From Mizuhopecten yessoensis (lineage: Eukaryota): a stretch of DNA of 64,000 nucleotides. The notes beneath the pieces were generated by a model, which worked only from the letters and a program-made list of their open reading frames with translations, made no database searches and had not been told where the DNA came from. Below, in pieces: positions 1-64,000 of the stretch. The position numbers were made by a program, and so were the translations under genes. The first letter of the stretch is position 1. Every line of letters begins with the position of its first letter. The DNA lies in contig NW_018479870.1 of assembly GCF_002113885.1 (NCBI RefSeq), positions 4,911 through 68,910 of the forward strand. The letters run 5' to 3'.

Positions 1-1105
1 ATTTAGAAACTCAATTAATACTACTGGTTATATTCTATGGAACATTTTTGTTGTGTATAATATATTGGCATGTTTACAACTTTCTGCCTCATATAATGCT
101 TCATTAACCAAGATCGCAAACATATATATAACTGTGAGTGTGATACTATGCTAGTGTCGTATATAATATTATCCAATTAAAATGGTTTGCAAAACTTGAA
201 TGGGTTTTAGAGACCAAGCTGATTTTTACAATTATATTCCAACGGAGGAGTGCTTTTAAAAGTCTTTGAAGGGCCCAGGATTCATTGTGTTATTATCTAA
301 ATAACATTTGTTAAATATGATTTTTATCTCAAGTTATAGCATTCTCCGATAAAAGACGGTCTGATCAACTTAATCCTAAAGTCAAAGAAGTCACGTGTGA
401 AAACCTGATTTTGTTTTTTGTGCAAATAATTCTTTTACAAAATCACTAAATACTAATGACGCTTTCAGACTGTAAATAAAACTATCTACATATTGTTTTG
501 TAATATATCAATTTTGGCCATGATAGCTGAATGATAGTAGGGTACTTACATATTGATTAACTTTATTAAGACAATATTTATACTAATAACAAAAATTACA
601 ACACGTCGATGCTGAGAGCCGAACACTTACACACGTATCCCGACACATATAGAAAGTGGGAATGTAAAGTGGGGGTCTACAGTATACGTGGTAATTCATA
701 TTTTTTTGTTCTCCGTGCAGTAAACAAATTAATAGGTGTCAAATGAAATAAAAGGAACACCCCGGTGCACCGAATTTTTACACGATCTTGCTATCGTTCG
801 ATGTTGGGTAGGGAGGGGCAAAATGTTAAATAACACTACAGCAAGCTGTGATCATGTTCATAATAGCTTAGTGTTAAATATTTTAATTTATTCATACACC
901 AACATGAACGTTAAATACAAACCATTCGTCTTCAATCGAGCAAGTTCCATTCTGACTCTGTATAGATATCGTCTCTGTCGCCATCTTGTTATTCCCTCGC
1001 AGTCTCACCAACAACCGGTGATGATTGGTCGGCCAATCAAAATTCGTGTCTTAAAGTTGTTATTACAAATAAGGTCTTTACACATTTTCTCCCATCCGGC
1101 CCCTG
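1..1105. mobile_element. Terminal part of a probable hAT-like DNA element (other end outside the window)
   Basis: Ends in CCGGCCCCTG (reverse complement CAGGGGCCGG, a hAT-type terminus). Homology to the paralogous promoter at 49303 starts exactly at the next base (TCGATACC, 1106). Confidence 0.45.
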
Positions 1106-1113
1106 TCGATACC

Positions 1114-1182
1114 ATGGACTCTGCCACACATACAGGTGAGAACAGTGATGCATGTAAGTCGTATATAAACTGTGCAATATAG
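1114..1182 (+). pseudogene. Truncated duplicate of the TRIM-like start (MDSATHTGE...), a possible uORF
   Basis: Resembles MECATHTGEK of the full genes. A paralogous start fragment lies at 49311. Confidence 0.6.
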
Positions 1183-1273
1183 GCTACACATACTTGAAGT
1201 GTGCTCATAAAATTATAACCACTGTGCTAGTATATATGACTTTTTATCAGTTATTTATTATCAATAAATTGAC

Positions 1274-1296
1274 TGATGACGTAACAAAAGTATACC
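1274..1296 (+). promoter_or_regulatory. Conserved upstream block with an ATF/CREB-like TGACGTAA site
   Basis: (C/T)GATGACGTAACAAAAGTATACC recurs upstream of copies at about 11390 (variant), 32130, 36010 and 49478. Confidence 0.5.
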
Positions 1297-1407
1297 AAAA
1301 CATGATTTTGAGCTGAAGACATCTATGGGGGTGTTCGTTTAGAACCCGAGTTACAACTCGACACCCGTGTTTCATTCAAGAACGACGGGAGTATAACACG
1401 CGAGTTC

Positions 1408-1602
1408 TTGATTTGATTGATTGATTGATGGGGCTTTACGTCCTTGTTCCGGTTATAACCGAGCCTAGGACAAAAAAAAAAAAAGGGGGGGGGGGGGTAT
1501 GGTTGCAATTCCGCCTTTTGAGTGTTGCCAAAAAGTTCTAAAATGGAGGATATGGGAACCTAACCTCCATTTTAGAACTTTTTGGCAACACTCAAAAGGC
1601 GG
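1408..1602 (-). mobile_element. Short retroposed (SINE-tail-like) insertion with a 13-bp target duplication, carrying a hairpin
   Basis: AACACGCGAGTTC is repeated directly at 1395-1407 and 1603-1615. The insert begins with a (TTGA)n tract that reads as an antisense SINE-like tail. Confidence 0.55.
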
Positions 1603-1604
1603 AA
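1509..1604. repeat. Perfect inverted repeat with 41-bp arms and a 14-nt loop
   Basis: TTCCGCCTTTTGAGTGTTGCCAAAAAGTTCTAAAATGGAGG followed by its exact reverse complement. Confidence 0.95.
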
Positions 1605-1667
1605 CACGCGAGTTCCGAAACTGGGTCAAGAGTATACTCCCCGATTTTACAGGGTCGACGAGAGTTA

Positions 1668-1688
1668 TGACGTCACAAACATGGCGGA
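1668..1688 (+). promoter_or_regulatory. CRE (TGACGTCA) plus YY1-like AAACATGGCG at the predicted start of the transposon accessory gene
   Basis: Motifs read directly. The ATG at 1681 is followed by the donor CAG|GTGAGG. Confidence 0.5.
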
Positions 1689-3287
1689 CGAAAGCAGGTG
1701 AGGTTAATGTGTTTTATTTAATCTCGAATATCGTCTTAAAAAATAAGTCAACATCAAATAATTTTATAAAAAATAACTTTAAATGATACAGAACGTATTA
1801 TCTGATGATAACTTGGCAGTGTTGATGCCTATGGTGCTCGGGGACTGGTTCTGATGAAGTATGCTACTTTGATGATCTTGTACTAAGGTAAGGTCATAAT
1901 GATAATGCTGATAATGTACATACATACGTGTTTCATTGTGAATGTGAATAATATCGCAACCAGAAAAAAATAAATCAATCGAGGTTGATGTTTTGCAGTT
2001 CAAGTCCAGGATATTGGCAACAAACTCGTCTAACATATAGTGATGGGACCACCTACCTAGTCAAACTGGACATGCCAACGATTCAACGTTTAGAGAATGG
2101 AGGTGGGAAGTCCAAAATAACTTTAATTTGGTATCATTTCTAGTATTAAACCATGTCGAGATTAATTTTAAGAAGGAGAAAGTACAAGAATTACATGAGT
2201 TTAATCTAAACATCCTTATTGACATCCAAGATGAAAGACCGAGATGATGAATATATTAAGTACGTTTTTTTGTGCATTAATTTAGATTATACACATGCAT
2301 ATCTGTAACAATTTACATGCACTAAATGTAGTTACAAAATGTGCTAAATATATAAAGCAAATCAGATCAATTTAGAAATCTGAATCTTGGAAATTATTTA
2401 TCTATGGGTTTTGCTAGTTGTCTATTCTATACTCTTCCCTTTAAAAACATGTTTGAAACATCTCATTTTCTCTTTTGCTTATTTTGTAGATACTCAACTT
2501 CTTGAAACAATCAGGGCTAATATAGAATCATCAAAATTGAAAAAAAACTCTTCAGCCACAGGTGGTGCATTGGCGTCGTCCTCCAACAACTACCCTCCAT
2601 CCGTCACAGGTGGTGCATTGGCGTCATCCTCCAACAACGACCCTCCATCCGTCACAGGTGGTGCATTGGCGTCATCCTCCAACAACGACCCTCCATCCGT
2701 CACAGGTGGTGCATTGGCGTCATCCTCCACTGAAGAAAATCTTCCAAAATTTTGGGGAAGACGAGAAACAGCTCTACTGTTTGACTTGCGATCAACTATG
2801 GAATCCGACTTTCATTCCATGAGAACACACAAAGAAAAAAATAAGTGAAAGCATGAATAAGAAGGGGTACAAATATACGCCTACACAATGTGAGAACAAG
2901 TTTAAGAGTTTGAAACGAGAATACAGGAACACTGTGGATCACAATTCAAAATCTGGAAACGACAAAAAGTCTTGTCCTTTTTTTTCCGAGTTTCAGGAGT
3001 TGTATGGCATGAACGCCTCCACAAGACCATCAGTGGCGATTAGCTCCAGCAGAGGCATGACTATGGAGGGCAATAGTACCGAGACTAACCAGACTAGTCA
3101 GACTCCAAGCAAGACGAGACGAGACAGGAAAAGGAAAGAGAGACCTGAATGGCTTGAAAATTTAGACACCAGGCAAGTAGAAAGACACAAAGACAAGATG
3201 GCAGCTATGGACAGGCTGATATCAGTTCTTGAAAAAGGGTTTTCCAAGGTGGGGATTATTTTTGGTCTCATTAGATGTATAGAGTAG
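1681..3287 (+). CDS. Harbinger accessory Myb/SANT-like (trihelix) DNA-binding protein, spliced, with a frameshift near 2835-2841
   Basis: Phase-consistent model: exon 1 1681-1697, exon 2 1999-2102, exon 3 from 2490 (MADESS..LENG|DTQLL..). Myb/SANT motif WGRRETALL...MNKKGYKYTPTQCENKFKSLKREY...CPFFSEFQELYG. The frame shifts at the A7 run and the middle conserved Trp is missing, suggesting a small deletion. Confidence 0.75.
2558..2729 (+). repeat. 48-bp coding tandem repeat, about 3.6 copies (TGGALASSSNNDPPSV)
   Basis: Units start at 2558, 2606, 2654 and 2702. Confidence 0.95.
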
Positions 3288-3720
3288 TACTAGTGAATGA
3301 AGCATATTATATAGTGGTGTTCGTCTTTAACTCCCTCCTCCAAGAAAAACATTAAATGTTGCTATAATATGATATGAGCTTATTCTGTACCATGGCGTCT
3401 GCCTGTCGTCCGTCAACTAAAAGAACTAATAGGCCGGAATGGCGAAGTAGATTTTGACTACTTGGCCTTTTTGTTTGCAATGCTGTTTGTCTTTAAATGG
3501 TGACAGTTGTACAAAGTTCAGTAAAATAACTTCTGTTTAAACACAGGTTTTGTTATCACGGTTTGTGTCCACAAGGAGATACCAACAATAATTTAAAGTT
3601 GCTCAAGATGCATTCAAATAGATTTCTTAGAATACATTTTACGTTTGCCAAATTTTATTATAAACATGTTTTCATTTTTTAGACATTTAAACATGAATGT
3701 TTAATGATTTTTTTTTTCAG

Positions 3721-4339
3721 AATCATCAGCCTGCCACAGACAATCCTCATGGAAGTTCTTAGGCATCTTAACATTACTGATCAGCTGTGTTTAGCTTCAA
3801 CAAGTAGAGGAATGAGAAGAAATATCCTGGGAACCTTCACCAATATAAATGTGTCTTGTAAACAGACACCTAGAAGTGTTCCAGACTTCCACTTCCTGAA
3901 CATTATATGTTCATTGACAAAACTTGTGATCAGAGCTAAAGCTAATACAACCATGCTCAGTCTGCTTTCTGCTCTGTACTCAGGGGCCCTATTTCAGTTA
4001 GAAATTTTGGAACTGATAGATGTAGGGTATTCTTTGCAGTCTCTCTACAATGTCATCATTGCTTTGCCAAATTTGCATTCCTTAGTTACACATGAAAGTA
4101 GGTCAGAACTCTCTGTGGAGTTTTTGGTAGAGTTGATGCAGAGGAAGAAAGGGCTACGGTATGTTAGTGGAAAAGTAACTACAAAGTGTCAAAGGGACGT
4201 TGAAAATTTGGCACAACTGTTGAACAGTAATGTGGGAAGGGTGACATTTGGTCACAGTATTATAGACAAAGTGCCACTTCAAATGTTGAAATGTGTACGA
4301 TACGCGTACAGTTTCCCAAATCCAAGTGGTCGTTATTGA
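3721..4339 (+). CDS. F-box plus LRR-like protein exon inside the Harbinger element
   Basis: IISLPQTILMEVLRHLNITDQLCLASTSRGMR matches the F-box consensus and is followed by LxxLxL repeats (LTKLVI, LEILEL, LPNLHSL). Strong acceptor (T)nCAG at 3720. Uninterrupted ORF to 4339. Confidence 0.75.
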
Positions 4340-4495
4340 AAGGAACACAATCAGTTTCAACTTCTCAAAAACTACATTAAAGAAATGTAATTGTTCAGTT
4401 TTCTTAATCATGAAAGAATTCATGTACATGCTGTCATTTTGTTTTCCATATGTCCATAATATGTTGTAATAAGTTTACACTAGCAGTCAGGTCAG

Positions 4496-4845
4496 ATGGG
4501 GCACCGTTTTAGTATTTATCTACGAAATGTGACATCACTAATTCAAATTAATGATATCAATGTATATTTATTGATATCATTAAATAATTATATCACTAAT
4601 TCAAATTGGTGATTTAACTTGATAGAATTAGTGATCACTAATTCATTTAATAATATCACATATCATATTATTGATATCACTAAATGCCCTGAATTGTTGC
4701 TATCACTAGTTTGACTAAGTGATATCAATAATTTCAATTAATAATATCTCAATAATTCTGGGCATTTAGTGATGTCATAAATTTATATTAATGATATCAA
4801 TAATGGAATCACACTTTGTAGACAAATACGAAAACAGTGCCCCAT
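4496..4845. mobile_element. MITE nested in the Harbinger element
   Basis: About 37-bp imperfect TIR ATGGGGCAC(C/T)GTTTT(A/C)GTATTT(A/G)TCTAC... with internal GATATCA/ATCACTAA repeats. Confidence 0.8.
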
Positions 4846-5108
4846 AATTATTTGTTCACACATTTTCTAAATATTATTGTTTGTATTATCATGTTTAATA
4901 GGTTTTATTCCATCATCAGTTGGTGACTTTTATTTTATATGTAATTGAAAAGTTATTTAAATCTGTGTTACCTGAGAGATACTCAAACGTTTTTATTTTG
5001 TTTTCCATTTAATAAAACAAGTTTGATTCATTTTACACTTTATCACATTGTCTTGTTTTCAAAAGCAGTGGCTAGTCTATGCAACCATGGCATGGTTTTC
5101 GAACACAG

Positions 5109-6328
5109 TTATCTGTTGGCATTGAGAAGCTGTACAATCTCATTTCTTTTCCGCACACCACGAGCATTATCCAAATACACAGGAGGATAGTTATTGACTA
5201 CTTGATTTCCGTCATAATTGTCCAAGTACTCGGACAGATCATCTTCATGTAATATACACATATTATGCAGGATACAACCGGACATAATGATTTCACAGGC
5301 ACTTTTCATGTCACGGCAGCTAAGATCTCTTAGGCGTCTGAATCGTTGTTTCATATGTCCTATTGAACGTTCTACTGTTTGACGTACTGATGACACCTTC
5401 TTGTTGAAATGCTTCTGTTGTGCACTCAGATTTCCAGTTTGTCTAAATGGCGTTATCATGACTTCTGATAAGGGATATGCACCATCTCCTGAAAGGCAAG
5501 GAAAAGGAAATTACTTATACTTCAAACATTGTCATATAGACTTTTTCTCAAAAATATGTGTAAATACATTACAGTACCTATTAAAAAATGTCCAGGGGCT
5601 ATCATTCCAGTTTGGAGACCATCAAAAAGAGGACTGTTCTTGTAAACTCTGGCATCGTGGACACTACCAGGCCACCCTACGTATGCGTCAATGATCAGCA
5701 TATTATGTGACACAACAACCTGTAGCTGGAGAGAAGGAAACCCTTTTCTGTCTATGTAACCAGAGTCCCCATTGGGAACACTTGACAGTCGGATGTGGGT
5801 CCCATCGATAAAACCAACGACTCCTGGTATTCCTGTACTGTTTTTAATTTCTTCTGCTGCTTCATCCTGTTCAGTCTGATCAGGCCAATGAATGTATTTC
5901 TGCATTTCGTTACATAACGCGAATGAAACTTCTCTCACACAACTAAAAACAGATGATTTTGATACATTAAATAGGCGTGATATTTCCCTCATACAATCTT
6001 GGTTTGCCATGTACCACAAAAATATCAGCAATTTGTGGTTAGGTTTCAAGGGATCCCTTCCACAAGGGCGGTCAGTGCTCTCAATGTGAGGAACAACTTC
6101 GTTTAGAAGAATGTCAAACGTATTACGAGTTATCCTGAAATCTCTTTTGAACTCTCTGTCATCAAATCTGTCCATCACGAGTTCAACGAACCCAGTTACC
6201 TTCGGAACAGCATTTGGGAATTTATGGTACGCTAAACAGTGTGTAAGATATTCCTCCTCGTCGTCGGAATCGTTGATAATCAGTTCACAACACACTATTG
6301 TCGGAATGACTGCTGTGTTTTCCTCCAT
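5109..6328 (-). CDS. PIF/Harbinger DDE transposase (HARBI1-like), two exons, apparently intact (about 376 aa)
   Basis: Exon 6328-5578, GT-AG intron 5577-5489, exon 5488-5109. Splicing restores LIGDGAYPL. Motifs FKRDFRITR, IDGTHI, GWPGSVHDARV, VERSIGHMKQRFRRL and CILHN are present. The start Met (MEENTAV) is inferred. Confidence 0.93.
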
Positions 6329-6543
6329 GTTGAGAACCCGACTGTTGTGATCTCTGCGTTTTTGACACGCTTGACTATTATTATATCTGCGCATGTCTGG
6401 ATTCAACCCTCGAGTTTCCGTCACGAACACCCCCTATTTATAGCAACCTATCAATAGCGTGGTTAGCGACGTAATTCAATACAGCCTGACGCGTATACAT
6501 GGAATACTGTAAACGATAAACGTAATAAACCAGCTTTAATACC

Positions 6544-8022
6544 ATGGAGTGTGACACACATACAGGTGAGAAAGTTTTCATGGTGTGTATATCATGTGAC
6601 AAGTTCCCCTTTGCCTGTGGAAATTGTCTTGAAGAGAAGCATGTAAAGCACGAAGTTCAGACATTGAGGAACGCCGCTCATTCTATCCTTCAGAATCTGG
6701 AAAAGGTAGAAACCGAGAATGTGCGGGTGTTTAAAGAGATCAAGTCGGATCTAGAGGGTCTCACCGAAATCAGAGAGGATCTGAAACAGGATGCTAATAA
6801 CGTAGATGATGAGATCGCGAAACGTGTTGATGTTATCAGAAGCAAAATCGACGAAGTCAACACGGAAGTAATACAGAAACACAAAACGGAAGTCGGTAAG
6901 AACGCGGAGTCCATTGACAGAACGGAGGAAGCTCTGAAAAAACAGGTGGCCCAAATAAAAACGTTCAAAAAGAAGGTAGCTCAGCTACAGAAGATGAACG
7001 ACTACGTGGACGTGATTGAGTCGGGAAGGGAGGTTAAGGTGCCGGATACCAACCGCATCCCTAGGCCGGACATACAAGCCCTAACATTTAGCCCCGGGAC
7101 TGTCAGGGACGGAGAACTTAAACGAATGTTTGGAGGTATTAACACCATGTCGTCTGACTTCGTTGGTTCGATCGAAAGAGAATCAAATATCAAAGTAACA
7201 CCAGTAACATCCTTCAAACTTCCTAAAGATGATGGCATAGATACTATGTTTTGTTCTAAGCCAGGACATTGCTGGTTAAAATGTAAGGATAAAAACACCG
7301 TTAAACTTTTAAACACCTCTGGAGAAACTTTGCAAGCTGTCAAGCTAGAAACGCAGACAAATGGATTTACTGTCACTTCAAATAACAGGTTACTGTTCTG
7401 TTGTGCAACTCCGCAATGTGTCAAGAAAATGAACCTTCCAAACGGAGAGATCACAGAGAAGTTCAGCACTAGTCCACTGACACCCAACTACATATGTACA
7501 GGTCCGTCTGGGGACATATACGTGACGCTGTTTGACAAGAATGATTACAAATTAAAAAAAGACAGTACCCGTGTGTTGATCCAATACAACAGTAGGGGAC
7601 TAGAAAAGGCTCGGTGTCAGACAGATGTCTTTGGCGAATGTCTCTTTGTTGTACCAATGGACGTCTTTGTGAACAATAAGGGCACCCGAGTGGCAGTAAT
7701 TAACGAGATTCGTGTCAATCGCAGCGAGTTAGTTGTTCTTGACCAGGACCTATCTCCTCTCTTTGTCTATACAGGACCCAGCGTGTTGACAGGCAGATCA
7801 CTGTCAGGGTTTAAGATTAATGGTGCTACGTTTGATACAAGAGACAATATTTTGGTTGCTGAAGAGAATAGTCAAACTATCCAGTTGTTGAGTCCATCTT
7901 GTGAGCCCCTTAAGGTCCTGAGGGCCATGGAAGCCTCACCATGGACCTTGTCCTTGCATGGGAATGAGGTTTGGGTAGGGTATGATGAAGGAGAAGTAGA
8001 TGTCTTCAGGTATTCTTACTAA
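6544..8022 (+). CDS. RING-less TRIM-like protein (B-box, coiled coil, NHL/beta-propeller), copy 1, intact, 492 aa
   Basis: B-box CxxH..CxxC..CxxC..HxxH, heptad-rich helical region, propeller blades (GFTVTSNNRLLFC, PNYICTGPSGDIYV, FDTRDNILVAE, PWTLSLHGNEVWVG). Confidence 0.9.
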   Translation: MECDTHTGEKVFMVCISCDKFPFACGNCLEEKHVKHEVQTLRNAAHSILQNLEKVETENVRVFKEIKSDLEGLTEIREDLKQDANNVDDEIAKRVDVIRSKIDEVNTEVIQKHKTEVGKNAESIDRTEEALKKQVAQIKTFKKKVAQLQKMNDYVDVIESGREVKVPDTNRIPRPDIQALTFSPGTVRDGELKRMFGGINTMSSDFVGSIERESNIKVTPVTSFKLPKDDGIDTMFCSKPGHCWLKCKDKNTVKLLNTSGETLQAVKLETQTNGFTVTSNNRLLFCCATPQCVKKMNLPNGEITEKFSTSPLTPNYICTGPSGDIYVTLFDKNDYKLKKDSTRVLIQYNSRGLEKARCQTDVFGECLFVVPMDVFVNNKGTRVAVINEIRVNRSELVVLDQDLSPLFVYTGPSVLTGRSLSGFKINGATFDTRDNILVAEENSQTIQLLSPSCEPLKVLRAMEASPWTLSLHGNEVWVGYDEGEVDVFRYSY

Positions 8023-8679
8023 GGTATGTTAACGCTACAGCTTGACCAAAAAGATAATATGAGATGAAGTCATAATTTCTAATGTAATAATATCTTTGAT
8101 ATATATACATGTAGCTTGCATCCGAGTCAATCTCATAATTAACGTATTAGGAGAAAAGTCCAGATAAGAACTAGTTTATTTGGAGTTACCAAACAGATGA
8201 ACGGGATATTTGAAAATGAAAACATAAATCAAATATGTATTTCTAGTTGTCCAAATTTTTTCATGATTTTAAGCTATATTAATGGTATCCCATTGATGAT
8301 GACGTCATTGGTCAGGTTAAGATTTGCGCTATTGACTATATAAAACAGCCCCACTGTCAATATTTTCCAACAAACTAAACCAATATTTGTCACTATATTT
8401 TAACATATTAACTACAGCAACAGTTTCAAATTGAAAACTCATGTTTCTTTGTAGATAATTTACTCGATGAACTCCTTGGGAATCTCTGTCCCAGCTTTGG
8501 TGGTAACGGGTTGATGCTGGTCATCGGACATGTTTTGTTGTATGGAAGGCAGATTAAATAAAAAGGGAAAGAGCAGACAGATAATTGGGTGTGTGCGGAG
8601 CTATCCAAAATTGCCGGCACGGGCGCTTTACATGATGTCCAGGTATTTTGTTATGTGCGGAGCTATGTAGACAAGGAAT

Positions 8680-8860
8680 ACAGTGTATAGAGCACAAGGC
8701 TTTCACCAAGATAGCTGGGGTTCGACTGCCTGACGTGAAAAAATGTCATCTACCCCACCACGTGGGTTTTTTCCAGATATTCCGGTTTCAGCATACATTC
8801 AGACCACCTGCGCACTAACATTTAGGCAAATAAGTGTGATAAATTTAGGTTGATAACGAT
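8680..8860 (+). mobile_element. Degenerate tRNA-derived SINE with a V/Meta-like central domain (paralogues near 13840, 34265, 52995)
   Basis: B-box-like GGTTCGACTGCC followed by CACGTGGGTTTTTTCCAGATATTCCGGTTTC. Confidence 0.5.
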
Positions 8861-10704
8861 TGTTGCATAATAACATTTGTATATGTATTATAAGAAAAAC
8901 TGCAACCAGATATTGTATATGTCAGAGGCCGAAGACAGATTCAGATGGAATGTGCAGATATAAGGGTAATATTGGTGAGTAGTCCGATTTAATGTGTGAT
9001 GAAGTGTGGCTAGATCTATGGTGTCTAATTATTGTACATATTAAGATTATGGTTACTAATATTTGATATCAATGTACTTCTATGAGATTGATGTATTTGG
9101 GGTTTTGAAGGGGAGTTCGATGGTAATTAATACCCAGGACAACCAGTAACGTTGTTAAGCCTTTGGCCATTTGATCTTTCCTGGGATATTTACCACAATT
9201 CATTCGTGAGTACATAACATGTCTTTGAAGGTTTATTTTCGGTCCATTTCATTGAAGATTAAACTTTAATTGAACGATACTCTCTGCACATTAACAATTT
9301 GAAAAGAAACAAGTTCAATTGCCAGTGGGAAATAGGAAAACAATAATGCGAAGAAGTCAAGAAATGTTCCTCATAGCCTCAAGTAATTAATTATCGTAAT
9401 TATAAATAATGCATCAGATCAGTTACTCAAATATCTTTTTCTGTCTTAATCAAATGTGCTAGTTAACCCGTTTTCCTGTCTTTCCTCTTCCCTGTGCGTA
9501 AGCTATATCATAGATACTGTTGTATAAACTGGAATTTTACAAGGAAAGGGCACAACATGTTAGTAAAATTAAGGTACAATACGTCTTTAAGATATTGCAA
9601 TTAAACTATGTTCAACCCCTAAACGTGGATTTTTGGTTTGCGAAAATTTCAGCATTTTCACTTCAAACTATTCACGTTGTGTACCCGTTGATCACTCTAA
9701 ACAACACAATGTGTGACAGAGAGATAATACAACGTTAAGGACGCGAAGTCACAACATGAATATCTACAAAATGAGAGAGCAATCAGGCATGATCTCCTCC
9801 CAATTCACATGCCATTTCTTTGTACATGTGTACTGTTGTATATAATATATCTATACTATACAGCTGTACCCATATCAAGGGTAGCTTTATCTGTCATATT
9901 TACCTATATAGAAGTATATGCGCTTGTGCTACATGAAACATGTATTGTCTACCTTAGTTTTTCATTTCTATGTAACGTGCCTATTAGTTATATTGTTTTT
10001 AGATGTCTGAATAGCTTAGTTCGTATTTAACATTTTAACTGAACCTATCAAATAGTGGAAATAGGTCGAAAGATATTTATACCTTCAAGATACATGCACA
10101 CTGTAAACCAGCAAACTGCTATAAGAACGAAAGTGAAACTAGTTGTGATATGCCAAGCCTAAAATAGTGTGACTTTACCATTAATACACACGCGGAAATC
10201 GATTATCGAGCATAAATTCCTATATAACGCTTGAATGGATCGTTTTCATTTATCACAATGCTATTTTATTATCATGAGTATACAGCACAAAGCTACACGA
10301 AAATTGTTACACAATAAACACAACTTTGATCCAAACATGTGTTCTTTTCTATCAATAGTGCTGTTGCATTACATTATTGCTTAAATTCATGGATATTTAG
10401 ACTATAAATAGAGTAGAGTAATTTTACAAATTATATAGGGCGCTATATAAATGTTGTATATTATTATTATTATTATTATTATTATATAAATGTCCTATCA
10501 AATTAACACAAAGTCCAAGCCTTAGTACATGTTTTATCACAGATTTAACCACGAGTTCTGTTGGTAAACTTTACAATAAATGTTGTTTCTGCCTATTTAA
10601 GTTTATCATATCATTTAATGTGACGAATATCGTTACTGTTGTTACGATGATATTAGATCATCCATGGAAAATTTCAGTAAACGAGAGAGATCTGGTAAAT
10701 TGAG

Positions 10705-11030
10705 GCGAAAGTCCGACCTTGACGGTCTCACCAAAAATTAGAGAGAAACTGTAACTCGGATCAAATTTCGTAAAATAAAAAATGTTGAACATGAAAGTGA
10801 GTCTACAACGTAAAGAAGGGAGTACATCATATACCTAGAATGGGGCTTGGAAAGAACATGGATGCCGCATAAAAACCAAAGCAAGCTCTAATTAACAGTT
10901 ATCCCAAATTGCCAGAATCCAGAGACAGGTGGCTCAGCTTAAAGATATGAACAATTACGTTGACGTGATCGTAACTAGCAGAAACATGGAAGTCCCGAGG
11001 CACAGCTGCAACCTGAGGCTTAACTTACAA
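10705..11030 (+). pseudogene. Decayed TRIM-like coiled-coil fragment (copy 2)
   Basis: Similar to the CDS (GACCTTGACGGTCTCACC, GGGCTTGGAAAGAACATGGATGCC, AACAATTACGTTGACGTGATCGTAAC) with many indels and stops. Confidence 0.75.
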
Positions 11031-11474
11031 TAACGTCAGTTTGTGATGGGGGTGGGCTGGGGTGTATTACGTTTAAAGATTGCCTAGAGACAGCAAGGTC
11101 GGTCAAGCGCCAACTTATAGCCTTAGCTTAAACACGCACAAAAATAACATACAATCGGTCATATTTTCTAACTTCCATACTATTCCAAACTCCCAAGGAT
11201 AACAGTGAAACATGTATTTCGTATATAAAGAGTTTGTGAAATACAAGCTACAAAGACAAGTATCGCTGTAGTGTATTTGATACGATTATAACCACTCACT
11301 TCATATCAGGTAAAACACAGTGTGTTACGCACAAAGTGTGCTAGATTATGACACTTATATTTTATCAGCTATATATTATCAATAACGTGACTGACGACGT
11401 GTAACAAAAGTATACCGATAGGAGAAGATCTCGACAAAAATATCATTTTTATCTGAGAGCATCATCGTGAGACA

Positions 11475-13028
11475 ATGGAGTGTGCCACACATACAGGTGA
11501 GAAAGTGTTCGTGGTGTGTAAATCATGTGACAGGATCCCCTTTGTCTGTGGAGTTTGCCTTGAAGAGGAGCATGCAGAGCACAAACTACAGACATTGAGG
11601 AACGCCGCTCAGTCTATCCGACAGAATCTGGAACAGGTAGAAACCGAGAATGGTCAGGTGTTTAAAGAAATCAAATCGGATCTAGATGGTCTAACCGAAA
11701 TCAGAGAGGATCTGAAACAGGATGCTTCTAACATAGATGATGAGATAGCGAAACGTGCTGATATTATCAGAAGTAAAATCGACGAAGTCAACACGGAAGT
11801 AATACAGAAACACATAACGGAACTCGGTAAGAACGCGGAGTCCATTGACAGAACGAAGGAAACTCTGAAACAACAGGTGTCCCAAATAGACACGTTCAAG
11901 ATGAAGGTAGCTTAGCTACAAAAGATGACCGACTACGTAGACGTTATTAAGTTGGGAAGGGATGTGGAGGTGCCGGATACCAACCGCGTCCCCAGACCGG
12001 ACATACAAGTCCTAATATTCATTCCCGGGGGTATCAGGGAGGGAGAACTGAAACGATTGTTTGGAGGTATTAAAGGGGCATTTGATAACGGTAACAATGA
12101 CGCTACTACGGTCACATGTGATGACAGGGCAGAGGGGAATGACGATAAAACCAACATGTCTGACTTTGTTGGCTCGATTAAAAGAGAAGCATGCATCAAA
12201 CTAACACCAATTGCCTCTTTTAATCACTCTAAACATGATGGTATACATGCTATGTTTTGTCCTGGATCAGGAACTGGCTTGTTTAAATTTGAGGGTAAAA
12301 ACAGTGTCAAACTTTGCAACAGATCCGGAAATATTAAAGCAGCTATCAATCTAGGAACTAAGACTGAAGGATTTACTGTCACTTCAGATAACAGGCTACT
12401 ATTCTGTTGTACAAGTCAGCAGTGTATCAAGGAGATGGAGCTGCCTAATGGCGATATTACAGAGACGTTCAGCACTAGTCCACTGACACCTAGCTATATA
12501 TGTACAGGTCCGTCTGGGGACATATATGTGACAATGTACGACGAGCATGATTATGACGTAACAGACGACAGTACCCGTGTGTTGGTCCGGTACGACAGTC
12601 AGGGGCGCAACAAAACCCAGTGTCAGGTTGATGGTAATGGTAGAAACATCTTTGTTGTACCATGTAAAGTCTGTGTGAACAGAAGTGGCACCCAAATAGC
12701 GGTTATTAACCACGTAAATGAAAGACGCAGTGAACTAGTTGTACTTGACAAGTACCTATCTCCTATATTGATTTATACAGGACCCAGCGTGTTGACCGGG
12801 GACGCCCTAGCAGGGTATGTTCTCTCTTGTGTTGTATTTGATACAAGAGACAATATTTGGATAGCTGAATGTTACAGCAAAACTGTGAAGTTACTGAGTC
12901 CAACCTGTGAGCCACTTCAGGTTCTGCTGACCATGGAAACTTCACCATGGTCCTTGTCCTTGCACGGGGATGAGGTTTGGGTCGGAGATGGCTAGGGAAA
13001 AGTACAGATCTTAAGGTATTCTTACTAA
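11475..13028 (+). pseudogene. TRIM-like copy 3, near-identical to copy 10, with two nonsense mutations
   Basis: TAG at 11913-11915 (CAG in copy 10) and TAG at 12993-12995 (GAG in copy 10). Confidence 0.9.
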
Positions 13029-15059
13029 GGTATGTTAACGCTACAGTATGATCGAACATATGTTACCAAATTGTTTAGTCATAATTGATGTAATTATATC
13101 TTTGATATGGTTCACCACTCAGTCAATGTCACAATCGAAGATATCAGGAAAAGAATACACCATATGAGAAAAAGTTGATTTTAAGCTATATGAATGTGAT
13201 CCCATTGATGATTAAGTGATTGGTCAGGTTAAGATTTGCGCTATTGATTACATAAAACAGCTCCACTATCAATATTTTCCAACAACGTAAACCAATATTG
13301 GCTACCATATTTTAACATAATTATTAACTACAGCAACAGTTTTTCGAGAAATGTACAAAACTGCACATTTACGTCATCAATATATTATCGTCAGTGAGAA
13401 ACTGATTTATGTCACTGATCAACATCATAGGCTAATCTGATAAAAGTAGTTAACATTAAGTCAACAAAATGTACGTAATTAAGACATATCCAAAACCAAT
13501 TAGAAGTCATAATAAGATATTTACATCTTGCCATTACCAACTATGCAAATGAAAATTCACGTTTCTTTGTAGATAATTCCTCGATGACTTCCGTGGGAAT
13601 CTCCGTCCCAATATTGATTATTATGGACTGACGACAGTATCGGAAAAAGCGATACCAAATACAATATTGAAATATGGTCATACAGGTGATTAGGTGTATG
13701 GAAAGGAGATGAGAGATATTTGGTGAATTGGAAAAGAGAGGCCAGATACAAAACATATAGTAATTGGGTGCCCGCGGAAGGTATCCAGATTATTGAGTGC
13801 GTGAGAAATGGTATGCAGAAGAAGACAACATGAGATCATATATCCAGTGGACAGATCACTTGGTTTATCGAGATGGCCAGTGTTCGATTCGCTCACCGAC
13901 GTGAAAAGTAAAAGGGTAACCTGCCCGATCACGTGGGGTTTCCGGCTTCTTCCTCACCACGACCCTCAGCACGCTATCCTCCGGGCCAGCAACATGTATA
14001 TGGGGAGTGTTGGGGAGGGTTATTGAATATAATATGCAGTCGAGGATGACCGCAAAATTAAGACTGTTTTGAGAATGTCAACATATACAGTGTGTGAAAT
14101 GTGGGAGATTTAGAATATTTTTGCTGATTTTTTTAGTACATAATTAAGCACTGATATGGAACTGACGAACTTTTTAAGTTCTGAATGAGAGCCCGCAGAA
14201 GTTCACATGGCCCTGAATAACGATGGCTAGCCATTTAATAGTTGATTTATCGATCGAATTTTACCAGAATTCATTAACGATTCTAAAATATCAGATAAGA
14301 AAATCCTGCACAATGACATAATCTGGAAACATTGAATTAGGCTTAATGTATGTTTTTAACACAATTGAGAGATGGGAATATGTTTTCTATGTAAATATCT
14401 ATATGGAATTGTATAACGAGGCAATGTAGTGTGATATCGTACTTTGAATGAAAGTTTAACTGGTTTCATTAAATAGGCTCATTGCAAACAATAGCCTTAC
14501 ATCTGACTTTTGCAATAAATATTGTCAATTTGATCAACATTTGGCCACAAAGAAAGATAATATAATGAACAGACAGTATCAATGTCTACATAGCCTGCAA
14601 ATTTGTTTTTTTAAACAACCAGTCAAGACTTTGGGATTAATGAATTATTCATAGTAAGGTTACTCAAATTTGATTTTTATTTTAATCTCGAATGTGAATT
14701 AACTTACCTTCCTTCCTCATCAGTGATAAGATGAACTGCTTCAGCTATTGTGTAGTCACTGGTAAAAAGTATTAGGGTATTATTAGGGTATAAAATGTAG
14801 GTTCTATCCATTTTATAATGTATATTCCAAATAAAATGCTTTTAAAATCTAAACGGTTTTTTTCTTTTCTTTCCATTTGAACATTTCAGTGTTTCCCCTT
14901 TAAGTAATACGCGTTGTGGGCGTTTATCGTGATAATTAAGTGTACATTAAGGGCCAAAAATCAATAATCTTCCCATTGATCACTCAAACCAACACAACGT
15001 GTGACAAAAGATGATACAATCTACAGGCGAAAAAACCACAGCGTCAAAGCGAAAACAGC

Positions 15060-15650
15060 AGGGACATAGTCAGAACACAACGGTGACAAGGTGAGAACAC
15101 TACGGTGACAGGGTGAGAACACCATAGTGACAAGGTGAGAACACGGCGGTGACAGGGTGATAACAACACAGTGTGAGGGTGAGAAAACATCACGTGACAG
15201 AATGAAAACATCACGTGACATGGTGAGAACACCACACTGACAGGGTGAGAACACAACAGTGACAGAGTGAGAACAGCAAAGTGGAAGGGTGAGAACATGA
15301 CAGTGACAGGGTGAGAACACCATAGTGACAGAGTAAGAACAGCAAGGTGACAGGGTGGGAACACCACAGTGACAGGGTGAGAACACGACGATGACAGGGT
15401 AATAACACGACAACAAAAGAGTGAACACGACAGTGACAGAGTGAGAACAAGACAGTGACAGGGTGAGAACACGACAGTGACAGGGTGAGAACACGACGAT
15501 ATCAGTGTGAGACCAACACAGTGACAGAGTGAGAACACGACAGTGACAGGTAATAACACGACAATGCCAGGGTGAGAACATGATGGTGACAGAGTGAAAA
15601 CACTACGGTGACAGGGTGATAACACCACAGTGACAGAGTGAGACACGACG
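15060..15650. repeat. 22-bp minisatellite (GTGACAGGGTGAGAACACGACG), medium array
   Basis: Tandem degenerate units. Same left flank as the arrays at about 41466 and 54160. Confidence 0.95.
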
Positions 15651-16830
15651 AATGAAAAATGAAGTGCATTAAAAACATAAAATGGAGCTTGGTAAGAACA
15701 TGGAAGCCATAGACAAAACAGAACAAGCTCTGAAGCAACAGTTTTCCCAGATTGCCACATTCCAGAGGAAGGTGGTTCAGCTTAAAAACATGAACGATTA
15801 TGTAGACATAATCGTAACAGGCAGAAATGTGGAGGTCCCACAAAGCAGCAGACGCATCCCCAGGCTAGACATACACGCCCTGGTGTTCCTCCCCGGGGCT
15901 GTCAGGGACGGAGAACTTGAACGAATGTTTGGGAGTATTTAAGGGGCATCTGATCATGCCAATAACAATGAGAATAAAAGGGACAAGTCATCCGACTTTT
16001 TTGGTTTGATCGAAAGGAAATCAAAAATCAAAGTTAGGCCAGTTACATCATTTAAACTTTCAAAAACATGTTGATGTAGATAATATGTTTTGTCCTAAAT
16101 CTAAAGTTTGCTGGCTAAAATGCCAGGATAAAAGCTGTGTTAAACTGTCCAAGAGGTCTGGAGAAATTAAACAAGTTATTAACCTGGGAACTAGGTCGGA
16201 TGGATTTACTGTACGTGCAGATAATAAGCTTCTGTTCTGTTGTACACTACAGAAATGTATCAAGGAGATCGCTCTACCAAATGGTGAGATTACAGAAAAG
16301 TTCATCACCTGTCCTCTCACACCAAACCGTATATGTACAGATCCATCTGGGGACATATATGTAACACTATGCGACGAAAATGACTATGAAGTAACAGATG
16401 ACAGTACCCGTGTGTTGGTCCGATACGACCGGTGGGGGAAGAGGCGGCTCGTTGTCAGGCTGATGGATATGGAGGAAGCCAGGTTGTTGTACCAGATGAC
16501 GTCTGTGTGAACAACACGGGCACCCGAGTAGCGGTCATTAACCTTAAAAGTGACAGACGCAGAGAACTAGTTGTTCTTGACGAAGACCTATCTCCTGTTT
16601 TAATCTGTACAGGACCCAGGATATTGATTGGGAATTTCCTGGCAGGGTATAGTCTCTATTGTGCGGTTATTGATACGAGAGAAAATATGCAGTTACTGAG
16701 TCAATCGTGCGAGCCATTGAAAGTCCTGCTCACCATGAACACTACACCATGGGCCATGACTATACAGGGAAATGAGGTTTGGATTGGAGACGATAAAGGA
16801 AAAGTACTGATCTTCAGGTATTCTTACTAA
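15651..16830 (+). pseudogene. TRIM-like copy 4 (copy 11 type), 5'-truncated and frameshifted
   Basis: Starts abruptly in the coiled coil, fused to the minisatellite. Stop at 15940-15942, frameshifts near 16065 and 16435, internal deletion near 16685. Confidence 0.9.
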
Positions 16831-16866
16831 AAGGTAAGTTAACGTTAGGAAAGGTAAAAATTCAAA

Positions 16867-16943
16867 GGCCAGACTGGAATTCGAACCCAGGACCTACAAA
16901 GTCTACTCTAGACAGACACTTTAGCCAATTGAGCGACCTGGTC
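16867..16943 (-). mobile_element. tRNA-like SINE head (Pol III A and B boxes); paralogues at 22589-22665, 43896-43972 and 61078-61154
   Basis: Minus strand reads GACCAGGTCGCTCAATTGGCTAAAG...GGGTTCGAATTCCAGTCTGGCC followed by a T run. The anticodon loop is non-canonical. Confidence 0.65.
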
Positions 16944-18620
16944 ACGGGTGCAAGGTTTAAATTGACCAAAGTTGAAAGTGAAACTTGAGCCAGTTTTTTG
17001 TGTTATAAATGGAACTAGGGAGCTAATTAAAAATCTTTTTTATTTACTCAATGAAAATGAAGCCCATGGAAAAGTGAACCATATGGAAATATATGCATTA
17101 TTCACTAAGATATATTAAGGTTTGATATAATTAGATTATTTAGATAACATAGGTCAAATTTTGGAAAAAGGGTCGCAGTGATCTTTAATTCAGAAACTTG
17201 ACCATGGTCTTACCAACAATATTCCTCAAAAAGTGTTGTACAGATACTTCTCGGTTTTATAAACACCGACATTTCTCAGATTTTGAAGTTTTCCATTGGG
17301 CCTATTTTTTTGTATACGTTTTCCTTTTATCGTAGTAATGCAACATCACGTTTGTTGATATGTAGAACAATATAAACACCGGGCTGCCATCTTTGATGTC
17401 ATGGTCAAAGAAGTACAGGCCAGGATCTTTCTCAGATTTTGTACATAGGGTCCCATGGGTCCCAGTAGTTTAACAGTACCTTAACTTGCAGGTATGAAGG
17501 GAAATGTTGCTGCAAGGCTCCAATCATTGATTTCAGTGTCAAAGTTTGTTGCTGCTATTTCTCTGAAAGTATTGGACACGTGTCTTTTTTTTAAATGCAG
17601 TACACATTCTTCCCTGGGTCCTATAGTTAAGCAACATCACATTTGTTTGTGAATAGGAAAAACAATATTGCCACCAGCCTTTCTCAAATTTTGTACACAG
17701 GCTACCCTTGGGTTCCAGTTATGCAATCCCAACTTGATACTTTGCCAAATTCAAAGGTCAGATCGCAGACCAACAGGTTGAAATATACATAATTATCAAA
17801 ATCAGTACCAAACTCTTTTTATCAGATCAATATGCCTGATGCACAGCAACATCTGATATTGATAACCCCTATCTGACCGAGTGGTTGTTAAGACACCATA
17901 TCAATCTGTTGTAAACACTGCCATCCACTTCGATGGCCCTTCCATCGTCAATATCAGTGTTAACCTGTTTTAACCTTCGCATACTGTACTCTCCGTTAAC
18001 AATTAAGATATCATTGTCAAAGCACTTCTATCAATAAAAATCCTGGGCTTCCTTAAGTCACTCTGTTATCCGTTGGGGGTTTTGTTGGCTTGTTCAGGGT
18101 TTTACCTCCACGAAACAGCTAACACTGTTCACAGATGATAGGGCTAATGAAGTGCCATCTCGCTGAAAACGTCCTAAACTTCACTTGGTCAAATTACTTT
18201 GACAACTTCTGACACCACAGAAAAGACATACAATGTAGAGATTCCATGGAAGCAGCAGGTCAAGTTTGGTTTCTGCAATTGACAAGACCAATAAATGTAC
18301 AGTGTACATACAGGACAATGAGATTAGACACCGGGTTATACCTACGCTACTGGTCGCCTCCTTCACCTTATCTCAGTCGTTTAACAGAAGCAATTCTAAT
18401 GAAATATTTTGTATTTAAGTTGTTTTCAATAATTGTCAAATTTCCTCGGAGAAGAACCGACCCTGGGTATATGAAAACGACTTGTGATCCTGTTGTCACT
18501 TCAGACTTTAATATAGATATATAACGTTATGGGGAGGTAGCTCCCTCCACGTTTGTGTATTATAAACTTGTTATTAACAATTCCTATTAAATGATAAAAT
18601 GGCATATAAAGTGGCAATGA

Positions 18621-19630
18621 TTTTTTTTAGCTCACCTGGTCCGAAGGACCATGGTGAGCTTATGCCATACCGCAGCGTCCGTCGTCCGTCGTCCGCCCGT
18701 CCATCAACTTTTCCTTTAAAACGCTACTAGTCCTGAACAGCCGAGTAGACTTTGACTAAATTTGGTCTGGAGCATTCTTAGGCCAAGGGGACTCAATTTT
18801 GTATATATGGTGGGTGTGGCCCTCCTGGGGGCAAAAGGGCCGGGGCCCAATAGGGGAAATAGAGGTTAACCCTTCAAAATCCTTCTTCTACCCTAGGGAT
18901 TAAGGGATTTTATCCTAATTTAGTCTGGAGCATCTCGGGCCAGGGAACTCAATTTTGTATAAATGGTGGGTGTGGCGCCCCATGGGGCAGATGGGCGGGG
19001 TCGAATAGGGGAAATAGGTAAAACCTTCAAAATCCTTCTCCTACCGTAGGGATTAAGGTATTTTATCCTAATTTAGTCTGGAGTATCCTTGGGCCAAGTG
19101 GACTCAATTTTGTATAAACCGTGGGTTTGGCCCCCCAAGGGCCTGAGGGGCTGGGCCCAATAGGGGAACATAGCAAATTATTCTTTAAAATCCTTCTACT
19201 TCTGTAGGAATGACAGGATTTGGTCCATATTTGGTGTTGAGCATCCTTGGTCTAAGAGAAACCAATTTTGTATAAACGGTGGGTCTGGCCCCCTTGGGGG
19301 CTGAGGGGCGGGGCTCAATATGGGAAATATAGCAAATTCTTAAAAATCCGTCTTCTTCTGTAGGAATGACAGGATTTATTTCATATTTAGTCTGAAACAT
19401 CCCTGGGTGAAGGGGTACCAATTGTATAAACCAGGGGCCTGAGGGGCGGGGCCCAATAGGGGAAACATAGCAAATTATTCTTTAAAATCCTTCTTCTTCT
19501 GTAGGAATGAAAAGATTTTGTCCATATTTTCTGAAATTTCATATGTACTTACAGCACCTACCATGGAGTGCTATATTTTTACTTCATACCAATTATTTTT
19601 AACATATTCAGGTGAGCGATACAGGCCCTA
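18621..19630 (+). mobile_element. Helentron-associated non-autonomous element (HINE) with internal ~155-bp tandem repeats
   Basis: T-run then AGCTCACCTG..GGTGAGCT stem, (GTCC/GTC)n microsatellite, central repeats, 3' CAGGTGAGCGATACAGGCCC. Confidence 0.85.
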
Positions 19631-20367
19631 CTGTTTTATTGCCTGTAGTAACTATAAATTAAAAAGTGTTTTCTTAATTCTAAGTAAAACTCATCGTTTT
19701 TGAGACGTTTGGGTCGATAGAACAGCATGCTATTCATACCGACCTATTGAAATATGTGACCGATATGTAACGAAACATTACTAGTGTTGGGGAGGGTTAT
19801 CGAATTAATATGCAGTCGAGGATGACCGCAAAATTAAGACTGTTTTGAGAATGTCAACATATACAGTGTGTGAAATGTGGGAAATTTAGAATATTTTGGC
19901 TGATTTTTAGTACATAATTAAGCACTGATATGGAACTGACGAATTTTTTAAGTTCTGAATGGGAGCCCGCAGCAATTCCCATGACCCTAAATAACGATGG
20001 CTAGCCATTTATTAGTTGATTTATCGATCGATTTTTACCAGAATTCATTAACAATTCTAAAATATCAGATAAGAAAATCCTGCACATATGAAAGACAAAC
20101 TTTGCTAAAAAAATGACATAATCTGGAAACCTTGAATTAGGCTTATTGTATGTTGTTAACACAATTGAGATATCTATATGGCATTGTATAACGAGGCAGT
20201 GTAGTGTGAATGAAAGTTTAACTGGTTTCATTAAATAGGCTCATTGCAAAACAATAGCCTTACATCTGACCTTTGCAATAAGTATTGTCAATTTGATCAA
20301 CATTTGGCCACAAAGGAAGATAATATAATGAACAGACAGTATCAATGTCTACATAGCCTGCACATTT

Positions 20368-20493
20368 GATCGTATGATCATTGGCGTGTCAATTTTACCG
20401 AAAGTCGATCAAAATACCTTAAACATGTAAAAATACTCTGAACACCTTAGTTTAGGTCCAACTATAACTGTAACAAATTCTCAGGTCCCTGTG
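20368..20493. mobile_element. Right half of the CACAGGG foldback MITE
   Basis: Matches about 58290-58417 and begins at the palindrome centre. Confidence 0.8.
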
Positions 20494-20730
20494 ATAAATA
20501 AAACAAACTGACTATTTCATAGCATGGACTTTTCGTAGTTGGTGTTATCACAGAATTCAGATTGCAAGAATAGACTATAGGACTACTAAAAATCCTATAG
20601 CTAGTGGGTTAATCCAGTCAGTCACGGATTTTGGCAATTTTACTTTTAGAAAATGGTAAAATCCCGGACTCGGGTGACTTGATTAACCCACCACCACCGG
20701 TAGGCCTACTATAGCTGTTAAGAATAATGT

Positions 20731-21354
20731 TAACAGTACCCAAATCGGGACACTTTTAAGTGAAATAATGATGTATTTCATACCGTAGTACCGATCCCAG
20801 TGATTTTTGTTCACTTTTCCTAAATAGATATCATTATCTTTTCATTTTGATAACAAGTTAATATTTCCGGCACGTGGTTCTATAAATAGAACCGGAAATA
20901 TAGTCATGATTACGTAATCGCGAAACAGGTGAAGCTGTACCCAAATCGGGACACCCCTACCAGTTTTGGCTAACATTTGGAGATGAAAAAAGTATTTAGC
21001 AGAACATGGCATATTTTTGGAATATTTAAGAGCCAAGAGTCGTTCTGAATGAATTTCTTTTCCAAACTACCACTGTGAAATAGTAGGATTGTGAAGAGTC
21101 ACATTCAAAAATTGAAAATCAATAACGTCGCATATATATGGCGCATCAATTTAGAACGTTACATTTTCGTCATTATTTACAAACTAAAACTGTGGTTGTA
21201 ACCGTAAGTGGCAGTAAATAAAGTTCATATAATGGTTTATTGGTATATAAGTATCTTTAAATCAATATGTTCAACTTAAAGTCCTTCTTTGCACAGCATG
21301 CACATTTCTTGTGACTTTTTCCTGAAGTGTCCCGATTTGGGTACTGTGGCGTTA
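20731..21354. mobile_element. MITE with TIR CAGTACCCAAATCGGGACACTT (paralogue 58655-59279)
   Basis: Inverted copy AAGTGTCCCGATTTGGGTACTG at the right end and an internal direct copy near 20937. Confidence 0.8.
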
Positions 21355-21615
21355 TAGTGTTGTGACCTGTTAAAGTTTCTGGCAGACCTACAAATATGGC
21401 TTCGACCAAAGTTAAAATACGTTATTATGACCTCCCGGTTTCCCTCCAAGACTTAAAATCGCAAACAAACGGTGCCCGCGAGTAAACTACAACTACACCC
21501 ATGCGCACACGATGGCGCGCAGTCCACAGGTCGCGTCACTGTATTTCCTGGGCACGGTAATTTGTGTGACACCGGAATACGAACCAGGCACGTGCTGTTT
21601 AGAAGTCTAATGAAA

Positions 21616-22552
21616 ATGGAGTGTGTTTACCACAAAGATGATACTGTCATAATGGTATGTACTCACTGTGACAAGTATCCATTTGTGTGTGCTATTTGTG
21701 TGGAGGAAGATCATGCTGAACACAAACTCGCGTCATTGAGATCTGCCGCACAGTCAATCCGACAAGAGTTGGAGCAGGCACAGTCAAACAATTTACATGT
21801 GTTTGAGGAAATCAAGTCTGATCTGGACAATCTCGCCAAAATCAGAGAGAATCTGCAACAGGGAGCACATCTTGTGGAAAATCAAATGGTGAAACGTCAC
21901 AATATTATGAAAAGTGAAGTCGACACTGTGAAAAGTGAAGTGCATTATAAACATAAAATGGAGCTTGGTAAGAACATGGAAGCCATCGGCAAAACGGAGC
22001 AAGCTCTGAAGCAACAATTTCCCAAATTGCCACATTCCAGAGGAAGGTGGTTCAGCTTAAAAACATGAACGATTATGTAGACATGATCGTAACAGGTAGA
22101 AATGTGGAGGTCCCACAAAGCAGACGCATCCCCAGGCTGGACATACATGTCCTGGTGTTCCTCCCCGGGGCTGTCAGGGATGGAGAACTTGAACGAATGT
22201 TTGGGAGTATTAAAGGGGCATCTGATCATGCCAATAACAATGAGAATAAAAGGGACAAGTCATCCGACTTTTTTGGTTTGATCGAAAGGAAATCAAAAAT
22301 CAAAGTTACGCCAGTTACATCATTTAAACTTTCAAAACATGTTGGTGTAGATAATCTAAAATGCCAGGATCAAAACTGTGTTAAACTTTCCAAGATACGA
22401 GAGACAATATGCATTTACTGAGTCAATCGTGCGAGCCTTTGAAAGTCCTGCTCACCATGAACACTACACCATGGGCCATGACTATACAGGGAAATGAGGT
22501 TTGGATTGGAGACGAGAAAGGAAAAGTACTGATCTTCAGGTATTCTTACTAA
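21616..22552 (+). pseudogene. TRIM-like copy 5 (copy 11 type) with a frameshift and a large propeller deletion
   Basis: 1-nt deletion near 22020. Most of the propeller is deleted at about 22393. Confidence 0.9.
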
Positions 22553-24343
22553 AATGTAAGTTAACGTTAGGAAAGGTAAAAATTCAAAGGCCAGACTGGA
22601 ATTCGAACCCAGGACCTACAAAGTCTACTCTAGACAGACACTTTAGCCAATTGAGCGACCTGGTCACGGGTGTAAGGTTTAAATTGACCCCAATTGAAAG
22701 TAAAACTTGAGTCAGTTTTCAGTGTTATAAATGGAACTAGGGAGCTAATTAAAAATCTTTTTTATTTACTCAATAAAAATGAAGCCCATGGAAAAGTGAA
22801 CCATATGGAAATATATTCACTATTCACTAAGATATTATGTTTGATATAATTAGATTATTTAGATAGCATAGGTCAAATTTTGGAAAAAGGGTCGCAGTGA
22901 TCTTTAATTCAGAAACTTGACCATGGTCTTACCAACAATATTTCTCAAAAAGTGTTGTACAGATACTTCTCGGTTTTATAAACACCGACATTTCTCAGAT
23001 TTTGTACAGGTTTTCCATTGGGCCTAGTTTTTTGTATACGTTTTCCTTTTATCGTAGTAATGCAACATCACGTTTGTTGATATGTAGAACAATATAAACA
23101 CCGGGCTGCAATCTTTGATGTCATGGTCAAAGAAGTACAGGCCAGGATCTTTCTCAGATTTTGTACATAAGGTCCCATGGGTCCCAGTAGTTTAAAAGTA
23201 CCTTAACTTGCAGGTATGAAGGGAAATGTTGCTGCAAGGCTCCAATCATTGATTTCAGTGTCAAAGTTTGTTGCTGCTATTTCTATGAAAGTATTGGACA
23301 CGTGTCTTTTTTTTAAATGCAGTACACATTCTTCCCTGGGTCCTATAGTTAAGCAACATCACATTTGTTTGTGAATAGGAAAAACAATATTGCCACCAGC
23401 CTTTCTCAAATTTTGTACACAGGCTACCCTTGGGTTCCAGTTATGCAATGTCAACTTGATGCTTTGTCAAATTCAAAGGTCAGATCACAGACCAACAGGT
23501 TGAAATATACATAATTATCAAAATCAGGAACAAACTCTTTTTATCAGATCAATATGCCCGATGCACAGCAACATCTGATATTGATAACCCCTATCTGACC
23601 GAGTGGTTGTTAAGACACCATATCAATCTGTTGTAAACACTGCCATCCACTTCAATGGCCCTTCCATCGTCAAGATCAGTGTTAACCTGTTTTAACTTTC
23701 ACATACTGTACTCTCCTTTAACAATTAAGATATCATTGTCAAAGTACCTTTATCAATATAAATCCTGGGCTTCCTTAAGGCACTCTGTTATCCGTTGGGG
23801 GTTTTGTTGGCTTGTTCTGGGTTTTAACTCCACGAAACAGCTAACACTGTTCACAGATGACAGGGCTAATTAAGTGCCATCTCGCTGAAAACGTCATAAA
23901 CTTCACTTGGTCACATTACTTTGACAACTTCTGACACCACAGAAAAGACATACAATGTAGAGATTCCATGGAAGCAGCAGGTCAAGTTTGGTTTCTGCAA
24001 TTGACAAGACCAATAAATGTACAGTGTACATACATGACAAGGAGATTAGACACCGGGTTATACCTACGCTACTGGTCGCCTCCTTCACCTTATCAGTCGT
24101 TTAACAGAAGCAATTCCAATGAAATATTTCGTATTTAAGTTGTTTTCAATAATTGTCAAATTTCCTCGGAGAAGAACCGACCCTGGGTATATGAAAACGA
24201 CTTGTGATCCTGTTGTCACTTCAGTGGAGAAATATAGATATATAACGTTATGGGGAGGTAACTCCCTCCACGTTTGTGTATCATAAACTTATTATTTACA
24301 ATTCCTATTAAATGATAAAATGGCATATAAAGTGGCAATGAAG

Positions 24344-25372
24344 TTTTTTTTAGCTCACCTGGTCCGAAGGACCATGGTGAGCTTATGCCATACCGCAGCG
24401 TCCGGCGTCCGTCGTCCGTCGTCCGCCCGTCCATCAACTTTTCCTTTAAAAACTACTAGTCCTGAACAGCCAAGTAGATTTTTACTAAATTTGGTCTGGA
24501 GCATTCTTAGGTCAAGGGGACTCAATTTTGTATATATGGTGGGTGTGGCCCTCCTGGGGGCAGAGGGGCGGGGCCCAAAAGGGGAAATAGAGGTTAATCC
24601 TTGAAAATCCTTCTTCTACTCTAGGGATTAAGGGATTTTATCCTAATTTAGTCCGGAGCATCCTTGGGCCAGGGGACTCAATTTTGTATAAATGGTGGGT
24701 GTGGCGCCCCTTGGGGCAGATGGGCGTGGCCGAATAAGGGAAATAGGTAAAACCTTCAAAATCCTTCTCCTACCGTAGGGATTAAGGGATATCATCCTAA
24801 TTTAGTCTGGAGTATCCTTGGGCCAAGTGGACTCAATTTGTATAAACCGTGGGTTTGGCCCCCCAAGGGCCTGAGGGGCTTGACCCAATAGGAGAACATA
24901 GCAAATTATTCTTTAAAATCCTTCTACTTCTGTAGGAATGATAGGATTTGGTCCATATTTGGTGTTGAGCATCCTTGATCTAAGGGAAACCAATTTTGTA
25001 TAAACGGTGGGTCTGGCCCCCTTGGGGGCTGAGGGGCGGGGCCCAATATGGGAAATATAGCAAATTCTTAAAAATCCGTCTTCTTCTGTAGGAATGACAG
25101 GATTTATTCCATATTTAGTCTGAAGCATCCTTGGGTGAAGGGATACCAATTTGTATAAACCAGGGGCCTGAGGGGCGGGGCCCAATAGGGGAAACATAGC
25201 AAATTATTCTTTAAAATCCTTCTTCTTCTGTCGGAATGAAAAGATTTGGTCCATATTTTCTGAAATTTCATATGTACTTACACCACCTACCAATGAGTGC
25301 TATATTTTTACTTCATACCAATTATTTTAAACATATTCAGGTGAGCGATACAGGCCCTCTGGGCCTTTTGTT
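24344..25372 (+). mobile_element. HINE element, duplicate of 18621-19630, with an intact 3' hairpin GGCCCTCTGGGCC
   Basis: Same structure and flanks as the first copy, so it was copied by segmental duplication. Confidence 0.85.
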
Positions 25373-25554
25373 CATGTACTGTTTTATTGCCTGTAGTAAC
25401 TATGAATTGAAAAGTGTTTTCTTAATTCTAAGTAAAACTCATCGTTTTTGAGACGTTTGGGTCGATAGTACAGCATGCTATTCATACCGACCTACTGAAA
25501 CATGTGACCGATCTGTAAGGAAACATCACTAGCCTAATGTGCGATATCGATATG

Positions 25555-25765
25555 CAACACTGTGACCTGATCATTTGTTACAGCTATATTTGGACCTAAA
25601 CTAAGGTGTTCAGGGTAATTTTACATGTTTTATGGGTTTATATCGACTTTCGGTAAAAATGACACCCCAATGAATATATATATATATATAAACCCCTTCT
25701 TTTTGAACACCTTTGTTTAGGTTTAGGTCCAAATATAGCTGTAAAAAATTCTCAGGTCCCTGTGA
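25555..25765. mobile_element. Internally deleted copy of the CACAGGG foldback MITE
   Basis: GACCTAAACTAAGGTGTTCAG...TCGACTTTCGGTAAAAATGACAC...TTCTCAGGTCCCTGTG. Confidence 0.7.
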
Positions 25766-25922
25766 TCTGCACCCACCGTAGTACGGAGACTTCGTGCCGA
25801 GATATTCTTCAGCGTCAACACCACTTAGCTACAAAAGAGGGTGCCAAACATACAGATATACTTACATTTGCGCTGCAATCCACTATATGAACATGACAAG
25901 CAGAAATGCATTTCATTTCAGG

Positions 25923-26070
25923 ATTGACCTTCATTTTGACTGCGTATACGGTAGTATGAACGGAGTTGGCAATAAACATATTCTATAGAGCGCGTTAGCG
26001 CTCCATAAAGAATATGTTCGTTGCCAACTGCGTTCATACTACCGTATACGCAGTCAAACTGAAGATCAAT
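25923..26070. repeat. About 148-bp near-perfect hairpin (MITE-like)
   Basis: Arms TTTGACTGCGTATACGGTAGTATGAACG.. and ..CGTTCATACTACCGTATACGCAGTCAAA. Confidence 0.9.
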
Positions 26071-26422
26071 TCTTATATTTACATATTTTTGTACTATGAT
26101 GGTACACTCAGAATAAAGCTAACTCCAATGCGTTCATACTTGCATGGAATTTTAAAAAAACACCCCGTTCATTCACCACGAGAAAGCCTTTATCATGATA
26201 ATATGGTGTGTAAACAAAGAAGCCGGTTGACGTTGGATTTTGCATTGAAGAAGAGCATTTGGAGCACCAAATACGGACATTGGAGAAAGCAGATAAGACT
26301 ACCCGTCAGAGCTTTTTTTGAGCAGGAAGAGACCGAAAATGGTATACAACAGATCAAATGCAACCTGGATGATGTTAGCAAACTTAGCAATCGATGTTTA
26401 TCGATCATGAAAAATCCAAATT

Positions 26423-26561
26423 GAAGGATCCAAATTTCCAAGGGGTGTTCCATGTGGGGGACATTTGAGGAAAATGGTGAAAATACATGATTTTTAAAGA
26501 AAATTATAAGAGGGGGGGGGGTCCTCCTGAAGCCCCCAAAACCCCTCTAGACCCGCCACTG
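26423..26561. mobile_element. Fragment of a hAT-type MITE ending CTAGACCCGCCACTG
   Basis: CAGTGGCGG-type terminus with a G/C-rich subterminal stem. The left end is degenerate. Confidence 0.4.
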
Positions 26562-26869
26562 GGTATTCTAGGTACTAGTTAATTGTTACCCTTACAGAGG
26601 CGACCGTCAATGATAGAATATTTGTTAGATTATATTTTCACTCAGACATACATTAGTGTTTAACAAGGATCTGCATGTATATGCACATCAAACATTAACA
26701 CGGCGAAATACAATTCAGCAAGATGTGCGAGGATTAATTCAAGGAATTAACGTATTTGAATTTATCCCGAGATTTTATGAGAATCTTCATACATGTGACA
26801 AAACACGGATATTACATACTGAAATAAATCTTTAATACTTGTAATATTAGAATACTACAATAGAAGTGG

Positions 26870-29783
26870 GGAATCAACGTATGTTGACAACGCCAGGGCG
26901 ACGCCAATTTGTCCATCGGCTTAACGTTGTAGAAACGTCAGCTCTCAACGTTAATCCGACGTTTATCCGTTGTTGCGTCAACGTTTGTGCATAGACGTCA
27001 GCCCGACGTTTGGTAATGTCGGATAAACGTATGAGTGTATACGTCAATCCAACGTTGGATAAACATCAAGTTAACGTAAAGTTACACGTGGCCTAACGTC
27101 GATCTAACGTTGGATAAACGTCAAGTTAATGTAAGAGTATACACGTCGGTCAAACGTTGAATAAACGTCAAGTTACGTATGAGCATACATGTCGATACAA
27201 CGTTGGATAAACGTCAAGTTACCGCATGAGCGGAAAAATTGACTTCAGTCGCACGTTCGTAGATTACGGTCAAACTAATTAGTTAATTTATCTGTTGCTG
27301 CAATGTCATCGCAGCATCAAACTTTAACCGTATCACGTTTAAGTCGCCATGTCAGTATTTGTGAACATGTGTTTAACAGTGCCTATCTACGTCAATTCCG
27401 TCGGTAGCATGGTTCCCTGCAATATATAAAACATAATTTCATGTATGATAAATACTGAATTTGTCTTGACGATTGTTCTATTTCAGATCAGCATGTATCA
27501 TATTTTCATTTTTTATATGTAGCTGCCCTGAGTGGATTTCCTTCTACTTAGACGTATCCTCCATGATCTTTGTAATTTTAAAAGTGCATAGAAATAACCC
27601 GGAAACGTTGTTATGTTCACGTTTTTGTATTTCGAAAGTGACTGTTTAGTCACTCTCACTGTCTTGGGCATGGGTTTCTTTGGTTTCTTTTCGATGGTTC
27701 TGAAAATAAAGAGGAAAAACAGTAGTTGGGTTTTAAACAAAAATAAGAATGTCTCTAATTGTTCGTCGAATTAGCAAATTATCAAACACAATTACAACGT
27801 TATATTTTATGATTGTGTATCATGGGTATTTTTATTTCACGTTTTGATTTTTACATAATACAGAAAAGCATAGTATTTCACAATAGTACATATTTACTGG
27901 GACACATACTATGTATATGAACAGAAATATTTCATAATAATAACTCTGGTACAACTCGATGGACACTGTTAAAGAGTTAAACAGATCACTAAGCACCCGT
28001 ATTTTAAAATGTGTATATCACGTTTTTTATCAAATAATGTATATACGATATATATGTAAATAACCTCGCGCATGCCAACACCTCCAAACAACCAAGTTAT
28101 TGTAAACATTAATCATCACATTTTAGTTACCAACACCTTTTTGAAAAAGATTAATTTGGTTCAGTCTGATATGTGTATTTTTTGCTTCACAGAAAAATAA
28201 ACTATTCAGCATGTACTATGGGAATGTAATTAAGTCCAAAATTGTATTCTTGCTTTCCAAATTTGGATCCAAACTTCTTGTTATGTGACTTTTAATATAT
28301 GTAAAAAAGATTTTATTTTTGGGAAAATAACACAAAATCAAAATCTGAATAACAGGGCAGAAAATGTCATAATTCTGAGTATGAAACACTACATTATTGT
28401 CAAAAGAGTTTTTTGCCAAGAGCTTTACCTACCTACTCTTATCAGTAAACTGAAAACAGCATACACTATCGAAAGATACATAGCAAACAAATATGACAGG
28501 GAAGCATCTTTTATCAAAGATTTCAGCGCCTTTCATATAGTTTCTTTTAGATAATTAGATATATACATGCAGATACAGACATATACCAAGCATCTATATT
28601 GTCATTAAGGATAAAAACTAAGTAAATCTATTTTTTTCCTCTCCTCTTTTTGCAAGTATTTTTTTTCTCTGATTTTCTTTTTCATTTGCTGATAAATTAC
28701 TCTTATGTCTCTCTTATCCCTGTCCCTCTTTTTCTGGATAAACTTCTACTTTTTAAACAAACTATCCCCCAATCCCCGTTTCAATTAATTCCAGTCATTT
28801 TCTTGTATATTTATTTTTCTAGGCGTATTTTATGCAAGTTATATTTGTGAACCTAATTCTAAATTAATCATAAACTGGTCATTTACAACATAAAGGTTTT
28901 GTTATGTGCGAAGGTTAGATACATATTTTTATTCAAATCCTTCATGCAGAACAGAGTTGCACAGGAATATTAATTATGATAAAACTTGAATATGTATGCT
29001 TAGTTAAGAGAGTATTAATGGAGGACAGTAGCTGACGTATTCCATCTTCAGACGGTTCCTCATGTCTGGATTTAATAAACTGAATTAATAAAAAGGGGTA
29101 TCATCATTCTCTTATATATATATATGATGTATTTATAGTATTTTCAACAGTAAGTGCATCTTGTGGTAATTTTTGATTAAATTCCGCACTAAAAAAAAAT
29201 TATATATATTATAAACACGAAGAGGCATCAAATCAAGCTGCAAGCTTTCTAAAGATGTCGGACCTACGAACCTACAGTTACAGTACTTATGCATCAATGC
29301 ATCACATACATTGTTTATATGTAATACGTACGCATTGAGGAGTTATATTGCTCGTTGTACTAACGTTGAAATACAAATCAATAAATATAGCAACCTGAAG
29401 TGTCATGTTGAACGTTGGTTCGACGTTGTACTAACGTTGTATACCCAACCATCAAAATAGTCATCTCAAAGGTAATCTGGAAACGTTGGTTCGACGTTGA
29501 ACTAAAGTTGTAACCCATTTATCAAAATCATTATCAAAAGGTTATTTTGAAACGTTGGTTCGACGTCTCACTAACGTTGTAAACCCAACTATCAAAATCG
29601 CCATCTCAAAGGTTTTTTGAAACGTTGGTTCGACGTTGCACTAACGTTGTGCTCCAATTTGCTTTAAGAGAAATCTGAAAGGTTGTGTTACGACGTCGGC
29701 CCGACGTTGGTTAGACATTGCAAACGTACCTGCGACCAACACAACCTAAGCTGACGTTGGCCCGACGAATGTCTGCCAGCTGG
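26870..29783. mobile_element. Non-autonomous DNA element with AACGTT-rich subterminal repeat arrays (EnSpm/CMC-like); left terminus not found
   Basis: Repeats CAACGTTGGATAAACGTCAAG (26870-27260) and AACGTTGGTTCGACGTTG (29350-29770). Right end GCCAGCTGGG (reverse complement CCCAGCTGGC). Confidence 0.5.
28050..28560 (+). mobile_element. Decayed 3' end of an L1/Tx1-like LINE ORF2
   Basis: Zinc-binding remnant C.FC...TIQHVLWEC followed by ..DFIFG..ENVIILSMKHYI. Confidence 0.55.
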
Positions 29784-29939
29784 GTTGGTTAGTATTTAAT
29801 GGTGTTCATCACGATCCCCTCCAAAACACAAATTATAAATTCGATCTTGAGGTGTGCCGACCATTCGACCAAGTTTTTGTTAATGATGCAAATAATGGCA
29901 CAGTTACGTGTTCATGTGGAGACGATAATAAAAGACAGA

Positions 29940-30255
29940 TCGTCTCCGATTCGATCACAGAGTCAGATATCATCACCAGCCAGCCTTTATCATTCAAACT
30001 TCAAAACATGTTGGACTGGTGTAGATTATAAATCAGGAGTTTGCTGGCTAAAATGACAGGATAAAAAGAACAGTGTTAAACTTTCCAAAAGGTCTGAAGA
30101 AATTAAACAAGCTATTAACCTGGGAACTAGGTCGGATGGATTTACTGTCACTTCAGATAACAGGCTACTATTCTTTTGTACAAGTCAGCAATGTATCAAG
30201 GAGATGAAGCTGCCAAATGGCGAGATCACAGTAAAGTCCAGCACTAGTCCCCTTA
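29940..30255 (+). pseudogene. TRIM-like propeller fragment (copy 6), chimeric
   Basis: Copy 11-like up to GGATTTACTGT, copy 10-like after it. Confidence 0.8.
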
Positions 30256-32213
30256 CACATTTGAAACGCCGGATTAAAACATATTCAAATACCAGTTAAT
30301 TGCATGTACCTTCTATTTATTAAAATTCACGTTCGGGCAAGATGAGCTTAGTATGTGATGAAAAGGAAAATATCTTTAACAATCAAAACGGCAATTTGTT
30401 TTATAACTGTATATGAATATGAAAATGGTGGTGTATCTGAGGATTACTGTTTTTACATCCTTACAAGGGAGTTCGGTGGTAATACCCGGTAATACCCGGT
30501 AATACCCGGGACAATTAGTAACGATGTTCAGCCTTTGACTCCCTCATGTTTTGAAGCTTGATTTTTCTGTTCTTATTTTTCTGAAATTAAAATTTGGATG
30601 AACAACGTTCTCTGCACATTTACAATGTTAAAAGACAAGTCTAATTGACAATAGGATACAGGAAAACCATCAATCCGAAGAACAGACTCTAGAGTATTTA
30701 ATTATCGGGATTATGAATAGTTTATCAGTTCAGTAACTCAAATTTCCTGGTCTATCTTAATCCAGTGTGGTAATTAATTCGTTTTCCTTTTTTTCCTCCT
30801 TGCTTATATCGCTGATAATGTTGTATTCTCTATGAATTATTACAAGAAAAAGACAATATGTTGGTAAAATGTATGTTTAAGATGTTTTATAAGATTTAGT
30901 AATTTAAACATGTTCAAACTATATATCGTCTGTGGACATTTTAGTAGTTTCACTTCAAACTATTTAGGTTGTGTGCCCATTGATCACTCTAAACAACACC
31001 ATGTGTTACAAAAATAGAATACGAGAGCGCGAGGTCACGACATGAAGAACGCGAAAATGAGGGAATAACCAGGCATGATCTCCATTTTCTCTCCAAACAC
31101 ATGCTTTTTCAATGGTTGATTTTATTTGTTCATTAAAGTGCCATATTTCTCTTTAACTTATGATAGGTTTAGAAGTGTGGGGTCGCTGCTTCGTTCCTTG
31201 GTGGAAAATTATGTCAAGCTTCTCTTTTCCTTTTACATATGTACTTCTGTATAAAATATGTATTCATATACAGCTGAACACGTATCATCATCTTACATAT
31301 CAAACTAGAAAGAAAACTATGTGCTTTACTATGTTTTGTCTTAAGTAGTATTTATTTTCTTTATTTGCAACATGCATTTAAGTTAGATGTCTGAATATTA
31401 TATCACATTGTTTATTTCGTAATTAACATTTTTAACTGAACCTATTGAATGGAGTAAATACATCGAAATCGACCCACAACTTTAAAATACTTATACTCTG
31501 TAATCCAGCTGTCTGCAATCAAATCGGAAGTGAAACTAGTTGTGATGTCAACAAGTGTATAACGCTAAACAAAAATGAAGATGATTTTAGAAAACGCCAT
31601 GCCTAAAGATATTGACTTTACCCGTAATACTCGAGCACTAATAATTTAACTAGCATCAATTCATTGATAATGCTAGACTACATATAGAACACAATCAAAT
31701 ATAGTTCTAGCTAAACATCCTAACTTTTTATTAAATCTTTTTATTATAACTTATTTTAACGCCATCGGCAACGAATTAATAATTCAGTTTGGCAATCGTA
31801 ATACTAGGTTGATCTAAGATTAACACAATAATATCAGGTGGTGGTCGGGTTGGGGTGCTTTGTATTATGTTCTGTTTGTGGTTCTTTTGTTAAAAAAAAT
31901 AGTCTTAGCTAAAACACACACAAACATACAAAAAAACAACACTCCGATATATTTTCAAACTACCCATATCCTGAACTTCCAAGAACAGTGATACATTCAA
32001 GTCGTGGATAAAGTGAGTGTGAAATACAGGCTACACAGACTTGTAGTGTGTTGATAAGATTATAACCACGTTCCTTTTCTAGTATGTGACACTTCATTTC
32101 TTGTCAGCTATTTATAATCAATAACGGTGACCGATGACGTAACAAAAGTATACCGATAGAAGCACGTAACAACAGAAAACTTCATTTTGAGCTACGGATA
32201 TTACCGTGAGACA

Positions 32214-33724
32214 ATGAAGTGTGCCATACATACAGGTGAGAAAGTGTTCATGGTGTGTAAATCATGTGACAAGTTCCCCTTTGTCTGTGGAGTTTGTATT
32301 GAAGAGGAACATGCAGAGCACAAAGTTCAGACATTAAGGAACGCCGCTCAGTCTATCCGTCAGAATCTGGAACAGGTAGAAACCGAGAATGTTCAGGTGT
32401 TTAAAGAGATCAAATCGGATCGAGATCGTCTCACCAAAATCAGAGATGATCTGCAACAGGATGCTTCTAACGTAGATGATGAGATCGCGAAACGTGCTGA
32501 TATTATCAGAAGCAAAATCGACGAAGTCAACACGGAAGTAATACAGAAACACAAAACGGAAGTTGGTAAGAACACGCAGGCCATAGACAGAACGGAGGAA
32601 GCTCTGAAACAGCAGGTGTCCCAAATAAACACGTTCAAGATGAAGGTGGCTCAACTGCAGAAGATGAACGACTGCGTGGACGTGATTAAATTGGGAAGGA
32701 ACTTGGAGGTGCCGGATATCAGCCGCATCCCCAGGCCGGACATACACGCCCTTGTATTCATCCCCGGGACTGTCAGGGACGGAGAACTCAAACGAATGTT
32801 TGGGGTATTAAAACGTTTGATAGTTCAAACAATGGCGTTACAACGACGATGTCGTCTGACTTTGTTGGTTCGATCGAAAGAGAATCAAATATCAAAGTAA
32901 CACCAGTAACATCCATTAAACTTCTTAAAAATGTTGGTATATATACTGTGTTTTGTTCTGAATCAGAACTTTGCTGGTTAAAATGCCAGGATAAAAACAG
33001 TGTTAAACTTTCAAACATATCGGGACAAATCATTCAAGCTGTCAACCTAGGAACTCAGACAAAAGGATTTACTGTCACGTCCGATAACAGGTTACTGTTC
33101 TGTTGTACAACTCAGCAATGCGTCAAGGAAATGGAGCTTCCAAACGGAGATATCACAGAGAAATTCAGCACTAGTCCACTGGCACCCAATTACATATGTA
33201 CAGGTCCGTCTGGTGACATATATGTATCGCTGTTTGACGAGGATGATTACAACTTAGAAGAAGACAGTACCCGTGTGTTGGTTCAATACAACAGTAGGGG
33301 ACTAGAGAAGGTTCGGTGTCAGACACATGTTTTTGGCGAACGTCTTTTTGTTGTACCAGGGGAAGTCTGTGTGAACAACACTGGCACCCGAGTTGTGGTA
33401 ATTAACTATATAAATGACAATCGCAGGGAGCTAGTTGTTCTTGACCAGGACCTATCTCCTATCTTTGTCTATACAGGACCCAGCGTGCTGACGGGCAAAT
33501 CACTTTCATGGTTTCTTCTTAATGGTGCTACGTTTGATACAAGAGACAATATTTTGGTTGCTGAAGAGAAAAGTCAAACTATCCAGCTACTGAGTCCATT
33601 CTGTGAGCCACTGCAGGTCCTGCTGACCATGGAAACTAAACCATGGTCCTTGTCCTTGCACGGGAATGAGGTTTGTGTCGGATGTGACAAAGGGAGAGTA
33701 CAAGTCTTCAGGTATTCTTACTAA
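32214..33724 (+). pseudogene. TRIM-like copy 7, intact except for a 1-nt frameshift in a G run near 32802 (possible assembly error)
   Basis: TTTGGGGTATT versus TTTGGGGGTATT in copy 8. Both flanking ORFs are otherwise open. Confidence 0.8.
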
Positions 33725-36092
33725 GGTATGTTAACACTACAGCTTGACCAAGAAGATAATGTGAAATGAAATGTAGTCATAATTGATAAAGTTATTATAT
33801 CTTTGATACGACTTACATCCGAGTCAATCTCATAATAAAAATATAAGGAGAATTATAGTCCATAATAATGCACAAGGCCATTCTGATAATAGTGGGCTTT
33901 TAGTTAACATTGTTAAAACAATATGTACCGAATTAAGATATTTTCAAAGGCGATTATAGGACAGAATATTATATATAATATTTTATTACCAACGATGCTA
34001 ATTGAAAACTTGCGTTTTTTTGTAGAGATTTTACTGGATGACGTCCGCGGGAATCTCTGTCTTAACATAGTGGTTACAGATTGATACTGGTAATCGGGCA
34101 CATGCTACTTATAATTGTCATCCAGAGGTTTAGATGTATGGAAGGCCGATGAAAGAAATGCGAAGGAGCAGCCAGATAAATGGATGTGTGCGGAGCTATC
34201 CAGAAATACCGGCACGAGTGCTTGCGGGGGTGTCAAAGTATTTGCCTATGTAGACAAGGACCATAGGAGGGTTGCGCAGTGTATAACGCACACAGCTTAC
34301 AGCCGGGGTTTGATTCCCTGATCAGACGTGGATAAAAGGTCACCTGCCCGACCACCTGGATTTTTCTCGTGTTTTTTCCGGTTTCCACCCATCCACAGAC
34401 CACCTGCGTGCTATCATCCGGACATCCGGAAGAGTCACTAATTCAATAAGTATACGCTTGTTTCACAGCGATATGTATTGTTAATAGAACTGCAACTAGA
34501 TATTGTCTATGGCAGAGGTCGAAGAAAGATATAGATGGATGTGTAGATAGTAGATATGATGGTAATATTGGTGAGTAGCCCGATTTAATGTGTGATGAAG
34601 TGTAAGCAGATATCGGGGGTGTTTGAATATTGTACAGATTATTTTTGTTAATATCTAATATATATGTACCTCTATTAGATCGTTGTATTTTGGGTTTTGA
34701 AGTGGAGTTCAGTGGTAATACCCAGAACAACCAGTAACGATGTTCAGCCTTTGACCATTGGAACTATCCTGGGATATTTACCACAATTTATTCGTAATGA
34801 CCCCAAATGTCTTTGAAGCTTGATTTTTCTGTCCTTATTTTTCTGAAATTAAAATTTGGATGAACAACGTTCTCTGCACATTTACAATGTTAAAAGACAA
34901 GTCTAATTGACAATAGGATACAGGAAAACCATCAATCCGAAGAACAGACTCTAGAGTATTTAATTATCGTGATTATGAATAGTTTATCAGATCAGTTACT
35001 CAAATTTCCTATTCTATCTTAATCAAGTGTGGTAATTAATTCATTTTCCTTTCTTTCCTCCTTGCTGATATCGCTGATACTGTTGTATACTCTTACGAAT
35101 TATCACAAGAAAAAGACAACAAGTTGGTAAAATGTATGTTTAATATGTTTTATAAGATTTTAGTAATTAAAACATGTTCAAACAATATTTCGTGTGTGGA
35201 CATTTTAGTAGTTTCACTTCAAACTATTTAGGTTGTGTGCCGATTGATCACTCTAAACAACACCATGTGTTACAAGAATAGAATACGAGAGCGCGAGGTC
35301 ACGACAGGAAGAACGCGAAAATGAGGGAATAACCAGGCATGATCTCCATTTTCTCTCCAAACACATGCTTTTTCAATGGTTGATTTTATTTGTTCATTAA
35401 AGTGCCATATTTCTCTTTAACTTATGATAGGTTTAGAAGTGTGGGGTCGCTGCTTCGTTCCTTGGTGAAAAATTATGTCAAGCTTCTCTTTTCCTTTTAC
35501 ATATGTACTTTACCCGTAATACTCGAGCACTAATAATTTAACTAGCATCAATTCATTGATAATGCTAGACTACATATAGAACACAATCAAATATAGCTCT
35601 AGCTACACATCCTAACATTTTATTAAATCTTTTTATTATAACTTATTTTAACGCCATCGGCAATGAATTAATAATTCAGTTTGGCAATCGTAACACTAGG
35701 TTGATATAAGATTAACACAATTATATCAGGTGGTGGTCGGGGTGGGGTGCTTTGTGTTATGTTCTGTTTGTGATTCTTTTGTTAAAGGTTGCCTGGAGAC
35801 AGAAAGGTCGGTTAAGCGCCTACAAACATACAAAAAAAAAATACAATCGGATATATTTTCAAACTACTCAGCTATCTTCCAAAAACGGTGATACATACAA
35901 GTCGTAGATAAGGTGAGTGTGAAATACAGGCTACACAGACTTGTAGTGTGTTGATAAGATTATAACCACGTTCCTTTTCTAGTATGCTATTTATAATCAA
36001 TAACGGTGACCGATGACGTAACAAAAGTATACCGATAGAAGCACGTCTCAACAGAAAACTTCATTTTGAGCTACGGATATTACCGTGAGACA

Positions 36093-37570
36093 ATGGAGTG
36101 TGCCATACATACAGGTGAGCAAGTGTTCATGGTGTGTAAATCATGTGATAAGTTCCCCTTTGTCTGTGGAGTTTGTATTGAAGAGGAACATGCAGAGCAC
36201 AGATTGCAGACATTGAGGAACGCCGCTCGGTCTATCCGTCAGAACCTGGAACAGTTAGAAACCGAGAATGTTCAATCAAATCGGATCGAGATCGTCTCAC
36301 CAAAATCAGAGATGATCTGCAACAGGATGCTTATAACGTAGATGATGAGATCGCTAAACGTGCTGATATTATCAGAAGAAAAATCGACGAAGTCAACACG
36401 GAAGTAATACAGAAACACAAAACGGAAGTCGGTATGAACACGCAGGCCATAGACAGAACGGAGAAAGCTCTGAAACAGCAGGTGTCCCAAATAGACACGT
36501 TCAAGATGAAGGTGGCTCAACTGCAGAAGGTGAACGACTACGTGGACGTGATTAAGTTGGGAAGGGACATGGAGGTGCCGGATATCAGCCGCATACCCAG
36601 GCCGGACATGCACGCCCTTGTATTCATCCCCGGGACTGTCAGGGACGGAGAACTCAAACGAATGTTTGGGGGTATTAAAACATTTGATAGTTCAAACAAT
36701 GGCGTTACAACGACGATGTCGTCTGACTTTGTTGGTTCGATCGAAAGAGAATCAAATATCAAAGTAACACCAGTAACATCCTTCAAACTTCCTAAAGATG
36801 ATGGCATAGAAACCGTGTTTTGTTCTTAGCCAGGACTTCGCTGGTTCAAATGCCAGAATAAAAACAGTGTTAAACTTTCAAACATATTGGGACAAATCAT
36901 TGAAGCTGTCAACCTAGGAACTCAGACAAAAGGATTTACTGTCACTTCAGATAACAAGTTCCTGTTCTGTTGTACAACTCAGAAATGTATCAATGAGGTG
37001 GATCTGTCAGACGGAGAGATCACAGAGATAATCAGCATCCCACGGATACCAGACAGTATATGCACAGGTCCCGCTGGGGAGATATATTTGACGATGTACG
37101 ACAAGAAAGATTACGACGTACAAAAGAACAGTTACCTCGGGCTGTGCCGGTGCATTAGGGGAGTAGAATTCAAAGCGCAATCAAGCCAAAGCATCTTTGT
37201 TATACCGGAAAAAGTCTGTGTAAACAGCAGTGGCACACGTTTAGCGGTTATTAACGACATTGCTATAAGAAGAGGAGAGCTAGTTATTCTGGACGAAGAC
37301 CTATCTCCTATATCGATGTACAGGGGGCCATGCGTCCTGACTGGCAACTCAATAGAATATAAGCCCAATGATGCAATGTTTGATGCGATGGATAATATTT
37401 TGGTAATGGAAGGATACAAAAAAAATGTCCAGTTACTTAGTCCATCCTGCGAGCCACTTAAGGTCCTCCTGACTATGGACACACCGCCATGGACCTTGGC
37501 CATGATCGGGGAAGTGATTTGGGTCGGGGATGGCGAGGGAAAAGTACAGGTCTTCCGGTATTCTTACTAA
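36093..37570 (+). pseudogene. TRIM-like copy 8, with a frameshifting deletion, a stop codon and a divergent propeller
   Basis: Deletion near 36275 and TAG at 36827-36829. The C-terminal ORF 36887-37570 is open. Confidence 0.88.
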
Positions 37571-38439
37571 GGTATGTTAACGCTACAGCTAGAACAACAT
37601 ACAATGTTAAATGGACATGTTTAGTCTGATAACGGAATAGTGTTATTGATGTGGCTTTTCCATGTGTTAAATTGAGAATAAAAATAGAAGGAGATGAATC
37701 AAATTTAGTTTATGGTGAGAACAAGTTCAACTCTTTCTCATTGTCACATATTCCTCATTGTCACATATTAACTACGAATGCCCAGACCGATAAACAAAAC
37801 CATAAACTCCAACTATTCCTAATTTCCCCAAATGAATATCTGAGTGCGAAGCTATGGCTGTTGACTTCATTGGTCATGTAAAGATTCGCGCTGCGAACTA
37901 AAAAAACAGCAATCGGTTTACAAAAACAAACAAAACCTAGATATTCGCAACGATATTTACTACGTTTTAGTAAGCAACAAATATTTCAAGGATATGTACA
38001 CAGCTGCACAATTGCGTTAGCAATACGTTATCGTCAATGAGAAATATATTTTGGTATTGTTCCATATCACAAGGTTATTTTAATTATTTTAATGCCTCGT
38101 TTCTACCAAATATCGAAGATGCAAATTAAAATTTATTTTTCATTGTAGAAGTTTGCTTGATGACTTCGATGAGAATCTTTGTTCCTTTTTGGATGGTTAC
38201 GGACTGGTAACGGCTCATGAATACTTGAGTTCATGAAAAAAGGAAACAGGAGGTCGGGTAGCGCAGTTTTATTTCTGCATTTCCATCACGCTTCCATCAG
38301 AGCCAACAAGAGTTATTAATATAAGCTGACAGCACTTGTTTCTAAAATACTGTGAACAATCTTAAAAAGTGGACTAAAATACAGCTAAAGGAAAAATATC
38401 AGTGTTTGATTCATAAGAAGCTATTTAAAGATTTAAACA

Positions 38440-40806
38440 TATGACGCATTTGACCTTGAAAGTTGAACAATGACATTAAGTTGAACAGAGTTTATAGCCT
38501 TCCATCCCAGCATGCTTCTGGCCAAATATCATTACCCTGGACCTTTTGGCAATTCAGAACAAGTGATTTAAAGATTTTAAAATATTTGATCCCTGTGACA
38601 TTGAATATTGGCGAAGGCCATTCATTTGAACACACTTGGTTGCCTTTTATTCCTGCATGCTTCTGGCCAAATATCATCATCCTAGGTTTTTTGAATATTG
38701 AGAAGATATTTAAAGGTTTTAAACATATTTGACCTCTGTGACCTTTAATATATGTCAAGGTCATTCGTTTGAAAATACTTGGTAGCCCTTCATCCCAGCA
38801 TGCCAAATATCATAACCCTAGGCCTCATGGTTATTGAGAAGAAGTTATTTGAAGGTTTTAAATATATTTGGCCCCTGTGACCTTGAAAATGGGCAAAGGT
38901 CATTTGTTTACATAAACTTGGTAGGGCTTCATCCAAACATGCTACTGGCAAAATATCATCATCCTAGGCCTTTTTTTATTTAGAAGAAACATATTTGACC
39001 CCTGTGACCTTGATTACAAGCAAAGGTCATTCATTTGAACAAACTTGGTAGCCCTTCATCCCAGCATGTTATTGGCTATATATCGATATCCTAGTGCAAC
39101 GAAGTTGACACTCATATTTTCTCATAATGTTTTATGTTATACATATTTATGTAACACTATGGCACTTTACTTAAGTCAGTGAAATAATAACAAATCGTTT
39201 TTGTATATATTGTATGCTTACATTTAGTATTGATAGTGTGAGTAGAGTTAGATATGATAGGTCAGATTTACGAGTGTTTAGGTATTATACCACGGGGAAT
39301 GTTGAGTGGTAATTGTAAATTGCTATTTTGGAACAAAGTAAGTGCGCTGTGTCGCTTGGATGATATATTTAGTTGTATCGTTCATATAAACGTTGAAAAT
39401 TGTGTGTATTATAGCTGTAGTACTAGTTACCGTCATATCGACGAGTCTTGGTGAGAGTTCTGTAGTGTGATGAAGGCTGCCATTGTTGTACGACGAGTGA
39501 CAGTTGTTACGTATTTCCGGTTTTAGAGTTTCAATGTTCGAGTTCGATAAATAAACCCGATGTTTATTTACAGTTATTCGATTGGTTGTTAATTCTAGGA
39601 CCAAAATACGATGATTTGATTTGTTGTTGTTGTGCTTGAGAGAGAGTCTAAAAGAGCGAGCGTTTGTGTTTTCGTTAGACTCAGATTAAGACTTAAAGCA
39701 TTAGACAAAGGATTTACTCGGACATCGTTTATACTTTTTCGGCCTGTGGAACCTCAATTACCATTAATTACCCAGTCTCATAATTTCTTTACTTTCATTA
39801 AAAAAGCTTTATCAAAATATTATTGGTTACTTTGGCCATTTCATCTATATTTCATCTGTATTTTATTGTACTTGCGTGGATTACATTACCGGAATTACGT
39901 TACCGGAGACGTCAGTGTTGACGCCTAGGATCAGGTAAGTGTGTTGTTTGATGACTAGGCCTATATAAATATTTGTGTGATAAATATTGAGTATATCATA
40001 CTATATGTCATTTAATAAAATTAGTCTATGTGGTACACAAACCTGAGTTTAGTTAATACATTATGTTAGTTCTACAAAGTACGCTACCGGTGCTGTTTCA
40101 TGTCGAGCGTTACCAGCTGGCTTTTGCGAGTCGAGCATTACCAGCAGACTGTAAATATTGTGTAAGACCGCTGTTTTGCGCTACCAGCAAACAACTTAGT
40201 CCAGCAAGAACTAGACGGGTCCAATATTGAGTGAAGTGACCAGGCGGCCCCGTTACACTAGTCCTCTTGGTTTTACAGAAGTTGTTTAAAGGTTTAAAAC
40301 ATATTTAACCCCTGTGACCTTGAACATATGTCAAGGTCATTCGTTTGAACAAACTTGGTAGCTCTTCATTCCAGCATGTCTCTGGCCAATATAATTAATG
40401 CCTTTTTGTTATTGAGAACAAGTCATTTAAAGATTTAAAACAAATTTGACCCCTGTGATCTTGAAAATGGGTTTAGGTCAATTCATTTGAACAAACATGG
40501 TAGACCTTCATCCCAACATGTTACTCGCCAAATATTATCATCCTATGCCTTTTGGTTATTGAGAAAAAAGTCGTTTAAAGGTTTTCAACATATTTTACTC
40601 CTGTGACCTTGAACATATGTCAAGGTCATTTGTTTGAACAACTTGGTAGCTCTCATCCCAGCATGCTACTTGTCAAATATCATTATCCTCGGCCTTTTGG
40701 TTATTGAGAAGAAGTTGTTTAAAGTAAAATATTGACGCCGGACGGACGACGGACGCCGCGCCACGGCATAGGCTCATTTGTCCTTTGGGCAGGTGAATCA
40801 ATAAAA
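38440..40806 (-). mobile_element. HINE element (minus strand) with ~150-bp TGACCTTGA repeats, interrupted by a solo LTR
   Basis: GACGGACGACGGACGCC microsatellite and GGCTCA..AGGTGAATCAATAAAAA terminus at 40735-40806. Confidence 0.75.
39095..40257. mobile_element. Solo LTR (Gypsy-like), 1163 bp
   Basis: TG...CA ends (TGCAACG/CGTTACA) and a 4-bp TSD CTAG at 39091-39094 and 40258-40261, inside a HINE repeat unit whose other copies show an uninterrupted CCTAGG. Confidence 0.8.
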
Positions 40807-41465
40807 ACGTTTAATCAATTTACATTAGAGCAAATATGTTATTCAAGATCTTGGTACCAAATATAAGTATTTTGGTGGAAGGTTAGTACATTGTTTTTGT
40901 TTGTGGAAACGGATTACAGCGCATTTATATCCGCCCCAACATATGTTTTTTTAAAGGAGAGACAATTGACTACAGGGGATTAGCTAATGTAATGAACAGA
41001 CAGTTAAGATGCCGTCATAGCCTGTAAGTTTTTTTAAAAAGAAACAGTCAAGACATATAAAATTCATAAGACGGTTAGTCAAATTAGATTTTTATTCTAA
41101 TCAAGAATTTGAATTACTCACCTTCCTTCCTCAATAAGATAATTGCTTCAGCTATTATGAATTCTTGGTAAAAAGTGTTATTACAAGTATAGGGGTTTAT
41201 AGTGTTGGTATAATGTATGTCCGATCCGTTTTATAATGAATATATTCCAAATAATATGCTTTTAAACTCTAAAAGTGTTTTTTATATGTGTGAACATTTC
41301 AGTGTTTCCACTTTGAGCAATACGCGTTGTGGGCATTTATCGTACATTTCCGGCCAAATATCAAGTCTCTCCCTTTGCTCACTCAAAGCAACACAATGTG
41401 TAACAAAAAAAGTAATACAGTCTACAGGCGAAAAAAAACACAGCGCCAAAGCGAAAATATGGCGG

Positions 41466-41556
41466 GGACAGAGTGATAACACGAAAGTGTCATGAGTGAG
41501 AACACGACGGTAACAGGGAGAGAACACGACGGTAACATGGAGAGAACACGACGGTA
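41466..41556. repeat. 22-bp minisatellite, short array (about 4 units)
   Basis: GAGAACACGACGGTAACA units at the site paralogous to 15060 and 54160. Confidence 0.8.
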
Positions 41557-41603
41557 GCAGTTTCACAAGATGTTTTTTTTTTTAAAACAAATACATATTT
41601 GTT

Positions 41604-41669
41604 CATACTCTGTCACTGTCTTGTAAAATGGCTTTGGTAAGCCATTTTACAAGACAGTGACAGAGTGTG
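41604..41669. repeat. 66-bp hairpin within a small insertion
   Basis: CATACTCTGTCACTGTCTTGTAAAATGGCT-loop-AGCCATTTTACAAGACAGTGACAGAGTGTG. Confidence 0.85.
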
Positions 41670-42141
41670 ATGGTACACACGCACGCGAAGTTTGATCTTA
41701 CCTGTGCAACTATGAACAAATATATGTTCATTTTCGAAAAACAATTCCTATGTACAGTGTGTCACGTAAGGCTTAGTTTATTGTGTGGCTGAGGTAACGT
41801 GCTGATAAGTTGAATGTCTAAGTATTATATCACGTGGTGAAGTGCATTGCTTGCCGATAGCTAGTATCAAATAGGCTAACTAGTGGAAACAAAATCGAAA
41901 TCTTTATTGTTAGGTGTAAATCGCCATCAAATTGAAAATTAAACTAGCTGCGATGTGTAGAGTCTGCTAAAAAGTAGCCGTTGCTAAAATAAATACTAAA
42001 AGGGGGGAAAGTTGCTGTTGGGGGGGGGGGGGGGGGGTAGCTTGGAAAGAAAAGTATGACCTCACTTCTACCTTACTGTTAGTTTTGCATTTCTTTTGTT
42101 TTGGTAAATCAAATTATTATTTAGTCCTATGTCATAAATAA

Positions 42142-42257
42142 CACAGGGACCTGATTTTTTTTACAGGTATATTTGGGCCTAAACTAAGATGTTCAGAGAA
42201 ATTTTACATTGTTTAGATCGACTTTCGGTAAAAAGACAAATTCTCAGGTCCCTGTGA
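42142..42257. mobile_element. Internally deleted CACAGGG foldback MITE
   Basis: CACAGGGACCTGA...TCAGGTCCCTGTG flanked by ATAAATAA on both sides. Confidence 0.8.
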
Positions 42258-42365
42258 TAAATAAATGCTCAGTCGACAGGTCGAGTCACTGTATTTCTTG
42301 GGCACGGTATTTTGTATGACACCGGAAAACGAACCAGACACGTGCTGTTTAGAAGTCTAATAAAA

Positions 42366-43859
42366 ATGGAGTGTGTTTACCACAAAGATGAGACTGTCAT
42401 AATGGTATGTACTCACTGTGACAAATATCCATTTGTGTGTGCTATTTGTGTGGAGGAAGATCATGCAGACGCAGACTTGCGTCATTGAGATCTGCCGCGC
42501 AGTCAATCCGACAAGATTTGCATTTGGAGCAGGCACAGTCAAACAATTTACATGTGTTTGAGGAAATCAAGTCTGGACCTGGACAATCTCGCCAAAATCA
42601 GAGAGAATCTACAACAGGGAGAACATCTCGTGGAAAATCAAATGGTGAAACGTCACAATATTATGAAAAGTGAAGTCGACACTGTGAAAAATGAAGTGCA
42701 TTATAAACATAAAATGGAGCTTGGTAAGAGCAGAACAAGCTCTGAAGCAACAGTTTTCCCAGATTGCCACATTCCAGAGGAAGGTGGTTCAGCTTAAAAA
42801 CATGAACGAGTATGTAGACATGATCGTAACAGGCAGAAATGTGGAGGTCCCACGAAGCAGACGCATCCCCAGGCTGGACATACACGCCCTGGTATTCCTC
42901 CCCGGGGCTGTCAGGGACGGAGAACTTGAAATAATGTTTGGGAGTATTAAAGGGGCATCTGATCGTGCCAATAACAATGAGAATAAAAGGGACAAGTCAT
43001 CCGACTTTTTTGGTTTGATCGAAAGGAAATCAAAAATCAAAGTTACGCCAGTTACATCATTTAAACTTTCAAAACATGTTGGTGTAGATAATATGTTTTG
43101 TCCTAAATCAAAAGTTCGCTGGCTAAATGCCAGGATAAAAACAGTGTTAAACTTTCCATCAGGTCTGGAGAAATTAAACAAGCCATTAACCTGGGAACTA
43201 GGTAGGATGGATTTACTGTAAGTGCATGCAGATAATAAGCTTCTGTTCTGTTGTAAACTTCATAAATGTATCAAGGAGATTGCTCTACCAAATGGTGAGA
43301 TTACAGAGAAGTTCAGCACTTGTCCTCTCACACCAAACCGTATATGTACAGATCCATCTGGGGACATATATGTAAAACTATGCGACGAAGATGACTATGA
43401 AGTTACAGACGACAGTACCCGTATGTTGGTCCGATTCGACCGGTGGGGGGAAGAGGCGGCTCGTTGTCAGGCTGATGGATATAGAGGAAGCCTCTTTGTT
43501 GTACCAGAGGACGTCTGTGTGCCCGAGTAGTGGTCATTAACCGTAAAAGTGACATACGCCGAGAACTAGTTGTTCTCGACGAAGACCTATCGCCTGTGTT
43601 AATCTATACAGGACCCAGGGTGTTGACTGGGGACTCCCTGGCAGGGTATAGTCTCTATGGTGCGGTATATGATACGAGAGACAATATTTTGGTTGCTGAA
43701 TGTTAAAGCAAAACTGTGCAGTTACTGAGTCCATCTTGCGAGCCATTGAAAGTCCTGCTCACCATTAACACTACACCATGGGCCATGACTATACAGGGAA
43801 ATGAGGTTTGGATTGGAGATGAGAAAGGAAAAGTACAGATCTTCAGGTATTCTTACTAA
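42366..43859 (+). pseudogene. TRIM-like copy 9 (copy 11 type) with multiple frameshifts and stops
   Basis: Fragmented ORFs at 42437, 42552, 42691 and 43222. Ends ..FRYSY-TAA. Confidence 0.9.
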
Positions 43860-44707
43860 AAGGTAAGTTAACGTTAGGAAAGGTAAAAATACAAAGGCCA
43901 GACTGGAATTCGAACCAAGGACCTATAAAGTCTACTCTAGACAGACACTTAAGCCAATTGAGCTACGTGGTCACCGGTGTAATGTTTAAATTGACCCCAG
44001 TTAAATTGAAAGTGAAACTTAGTCAGTTTTCAGTGTTAAAAAATGAATTAAGGAGCTATGGAAAAAGGAACGGTTCAATCTAAATAAAAAGCTTTTTTTT
44101 ATTAACTCAATGAAAATGAAGCCAATCCAAAAGTGAACCATATGGAAATATGCATTATATACCATTGTCATTTAATGAAGCCACATGACCTTATTTCTCC
44201 AAATTTGACCTTTTCAAAAACAAGTTGTCCTTGAGTTCAGCAGTTAAACTCAGATAAAATAACATTAAAATGACCTACTTTTTCAAATTTTGACATACAT
44301 TTAATATCAAAAATGGTAATCAGGATCAGAAATTTTAACATTGAATTGTTGTTTGACAAAATAAGGTCACTGTCACCTAAGTTTTAAAGCTTGGCCAGCA
44401 TTAACATTATCATAAATGATGATCGATAACATAGATCAAATTTTGGAAAATAGGTCACAGTGATCTTTAATTCAGAAAACTGCAGGGTAAATATTGAAAG
44501 CAGGTCATAGCACTTGACACAATTTGGTGAACTGAGTTTTGACCCTAATGACAATTTTTAACAATGTAGGTCAATTTTAATAAGTAGGTTAAATTGACCT
44601 ATTCTGGTCAAAAACAACAGTTCTATGTTAATTGCTGATTCGGTTACAAATCTTAATAATGTAGCTGACTAAGCTGAGGTTTGGAAAAGTAGGTGACAGT
44701 GACAGTA

Positions 44708-44986
44708 TTAACCAATTGAGCTACCTGGTCGCTAGTACTAATATTAATACCCGGGACATCACGCTCTAACCAATTGAGCTACCTGGTCGCTCGTACTAAT
44801 ATTAATACCCGGGATATCACGCTCTAACCAATTGAGCTAAATGGTCGCTAGTACTAATATTAATACCCGGGATATCACGCTCTAACCAATTGAGTTACCT
44901 GGTAGCTAGTACTAATATTAATACCCGGGATATCACGCTCTAACCAATTGTGCTACCTGTTCGCTAGTACTAATATTAATACCCGG
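44708..44986. repeat. 58-bp tandem repeat, about 5 copies, derived from a SINE/tRNA A-box segment
   Basis: CTCTAACCAATTGAGCTACCTGGTCGCTAGTACTAATATTAATACCCGGGATATCACG. Single copy at the paralogous site near 61815-61872. Confidence 0.9.
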
Positions 44987-47639
44987 CCTCCTCTTCTGAC
45001 GACGCAATATATAAAATAAATCTCTCGTCGTCAGGAAGCTATGTTATCGCAGCTACCTGATCGCCAGCGATCAACCACCAATCCAATGACCCAACAGATC
45101 TTAATGCATTATTTTTTCAAAGAAGTGATATAATGAAATATTTCTTACTTTTCAAAATTTATTCTTGTATGGAGCTTGAATTTATATAACTGTCCTTTCA
45201 TTGATGATGATGTTTTTCATGGCCATGTAATTTTTACAGATTCACACAGCTGGCTCTAGACTGAATAATAATTCTCTGACAGCTTCCAGAAACCAATTTT
45301 CGTCAGGATGTCAACTACACATGTTGTATTTTGGTTTTAAATAGTGACACATTGTCATCCCCTCAAAAAGTACAGTAACTGCGCAGTGATATATTAATGC
45401 ATTATTGTAAGTGGGAAATGGAGTTGTGACTTTGACCCATTTTCTATACAAATTTCCATTGTCAACCTAGTTAAAATAGTGTTAATTGTGTTTTGATTAG
45501 GTAAAGAAAGAAAAAATGTAGGTGTCGGGAAACAAGAGTGAAGAAAAAAATGAGGTCTGTCGGATTTGTTTTAGCTATATTTTAAGGAATAACAAAATTC
45601 ACCAAACATATCTTTTAAGTATTTTAAATAATAATTTGGTAATTGAATTGGGTTTTGATATATATATGCCTATGAAGTAGAGGGAGTACATATATATATA
45701 TGTATATATAAAATACAGTTGTTGTTTGTCCATCAATTTGTTTGCATCTGGTGGACAAGTTATCTATTTGAATGTGAAAAAGGACAGACTTAAATTGGAC
45801 TTGAATTGAGTATGTTGAAAAGGACGACCAAGTTTTTGGGTTTGTGGGAAAGAGAGGTTAGTTATTTTAGTCTTTGGGAAAGGTAAATGGTCCAATGTTC
45901 AGTCATGTGGGAAAGGAAAAGATCAGATCATTGGTCATGTGGGAAAGTATGATTATCTTTGGCTGGGAGATCAATACATCATTGTGTGACATCATTGTGT
46001 ATGAAGAAGGACCACCTTAAATCAGAGTATTAGTGATTAACTTCTACACACTGTTAAATAGACATATTTAAGTCACCTACCCAGAGGGCAAGTAAGCTTA
46101 TGCAGTGGTGCAGTTTTCGTTATCCTTCTGTCATATTTGCATTTTAAAGGCAACTAGTTTACAAAACCAAAACAGGTTCGAAGAGATTTAGGATGGAGCA
46201 TCTCTCAACTAAGGAGATTTAGGATTATATAAACATTTAGTGTATGGCTATATTGTGAAGGACTAATAATATATAAGGTCCCAGTATCAACATTTACACA
46301 ATGTCTAGTGATTAACTACTAGTAAGTGGCCTTTGCTAATGATGCTTGGCATGTTTAATGCTGGAACGAAAGGCTATTAAATTTGCTCAAATGAATTACC
46401 TTGATCCTAATTTCAAGGTCACAGTGGTCAAATGTGTTTAAATATTTTAACAAATTATTCTAAATTTCAATACATGTATAGTGATAAGCCCAATAGCTAA
46501 AAGATATACTTGTTATGGGTTTTCAAAATGTAGGGAGATCCCAAGGTATAGCATGAGTCATAGGGACTCTAATATGTGAGGGCTAAGATATTAACAGGTA
46601 GTAAAATGATCAAAAGGATTTTTCTGAATTACAAAAAGGATAATGATATATTAAGGCATGTGCATCAAGAACAATACACGGGTATATCATATGTCAACCC
46701 TTGCTTTTTTTAGCCAACCATCTTAAGACGGTTTGCTTTTTTTCGCATCTTGACCATGGTCTAATCAACATTATTCCTCAAAATGTATTGTACAGTTACT
46801 TCTCGGATTTTATACACACCGAAATTTCTCAGATTTTGTACAGGTTTTCCATTGGGCCTAGTTTTTTTGTATACGTTTTCCTTTTATCGTAGTAATGCAA
46901 CATCACGTTTGTTAATATGTAGAACAATAGAACCACCGGGCTGCCATCTTTGATTTCATGGTCAAAGAAGTACAGGCCAGGATCTTTCTCATATTTTATA
47001 CAAAGGGTCCCATGGGTCCTAGTAGTTTAACAGTAACTTAACTTGCAGGTATGAAGGAAACTATTGCTGCAAGGCTCCAATCATTGATTACGGTGTCAAA
47101 GTTTGTTGCTGCTAATTCTCAGAAAGTATTGAACACGTGTCTTTTTTTAAATGCAGTACACATTCTTCCCTAGGGTCCTATAGTTTAGCAACATCACATT
47201 TGTTTGTGAATAGGAAAACCAATTTTGCCACCAGGCAGCCTTTCTCGAAGTTTATACACAGGCTTCCCTTTGGTTCCAGTTATGCAATGTCACTTTGGTG
47301 CTTGGTCAAGATCAAGGGTCACATCATCAGGTTGAAATATAGGAACTAGTTTTTCAGCCAAGATCAAAATCCACCAAGGGAAATAACTCTTTTTATCAGA
47401 TCAATATGCCTGATGCACAGCAACATCTGATATTGATAAACCCTACCTGATCGGGTGGTTGTTAAGACACCATGCATATCAATATGTTGTAAACACTGCC
47501 ATCCGCTTCAATGGCCATCCATCATCAAGATCAGTGTTAACCTGTGTTAACTTTTGCATACTGTACTCTCCGTTAACAATGAAGATATCGTTGTCAAAAT
47601 ACCGTTATCAATATTAACTCCTGGGCTTCCTTAAGTCAA

Positions 47640-48660
47640 ACTTAACCATCATACAGTGCTTCCTTATTAAGAGTGAATTTAGGATTACTTTTCAGGTCAA
47701 ATATCATAGTCAAGGTAATTCTTTCTAAATGTATCGAGTTTCCATGCACCTATTAAACGCAAACATGATTAACTTCTTAATTTCTTTCAGAAAATGCTAA
47801 CTCACTGCTACTTTTCAGGTCAAATGTCGGGATTGTTGTTTCAAAAATTAGAAAAAAACTTTCACAAGTTTCTATTGGCCTATAAAACATAAAACACAAA
47901 TGCTGCTTCCGTACTGTATTTGTTCGGTATCGCCTTTCAGGTCGGAAGGTCAAATGACATGGTTAATGTAACCATAAACAGAATTTCGTTCTTTTCAAGA
48001 ACTTGAAACGAAGAAACTAAAACTTCATACATAGTGTCCTTGAGGAAAGCACTTTGTTGGATTGCTTTTCTGTTCTGAATGTCAAAGGTCAAGATCGTTG
48101 TTATTATATATATCGAATATTACTTTCTGCACAGAAACCCGAGTTCCTAAGTGCCCCCACAACTGAACATGATACAGTTCTTCTCTACTAAATGGGCTTG
48201 ATTGGTAAAGGTTTTGTAAGTTCCAAGTTCAAAGGTAAAGATTACGAATGACTCGATATCTCATTGGTCCATATCACTCGAAGGACATACATTTATTTCT
48301 GATGGAAAGTGCATGCATGGGATTGCTTTTCAGATCTAAATCTTATAAAGGTCATTGCCAATAGTACTTTAAACATAATATAGATTTCCACACAATCACT
48401 CAGGTTCCTGATGGACTGTAACACTCAAACTTCCTTCACTACTCAACACCACACATGCTTGCTTTGTATTGTTTTCTAGATATGAATGTCAGTGTCGAAG
48501 TCATTATTACGGTGAGTAAAATATTAGTTTTTTCATGTACATATAGCTTAAATAAGCCGTTAAGAGTTAAACTTCATACACTGCTTCCTTAATAGAAATA
48601 CGTATTTATGATTGAGATTTCAGACTCGAAGGTCAAATTTAAGGTCAGTGTTGCTAATAC
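47640..48660. repeat. Old degenerate ~120-bp tandem repeat (TTTCAGGTCAAA..GGTCAAGGTC), probably a relic of HINE central repeats
   Basis: The motif recurs near 47692, 47814 and 47936, and more weakly beyond. Confidence 0.45.
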
Positions 48661-49656
48661 CTCCTTATCAAGAATAAAACCATGTCATCATTTGACTAAG
48701 ACACTAACCGGTTGGATTTGTATTGCTCAGCAATAACTACAATGTATAATATTTCAATCTTCAATATATATATGAATTCAAAATTTCCTTTTTTTCCTGT
48801 ACTTCTTTCTACCGATTATTTCCAAGCAATGAATATATCTTCACCGTGATCATTTGTATGAAATAGAAAATATTAAATGAATGGGATTCTTGAGTTGGTG
48901 TAACTTGCATCCAATGCATTTTGTACGATATTGCAAATAAAACATGCTCAAACTCTAACAAGGATTTTCCATGTGTGGTCAATTTAGTGTTCAACTTCAA
49001 ACTAATGGAGTCTTGTTATATGGGTTTTTTGTAAAACTAACTTCATGTGTAAAACCATACATAACAAAAGATTCAATGTTCTGTGGAACTTGACTAATTA
49101 TACAGTGGTTTACAATTTTAAACGTCCATTGACTATTGTAAAAGGAATACATTGGATATAGCAAAAACAAGTTTTAATTGTGTTAAAACTCTATTTATAG
49201 CAACCTATCAATAGCATGGTAAGCGGTGTAATAAAATACAGCCTGACGCGTATACACGCGTATTTTAAACGATAAGCGTAGGCTTATTTTGAGTAAACAA
49301 CTTCGATACCATGGAGTGTCGACACATACAGGTGAGAACAGTGATTCATGCAAATCATATATAAACTGTGTGTGAAATATAGGCTACACATACTTGAAGT
49401 GTGTTTATAAAACCAAAACCACTGTTCTAGTAAATAACACTTACTTTCTTATCAGTTATTTCTTATCAATAACGTGACTGATGACGTAACAAAAGTATAC
49501 CGATAGGAACATATCTCAACAAAAACATCATTTTGAGCTGAGGACATATATTTATAGCAACCTATCAATAGCGTGGTTAGCGACGTAATTCAATACAGCC
49601 TGGCGCGTATACATGGAATACTGTAAACGATAAACGTAATAAACAGCTTTAATACC

Positions 49657-51210
49657 ATGGAGTGTGCCACACATACAGGTGAGAAAGTCTTCATGGTGTG
49701 CAAATCATGTGACAGGATCCCCTTTGTCTGTGGAGTTTGCATTGAAGAGGAGCATGCAGAGCACAAACTACAGACATTGAGGAACGCCGCTCAGTCTATC
49801 CGGCAGAATCTGGAACAGGTAGAAACCGAGAATGGTCAGGTGTTTAAAGAGATCAAATCGGATCTAGATGGTCTCACCGAAATCAGAGAGGATCTGAAAC
49901 AGGATGCTTCTAACATAGATGATGAGATAGCGAAACGTGCTGATATTATCAGAAGCAAAATCGACGAAGTCAACACGGAAGTAATACAGAAACACAAAAC
50001 GGAAGTCGGTAAGAACGCGGAGTCCATTGACAGAACGGAGGAAACTCTGAAACAACAGTTGTCCCAAATAGGCACGTTCAAGACGAAGGTAGCTCAGCTA
50101 CAAAAGATGAACGACTACGTAGACGTTATTAAGTTGGGAAGGGATGTGGAGGTGCCGGATACCAACCGCGTCCCCAGACCGGACATACAAGTCCGAACAT
50201 GCATTCCCGGGGGTATCAGGGAGGGAGAACTGAAACGATTGTATGCAGATATTAAAGGGGCATTTGATAACGGTAACAATGACGCTACTACGGTCACAGG
50301 TGATGATAGGGCAGAGAGGAATGACGATAAAACCAACATGTCTGACTTTGTTGGCTCAATTAAAAGAGAAGCATTCATCAAAGTAACACCAATTGCATCT
50401 TTTAATCACTCTAAACATGATGGTATAGATGCTATGTTTTGTCCTGGATCAGGAACTGGCTTGTTTAAATTTGAGGGTAAAAACAGTGTCAAACTTTGCA
50501 ACAGATCCGGAAATATTAAAGCAGCTATCAATCTAGGAACTAAGACTGAAGGATTTACTGTCACTTCAGATAACAGGCTACTATTCTGTTGTACAAGTCA
50601 GCAATGTATCAAGGAGATGGAGCGGCCTAATGGCGATATTACAGAGACGTTCAGCACTAGTCCACTGACACCTAGCTATATATGTACAGGTCCGTCTGGG
50701 GACATATATGTGACAATGTACGACGAGCATGATTATGACGTAACAGACGACAGTACCCGTGTGTTGGTCCGGTACGACAGTCAGGGGCGCAACAAAACCC
50801 AGTGTCAGGTTGATGGTAATGGTAGAAACATCTTTGTTGTACCATGTAAAGTCTGTGTGAACAGAAGTGGCACCCAAATAGCGGTTATTAACCACGTAAA
50901 TGAAAGACGCAGTGAACTAGTTGTACTTGACAAGTACCTATCTCCTATATTGATTTATACAGGACCCAGCGTGTTGACCGGGGACGCCCTAGCAGGGTAT
51001 ATTCTCTATGGTGTTGTATTTGACACAAGAGACAATATTTGGGTAGCTGAATGTTACAGCAAAACTGTGCAGTTACTGAGTCCAACCGGCGAGCCACTTC
51101 AGGTCCTGTTGACCATGGAAACTTCACCATGGTCCTTGTCCATGCACCGGGATGAGGTTTGGGTCGGGGATGGCGAGGGAAAAGTACAGATCTTCAGGTA
51201 TTCTTACTAA
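49657..51210 (+). CDS. RING-less TRIM-like B-box/coiled-coil/beta-propeller protein, copy 10, intact, 517 aa
   Basis: Full ORF with B-box and propeller motifs and an acidic linker insertion (DNGNNDATTVTGDDRAERNDD). Confidence 0.9.
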   Translation: MECATHTGEKVFMVCKSCDRIPFVCGVCIEEEHAEHKLQTLRNAAQSIRQNLEQVETENGQVFKEIKSDLDGLTEIREDLKQDASNIDDEIAKRADIIRSKIDEVNTEVIQKHKTEVGKNAESIDRTEETLKQQLSQIGTFKTKVAQLQKMNDYVDVIKLGRDVEVPDTNRVPRPDIQVRTCIPGGIREGELKRLYADIKGAFDNGNNDATTVTGDDRAERNDDKTNMSDFVGSIKREAFIKVTPIASFNHSKHDGIDAMFCPGSGTGLFKFEGKNSVKLCNRSGNIKAAINLGTKTEGFTVTSDNRLLFCCTSQQCIKEMERPNGDITETFSTSPLTPSYICTGPSGDIYVTMYDEHDYDVTDDSTRVLVRYDSQGRNKTQCQVDGNGRNIFVVPCKVCVNRSGTQIAVINHVNERRSELVVLDKYLSPILIYTGPSVLTGDALAGYILYGVVFDTRDNIWVAECYSKTVQLLSPTGEPLQVLLTMETSPWSLSMHRDEVWVGDGEGKVQIFRYSY

Positions 51211-51301
51211 GGTATGTAAACGCTACAGCTTGATCGAAAATATATTACCAAATTGTATAGTCATAATTGACGATGTAAATATATCTTTGATATGGTTCAC
51301 C

Positions 51302-52186
51302 TTAAAAATAGCTTTTTTCCTAGAATGATGTCTCTATGGAATAGGCCAGACTGTATTTTTCCAAAACTCACTTGAGCCAGTTAAAACTGGAATTACTTAA
51401 GGAAAGCACACACGTTTTGCAACCATCTAACTGTACAGATATTTTAAATACGGTAGCTCCAGGAAGTTGAATATAACATGATGTCAAATACTAAATAAAG
51501 TCAGCCAATTAAAATCAGATTTATATAATGATCATCTTACAGATAACCCTATTTGTGACTGTGGTTATATTATTGAAGATGCAAATCACTTCTTCCTCAA
51601 TTGCCCCAAATATATAGATGAAAGACAAGTTTTATTCAATGCGTTATCTAATTTTAACGAAATTGATAACATCATCTTAATACTGTTACTTTAGCTAAGG
51701 GTGATATGAACGTTAGCAGTGAATCAAATAAATGTATTCTCTCATGTGTTCTGGAGTTTATTGAAAAATCTAGAAGATTTTAACTTAAACTATACTAAAA
51801 ATTATCTTACAATGTGTTTGTATTTGCTATCTTATAACAATAACTCTGGTGTAATGTGGAAGGATGGCACTGTGTATAGTGACAGTGTCTTTGAAGTGCC
51901 TCCAACCAAACACTAGGCTATTAATAATTGAAGTAAATAGACTATAGTAATTGAAATGCTAAAATCTATGATATTCTAGTTATTATTTTCTGTGAACATG
52001 TATTAAATGGTTCTAGTATTCTCCTATTCATTTGAACATATACTTCATCTTCTCTATAATACTCTCTCTCTATATAGATGTATATATGAAATGTGAGTAT
52101 TTTCTCTGGAAAGGGCTTTTGTAGGCAATGCCTGTGCCTAATCCAATTGTGTTTTTTGAATACAATAAAATTGATTTGAAATAAAA
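51302..52186 (+). mobile_element. 5'-truncated LINE (CR1/L2-like) insertion
   Basis: 12-bp TSD ATATGGTTCACC at 51290-51301 and 52187-52198. Empty site in the paralogue near 13105. Encodes ..PICDCGYIIEDANHFFLNCPKY.. and has AATAAA near the 3' end. Confidence 0.85.
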
Positions 52187-54159
52187 ATATGGTTCACCAC
52201 TCTGTCAATGTCACAATCGAAGATATAAGGAAAAAGAATACACCATAAGAGAAATAGTTCATTCGGATCTACCAGACAGATGATGAGATATTTGAAAATA
52301 GAAAAATAAATCACAACTATCAACTATTTCTATTTTTAAGCTATATTAACGGAATCCCATTGATGATGACGTCATTGGTCAGGTTAAGATTTGTGCTATT
52401 AACTATATAAAACAGCTCCACTATAAAACATTTCCAACAAAGTAAACCAATATTTGCTACCATATTTTAACATATTAACTACAGCAACAGTTTTTCGAGA
52501 AATGTACAAAGCTGCACACTTACGTCATCAATATATTATCGTCAGTGAGAAACTGATTTATGTCACTGATCAACATCATAGGCTAATCTGATAATAGTAG
52601 TTAACATTAAGTCAAAACAATGTACGGAATTAAGACATATCCAAAACCAATTAGAAGACATAATAAAATATTAACATCTTGCCATTAACAACAATGCAAA
52701 TGAAAATTCACGTTTCTTTGTAGATAATTCCTCGATGACTTCCATGGGAATCTCCGTCCCATTATTGATTATTATGGACTGACGACAGCGATCGGAAAAA
52801 GCCATACCAAATATAAAATTGAAATATGGTCATACAGGTGCTTAGGTGTATGGAAAGGAGATAAGAGATATTTGGTGAATTGGAAAAGAGAGGCCAGATA
52901 CAAAAAAATATAGTAATTGGGTGCCCGCGGAGGGTATCCAGATTATTTAGTGTGTGAGAAATGGTATGCAGAAGAAGACAACATGAGATCATATATCCAG
53001 TGGACAGATCACTTGGTTTATCGAGATGGCAAGTGTTCGATTCGCTCATCCGACGTGAAAAGTAAAAGGGTAACCTGCCCGATCACGTGGGGTTTCCGGC
53101 TTCTTCCTCACCACGACCCTCTGCACGCTACCCTCCGGGCCAGCAACATGTATATGGGGAGTGTTGGGGAGGGTTATTGAATATAATATGCAGTCGAGGA
53201 TGACCGCAAAATTAAGACTGTTTTGAGAATGTCAACATATACAGTGTGTGAAATGTGGGAGATTTAGAATATTTTGGCTGATTTTTTTAGTACATAATTA
53301 AGCACTGATATGGAACTGACGAACTTTTTAAGTTCTGAATGAGAGCCCGCAGAAGTTCACATGGCCCTGAATAACGATGGCTAGCCATTTAATAGTTGAT
53401 TTATCGATCGATTTTTACCAGAATTCATTAACAATTCTAAAAAATCAGATAAGAAAATCCTGCACATATGAAAGACAAACTCTGCTAAATAATGACATGA
53501 TCTGGAAACCTTGAATGAGGCTTATTGTATGTTCTTAACACAATTGAGATATCTATATGGCATTGTATAACGAGGCAGTGTAGTATGACATAGTATTTTG
53601 AATGAAAGTTTAACTGGTTTCATTAAATAGGCTCATTGCAAACAATAGCCTTACATCTGACTTTTGCAATAAATATTGTCAATTTGATCAACATTTGGCC
53701 ACAAAGGAAGATAATATAATGAACAGACAGTATCAATGTCTACATAACCTGCACATTTGTTTTTTTTAAACAACCTGTCAAGATATTGGGATAAATGAAT
53801 TATTCATAGCAAGGTTACCAAATTTGATTTTTAGTTTAATCTAGAATGTGAATTAACTTACCTTCCTTCCTCAGTGATAAGATGAACTGCTTCAGCTATT
53901 GTGTAGTCACTGCTAAAAAGTATTAGGGTATTATAATGCTGGTAAAATATAGGTCTGATCCATTTTATAATGTATATTCCAAATAAAATGCTTTCAATAT
54001 CTAAAAGTAGTCTTTTTTTCATGTGAACATTTCAGTGTTTCCATTTTAAGCAGTACGCGTTGTGGGCATTTATCGTGATAATTTAGTGTAAACACAATGT
54101 GTGACAAAAGATGATACAATCTACAGGCGAAAAGAACACAGCGCCAAAGCGAAAACAGC

Positions 54160-57100
54160 AGGGACATAGTCAGAACACAACGGTGACAGGGTGAGAACAC
54201 GACGATGACAGGGTGTGAACACGACGGTGACAAGGTGTGAACACGACGGTGACAAGGTGTGAACACGACGGTGACAAGGTGTGAACACGACGATGACAGG
54301 GTGTGAACACGACGGTGACAGGTGTGAACACCACAATGACAGGGTGTGAACACCACAGTGACAGGATGAGATCACCACAGTGACGGAGTGAGAGCACGAC
54401 GGTGACAGAGTGAGAACACGACGGTGACAGGGTGAGACCACCACAGTGACAGGATGACCACACCACAGTGACAGGGTGAGAACACCAGAGTGACAGAGTG
54501 AGAACACAACAGTGACAGAGTGAGAGCACGACGGTGACATGGTGAGAACACCACAGTGACAGGGCGAGAACACATCAGTGACAGAGTGAGAGCACGACGG
54601 TGACATGGTGAGAACACGACGGTGACAGAGTGAGAACACGACGGTGACATGGTGAGAACACCACGGTGACAGGATGACCACACCACAGTGATAGGGTGAG
54701 AACACCAGATGACAGAGTGAGAACACAACAGTGACAGAGTGAGAGCACGACGGTGACAGAGTGAGAACACCATAATGACAGGGTGAGAACACGACGGTGA
54801 CAGGGTGAGAACACCATAGTGACAGGTTGAGAACACAACGGTGATACGGTGAGAACATCGCAGTGATATGATGAGAACACCACAGTGACAGAGTGAGAAC
54901 ACGATGGTGACAGGGATTAGAACACCAGTGACAGGATGAGAACACAACAGTGACAGGGTGAGAACACGACGGTGACAGGGTGAGAGCATGACGGTAACAG
55001 GGTGAGACCACCACAGTGACTGGGTGACCACACGACGGTTACAGGGTGAGAGCACGACGGTGACAGGGTGAGAACACCATAATGACAGGGTGAGAACACG
55101 ACGGTGACAGGGTGAGAACACCATAGTGACAGGTTGAGAACACGATGGTGACAGGGTGAGAACACCACAGTGACAGAGTGAGAACACCACATTGACAGGA
55201 TGAGACCACCACAGTGAAAGGGTGAGAATACGACGGTGATAGGATGAGATTACCACAGTGACAGGATGAGAACACCACAGTGACAGGGTGAGATCACGAC
55301 GGTGACAGGGTAATAACACAACAACAAAAGAGTGAATACGACAGTGACAGAGTGAGGACACTAGATTGACAGAGTGAGAACACGACAGTTACAGGATGAA
55401 AACACGACGGTTATAGGATTAGAACACGACGGTGACAGAGTGAGACCACCACAGTGACAGGATGACCACACCACAGTGACAGGGTGAGAACACCACAGTG
55501 ACAGAGTGAGAACACAACAGTGACAGAGTGAGAAAACGACGGTGACATGATGAGACCACCACAATGACAGGGTGAGAACACCACAGTGACAGGGTGAGAA
55601 CAGGACGGTGACAGGGTGAGCCCACCACAGTGACAGGATGAGAACACCACGGTGACAGAGTGAGAACACGACGGTGACAGGGTGAAACCACCACAGTGAC
55701 AGGATGAGAACACCACAGTGACAGGATGTGATTACTACAGTGACAGAGTGAGAGCACCACAGTGACAGAGTGAGAACACCATAGTGACAGGGTGAGAACA
55801 CGACAGTGACAGACTGAGAACACGACGGTGACAGGGTGAGAACACGACGGTGACAGACTGAGAACACGACGGTGACAGGGTGAGAACACTATAGTGACAG
55901 GTTGAGAACACAACAGTGACAGGGTGAGAACACGACGGTGACAGGGTGAGAACACAACAGTGACAGGGTGAGAACACGACGGTGACAGAGTGAGAGCACG
56001 ACGATAACAGGGTGAGACCACCACAGTGACAGGGTGAGAACACGACGATGACAGGGTGAGAACACGACGGTGACAGGGTGAGAACACCATAATGACAGGG
56101 TGAGAATACGACGGTGACAGGGTGAGAACACCATAGTGACAGGTTGAGAACACAACGGTGATAGGGTGAGAACATCGCAGTGACATGATGAGAACGCCAC
56201 AGTGACAGAGTGAGAACACGATGGTGACAGGGATTAGAACACCAGTGACGGGATGAGAACACAACAGTGACAGGGTGAGAACACGACGGTGACAGAGTGA
56301 GAACACGACGGTGACAGGGAGAGAACACCATAGTGACAGGTTGAGAACACCACGGTGATAGGGTGAGAACATCGCGGTGACATGATGAGAACGCCACAGT
56401 GACAGAGTGAGAACACCATAGTGACAGGGTGAGAATACGACGGTGACAGGGTGAGAACACCATAGTGACAGGTTGAGAACACGACGGTGATAGGGTGAGA
56501 ACACCGCAGTGACATAATGAGAACACCACAATGACAGAGTGAGAACACCACATTGACAGGATGAGAACACCACAGTGAAAGGGTGAGAATACGACGATGA
56601 TAGGATGAGATTACCACAGTGACAGGATGAGAACACCACAGTGACAGGGGGAGATCACGACGGTGACAGGGTAATAACACGACAACAAAAGAGTGAACAC
56701 GACAGTGACAGAGTGAGGACACTAGATTGACAGAGTGAGAACACGACAGTTACAGGATGAAAACACGACGGTTATAGGATTAGAACACGACGGTGACATA
56801 GTGAGAACACGACGATGACAGGGTGAGAACACTACGGTGACAGAGTGAGAACACGACGGTGACAGAGTGAGAACACCACAGTGACAGGATGAGAACACGA
56901 CGGTGACGGAGTAAGACCACGACAATAGCTGAGTGGGAACACCACATTGACAGAGTGAGAACACCACAGCGACAAAGTGAGAACACAACGCGACGGTGAC
57001 AGGGTGAGAACACGACGGTGACAGAGCGAGAACATGACGATGACGGAGTAAGACCACGACAATGGCGGGGTGAAAACACCACAGTGACAAGAGTGAGAAC

Positions 57101-57785
57101 ACGATGGTGACAAGAGTGAGACACGACGGTGACAGAGTGAGACACGACGATGACAGAGTGAGAGCAAGACGATGACGGAGTAAGACCACGACCACGGCGG
57201 AGTGAGAACACCACAGTGACAGAGTGAGAACATCACAGTGACAAGAGTGAGAACACCACAGTGGCAGGATAAGAACTAGCCGGTGACAGAGCGAGAACAC
57301 GACGACGACTGAGTAAGACTATGACAATGGCGGAGTGAGAACATCACAGTGACAAGAGTGAGAACACAATGGTGACAAGAGTAAGACACGACGTCGACAG
57401 AGTGAGAGTACAACGGTGACAGAGTGAGAGTACAACGATAAGGGAGTAAGACCACGACAACGGCGGAGTGAGAGCATCACAGTAACAAGAGTGAGAACAC
57501 GACGGTGACAAGAGTCAGACACGACGGTGACAGAGTGAGAGCACGACGGGTGAGAACGCGACGGTGACAGCGTGAGAACACGACGGTGACAGAGTGAAAA
57601 CACGACGCGACGATGACAGAGTGAGAACATGACAAGACGGTGAAAGAGTGAGAATAAGACGGTGGCAGAGTGAGAACACGACGCGACGGTGACAGGGTGA
57701 GAACACGACGGTGACAGAGTGAGAACGCGACGGTGACAGCGTGAGAACACGACGGTGACAGAGTGAAAACACGACGGTGACAGAG
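54160..57785. repeat. 22-bp minisatellite, about 3.6-kb array with a ~1.3-1.4-kb higher-order duplication
   Basis: The diagnostic variant block GTGAGGACACTAGATTGACAG occurs at about 55355 and 56715. Confidence 0.97.
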
Positions 57786-58173
57786 CGACTTATCTACAGT
57801 GTGTCACGTAAGGCTTAGTTGATTGTTTAGGTTACGTGCTGATAAGTTAAACGTCTGAGTATCATATCACGTGGTGAAGTTCATTGCTTGCCGATAGCTA
57901 GTATCAAATAGTCTAAGTAGTGGAAACAAAATCGAAATTTATATTAATATTTAGGTGTAAATCGCCATCAAAATGAAAGTGAAACTAGCTGCGATGTGTA
58001 CCAAAAAGAAGCCGTTGTCGCACTATGCCGTTTTCAAAATTACTTTCGATACCCCGGCCCCGGAGTAAGTTGCCCCCCCCCCCCCCCCCCCTTTAGTTAC
58101 CTAGTTAGTTTGCATTTCTTTTGTTTTGTCAAATCGACTGAATAATTAATATTTAGGCCTATGTCGTAAATAA

Positions 58174-58417
58174 CACAGGGACCTGAGAATTTGTTACAGA
58201 GCACATTTTGACCTAAACTAAGGTGTTCAGAGTAATTTGACATGTTTTAAGGATATGTAGATCGACTTTCGGTAAAAATGACACACCTAATGATCGTATA
58301 ATCATTGGCGTGTCATTTTTACCGAAAGTCGATCAAAATACCTTAAACATGTAAAATTACTCTGAACACCTTAGTTTAGGTCCAAATATAACTGTAACAA
58401 ATTCTCAGGTCCCTGTG
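58174..58417. mobile_element. Complete 244-bp foldback MITE with CAC...GTG termini
   Basis: Arms CACAGGGACCTGAGAATTTGTTACAG... are near-complementary across the whole element. ATAA flanks both ends. Confidence 0.88.
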
Positions 58418-58654
58418 ATAAATAAAACAAACTGACTATTTCATAGCATGGACTTTTCGTAGTTGGTGTTATCACAGAATTCAGGTTGCAAGAATAGACT
58501 ATAGGCCTACTAAAAATCCTATAGCTAGTGGGTTAATCCAGTCGGTCACGGATTTTGGCAATTTTACTTTTAGAAAATGGTAAAATCCCGGACTCGGGTG
58601 ACTTGATTAACCCACCACCACCGGTAGGCCTACTATAGCTATTAAGGATAATGT

Positions 58655-59279
58655 TAACAGTACCCAAATCGGGACACTTTTAAGTGAAATAATGATGTAT
58701 TTCATACCATAGTACCGATCCCAGTGATTTGTGTTCCCTTTTCCTATATAGATATCATTATCTTTTCATTTTGATAACAAGTTAATATTTCCGGCACGTG
58801 GTTCTATAAATAGAACCGGAAATATAGTCATGGTTGCGTAATCGCGAAACAGGTGAAGCTGTACCCAAATCGGGACACCCCTACCAGTTTTGGCTTATAT
58901 TTGGAGATGAAAAAAGTATTTAGCAGAACATGGCATATCTTTGGAATATTTAAGAGCCAAGAGTCGTTCTGAATGAATTTCTTTTCCAAACTACCACTGT
59001 GAAATAGTAGGATTGTGAAAAGTAACATTAAAAAAATGAAAATCAATAACGTCGCATATATATGGCGCATCAATTTAGAACGTTACATTTTCGTCATTAT
59101 TTACAAACTAAAACTGTGATTGTAACCGTAAGTGGCAGTAAATAAAGTTCATATAACTGTTTATTGGTATATAAGCATCTTTAAATCAATATTTTCAATT
59201 TTAAAATCCTTCTTTGCACAGCATGCACATTTCTTGTGACTTTTTCCTGAAGTGTCCCGATTTGGGTACTGTGGCGTTA
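58655..59279. mobile_element. MITE with TIR CAGTACCCAAATCGGGACACTT in the upstream region of copy 11
   Basis: Paralogue of 20731-21354. Absent upstream of copy 9. Confidence 0.8.
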
Positions 59280-59530
59280 GTGTTGTGACCTATTTAAGTT
59301 TCTGGCAGACCTACATATATGGCTTCGACCAAAGTTAAAATACGTTATTATGACCTCTCGGTTTCCCTCCAAGACTTAAAATCGCAAACAAACGGTGCCC
59401 GCGAGTAAACTTCAACTACGCCCATGCGCACACGGCGGCGCGCATTCGCGTCACTGTATTTCCTTGGCACGGTAATTTGTGTGACACCGGAAAACGAACC
59501 AGGCACGTGCTGTTTAGAAGTCTAATGAAA

Positions 59531-61051
59531 ATGGAGTGCGTTTACCACAAAGATGAGACTGTCATAATGGTATGTACTCACTGTGACAAGTATCCATTTG
59601 TGTGTGCTATTTGTGTGGAGGAAGATCATGCTGAACACAGACTCGCTTCATTGAGATCTGCCGCACAGTCAATCCGACAAGAGTTGGAGCAGGCACAGTC
59701 AAACAATTTACATGTGTTTGAGGAAATCAAGTCTGATCTGGACAATCTCGCCAAAATCAGAGAGAATCTGCAACAGGGAGCACATCTCGTGGAAAATCAA
59801 ATGGTGAAACGTCAAAATATTATGAAAAGTGAAGTCGACACTGTGAAAAACGAAGTGCATTATAAACATCAAATGGAGCTTGGTAAGAACATGGAAGCCA
59901 TCGACAAAACAGAACAAGCTCTGAAGCAACAGTTTTCCCAGATTGCCACATTCCAGAGGAAGGTGGTTCAGCTTAAAAACATGAACGATTATGTAGACAT
60001 GATCGTAACAGGCAGAAATGTGGAGGTCCCACAAAGCAGCAGACGCATCCCCAGGCTGGACATACATGCCCTGGTGTTCCTCCCCGGGGCTGTCAGGGAC
60101 GGAGAACTTGAACGAATGTTTGGGAGTATTAAAGGGGCATCTGATCATGCCAATAACAATGAGAATAAAAGGGACAAGTCATCTGACTTTTTTGGTTTGA
60201 TCGAAAGGAAATCAAAAATCAAAGTAACGCCAGTTACATCATTTAAACTTTCAAAACATGTTGGTGTAGATAATATGTTTTGTCCTAAATCAAAAGTTTG
60301 CTGGCTAAAATGCCAGGATAAAAACAGTGTTAAACTTTCCAACAGGTCTGGAGAAATTAAACAAGCTATAAACCTGGGAACTAGGTCGGATGGATTTACT
60401 GTAAGTGCAGATAATAAGCTTCTGTTCTGTTGTACACTACAGAAATGTATCAAGGAGATCGCTCTTCCAAATGGTGAGATTACAGAGAAGCTCAGCACTT
60501 GTCCTCTCACACCAAACCGTATATGTACAGATCCATCTGGGGACATATATGTAACACTATGCGACGAAGATGACTATGAAGTAACAGATGACAGTACCCG
60601 TGTGTTGGTCCGGTACGACCGGTGGGGGGAAGAGGCGGCTCGTTGTCAGGCTGATGGATATGGAGGAAGCCTCTTTGTTGTACCTGAGGATGTCTGTGTG
60701 AACAACACGGGCACCCGAGTAGCGGTCATTAACCGTGTAAGTGACAGACGCAGAGAACTAGTTGTTCTCGACGAAGACCTATCGCCTGTGTTAATCTATA
60801 CAGGACCCAGGGTGTTGACTGGGGACTCCCTGGCAGGGTATAGTCTCTATGGTGTGGTATTTGATACCAGAGACAATATTTTGGTTGCTGAATGTTATAG
60901 CAAAACTGTGCAGTTACTAAGTCCATCTTGCGAGCCATTGAAAGTCCTGCTCACCATGAACACTACACCATGGGCCATGACTATACAGGGAAATGAGGTT
61001 TGGATTGGAGACGAGAAAGGAAAAGTACAGATCTTCAGGTATTCTTACTAA
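59531..61051 (+). CDS. RING-less TRIM-like B-box/coiled-coil/beta-propeller protein, copy 11, intact (start MECVYH; alternative ATG at 59525)
   Basis: Full ORF with B-box CVYH..CTHC..CAIC..HAEH and propeller motifs, ending FRYSY. Confidence 0.9.
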   Translation: MECVYHKDETVIMVCTHCDKYPFVCAICVEEDHAEHRLASLRSAAQSIRQELEQAQSNNLHVFEEIKSDLDNLAKIRENLQQGAHLVENQMVKRQNIMKSEVDTVKNEVHYKHQMELGKNMEAIDKTEQALKQQFSQIATFQRKVVQLKNMNDYVDMIVTGRNVEVPQSSRRIPRLDIHALVFLPGAVRDGELERMFGSIKGASDHANNNENKRDKSSDFFGLIERKSKIKVTPVTSFKLSKHVGVDNMFCPKSKVCWLKCQDKNSVKLSNRSGEIKQAINLGTRSDGFTVSADNKLLFCCTLQKCIKEIALPNGEITEKLSTCPLTPNRICTDPSGDIYVTLCDEDDYEVTDDSTRVLVRYDRWGEEAARCQADGYGGSLFVVPEDVCVNNTGTRVAVINRVSDRRRELVVLDEDLSPVLIYTGPRVLTGDSLAGYSLYGVVFDTRDNILVAECYSKTVQLLSPSCEPLKVLLTMNTTPWAMTIQGNEVWIGDEKGKVQIFRYSY

Positions 61052-63732
61052 AAGGTAAGGAAAGGTAAAAATTCAAAGGCCAAACTGGAATTCGAACCCA
61101 GGACCTATAAAGTCTATACTAGACAGACATTTAAGCCAATTGAGCGACCTGGTCACGGGTGTAAGGTTTAAATTGATCCCAATTGAAAGTAAAACTTGAG
61201 TCAGTTTTCAGACAAGGGAGCTAAATAAAAAGCATTTTTATTTACTCAATGGAAATGAAGCCCATGAAAAAGTAAACCATGTGGAAATATATGCATTATT
61301 CACTAAGATATATTAAGGTTTGATATAATTAGATTATTTAGATAACATAGGGTCAAATTTTGGAAAAAAGGGTCGCAGTGATCTTTAATTCAGAAAAACA
61401 ACTTTACTAGACCAACTTCAGAACCTGACAAGAATTTTTAGTAATGTAGGGTTGATCTTGAAAGCAGGTGATAGTGACACAATTTAGTAAATTGATATTT
61501 GACCCCAATGACAATTTTTAACAATGTAGGTCAATTTTAAAAAGTAGGTCAAATTGACCTATTCTGGTCAAAAACAACAGTTCTATGTTAATTGCTGATC
61601 CGGTTACAGATCTTAATAATGTAGCTGACTAAGCTGAGGTTTGGAAAAGTAGGTGACAGTGACCTTAGACAACATTTTTGTGCATATTTCTGAATCTGAT
61701 GACAATATTTGATAGTGTAGTCCAACTATTGAGAAGTATGTCACAGTATCAGGATAGCGAAAACATGAAGGCCAGACCAGAAATCCAAAACCAGGGAGCT
61801 CTGAACTATAGACGGATATCACGCTCTAACCAATTGAGTTACCTGGTCGCTAGTACTAATATTAATACCCGGCCTCCTTTTCTGACGACGCAATATATAA
61901 AAAAATCTCTCGTCGTCAGGAAGCTATGTTATCGCAGCTACCTGGTCACCAGCGATCAACCACCAATCCAATGACTCAGAATGACCCAACAGATGTTCAC
62001 GCATTATTGAAAATGGAGTTGTGACTTTGACCCATTTTCTATACAAGTGTCCATAGTCAACCTAGTTAAAATTGTGTTTTGATTAGGTAAAAAGAAAAAA
62101 AATGTAGGTGTCGGGTAACAAGAGTGAAGAAAGAAAAAGGTGTCTGTCGGAATTTATTTTCATTTTTATTTTATTTTATTTTGTTTTTGAGCTATATTTT
62201 AAGATAATATATACTTTAATATTTAAGATATCTGTCTATGAAGTAGAGGGGGTACATATATATATATATGTTGGAATTACTTCTTTGCCTCATATAATAT
62301 TTTAAGTAATTCGTATCCTACGGACATACCTCCATTAGGATCCAGTGTTATATGGGATTTTACCGTCTATATTACTTCTTTGACCCATATATATGTATAC
62401 ATGTATATCAAATACAGTTGTTGTTTGTCAATCAATTTGCTTGCATCTGGTGGACAAGTTGTCCGAACACTGGATGCATATGGAGAGTGTTCAAGTGAGA
62501 TAAGCTGTTGGGGTCAGAGGTAAAAACTAGGATTCGTCGAGGTACCTGAAACACACAATTTTCCTTTTTTGACATTAATCTAAACATTAATTTAGCTCAG
62601 AATATCACATGAATAACTCCCTATAACCGATCATTGACAATGCAAATTGTTAAATTTTCTCATGTTTCTTTGTAGAGTTTTGTGTGATGACACTGATGGC
62701 AATCTTTGTCCCCTGTTCAGAGGACAGATGATAGAGGACTGACACCAGACAGGGTACCTGTTACTTGTAATCATGATACTGATGGTAGTATATAAGTACA
62801 TGTACTAGTGTGCTTAGGGGATCATCTAGATGTTTGGGTACAGCTGTTTGTGGAAGGTCGATCAGACATTTTGGTTTGTAGAAAGACAATCACACTTTTT
62901 GGTGTGACGGAAATAGTCAAAGCGCAGCCAGATAATTATATATATAATCGAGTGTGGAGATATTTAGATGCATTGGAGGCTATTTAGAGCGTATCGATAT
63001 TTGGGTGTGAGGAGAGGGTAGTGAGAGAACAAACTGGTTACTTGTTGTTTTGATACCAGTTATTATCATATTTTAGTAATCTACATATATTTGAATGTGA
63101 AAAAGGACAGACTTAAATTGAGTTACAATTGAGTATGTTGAAAAGGACGACCAAGTTTTTGGGTTTGTGGGAAAGAGAGGTCAGTTGTTTTAGTCTGTGG
63201 GAAAGGGAAATAGTCCGATGTTCAGTCATGTGGGAAAGGCCAAGATTAGATCTTTGGGCATGTAGGAAAGTACGATGACATCATGACAGTATTTGGCTGG
63301 GAGATCAATACATCATTTTGTGCCAAGAAGGACTACCTTAAATCAGAGTATTAGCATTTTTGTGTATTGGAGTTCCATCCCCTTGTTAGTACGCTCTTTG
63401 TAGCGATAATTTGACAGATGATTGGGGAAGTAATTTGAGTATTTCAAAGGTGGCTAGATACCCATGTGTGTGAGGAAGAGTAAAGCAATATTTGGTGGTG
63501 TTGGACAAGGCCAACATCAAGAGTGATGATATATAATGTGAAGTAAAACCTGACTAAATTTGATATGTTGAAATAATGGAAAAAATACTTGTAGGCTTCA
63601 GTGTTTATAATGTTTTACTAATGTACCAGGTGGTATATGTGATTCGTGTTTACCTTAAGTTTAGAATGAGTTTTCAGTAGCAATTCCCAGGACAAGTCAT
63701 AACAATAATCATTGGTTCATTATTGTGTTAGA

Positions 63733-64000
63733 TTTATAGGTCACCTGAGACAAAGTCTCAAGTGACCTATTGCGATCGCCTTTTGTCCGGCGGCGTCCGT
63801 AAACAATTTACATTATCGACTTCTTCTCCAAAACCCCTGAACCAATTTCAATGAAATTTTGCAGAAGCCTTCCATGGCCAAAGGTCAACAAAAATAGTGG
63901 CCGGTTTGGTCCCCAGCCCCCAGGGGCCTGAGGGGTGGGGCCAAAAAGGGTCAAATTGACTAAAATGTCAAAAATCTTCTTCTCAAGAACCAGATATGGT
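63733..64000 (+). mobile_element. 5' part of another HINE element
   Basis: TTTATAGGTCACCTGAGAC..GTCTCAAGTGACCTA stem, a GTCC tract and the GGGGCCTGAGGGG repeat. Confidence 0.75.

Follow-up and report, generated by a model that had tools for sequence, protein, structure and literature searches.

Harbinger is a textbook two-protein DNA transposon. The locus described here raises the question in which protein an F-box/LRR reading frame next to the Myb-like gene of such an element is read. The window, that is, the whole stretch analysed, covers 64,000 nucleotides of Mizuhopecten yessoensis DNA (contig NEDP02076543.1 from position 4911), and its sequence does not contain any N.

Positions 1327-6434 of the window are one 5.1-kb copy of a Harbinger/PIF DNA transposon of M. 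yessoensis with 12-bp TIRs at its ends (Table 1). A Myb/SANT-like gene on the forward strand faces a convergent DDE_Tnp_4 transposase gene on the reverse strand. The transposase is of the DDE_Tnp_4 / Plant_tran type, with Pfam matches in both exons, and the second gene encodes a Myb/SANT-like (trihelix) protein matching Myb_DNA-bind_4 (E=1.4e-10), though broken here. The short TIRs are perfect and have only two matches in the whole window, both of them the element ends, compared with 0.11 expected. The classification of the element as a Harbinger in an earlier note on this DNA is borne out by the TIRs together with the Pfam matches to Myb_DNA-bind_4, F-box and DDE_Tnp_4, and the F-box/LRR ORF is located between the two TIRs as that note had placed it. 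Subterminal similarity (AACCCGAG) is seen in the left TIR region, and the left end sequence is also present in two further copies, L002 and L011. L011 keeps both TIR ends, with unmatched flanks TAC/ATT, and L002 is without the right end. The TAT/TAT flanks of the window copy are a weak indication of a target-site duplication, with a chance of 1 in 64 of arising by accident, and they differ from the usual TWA. The nested MITE-like insertion contains a 44-nt inverted repeat (1509-1552/1561-1604), and its borders are ambiguous within the repeated AACACGCGAGTTC. The two transposase exons, the splice sites of which were checked, join into 376 open codons.

Table 1. Features of the Harbinger copy in the window
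Feature	Position	Strand	Remarks
Candidate 3-bp target-site duplication TAT	1324-1326, partner 6435-6437	.	Directly flanks both TIRs
Left TIR GGGGGTGTTCGT	1327-1338	+	Exact reverse complement of 6423-6434
Nested palindromic MITE-like insertion	1395-1602	.	Private to the window copy; absent from L002 and L011
Exon 1 ATGGCGGACGAAAGCAG, ATG + 14 nt	1681-1697	+	Ends in phase 2; donor GTGAGG
Exon 2	1999-2102	+	Encodes conserved N-terminal motif YWQ..L.Y.DG....V.LD.PTI.RL..G
Exon 3 to GC donor	2490-3172	+	Ser/Gly-rich repeats, Myb/SANT-like trihelix domain, basic stretch (KTRRDRKRKERPEWL)
48-nt coding tandem repeat	2557-2729	+	3.6 copies here; three units more in L002
Deletion break point	2833/2834	+	8 nt missing, GTACTTTG in the other two copies (three-copy alignment)
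Dual-use segment	3173-3248	+	Intron in fusion isoform; coding in Myb-only isoforms P0015, P0016
Intron common to spliced isoforms	3249-3720	+	GT donor AAG/GTGGGG; acceptor T10CAG
Terminal coding exon	3721-4339, stop 4337-4339	+	F-box ~3725-3820, ~5 LRRs (predicted), C-terminal motif; needs a phase-2 donor
Inverted and direct repeat-rich block	4497-4853	.	Between the convergent genes; common to all three copies
Transposase exon 2, DDE_Tnp_4 C-terminal half	5109-5488, stop 5109-5111	-	Pfam E=1e-11
Transposase exon 1, DDE_Tnp_4 N-terminal half	5578-6328, ATG 6328-6326	-	Pfam E=1.4e-12
Right TIR	6423-6434	-	Pairs with 1327-1338

Four coding exons make up the Myb-like partner gene, ending with the F-box/LRR exon at 3721-4339. 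The coordinates and phases given in the earlier note for exon 1 (1681-1697), for the donor after 2102 and for the three acceptors (before 1999, 2490 and 3721) are correct. For a paralogous copy, the RefSeq model P0002 likewise consists of exons of 17 and 104 nt followed by exon 3, and a 159-aa gene call at 1681-2848 of the window agrees with this exon 1-2-3 structure. Exons 1 and 2 show zero substitutions among the three M. yessoensis copies, and homologues of exon 2 are present in the relatives L005, L006 and L010. The tandem repeat of exon 3 differs in length by 144 nt between the window copy and L002. The Myb_DNA-bind_4 match covers 2850-3248. However, the 8-nt deletion, across which P0002 reads THKVLWKKISES, shifts the frame within the Myb domain and leads to a stop at 2846-2848 (…THKEKNK-stop), leaving the C-terminal half of the domain in another frame. 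Thus, the Myb isoform proposed earlier is right in its exon joins, as the P0002 model indicates, but its frame is closed in this copy. The Myb exon is broken in all three M. yessoensis copies, each at a different place. An autonomous element would have both the transposase and the Myb gene intact; the window copy is defective, with the Myb domain broken by the deletion and the transposase and the F-box exon still open.

The annotated isoforms, which are RefSeq computational models (X1 and X3 of LOC110441422, together with P0015, P0016 and P0017), define the exon structure at the 3' end of exon 3. In X1, exon 3 ends at ACCAG/GCAAGT after 3172, and this phase-2 GC donor joins in frame to the acceptor at 3721 (…ENLDTR/IISLPQ…). 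In X3, the GT donor after 3248 joins to 3721 out of frame (…EKGFSK/NHQPATDNPHGSS-stop), giving a Myb-only protein, and the P0017 model of a third locus has the identical join. A 144-aa read-through product is also on record for LOC110441422; the read-through ORF past 3248 stops at 3285-3287. When read as coding, the dual-use segment between the two donors gives a C-terminal helix (QVERHKDKMAAMDRLISVLEKGFSK) that is conserved in six lineages (alignment A2) and identical in the three copies. The common intron diverges more between the copies than the exons do. The earlier note had proposed a Myb-F-box-LRR fusion through a join from 3248 to 3683. The kind of product was right; that join keeps the frame on paper but occurs in no model, and the fusion junction is that of X1, from 3172 to 3721. 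The GC donor after 3172 does not appear in that account.

The Myb-like gene of this Harbinger probably yields, by alternative splicing, either a Myb-F-box/LRR fusion or a Myb-only partner. Splicing from the weak GC donor after 3172 to 3721 would place the Myb DNA-binding domain, the basic stretch and the F-box/LRR module in one polypeptide. Read-through, or use of the GT donor after 3248 with an out-of-frame splice to 3721, would give an ordinary Myb-only partner with the conserved helix. The GC donor may have been kept because a consensus GT donor in this phase would put TAA or TGA in the read-through frame.

The terminal exon is of the F-box/LRR type. Its ORF matches the Pfam F-box model PF00646 above the threshold (E=3.2e-5, 24.1 bits vs. 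a cut-off of 20.5), in agreement with the earlier reading, and F-box models are matched by 8 of the 10 family members (best E=6.2e-10). The LRRs, which had also been claimed, were recovered differently: the Pfam LRR models gave no match to the window protein itself, but the family profile and the AF2 model show the repeats, and one family member matches LRR_At5g56370 at 1.8e-5. Comparison of the family profile with the PDB gave TIR1 as the first match (E=3e-6 over residues 8-232), followed by COI1, FBXL2, SKP2 and KDM2B. The AF2 model built with the 10-sequence alignment A1 (pLDDT 85.7) consists of a three-helix F-box (helices at residues 6-13, 18-25 and 29-36) and five subsequent beta-alpha repeats. 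A single-sequence AF2 model (pLDDT 38) was unusable, and only the 10-sequence alignment gave a model. Foldseek comparisons showed that the best match is COI1-ASK1, an F-box/LRR protein in complex, and that LRR proteins dominate the matches, with modest TM-scores of 0.4-0.5. The three-helix F-box fold is thus found with both AF2 and Foldseek, and in the family profile and the predicted structure the LRRs come straight after the F-box, as in FBXL proteins; the LRR fold of this exon is a prediction from that profile and that model. The exon ends with the motif LLN...G.VTFGH.IID..P...L...R.AYS.P.P.G, of which the family-specific TFGH.IID…R.AYS part has no Pfam match. No start codon within the exon is conserved.

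We infer that the fusion could serve as an SCF adaptor. The Myb domain would bind the element ends, the F-box would recruit SKP1-CUL1, and the surface formed by the LRRs and the C-terminal part would present a ubiquitylation target at the element. The candidate target may be the complex of transposase and Myb protein, for self-regulation or turnover, or a host chromatin or silencing factor. An F-box directly followed by LRRs is also found in KDM2A/KDM2B (FBXL11/FBXL10), SKP2, FBXL2, TIR1 and COI1, and KDM2A/B place a DNA-binding domain upstream of the F-box/LRR part. Beyond the generic signal, no specific sequence relation is detectable between these proteins and the scallop module, which has ~5 repeats and a family-specific motif and is transposon-encoded. 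The likeness to KDM2A/B, with a DNA-binding domain preceding F-box and LRR, and the matches of the profile's F-box region to KDM2B chains would also suit a non-degradative SKP1-binding or docking scaffold that tethers a host complex or aids the transposition complex. Such scaffolds have precedents in KDM2B within PRC1.1 and Ctf13 within the CBF3 kinetochore complex, and the most conserved part of the module is the C-terminal motif rather than the F-box, which fits a fixed docking partner. However, most members retain the consensus residues of the F-box (LP, E[IV]L, I/L, D, L), and these data do not distinguish degradative from non-degradative use. We regard the scaffold role as unlikely.

The order of the genes, the splice junction and its phase are conserved across distant lineages. 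The family is small: with the exons searched separately, an exhaustive phmmer search of 1.84 billion representatives returned 9 relatives at E<1e-3. Word-indexed searches of protein collections, using the F-box ORF or either half of P0001 as the query, recovered P0001 and one paralog only, and the family came to light through phmmer. The scan of viral_contigs gave no match, and the metagenome scan added one 1.1-kb fragment. The order Myb, F-box/LRR, DDE_Tnp_4 is found in six relatives from Pecten and metagenome/SRA contigs (L004, L005, L006, L007, L008 and L013), showing that the ORF is conserved in the element family, as had been expected; L009 and L010 end before any transposase could appear. 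The identity of the F-box module to that of the window is 37% in L005, 30% in Pecten, 26% in L006 and 23% in L008, and it broadly declines together with that of the transposase (58-62%, 52-57%, 46-60% and about 37% in the same order), which reaches down to about 37% across the relatives. In the window family and in four related lineages, the Myb exon ends with a phase-2 donor. It is a GC donor in the window family, Pecten maximus (EKR/CLSDLP), L005 (EQR/SILDLP) and L006 (EER/YVHIMDLP), and a GT donor in L010 (PEWLER/LPQEVL). The junction sites are homologous across the lineages, at the R/Q site (alignment A2). L007 and L008, which are the most distant of the lineages, gave no convincing donor/acceptor pair.

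Within M. yessoensis, the F-box exon of L011 has a stop at codon 6 and an 18-nt deletion in the conserved motif, and differs from the window exon by 15 changes (12 nonsynonymous and 3 synonymous) plus the stop; that of L002 differs by 3 changes. L004 carries a late stop. The decay in L011 and L004 indicates that the copies within a species decay neutrally, and selection is argued from deep conservation only. The within-species substitution pattern of the F-box exon is uninformative for selection. The gene order in six relatives and the phase-2 junction in four indicate that the F-box/LRR module is an old, selected part of this Harbinger clade. The k-mer searches for TIRs in L003-L008 gave noise only. 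The two Pecten copies are 98.9% identical over 7.5 kb; a likeness to the scallop TIR is seen at their right end and not at their left, so that the comparison did not delimit the Pecten element.

The conserved phase also bears on the headline of the earlier note, according to which the 17-nt first exon is shared by two proteins: exon 1 would splice straight to 3721, skipping exons 2 and 3, and give a stand-alone 211-aa F-box/LRR protein (MADESR-IISLPQ…) besides a separate Myb protein. The join from 1697 to 3721 is in frame and reads through to the stop of the terminal exon. Exon 1 ends in phase 2 in L005 and L006 as well, so the join is in frame there too, and the four X1 transcripts share one CDS, their 5' structures not being visible. 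However, no annotated isoform or database protein has this join, and a collection of 5.8 billion proteins, searched over a length range that covered 211 aa, contains no such protein. A phase match occurs by accident in one of three cases. Furthermore, exons 1-3 of Pecten maximus end in phase 1 and the F-box acceptor needs phase 2; the join is therefore impossible there, and the F-box exon can be reached from the Myb exon only. Direct splicing of exon 1 is thus improbable, though it may occur as a minor isoform. A further reading, in which the ORF stems from a captured piece of a host gene or from faulty annotation, has no role for the element and serves mainly as 3' UTR of the Myb-only X3, hardly deserves credence. 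In its favour, X3 and P0017 include the exon in another frame, as a short tail followed by UTR, and copies decay neutrally within the species. Against it, an open frame of ~200 codons with an F-box signature and an invariant C-terminal motif is kept at 23-37% identity with the transposases diverged in parallel, the splice phase is conserved, and no cellular homologue outside a Harbinger context turned up in the exhaustive search.

Canonical PIF/Harbinger elements such as zebrafish Harbinger3_DR share with the scallop element the DDE_Tnp_4/Plant_tran transposase, the Myb_DNA-bind_4 partner and the short TIRs. However, only two ORFs are described for them in the literature searched, whereas the scallop partner gene adds a terminal F-box/LRR exon that is reached, unlike in canonical Harbinger, by alternative 5' splice-site use. 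According to the summary in PMC9392472, the canonical partner is responsible for transposase import as well as for binding to the ends of the element. Fusions of Caenorhabditis F-box with Mariner-HTH and of zebrafish F-box with CxC7 of KDZ elements, validated by exon-spanning reads (PMC12062965), likewise carry, on a single polypeptide, an F-box and a binding domain of transposon type for nucleic acid or protein. There, host genes acquired a TE domain, whereas the scallop fusion lies inside TIR-bounded multi-copy elements beside a transposase; PMC12062965 does not mention Harbinger, Myb or molluscs. No published account of a Harbinger F-box was found in the literature searched. The F-box/LRR proteins of nudiviruses and giant viruses match in structure only (TM 0.4-0.5), and stand alone rather than being fused. 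Polerovirus P0 and nanovirus Clink are F-box proteins, and these, like the F-box-like proteins of poxviruses and baculoviruses, are likewise examples of a selfish element with its own ligase adaptor. One gene of the Drosophila P element yields either transposase or repressor, depending on how it is spliced. The same kind of splice choice there combines a shared DNA-binding part with different C-termini, in a different superfamily and with no ubiquitin-ligase module. By analogy with the P element, a regulatory role of the scallop fusion may be conjectured.

Chromatin regulators have arisen more than once by domestication of Harbinger Myb partners (NAIF1, MSANTD genes, plant ALP2 and HDP2). It is possible, and we put it forward tentatively, that an animal Harbinger clade has long carried its own ubiquitin-ligase substrate receptor, alternatively spliced onto an end-binding Myb protein, and brings the SCF ligase to its own DNA, where the ligase could dispose of a host factor involved in silencing or chromatin, or else clear away the transposition complex. 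Transposons may then hijack the host ubiquitin system as many viruses do, at their own DNA, and the fusion is a concrete, testable candidate for counter-silencing or self-regulation. The weak GC splice donor after 3172 would be a case of dual coding, retained to give two proteins, and the fusion would explain a set of "uncharacterized" Myb plus F-box proteins in scallop RefSeq. If true, this would make the module the first E3 adaptor described from an animal DNA transposon, as far as the literature searched shows.

The first 14,339 bases of the window match contig NEDP02076543.1 of the Mizuhopecten yessoensis (Yesso scallop) assembly GCA_002113885.2, from its position 4911, without a difference. 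Positions 1327-6434 of the window are a 5.1-kb element of the PIF/Harbinger superfamily, with convergent genes. The sequence of its terminal inverted repeats (TIRs) has two matches in the whole window against 0.11 expected, and TAT adjoins both TIRs. The two transposase exons together give 376 open codons. A further ORF lies inside the TIRs, between the Myb-like gene and the transposase. A palindromic MITE-like insertion at 1395-1602, in the left subterminal region, is private to the window copy, contains an A13/G13 run and is flanked by the 13-nt direct repeat AACACGCGAGTTC. The region around the element is AT-rich (GC ~0.36) and carries clustered TRIM-like (B-box/NHL) genes that lack introns. 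The 34 nt at 1109-1142 share 91% identity with the beginning of the TRIM-like gene at 6544, so the Harbinger sits between this gene and the apparent start of another copy. Elsewhere in the window, a 22-nt satellite (unit AGAACACGACAGTGACAGGGTG) forms arrays at 54172-57783 (~164 copies) and 15072-15649 (~26 copies), accounting for the anomaly at 54-58 kb (GC 0.50, AT-skew 0.46) and explaining why so many minus-strand 'ORFs' overlap there. A tandem unit of ~157 nt is common to arrays at 18759-19431 and 24487-25160 (4.3 copies each, ~5 kb apart), and these arrays may delimit some larger repeat or element.

Features of the Harbinger element and its surroundings (window positions)
Feature	Position	Strand	Remarks
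Left TIR	1327-1338		GGGGGTGTTCGT
Right TIR	6423-6434		exact reverse complement of left TIR
Myb_DNA-bind_4 gene		+	E=1.4e-10
F-box ORF	3721-4339		
Transposase, two exons	6328-5578, 5488-5109	-	DDE_Tnp_4/Plant_tran, E=1.4e-12, 1e-11
TRIM-like ORFs	6544-8022, 11925-12995, 21472-22068, 49657-51210, 59477-61051		intronless, B-box/coiled-coil/NHL

The intervening ORF matches the Pfam F-box model with 24.1 bits against a curated cut-off of 20.5 (E=3.2e-5); the Pfam LRR models have no match to the window protein by itself. A phmmer search, run exhaustively against 1.84 billion representatives, returned nine more proteins at E<1e-3, eight of which are true relatives. Alignment of ten sequences of the module showed that the F-box consensus LP.E[VI]L..I..YL...D is retained and that all eight invariant columns fall within the C-terminal motif LLN...GK[VI]TFGH.[IV]ID..P...L...R.AYS.P.P.G. 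F-box models are matched by eight of the ten members (best E=6e-10), and the family profile matches the solved structures of TIR1 (E=3e-6), COI1, FBXL2, SKP2 and KDM2B. The AlphaFold2 model built with this alignment (pLDDT 85.7, pTM 0.83) has three F-box helices followed by five beta-alpha repeats and a cap, and Foldseek ranked COI1-ASK1 top, followed by LRR proteins. Sequence and predicted fold thus support the F-box/LRR identity that the earlier note gave to this ORF, with SKP1 binding putative.

The splice sites and phases of the Myb-like gene are as that note described: exons of 17 nt and 104 nt and a third from 2490 are arranged as in the RefSeq model for a paralogous M. yessoensis copy. 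In the window copy, the frame from exons 1-2 ends at a stop at 2846-2848, and a different frame holds the C-terminal half of the Myb domain. Two other M. yessoensis copies, L002 and L011, have 8 additional bases at 2833/2834, GTACTTTG, which give the reading THKVLWKKISES, indicating a frameshifting deletion in the window copy. Their own Myb exons are also broken, at other sites. The Myb protein is dead in all three copies, and the window copy does not qualify as an autonomous element. A 48-nt coding repeat in the Myb exon, GGALASSSNNDPPSVT (window 2557-2729; L002 10989-11132), differs in copy number between copies, L002 having three units more than the window.

The isoform evidence consists of RefSeq models at LOC110441422. 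Isoform X1, represented by four transcripts, is a 312-aa protein with the sequence MNKKGY…ENLDTR|IISLPQ… and joins the donor ACCAG|GCAAGT after 3172 (GC-AG intron, phase 2) to the acceptor at 3721; the frameshift upstream is the sole reason for its start at M2853. Isoform X3 (145 aa), reading …EKGFSK|NHQPATDNPHGSS*, joins a GT donor after 3248 to 3721 out of frame, as in the X3-type join of a third locus, LOC110462422. The read-through product of 144 aa is on record too. The Myb-F-box-LRR fusion proposed earlier through 3248 to 3683 is not modelled, RefSeq joining 3248 to 3721 instead, and the proposed product of 1697 joined to 3721 is absent from the protein collection in searches run exon by exon that covered its length. 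The shared first exon is unsupported as a mechanism, whereas the underlying idea of an F-box/LRR adaptor encoded by the element itself is supported.

Comparison with other lineages showed the same arrangement. In Pecten maximus, two Myb+F-box proteins (388 and 404 aa) are annotated, followed at one locus by a convergent Harbinger transposase, with the junction EKR|CLSDLP at a phase-2 donor AG|GCAAG. The order Myb ORF, F-box ORF, DDE_Tnp_4 recurs in four metagenome/SRA contigs (L005, L006, L007, L008); two more (L009, L010) are truncated. In a distant member (L013, 1076-2864), the transposase shares the strand of the F-box ORF rather than being convergent, and the LRR region is longer. The phase-2 GC donor is also found in L005 (EQR|SILDLP) and L006 (EER|YVHIMDLP), and in L010 a phase-2 donor of the GT type lies four codons earlier. 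A second alignment showed that the junctions of the window family, Pecten, L005, L006 and L010 are homologous, and that the read-through frame just 3' of them encodes a conserved helix, MH.DKM..MERF..VLEK, which is replaced in the fusion isoform. No start codon in the F-box exon is conserved among the relatives compared, which means that translation must enter it from an exon upstream. Because exons 1-3 of Pecten all end in phase 1, only the Myb exon can feed the F-box exon in frame there; exon 1 of L005 and L006 matches the window in having a phase-2 end. Identity to the window declines broadly in parallel for the F-box module (37, 30, 26, 23%) and the transposase (~60, 55, 50, 37%), a pattern that fits long co-inheritance.

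In phase 2, intron bases 2-4 form the codon that follows AG|G. With a consensus GTAAGT or GTGAGT, this codon would be TAA or TGA, terminating the Myb-only protein; the actual donors GCAAGT and, in L010, GTATGA read CAA and TAT. Judging from these codons, the unusual GC donor may be a cost of dual coding, and such a weak site would permit both isoforms.

L002 keeps the F-box ORF, with 2 nonsynonymous and 1 synonymous changes, and has a broken transposase. The full-length L011 carries Q6->stop and an 18-nt deletion of RYAYSF in its F-box exon (12 nonsynonymous vs 3 synonymous changes). Of two Pecten copies, L004 has a late stop and L003 is intact. These changes represent the usual neutral decay of old insertions and have no bearing on function in active elements. 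The two Pecten copies share 7.5 kb at 98.9% identity (L004 9506-17006, L003 8547-16031); the right end (reverse complement GGTTGTATTCG…) is similar to the scallop TIR, and the shared left boundary (TGCTCCCCGTTTTACC…) does not form an inverted pair with it. Both copies may have lost part of the left end, or duplication of the unit may have happened in some other way. Across the three dead M. yessoensis copies, 0 substitutions occur in the 197 nt of exons 1 and 2 plus the C-terminal-helix segment (1681-1697, 1999-2102, 3173-3248), beside introns (1698-1998, 2103-2489) differing by 4-6% with many indels. Such invariance is unexpected under neutral decay after insertion; the copies may derive from diverged master elements, or gene conversion may have acted.

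The nearest published cases found are host F-box genes with captured transposon domains (PMC12062965); viral F-box proteins are alike by analogy. No report of a Harbinger-encoded F-box was found in the full-text literature searched, whose coverage, that of Repbase reports included, is incomplete.

F-box proteins bind SKP1 and are the substrate receptors of SCF. The Harbinger Myb partner binds both the transposase and the termini of the element, and is responsible for nuclear import of the transposase (summarized in PMC9392472). Beyond the demonstrated architecture, isoform models and conservation, the fusion would retain the DNA binding and the basic stretch, lose the C-terminal helix and gain an SCF-docking and substrate-binding module. 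By analogy with KDM2B, a non-degradative scaffold role of the F-box/LRR module is possible. As an SCF adaptor, the fusion would recruit a ubiquitin ligase to the element, where its candidate targets would be a host factor or the complex of transposase and Myb protein.

What the first reader, a model, noticed from the sequence alone, without database searches (positions are those of the whole stretch)
6544..61051. Birth-and-death tandem array of RING-less B-box/coiled-coil/beta-propeller genes with hypervariable propeller patches: a candidate diversified immune-recognition locus
Seen: 11 co-oriented copies or fragments in 55 kb, only 3 intact. Framework motifs are conserved (ICTGPSGDIYV, ELVVLD, RYSY) but fixed short patches differ: NEIRVNRS / NHVNERRS / NYINDNRR / NDIAIRRG / NRVSDRRR; GFKING / GYILYG / WFLLNG / EYKPND / GYSLYG; PMDV / PCKV / PGEV / PEKV / PEDV. 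Established: TRIM C-terminal domains determine ligand specificity, NHL propellers bind RNA or protein on one face, and TRIM-like families are expanded in bivalves. Inference: diversifying selection on a ligand-binding face. Lacking a RING, these proteins may act as sensors or heterodimer partners.
Basis: partly seen in the sequence, partly recalled or inferred. Interest (0 to 1): 0.7.

Follow-up and report, generated by a model that had tools for sequence, protein, structure and literature searches.

The report
Scallop RING-less B-box/NHL gene array
A scallop gene for a two-armed binding protein (zinc-finger B-box, coiled coil, six-bladed NHL propeller, no ubiquitin-ligase RING) has multiplied into a messy tandem array with three live and seven dead copies that swap sequence among themselves; tests found no positive selection on the variable patches, so this is an ordinary member of a large mollusc gene expansion.

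Summary
The window carries ten sizeable co-oriented copies and two small fragments of one gene family. Three copies are intact (A 6544-8022, I 49657-51210, J 59525-61051) and seven are broken.

The proteins are RING-less B-box2 / coiled-coil / six-bladed NHL propeller proteins. This is shown by the AlphaFold model, by Foldseek matches to the TRIM2, LIN-41 and Brat NHL domains, and by profile hits to TRIM B-box/coiled-coil structures. Gene I is transcribed and spliced in four independent studies.

They lie on one propeller face (blades 4-5) and are more variable than average. They are not the most variable segments.

Codon models give no positive selection:
- M2a versus M1a LRT is 0 in every data set and in each recombination-free segment.
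- M8 versus M8a LRT is 0.03.
- Patch omega is about 1.0 within the species and 0.46-0.57 across species.
- No more FEL sites than chance.
- Simulations show omega of 3 or more on 7% of sites would usually be detected.

The copies are mosaics made by gene conversion, including exchange with pseudogenes. An immune role was not tested.

The scan has already noted several sister arrays of this family elsewhere in this genome. Follow-up notes on those arrays claim positive selection, and I could not reproduce that here.

Verdict: a new member of a known kind, of modest interest.

The parts
6544..8022 (+). Gene A: intact single-exon CDS, 492 aa, B-box/coiled-coil/NHL propeller. A GT donor follows the stop.
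10709..11051 (+). Small coiled-coil fragment of a J-type copy.
11475..13028 (+). Pseudogene B: 97% identical to I, with TAG stops at 11913 (codon 147) and 12993 (codon 507).
13573..15050 (+). Copy of I's 3'UTR second exon, downstream of B (88% identical, acceptor kept).
15072..15649 (.). 22-bp minisatellite, 26.5 units. Copy C begins at its edge.
15637..16830 (+). Pseudogene C: J-type, lacks the first ~100 codons, has frameshifts, two TAA stops and a 30-nt deletion.
21616..22552 (+). Pseudogene D: J-type, with a 1-nt frameshift and a 520-nt internal deletion.
26223..26315 (+). B-box fragment.
30066..30257 (+). Fragment E: 64 codons of propeller blades 1-2.
32214..33724 (+). Pseudogene F: A-type (88% identical), with a net frameshift at codons 197-200. 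The downstream ORF still spans the whole propeller.
36093..37570 (+). Pseudogene G: several frameshifts and a TAG. F-like up to about residue 320, very divergent after that.
42366..43859 (+). Pseudogene H: J-type (96% identical), six frameshifts and two stops.
49318..51211 (+). Gene I exon 1: 5'UTR from at least 49318, CDS 49657-51210 (517 aa). The exon ends one base after the stop.
51212..52723 (+). 3'UTR intron of gene I (GTATGT...TTGTAG), removed in RNA contigs from four studies.
52724..52753 (+). Start of gene I's second, non-coding exon. Only these 30 nt are verified by the loose ends.
54172..57783 (.). 22-bp minisatellite, 164 units, between I and J.
59525..61051 (+). Gene J: intact single-exon CDS, 508 aa from the first ATG (506 aa from the MEC start at 59531). 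Its N-terminal type is old and distinct.

Best explanation
This is a lineage-specific tandem cluster in a pectinid scallop. It belongs to the large mollusc family of RING-less TRIM-like proteins.

Architecture. Each live gene has one coding exon. It encodes a B-box2 zinc finger, a helix of about 110 residues of the kind that forms the antiparallel TRIM coiled-coil dimer, an acidic disordered linker, and a six-bladed NHL propeller. A non-coding exon follows, spliced on right after the stop codon.

How the array arose and evolves. It grew by DNA-level segmental duplication, including a two-gene block. It is eroded by nonsense mutations, frameshifts, deletions and minisatellite-bounded truncation. 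Each of three lineages (A, I, J) now keeps exactly one intact gene. The copies also exchange tracts by gene conversion, with break points inside the propeller and with pseudogenes taking part. The coding sequence is under purifying to relaxed constraint: omega is 0.3 across species and about 0.5 among paralogues, and about a third of sites are near neutral. No positive selection is detectable.

Inferred mechanism. The proteins form dimers that hold two propellers and bind a ligand on the D-A/B-C face. The ligand is more likely protein than RNA. Having no RING, they act as adaptors, as competitors, or as partners of RING-bearing TRIMs, not as E3 ligases themselves.

Shown here: the architecture, the array history, the transcription of I and the selection regime. 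Inferred only: dimerisation, the ligand face, the adaptor role and any immune role.
For: - Architecture: AF2 model with mean pLDDT 80 and about 90 in the propeller. It has 24 strands forming six blades, and one helix spanning residues 41-150.
- Foldseek top hits are the NHL domains of TRIM2, LIN-41, Thin, Brat and TRIM3, with target TM 0.72-0.78.
- A profile of 17 family members hits TRIM3, TRIM28, TRIM25 and TRIM5 B-box/coiled-coil structures at E 5e-9 to 9e-6, and the TRIM2 NHL domain at 6.5e-6.
- Pfam NHL is above threshold in I and J. The eight zinc ligands C3, H6, C15, C18, C25, C28, H33 and H36 are conserved.
- Array history.
- Mosaicism. Synonymous divergence for F-G is 0.067 in the N-terminal half against 0.57 in the propeller. 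For I-A it is 0.165 against 0.50, and for I-J 1.12 against 0.46.
- Trees for the two halves conflict with 97-100% support. Identity steps lie inside the propeller. I and B share a 376-nt identical tract (P<5e-5).
- Selection: with power and null simulations.
- Transcription. Contigs 100% identical over 50014-51211, from four runs in four studies, jump from 51211 to 52724 across a GT-AG intron. Intergenic DNA is uncovered.
- Family context. There are 92 or more matches genome-wide, and relatives at about 30% identity are also single ORFs starting at the B-box. Many mollusc Atlas clusters carry B-box plus NHL with no RING listed.
Against: - Dimerisation, the ligand and the binding face are inferred from homology only.
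- Only gene I was tested for transcription. Tissue and treatment are unknown.
- Only 3 to 9 intact sequences were available, so weak positive selection (omega about 2 on a few per cent of sites) would be missed. It was detected in 1 of 6 simulations.
- The assembly is fragmented and built from short reads. Single lesions (B, F) and the identical I/B tract could therefore be assembly errors.
- Earlier notes of this scan report positive selection in sister arrays of the same family.
Confidence: 0.62

Rival explanations
1. The array is a diversified intracellular immune-recognition repertoire, and positive (diversifying) selection on the ligand-binding face of the propeller drives the differences between copies.
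For: - The three patches lie on one face in adjacent blades.
- Top-face loops have a somewhat higher omega than strands or bottom loops: 0.61 against 0.45 and 0.39.
- The fastest sites lean towards that face: 10 of 25 and 6 of 12.
- Copy number differs between scallop species.
- TRIM-like transcripts are prominent in oyster infection and tolerance studies (PMC9044936, PMC9892467).
- Earlier scan notes claim positive selection in sister arrays.
Against: - No site class with omega above 1 appears in any data set or segment.
- Patch omega is about 1 within the species and significantly below 1 across species.
- FEL gives 0-1 sites at P<0.05.
- The face enrichment is not significant.
- Equally variable segments lie on the other face.
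- Seven of ten copies are dead.
- No expression data under challenge were available.
Confidence: 0.15
2. The proteins are Brat/LIN-41-like post-transcriptional regulators. A RING-independent TRIM-NHL protein binds specific mRNAs on the propeller's top face and represses them, for example in the germ line or in development. The duplicates are redundant copies that are decaying.
For: - The closest folds are RNA-binding NHL domains: LIN-41 bound to RNA, and Brat.
- Brat works without a RING (established knowledge, recalled from memory).
- An Arg-rich B4-C4 loop ('RR') is kept in most members.
- Transcripts turn up in many unrelated RNA data sets.
Against: - The D-A/B-C loops carry a net negative charge in all nine intact members, -3 to -12 by a crude loop count. 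Brat and LIN-41 have a basic RNA-binding face.
- Sequence identity to those domains is only 10-17%.
- There is no filamin domain and no second B-box.
Confidence: 0.13
3. The whole locus is decaying and has no function. The three open frames simply have not been hit yet.
For: - Seven of ten copies are dead.
- Omega among paralogues is high, at about 0.5, and 35-40% of sites are near neutral.
- A Harbinger transposase abuts A's 5' flank.
Against: - Omega is 0.30 across species, and 80 of 278 propeller codons are under significant purifying selection.
- Intact orthologues exist in Argopecten and Ylistrum.
- Gene I is transcribed and correctly spliced in four studies.
- The post-stop splice donor is conserved across genera.
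Confidence: 0.05

Closest known systems
TRIM-NHL proteins (TRIM2, TRIM3, TRIM32, TRIM71/LIN-41)
   Same: B-box2, long coiled coil and C-terminal six-bladed NHL propeller. This rests on profile hits to the TRIM3 B-box/coiled coil (E 5e-9) and the TRIM2 NHL domain (E 6.5e-6), and on Foldseek target TM of 0.77.
   Different: There is no RING, so no intrinsic E3 module. There is no filamin domain and only one B-box. The CDS is intronless, and the genes sit in a tandem array with pseudogenes. Propeller identity is only 10-17%.
Drosophila Brat (a RING-less B-box/coiled-coil/NHL translational repressor; recalled from memory, not tested here)
   Same: The same RING-less domain order. The Brat NHL domain (1q7f) is among the top structural matches.
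   Different: Brat has two B-boxes, is single-copy and conserved, and has a basic RNA-binding top face. Here the top-face loops are net acidic, and the genes are multi-copy and turn over fast.
Mollusc 'hypothetical' B-box + NHL protein clusters (ESM Atlas) and the sister arrays in this genome
   Same: The same length (about 510-670 aa) and the same Pfam content (zf-B_box + NHL, no RING listed). Mollusca is the commonest phylum. The own genome holds 92 or more matches. Other windows of this scan describe similar arrays.
   Different: This subfamily (48% identity or more) was found only in scallops by the word search. It is about 30% identical to its nearest paralogues in the genome. In this array no positive selection was detected, unlike what the notes claim for the sister arrays.
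Vertebrate antiviral TRIM5 and fish finTRIM (B30.2 domain under positive selection)
   Same: Tandem, lineage-specific TRIM expansions with pseudogenes and a variable C-terminal recognition domain.
   Different: Those proteins keep the RING and use a SPRY/B30.2 domain. They also show a clear omega above 1 in surface loops (established knowledge). Here omega is 1 or below.

Membership tests
TRIM (tripartite motif) family, strict sense | N-terminal RING finger | tested here: not met
   The ORFs start at the B-box (M-E-C...H), and the frame is closed just upstream. RNA contigs over I's 5' end show no joint to an upstream exon. Public models in Argopecten and Ylistrum are 506-521 aa and start the same way. 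No RING family appears in Pfam.
TRIM (tripartite motif) family, strict sense | B-box type 2 zinc finger | tested here: met
   The ligand pattern C-x2-H-x8-C-x2-C-x6-C-x2-C-x4-H-x2-H is conserved in all intact members. A family profile aligns residues 2-146 to the B-box/coiled coil of TRIM3, TRIM28, TRIM5 and MID1/2 (E 5e-9 to 4e-3). Pfam zf-B_box scores 17.7-21.4 bits, below the 24.1 cut-off.
TRIM (tripartite motif) family, strict sense | Long coiled coil after the B-box | tested here: met
   The AF2 model has a single helix at residues 41-150, followed by short helices. The profile aligns to the TRIM25 and TRIM5 coiled-coil structures. Pfam TRIM_CC is below threshold (E 3e-4). Dimerisation itself was not tested.
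NHL-repeat beta-propeller | Six four-stranded blades with NHL repeat signatures | tested here: met
   The model has 24 strands at residues 242-516. Foldseek gives E 7e-14 and target TM 0.77 to the TRIM2 NHL domain. Pfam NHL scores 24.7 and 27.5 bits in I and J against a cut-off of 20, and 14.5 bits in A.
RNA-binding TRIM-NHL (Brat / LIN-41 type) | Positively charged top face that contacts RNA | tested here: inconclusive
   A loop-level charge count gives net -3 to -12 on the D-A/B-C loops of nine members. No coordinates or electrostatic map were available, so this is only indicative.
Diversified immune-recognition gene family | Positive selection (omega > 1) concentrated at ligand-contact sites | tested here: not met
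   M2a versus M1a LRT is 0 and M8 versus M8a LRT is 0.03. Patch omega is 1.0 within the species and 0.46-0.57 across species. FEL gives 0-1 sites at P<0.05. Power was checked by simulation.
Diversified immune-recognition gene family | Expression induced by pathogens or their mimics | not testable with these tools
   Run identities are coded, and only contigs could be laid, not counts.
Birth-and-death multigene family | Tandem duplicates, pseudogenes and lineage-specific copy number | tested here: met
   There are three intact and seven decayed copies. Block duplications are seen. Argopecten has at least 3 intact copies and 1 broken one within about 75 kb, Ylistrum has 2 in tandem, and Pecten maximus has 1 frameshifted copy.

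The most novel reading that the evidence does not exclude
Diversity in this array may be generated mainly by gene conversion between paralogues, not by point mutation under positive selection. The dead copies would then serve as a reservoir of propeller segments. The tracts that support this are F/G up to blade 2, I/B over blades 3-5, and an A-type patch in an I transcript of one animal. On this reading the three live genes are a shuffled, individually variable recognition set, and codon tests for omega > 1 would be blind to the process.
Probability: 0.12. Interest if true: 0.6.

Novelty: new member of a known kind. Interest (0 to 1): 0.3.

Why it matters
Bivalves carry hundreds of TRIM-like genes. 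These genes keep turning up in infection and tolerance transcriptomes, but nobody knows what the RING-less B-box/NHL branch binds or does.

This locus is a clean, small case. It has three live genes, each with dated dead copies. One gene has a verified transcript structure. The array also shows clear evidence that sequence exchange between copies, and not detectable positive selection, shapes the propeller.

It therefore cautions against reading variable loops in such arrays as proof of diversifying selection. It also gives concrete genes (A, I, J) for ligand pull-downs and challenge experiments.

Tried and rejected
- Literature searches for a described scallop or bivalve B-box/NHL family (papers read) found no paper on this family. 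They found only general reports of TRIM transcripts in oyster infection studies.
- The first tree runs failed on a thread setting and a missing file. They were redone.
- The first site-by-site (FEL-like) run gave about 40 'positive' sites. This was an optimiser artefact: Nelder-Mead was started at zero, so the null model was under-fitted. I discarded it and redid the analysis.
- In the first power simulation, 5 of 12 positive-control runs gave NaN from tiny negative transition probabilities. It was redone with clipping.
- A segment-wise run on 16 sequences timed out. It was redone on 6 sequences.
- Exact-protein look-ups for A, I and J in public assemblies found nothing, so the expression of A and J remains untested.
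- A tblastx search for synteny with the other scallop loci returned only repeats.
- Retroposition was rejected as the origin of the intronless CDS. Homology between copies extends 1-2 kb into the flanks, and every copy keeps the 3'UTR splice donor.
- The idea that the post-stop donor lets the ORF read into a shared downstream exon was rejected. The stop precedes the donor, and use of the nearby upstream GT would meet a stop at once (read).
- The big protein-representative search was not run. The family was not left open, and no claim here rests on the absence of relatives.
- N runs in the contig's left flank and in C3604 were left as they are.
The two exons of I were handled by reference only.

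Full report
**What is there.**
The window is G000:C76543:4911-68910 of a 988-Mb assembly in 82,659 contigs. The nearest named proteins are all from scallops: Argopecten irradians at 55-57% identity, Ylistrum balloti at 48-57% and Pecten maximus at 57%. The organism is therefore a pectinid scallop.

tblastn with the 517-aa product of ORF 49657-51210 finds ten sizeable copies and two small fragments, all on the + strand. Three are open from start to stop: A (6544-8022, 492 aa), I (49657-51210, 517 aa) and J (59525 or 59531-61051, 508 or 506 aa).

The other seven are broken:
- B has two TAG stops.
- C lacks about 100 codons at its 5' end, beginning at the edge of a 22-bp minisatellite, and has frameshifts and stops.
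- D has a frameshift and a 520-nt internal deletion.
- E is a 64-codon fragment.
- F has one net frameshift in the linker.
- G and H have many lesions.

No further copy lies in the rest of the contig. A second contig, C3604, holds one more pseudogene and fragments that are 88-92% similar to pieces of this window.

**What the protein is.**
- Pfam gives NHL above threshold in I and J. zf-B_box and TRIM_CC score below threshold.
- I aligned 17 family members: the three window genes, six scallop homologues, and eight paralogues at about 25-30% identity from the same genome. An AlphaFold model from this alignment has mean pLDDT 80, and about 90 in the C-terminal domain.
- The model shows a small zinc-finger-like N-terminus, one helix at residues 41-150, a disordered acidic linker at 184-238, and 24 strands at 242-516, which make six four-stranded blades.
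- Foldseek places the propeller next to the NHL domains of TRIM2, LIN-41, Thin, Brat and TRIM3 (E down to 7e-14, target TM 0.72-0.78).
- The family profile hits the B-box/coiled-coil structures of TRIM3, TRIM28, TRIM25, TRIM5 and TRIM72, and the NHL domains of TRIM2 and TRIM3.
- The eight zinc ligands of a B-box2 are conserved.
- There is no RING. The frame opens at the B-box, RNA contigs show no upstream exon, and public models in other scallops begin in the same way.
- The ESM Atlas holds many mollusc clusters of similar length with B-box and NHL and no RING listed, mostly named 'hypothetical protein'.
- The own genome gives 92 or more matches, many of them single open frames of 510-560 aa.

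The architecture is thus a known but uncharacterised mollusc expansion.

**Gene structure and expression.**
Twenty public runs from ten studies hold more than 60% of the sampled words of gene I. I laid contigs of four runs from four studies.
- The contigs cover about 49318/49600 to 51211 and leave the flanking intergenic DNA bare.
- In every run, a contig of 2.2-2.4 kb matches 50014-51211 without a single difference and then continues with sequence that is not adjacent.
- The 30-nt continuation matches 52724-52753 exactly.
- The genome reads TAA-G|GTATGT at 51208-51217 and ...TTTGTAG| before 52724.

Gene I is therefore transcribed and spliced. It has a 1512-nt intron in the 3'UTR that begins one base after the stop.

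Every copy in the window keeps a GT donor 1-3 nt after its stop, except D, where it is mutated. So do the Argopecten, Ylistrum (copy 1) and Pecten genes. This is an ancestral feature, and it also argues for DNA-level duplication and against retroposition.

I did not build a joined transcript. Tissue and treatment are unknown because the records are coded.

**History of the array.**
Self-comparison shows a mosaic of segmental duplications.
- The block B, 3'UTR exon, minisatellite, C is a copy of the block I, 3'UTR exon, minisatellite, J. Identities are 96.5% for 11472-13116 against 49654-51301, 87% for 13179-15650 against 52334-54752, and 91% for 15653-17196 against 59844-61396. The copy has since lost the stretch from the satellite into J's coding region.
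- D and H are further J-type copies, and C and D share 3 kb of downstream sequence.
- F and G are A-type copies.

Each of the three lineages thus has one live gene and one to three dead ones.

Other scallops differ:
- Argopecten has at least three intact genes and one broken one within about 75 kb.
- Ylistrum has two in tandem.
- Pecten maximus has one with a frameshifted N-terminal half.

**Mosaicism.**
- Synonymous divergence differs sharply between the N-terminal half and the propeller:

| Pair | N-terminal half | Propeller |
|---|---|---|
| F-G | 0.067 | 0.57 |
| I-A | 0.165 | 0.50 |
| I-J | 1.12 | 0.46 |
| Ylistrum pair | 2.3 | 0.73 |

- Trees of the two halves conflict with strong support. 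J groups with Ylistrum copy 2 in the N-terminal half (97%), but the two Ylistrum copies are sisters in the propeller (100%).
- Sliding identity puts the break points inside the propeller as well. F and G are 92-99% identical up to about residue 320 and 48-74% identical after it. The Ylistrum pair is 90-99% identical only in residues about 319-408.
- I and the pseudogene B are identical over 376 nt, against about 3% divergence elsewhere (permutation P<5e-5).
- One RNA contig of run X4 is I-like but carries six A-type bases within 37 nt.

Gene conversion or unequal recombination is therefore pervasive, and it involves dead copies. Assembly collapse could mimic the I/B tract.

I built a codon alignment of 18 sequences. 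I then wrote a Goldman-Yang site-model likelihood with F3x4 frequencies and free branch lengths.

Results on propeller codons 240-517:
- M0 omega is 0.30 for nine intact genes of four species, 0.36 for all 16 sequences, and 0.49 for the copies of this species.
- M2a collapses onto M1a (LRT 0) for the 6, 9 and 16-sequence sets and for the nine intact genes.
- M8 against M7 gives LRT 5.1 (P 0.08) with an extra class at omega 1.04. M8 against M8a gives 0.03.
- Three segments with their own trees, which do differ, give LRT 0-0.07.
- A fixed-partition test gives omega 0.45 for strands, 0.61 for D-A/B-C loops and 0.39 for A-B/C-D loops.
Across species they give 0.46-0.57, significantly below 1.
- A site-by-site test gives no site at P<0.05 in the within-species set and one of 278 in the full set. 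It finds 35 and 80 codons, respectively, under significant purifying selection.

Simulations on the same tree:
- Null data give LRT about 0.
- Omega 3 on 7% of sites is detected in 5 of 6 runs.
- Omega 5 on 5% of sites is detected in 6 of 6 runs.
- Omega 2 on 7% of sites is detected in only 1 of 6 runs.

Strong diversifying selection on the patches is therefore unlikely. Weak selection cannot be excluded.

**Where the variation lies.**
I numbered the strands by the NHL repeat register: A5 is residues 450-455, B5 is 461-465 and C5 is 470-474, matching the Pfam NHL hit. On this numbering the three patches fall at the end of the D3-A4 loop, in the B4-C4 turn and in the D4-A5 loop. All three are on the same face in adjacent blades. 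By convention this is the 'top' face, which binds RNA in Brat and LIN-41 (from memory of the literature).

However:
- The ten most variable six-residue windows also include A1-B1 and C3-D3 turns on the other face, and a strand of blade 6.
- The fastest sites are only weakly enriched on the D-A/B-C face: 10 of 25 (P 0.09) and 6 of 12 (P 0.07).
- The D-A/B-C loops are net acidic in all nine intact members. This speaks, weakly, against an RNA-binding face of the Brat type.

**Verdict.**
It is not supported on diversifying selection, and the immune role remains untested.

The scan has already described several sister arrays of this family in the same genome. Some follow-up notes claim positive selection for those arrays. 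That claim was not reproduced in this array, and I did not test the other arrays.

The locus is best filed as a new member of a known, uncharacterised mollusc expansion of RING-less TRIM-NHL-like genes. Its most interesting feature is the extent of sequence exchange between live and dead copies.

Noticed in passing
window 5522-6430 (-), with 3704-4339 (+): A Harbinger/PIF-type transposase ORF (DDE_Tnp_4, E 1e-12) ends 113 nt upstream of gene A's ATG. Only 6435-6543 of A's 5' flank is shared with gene I, so A's promoter may have been replaced.
   Followed up: partly
window 50428-51001 and 12246-12819: The intact gene I and the pseudogene B are identical over 376 nt and nearly identical over about 570 nt. 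They differ by about 3% elsewhere (permutation P<5e-5). This is either recent gene conversion with a pseudogene or an assembly collapse.
   Followed up: partly
window 49909-49945: An RNA contig of run X4 is I-like over 458 nt but carries six bases typical of gene A within 37 nt. It may be an allele with a conversion tract, or a chimeric contig.
   Followed up: partly
window 15072-15649 and 54172-57783: A 22-bp minisatellite (26 and 164 units, GC 50%, strongly purine-skewed on the + strand) sits after the 3'UTR exon of B and of I. It marks the break point that truncated copy C. Its long open frames on the minus strand are repeat artefacts.
   Followed up: yes
window 8022, 13028, 16830, 33724, 37570, 43859, 51210, 61051; L031:11521, L034:11521, L032:6215, L033:11065: A GT splice donor lies 1-7 nt after the stop codon in every copy here and in the Argopecten, Ylistrum and Pecten orthologues. 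This ancestral 3'UTR intron starts so close to the stop that it should not trigger nonsense-mediated decay.
   Followed up: partly
L032:4659-6215: In Ylistrum balloti the first tandem copy is a full 518-aa open frame. The public model (P0008, 360 aa) starts at an internal Met. Likewise B, F and the Pecten copy retain open frames that cover the propeller alone, so propeller-only products are conceivable.
   Followed up: no
G000:C3604:9650-25800: A second, smaller decayed array (one pseudogene and three fragments) lies at the start of an 818-kb contig. Its pieces are 88-92% similar to this window, in reverse order. It could be the continuation of this locus, a paralogous cluster, or a very divergent haplotype.
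   Followed up: partly
window 18759-19431, 24487-25160, 38495-39094, 40279-40724: Further tandem repeats with periods of 127-158 bp lie inside the duplicated intergenic blocks. They were not characterised.
   Followed up: no
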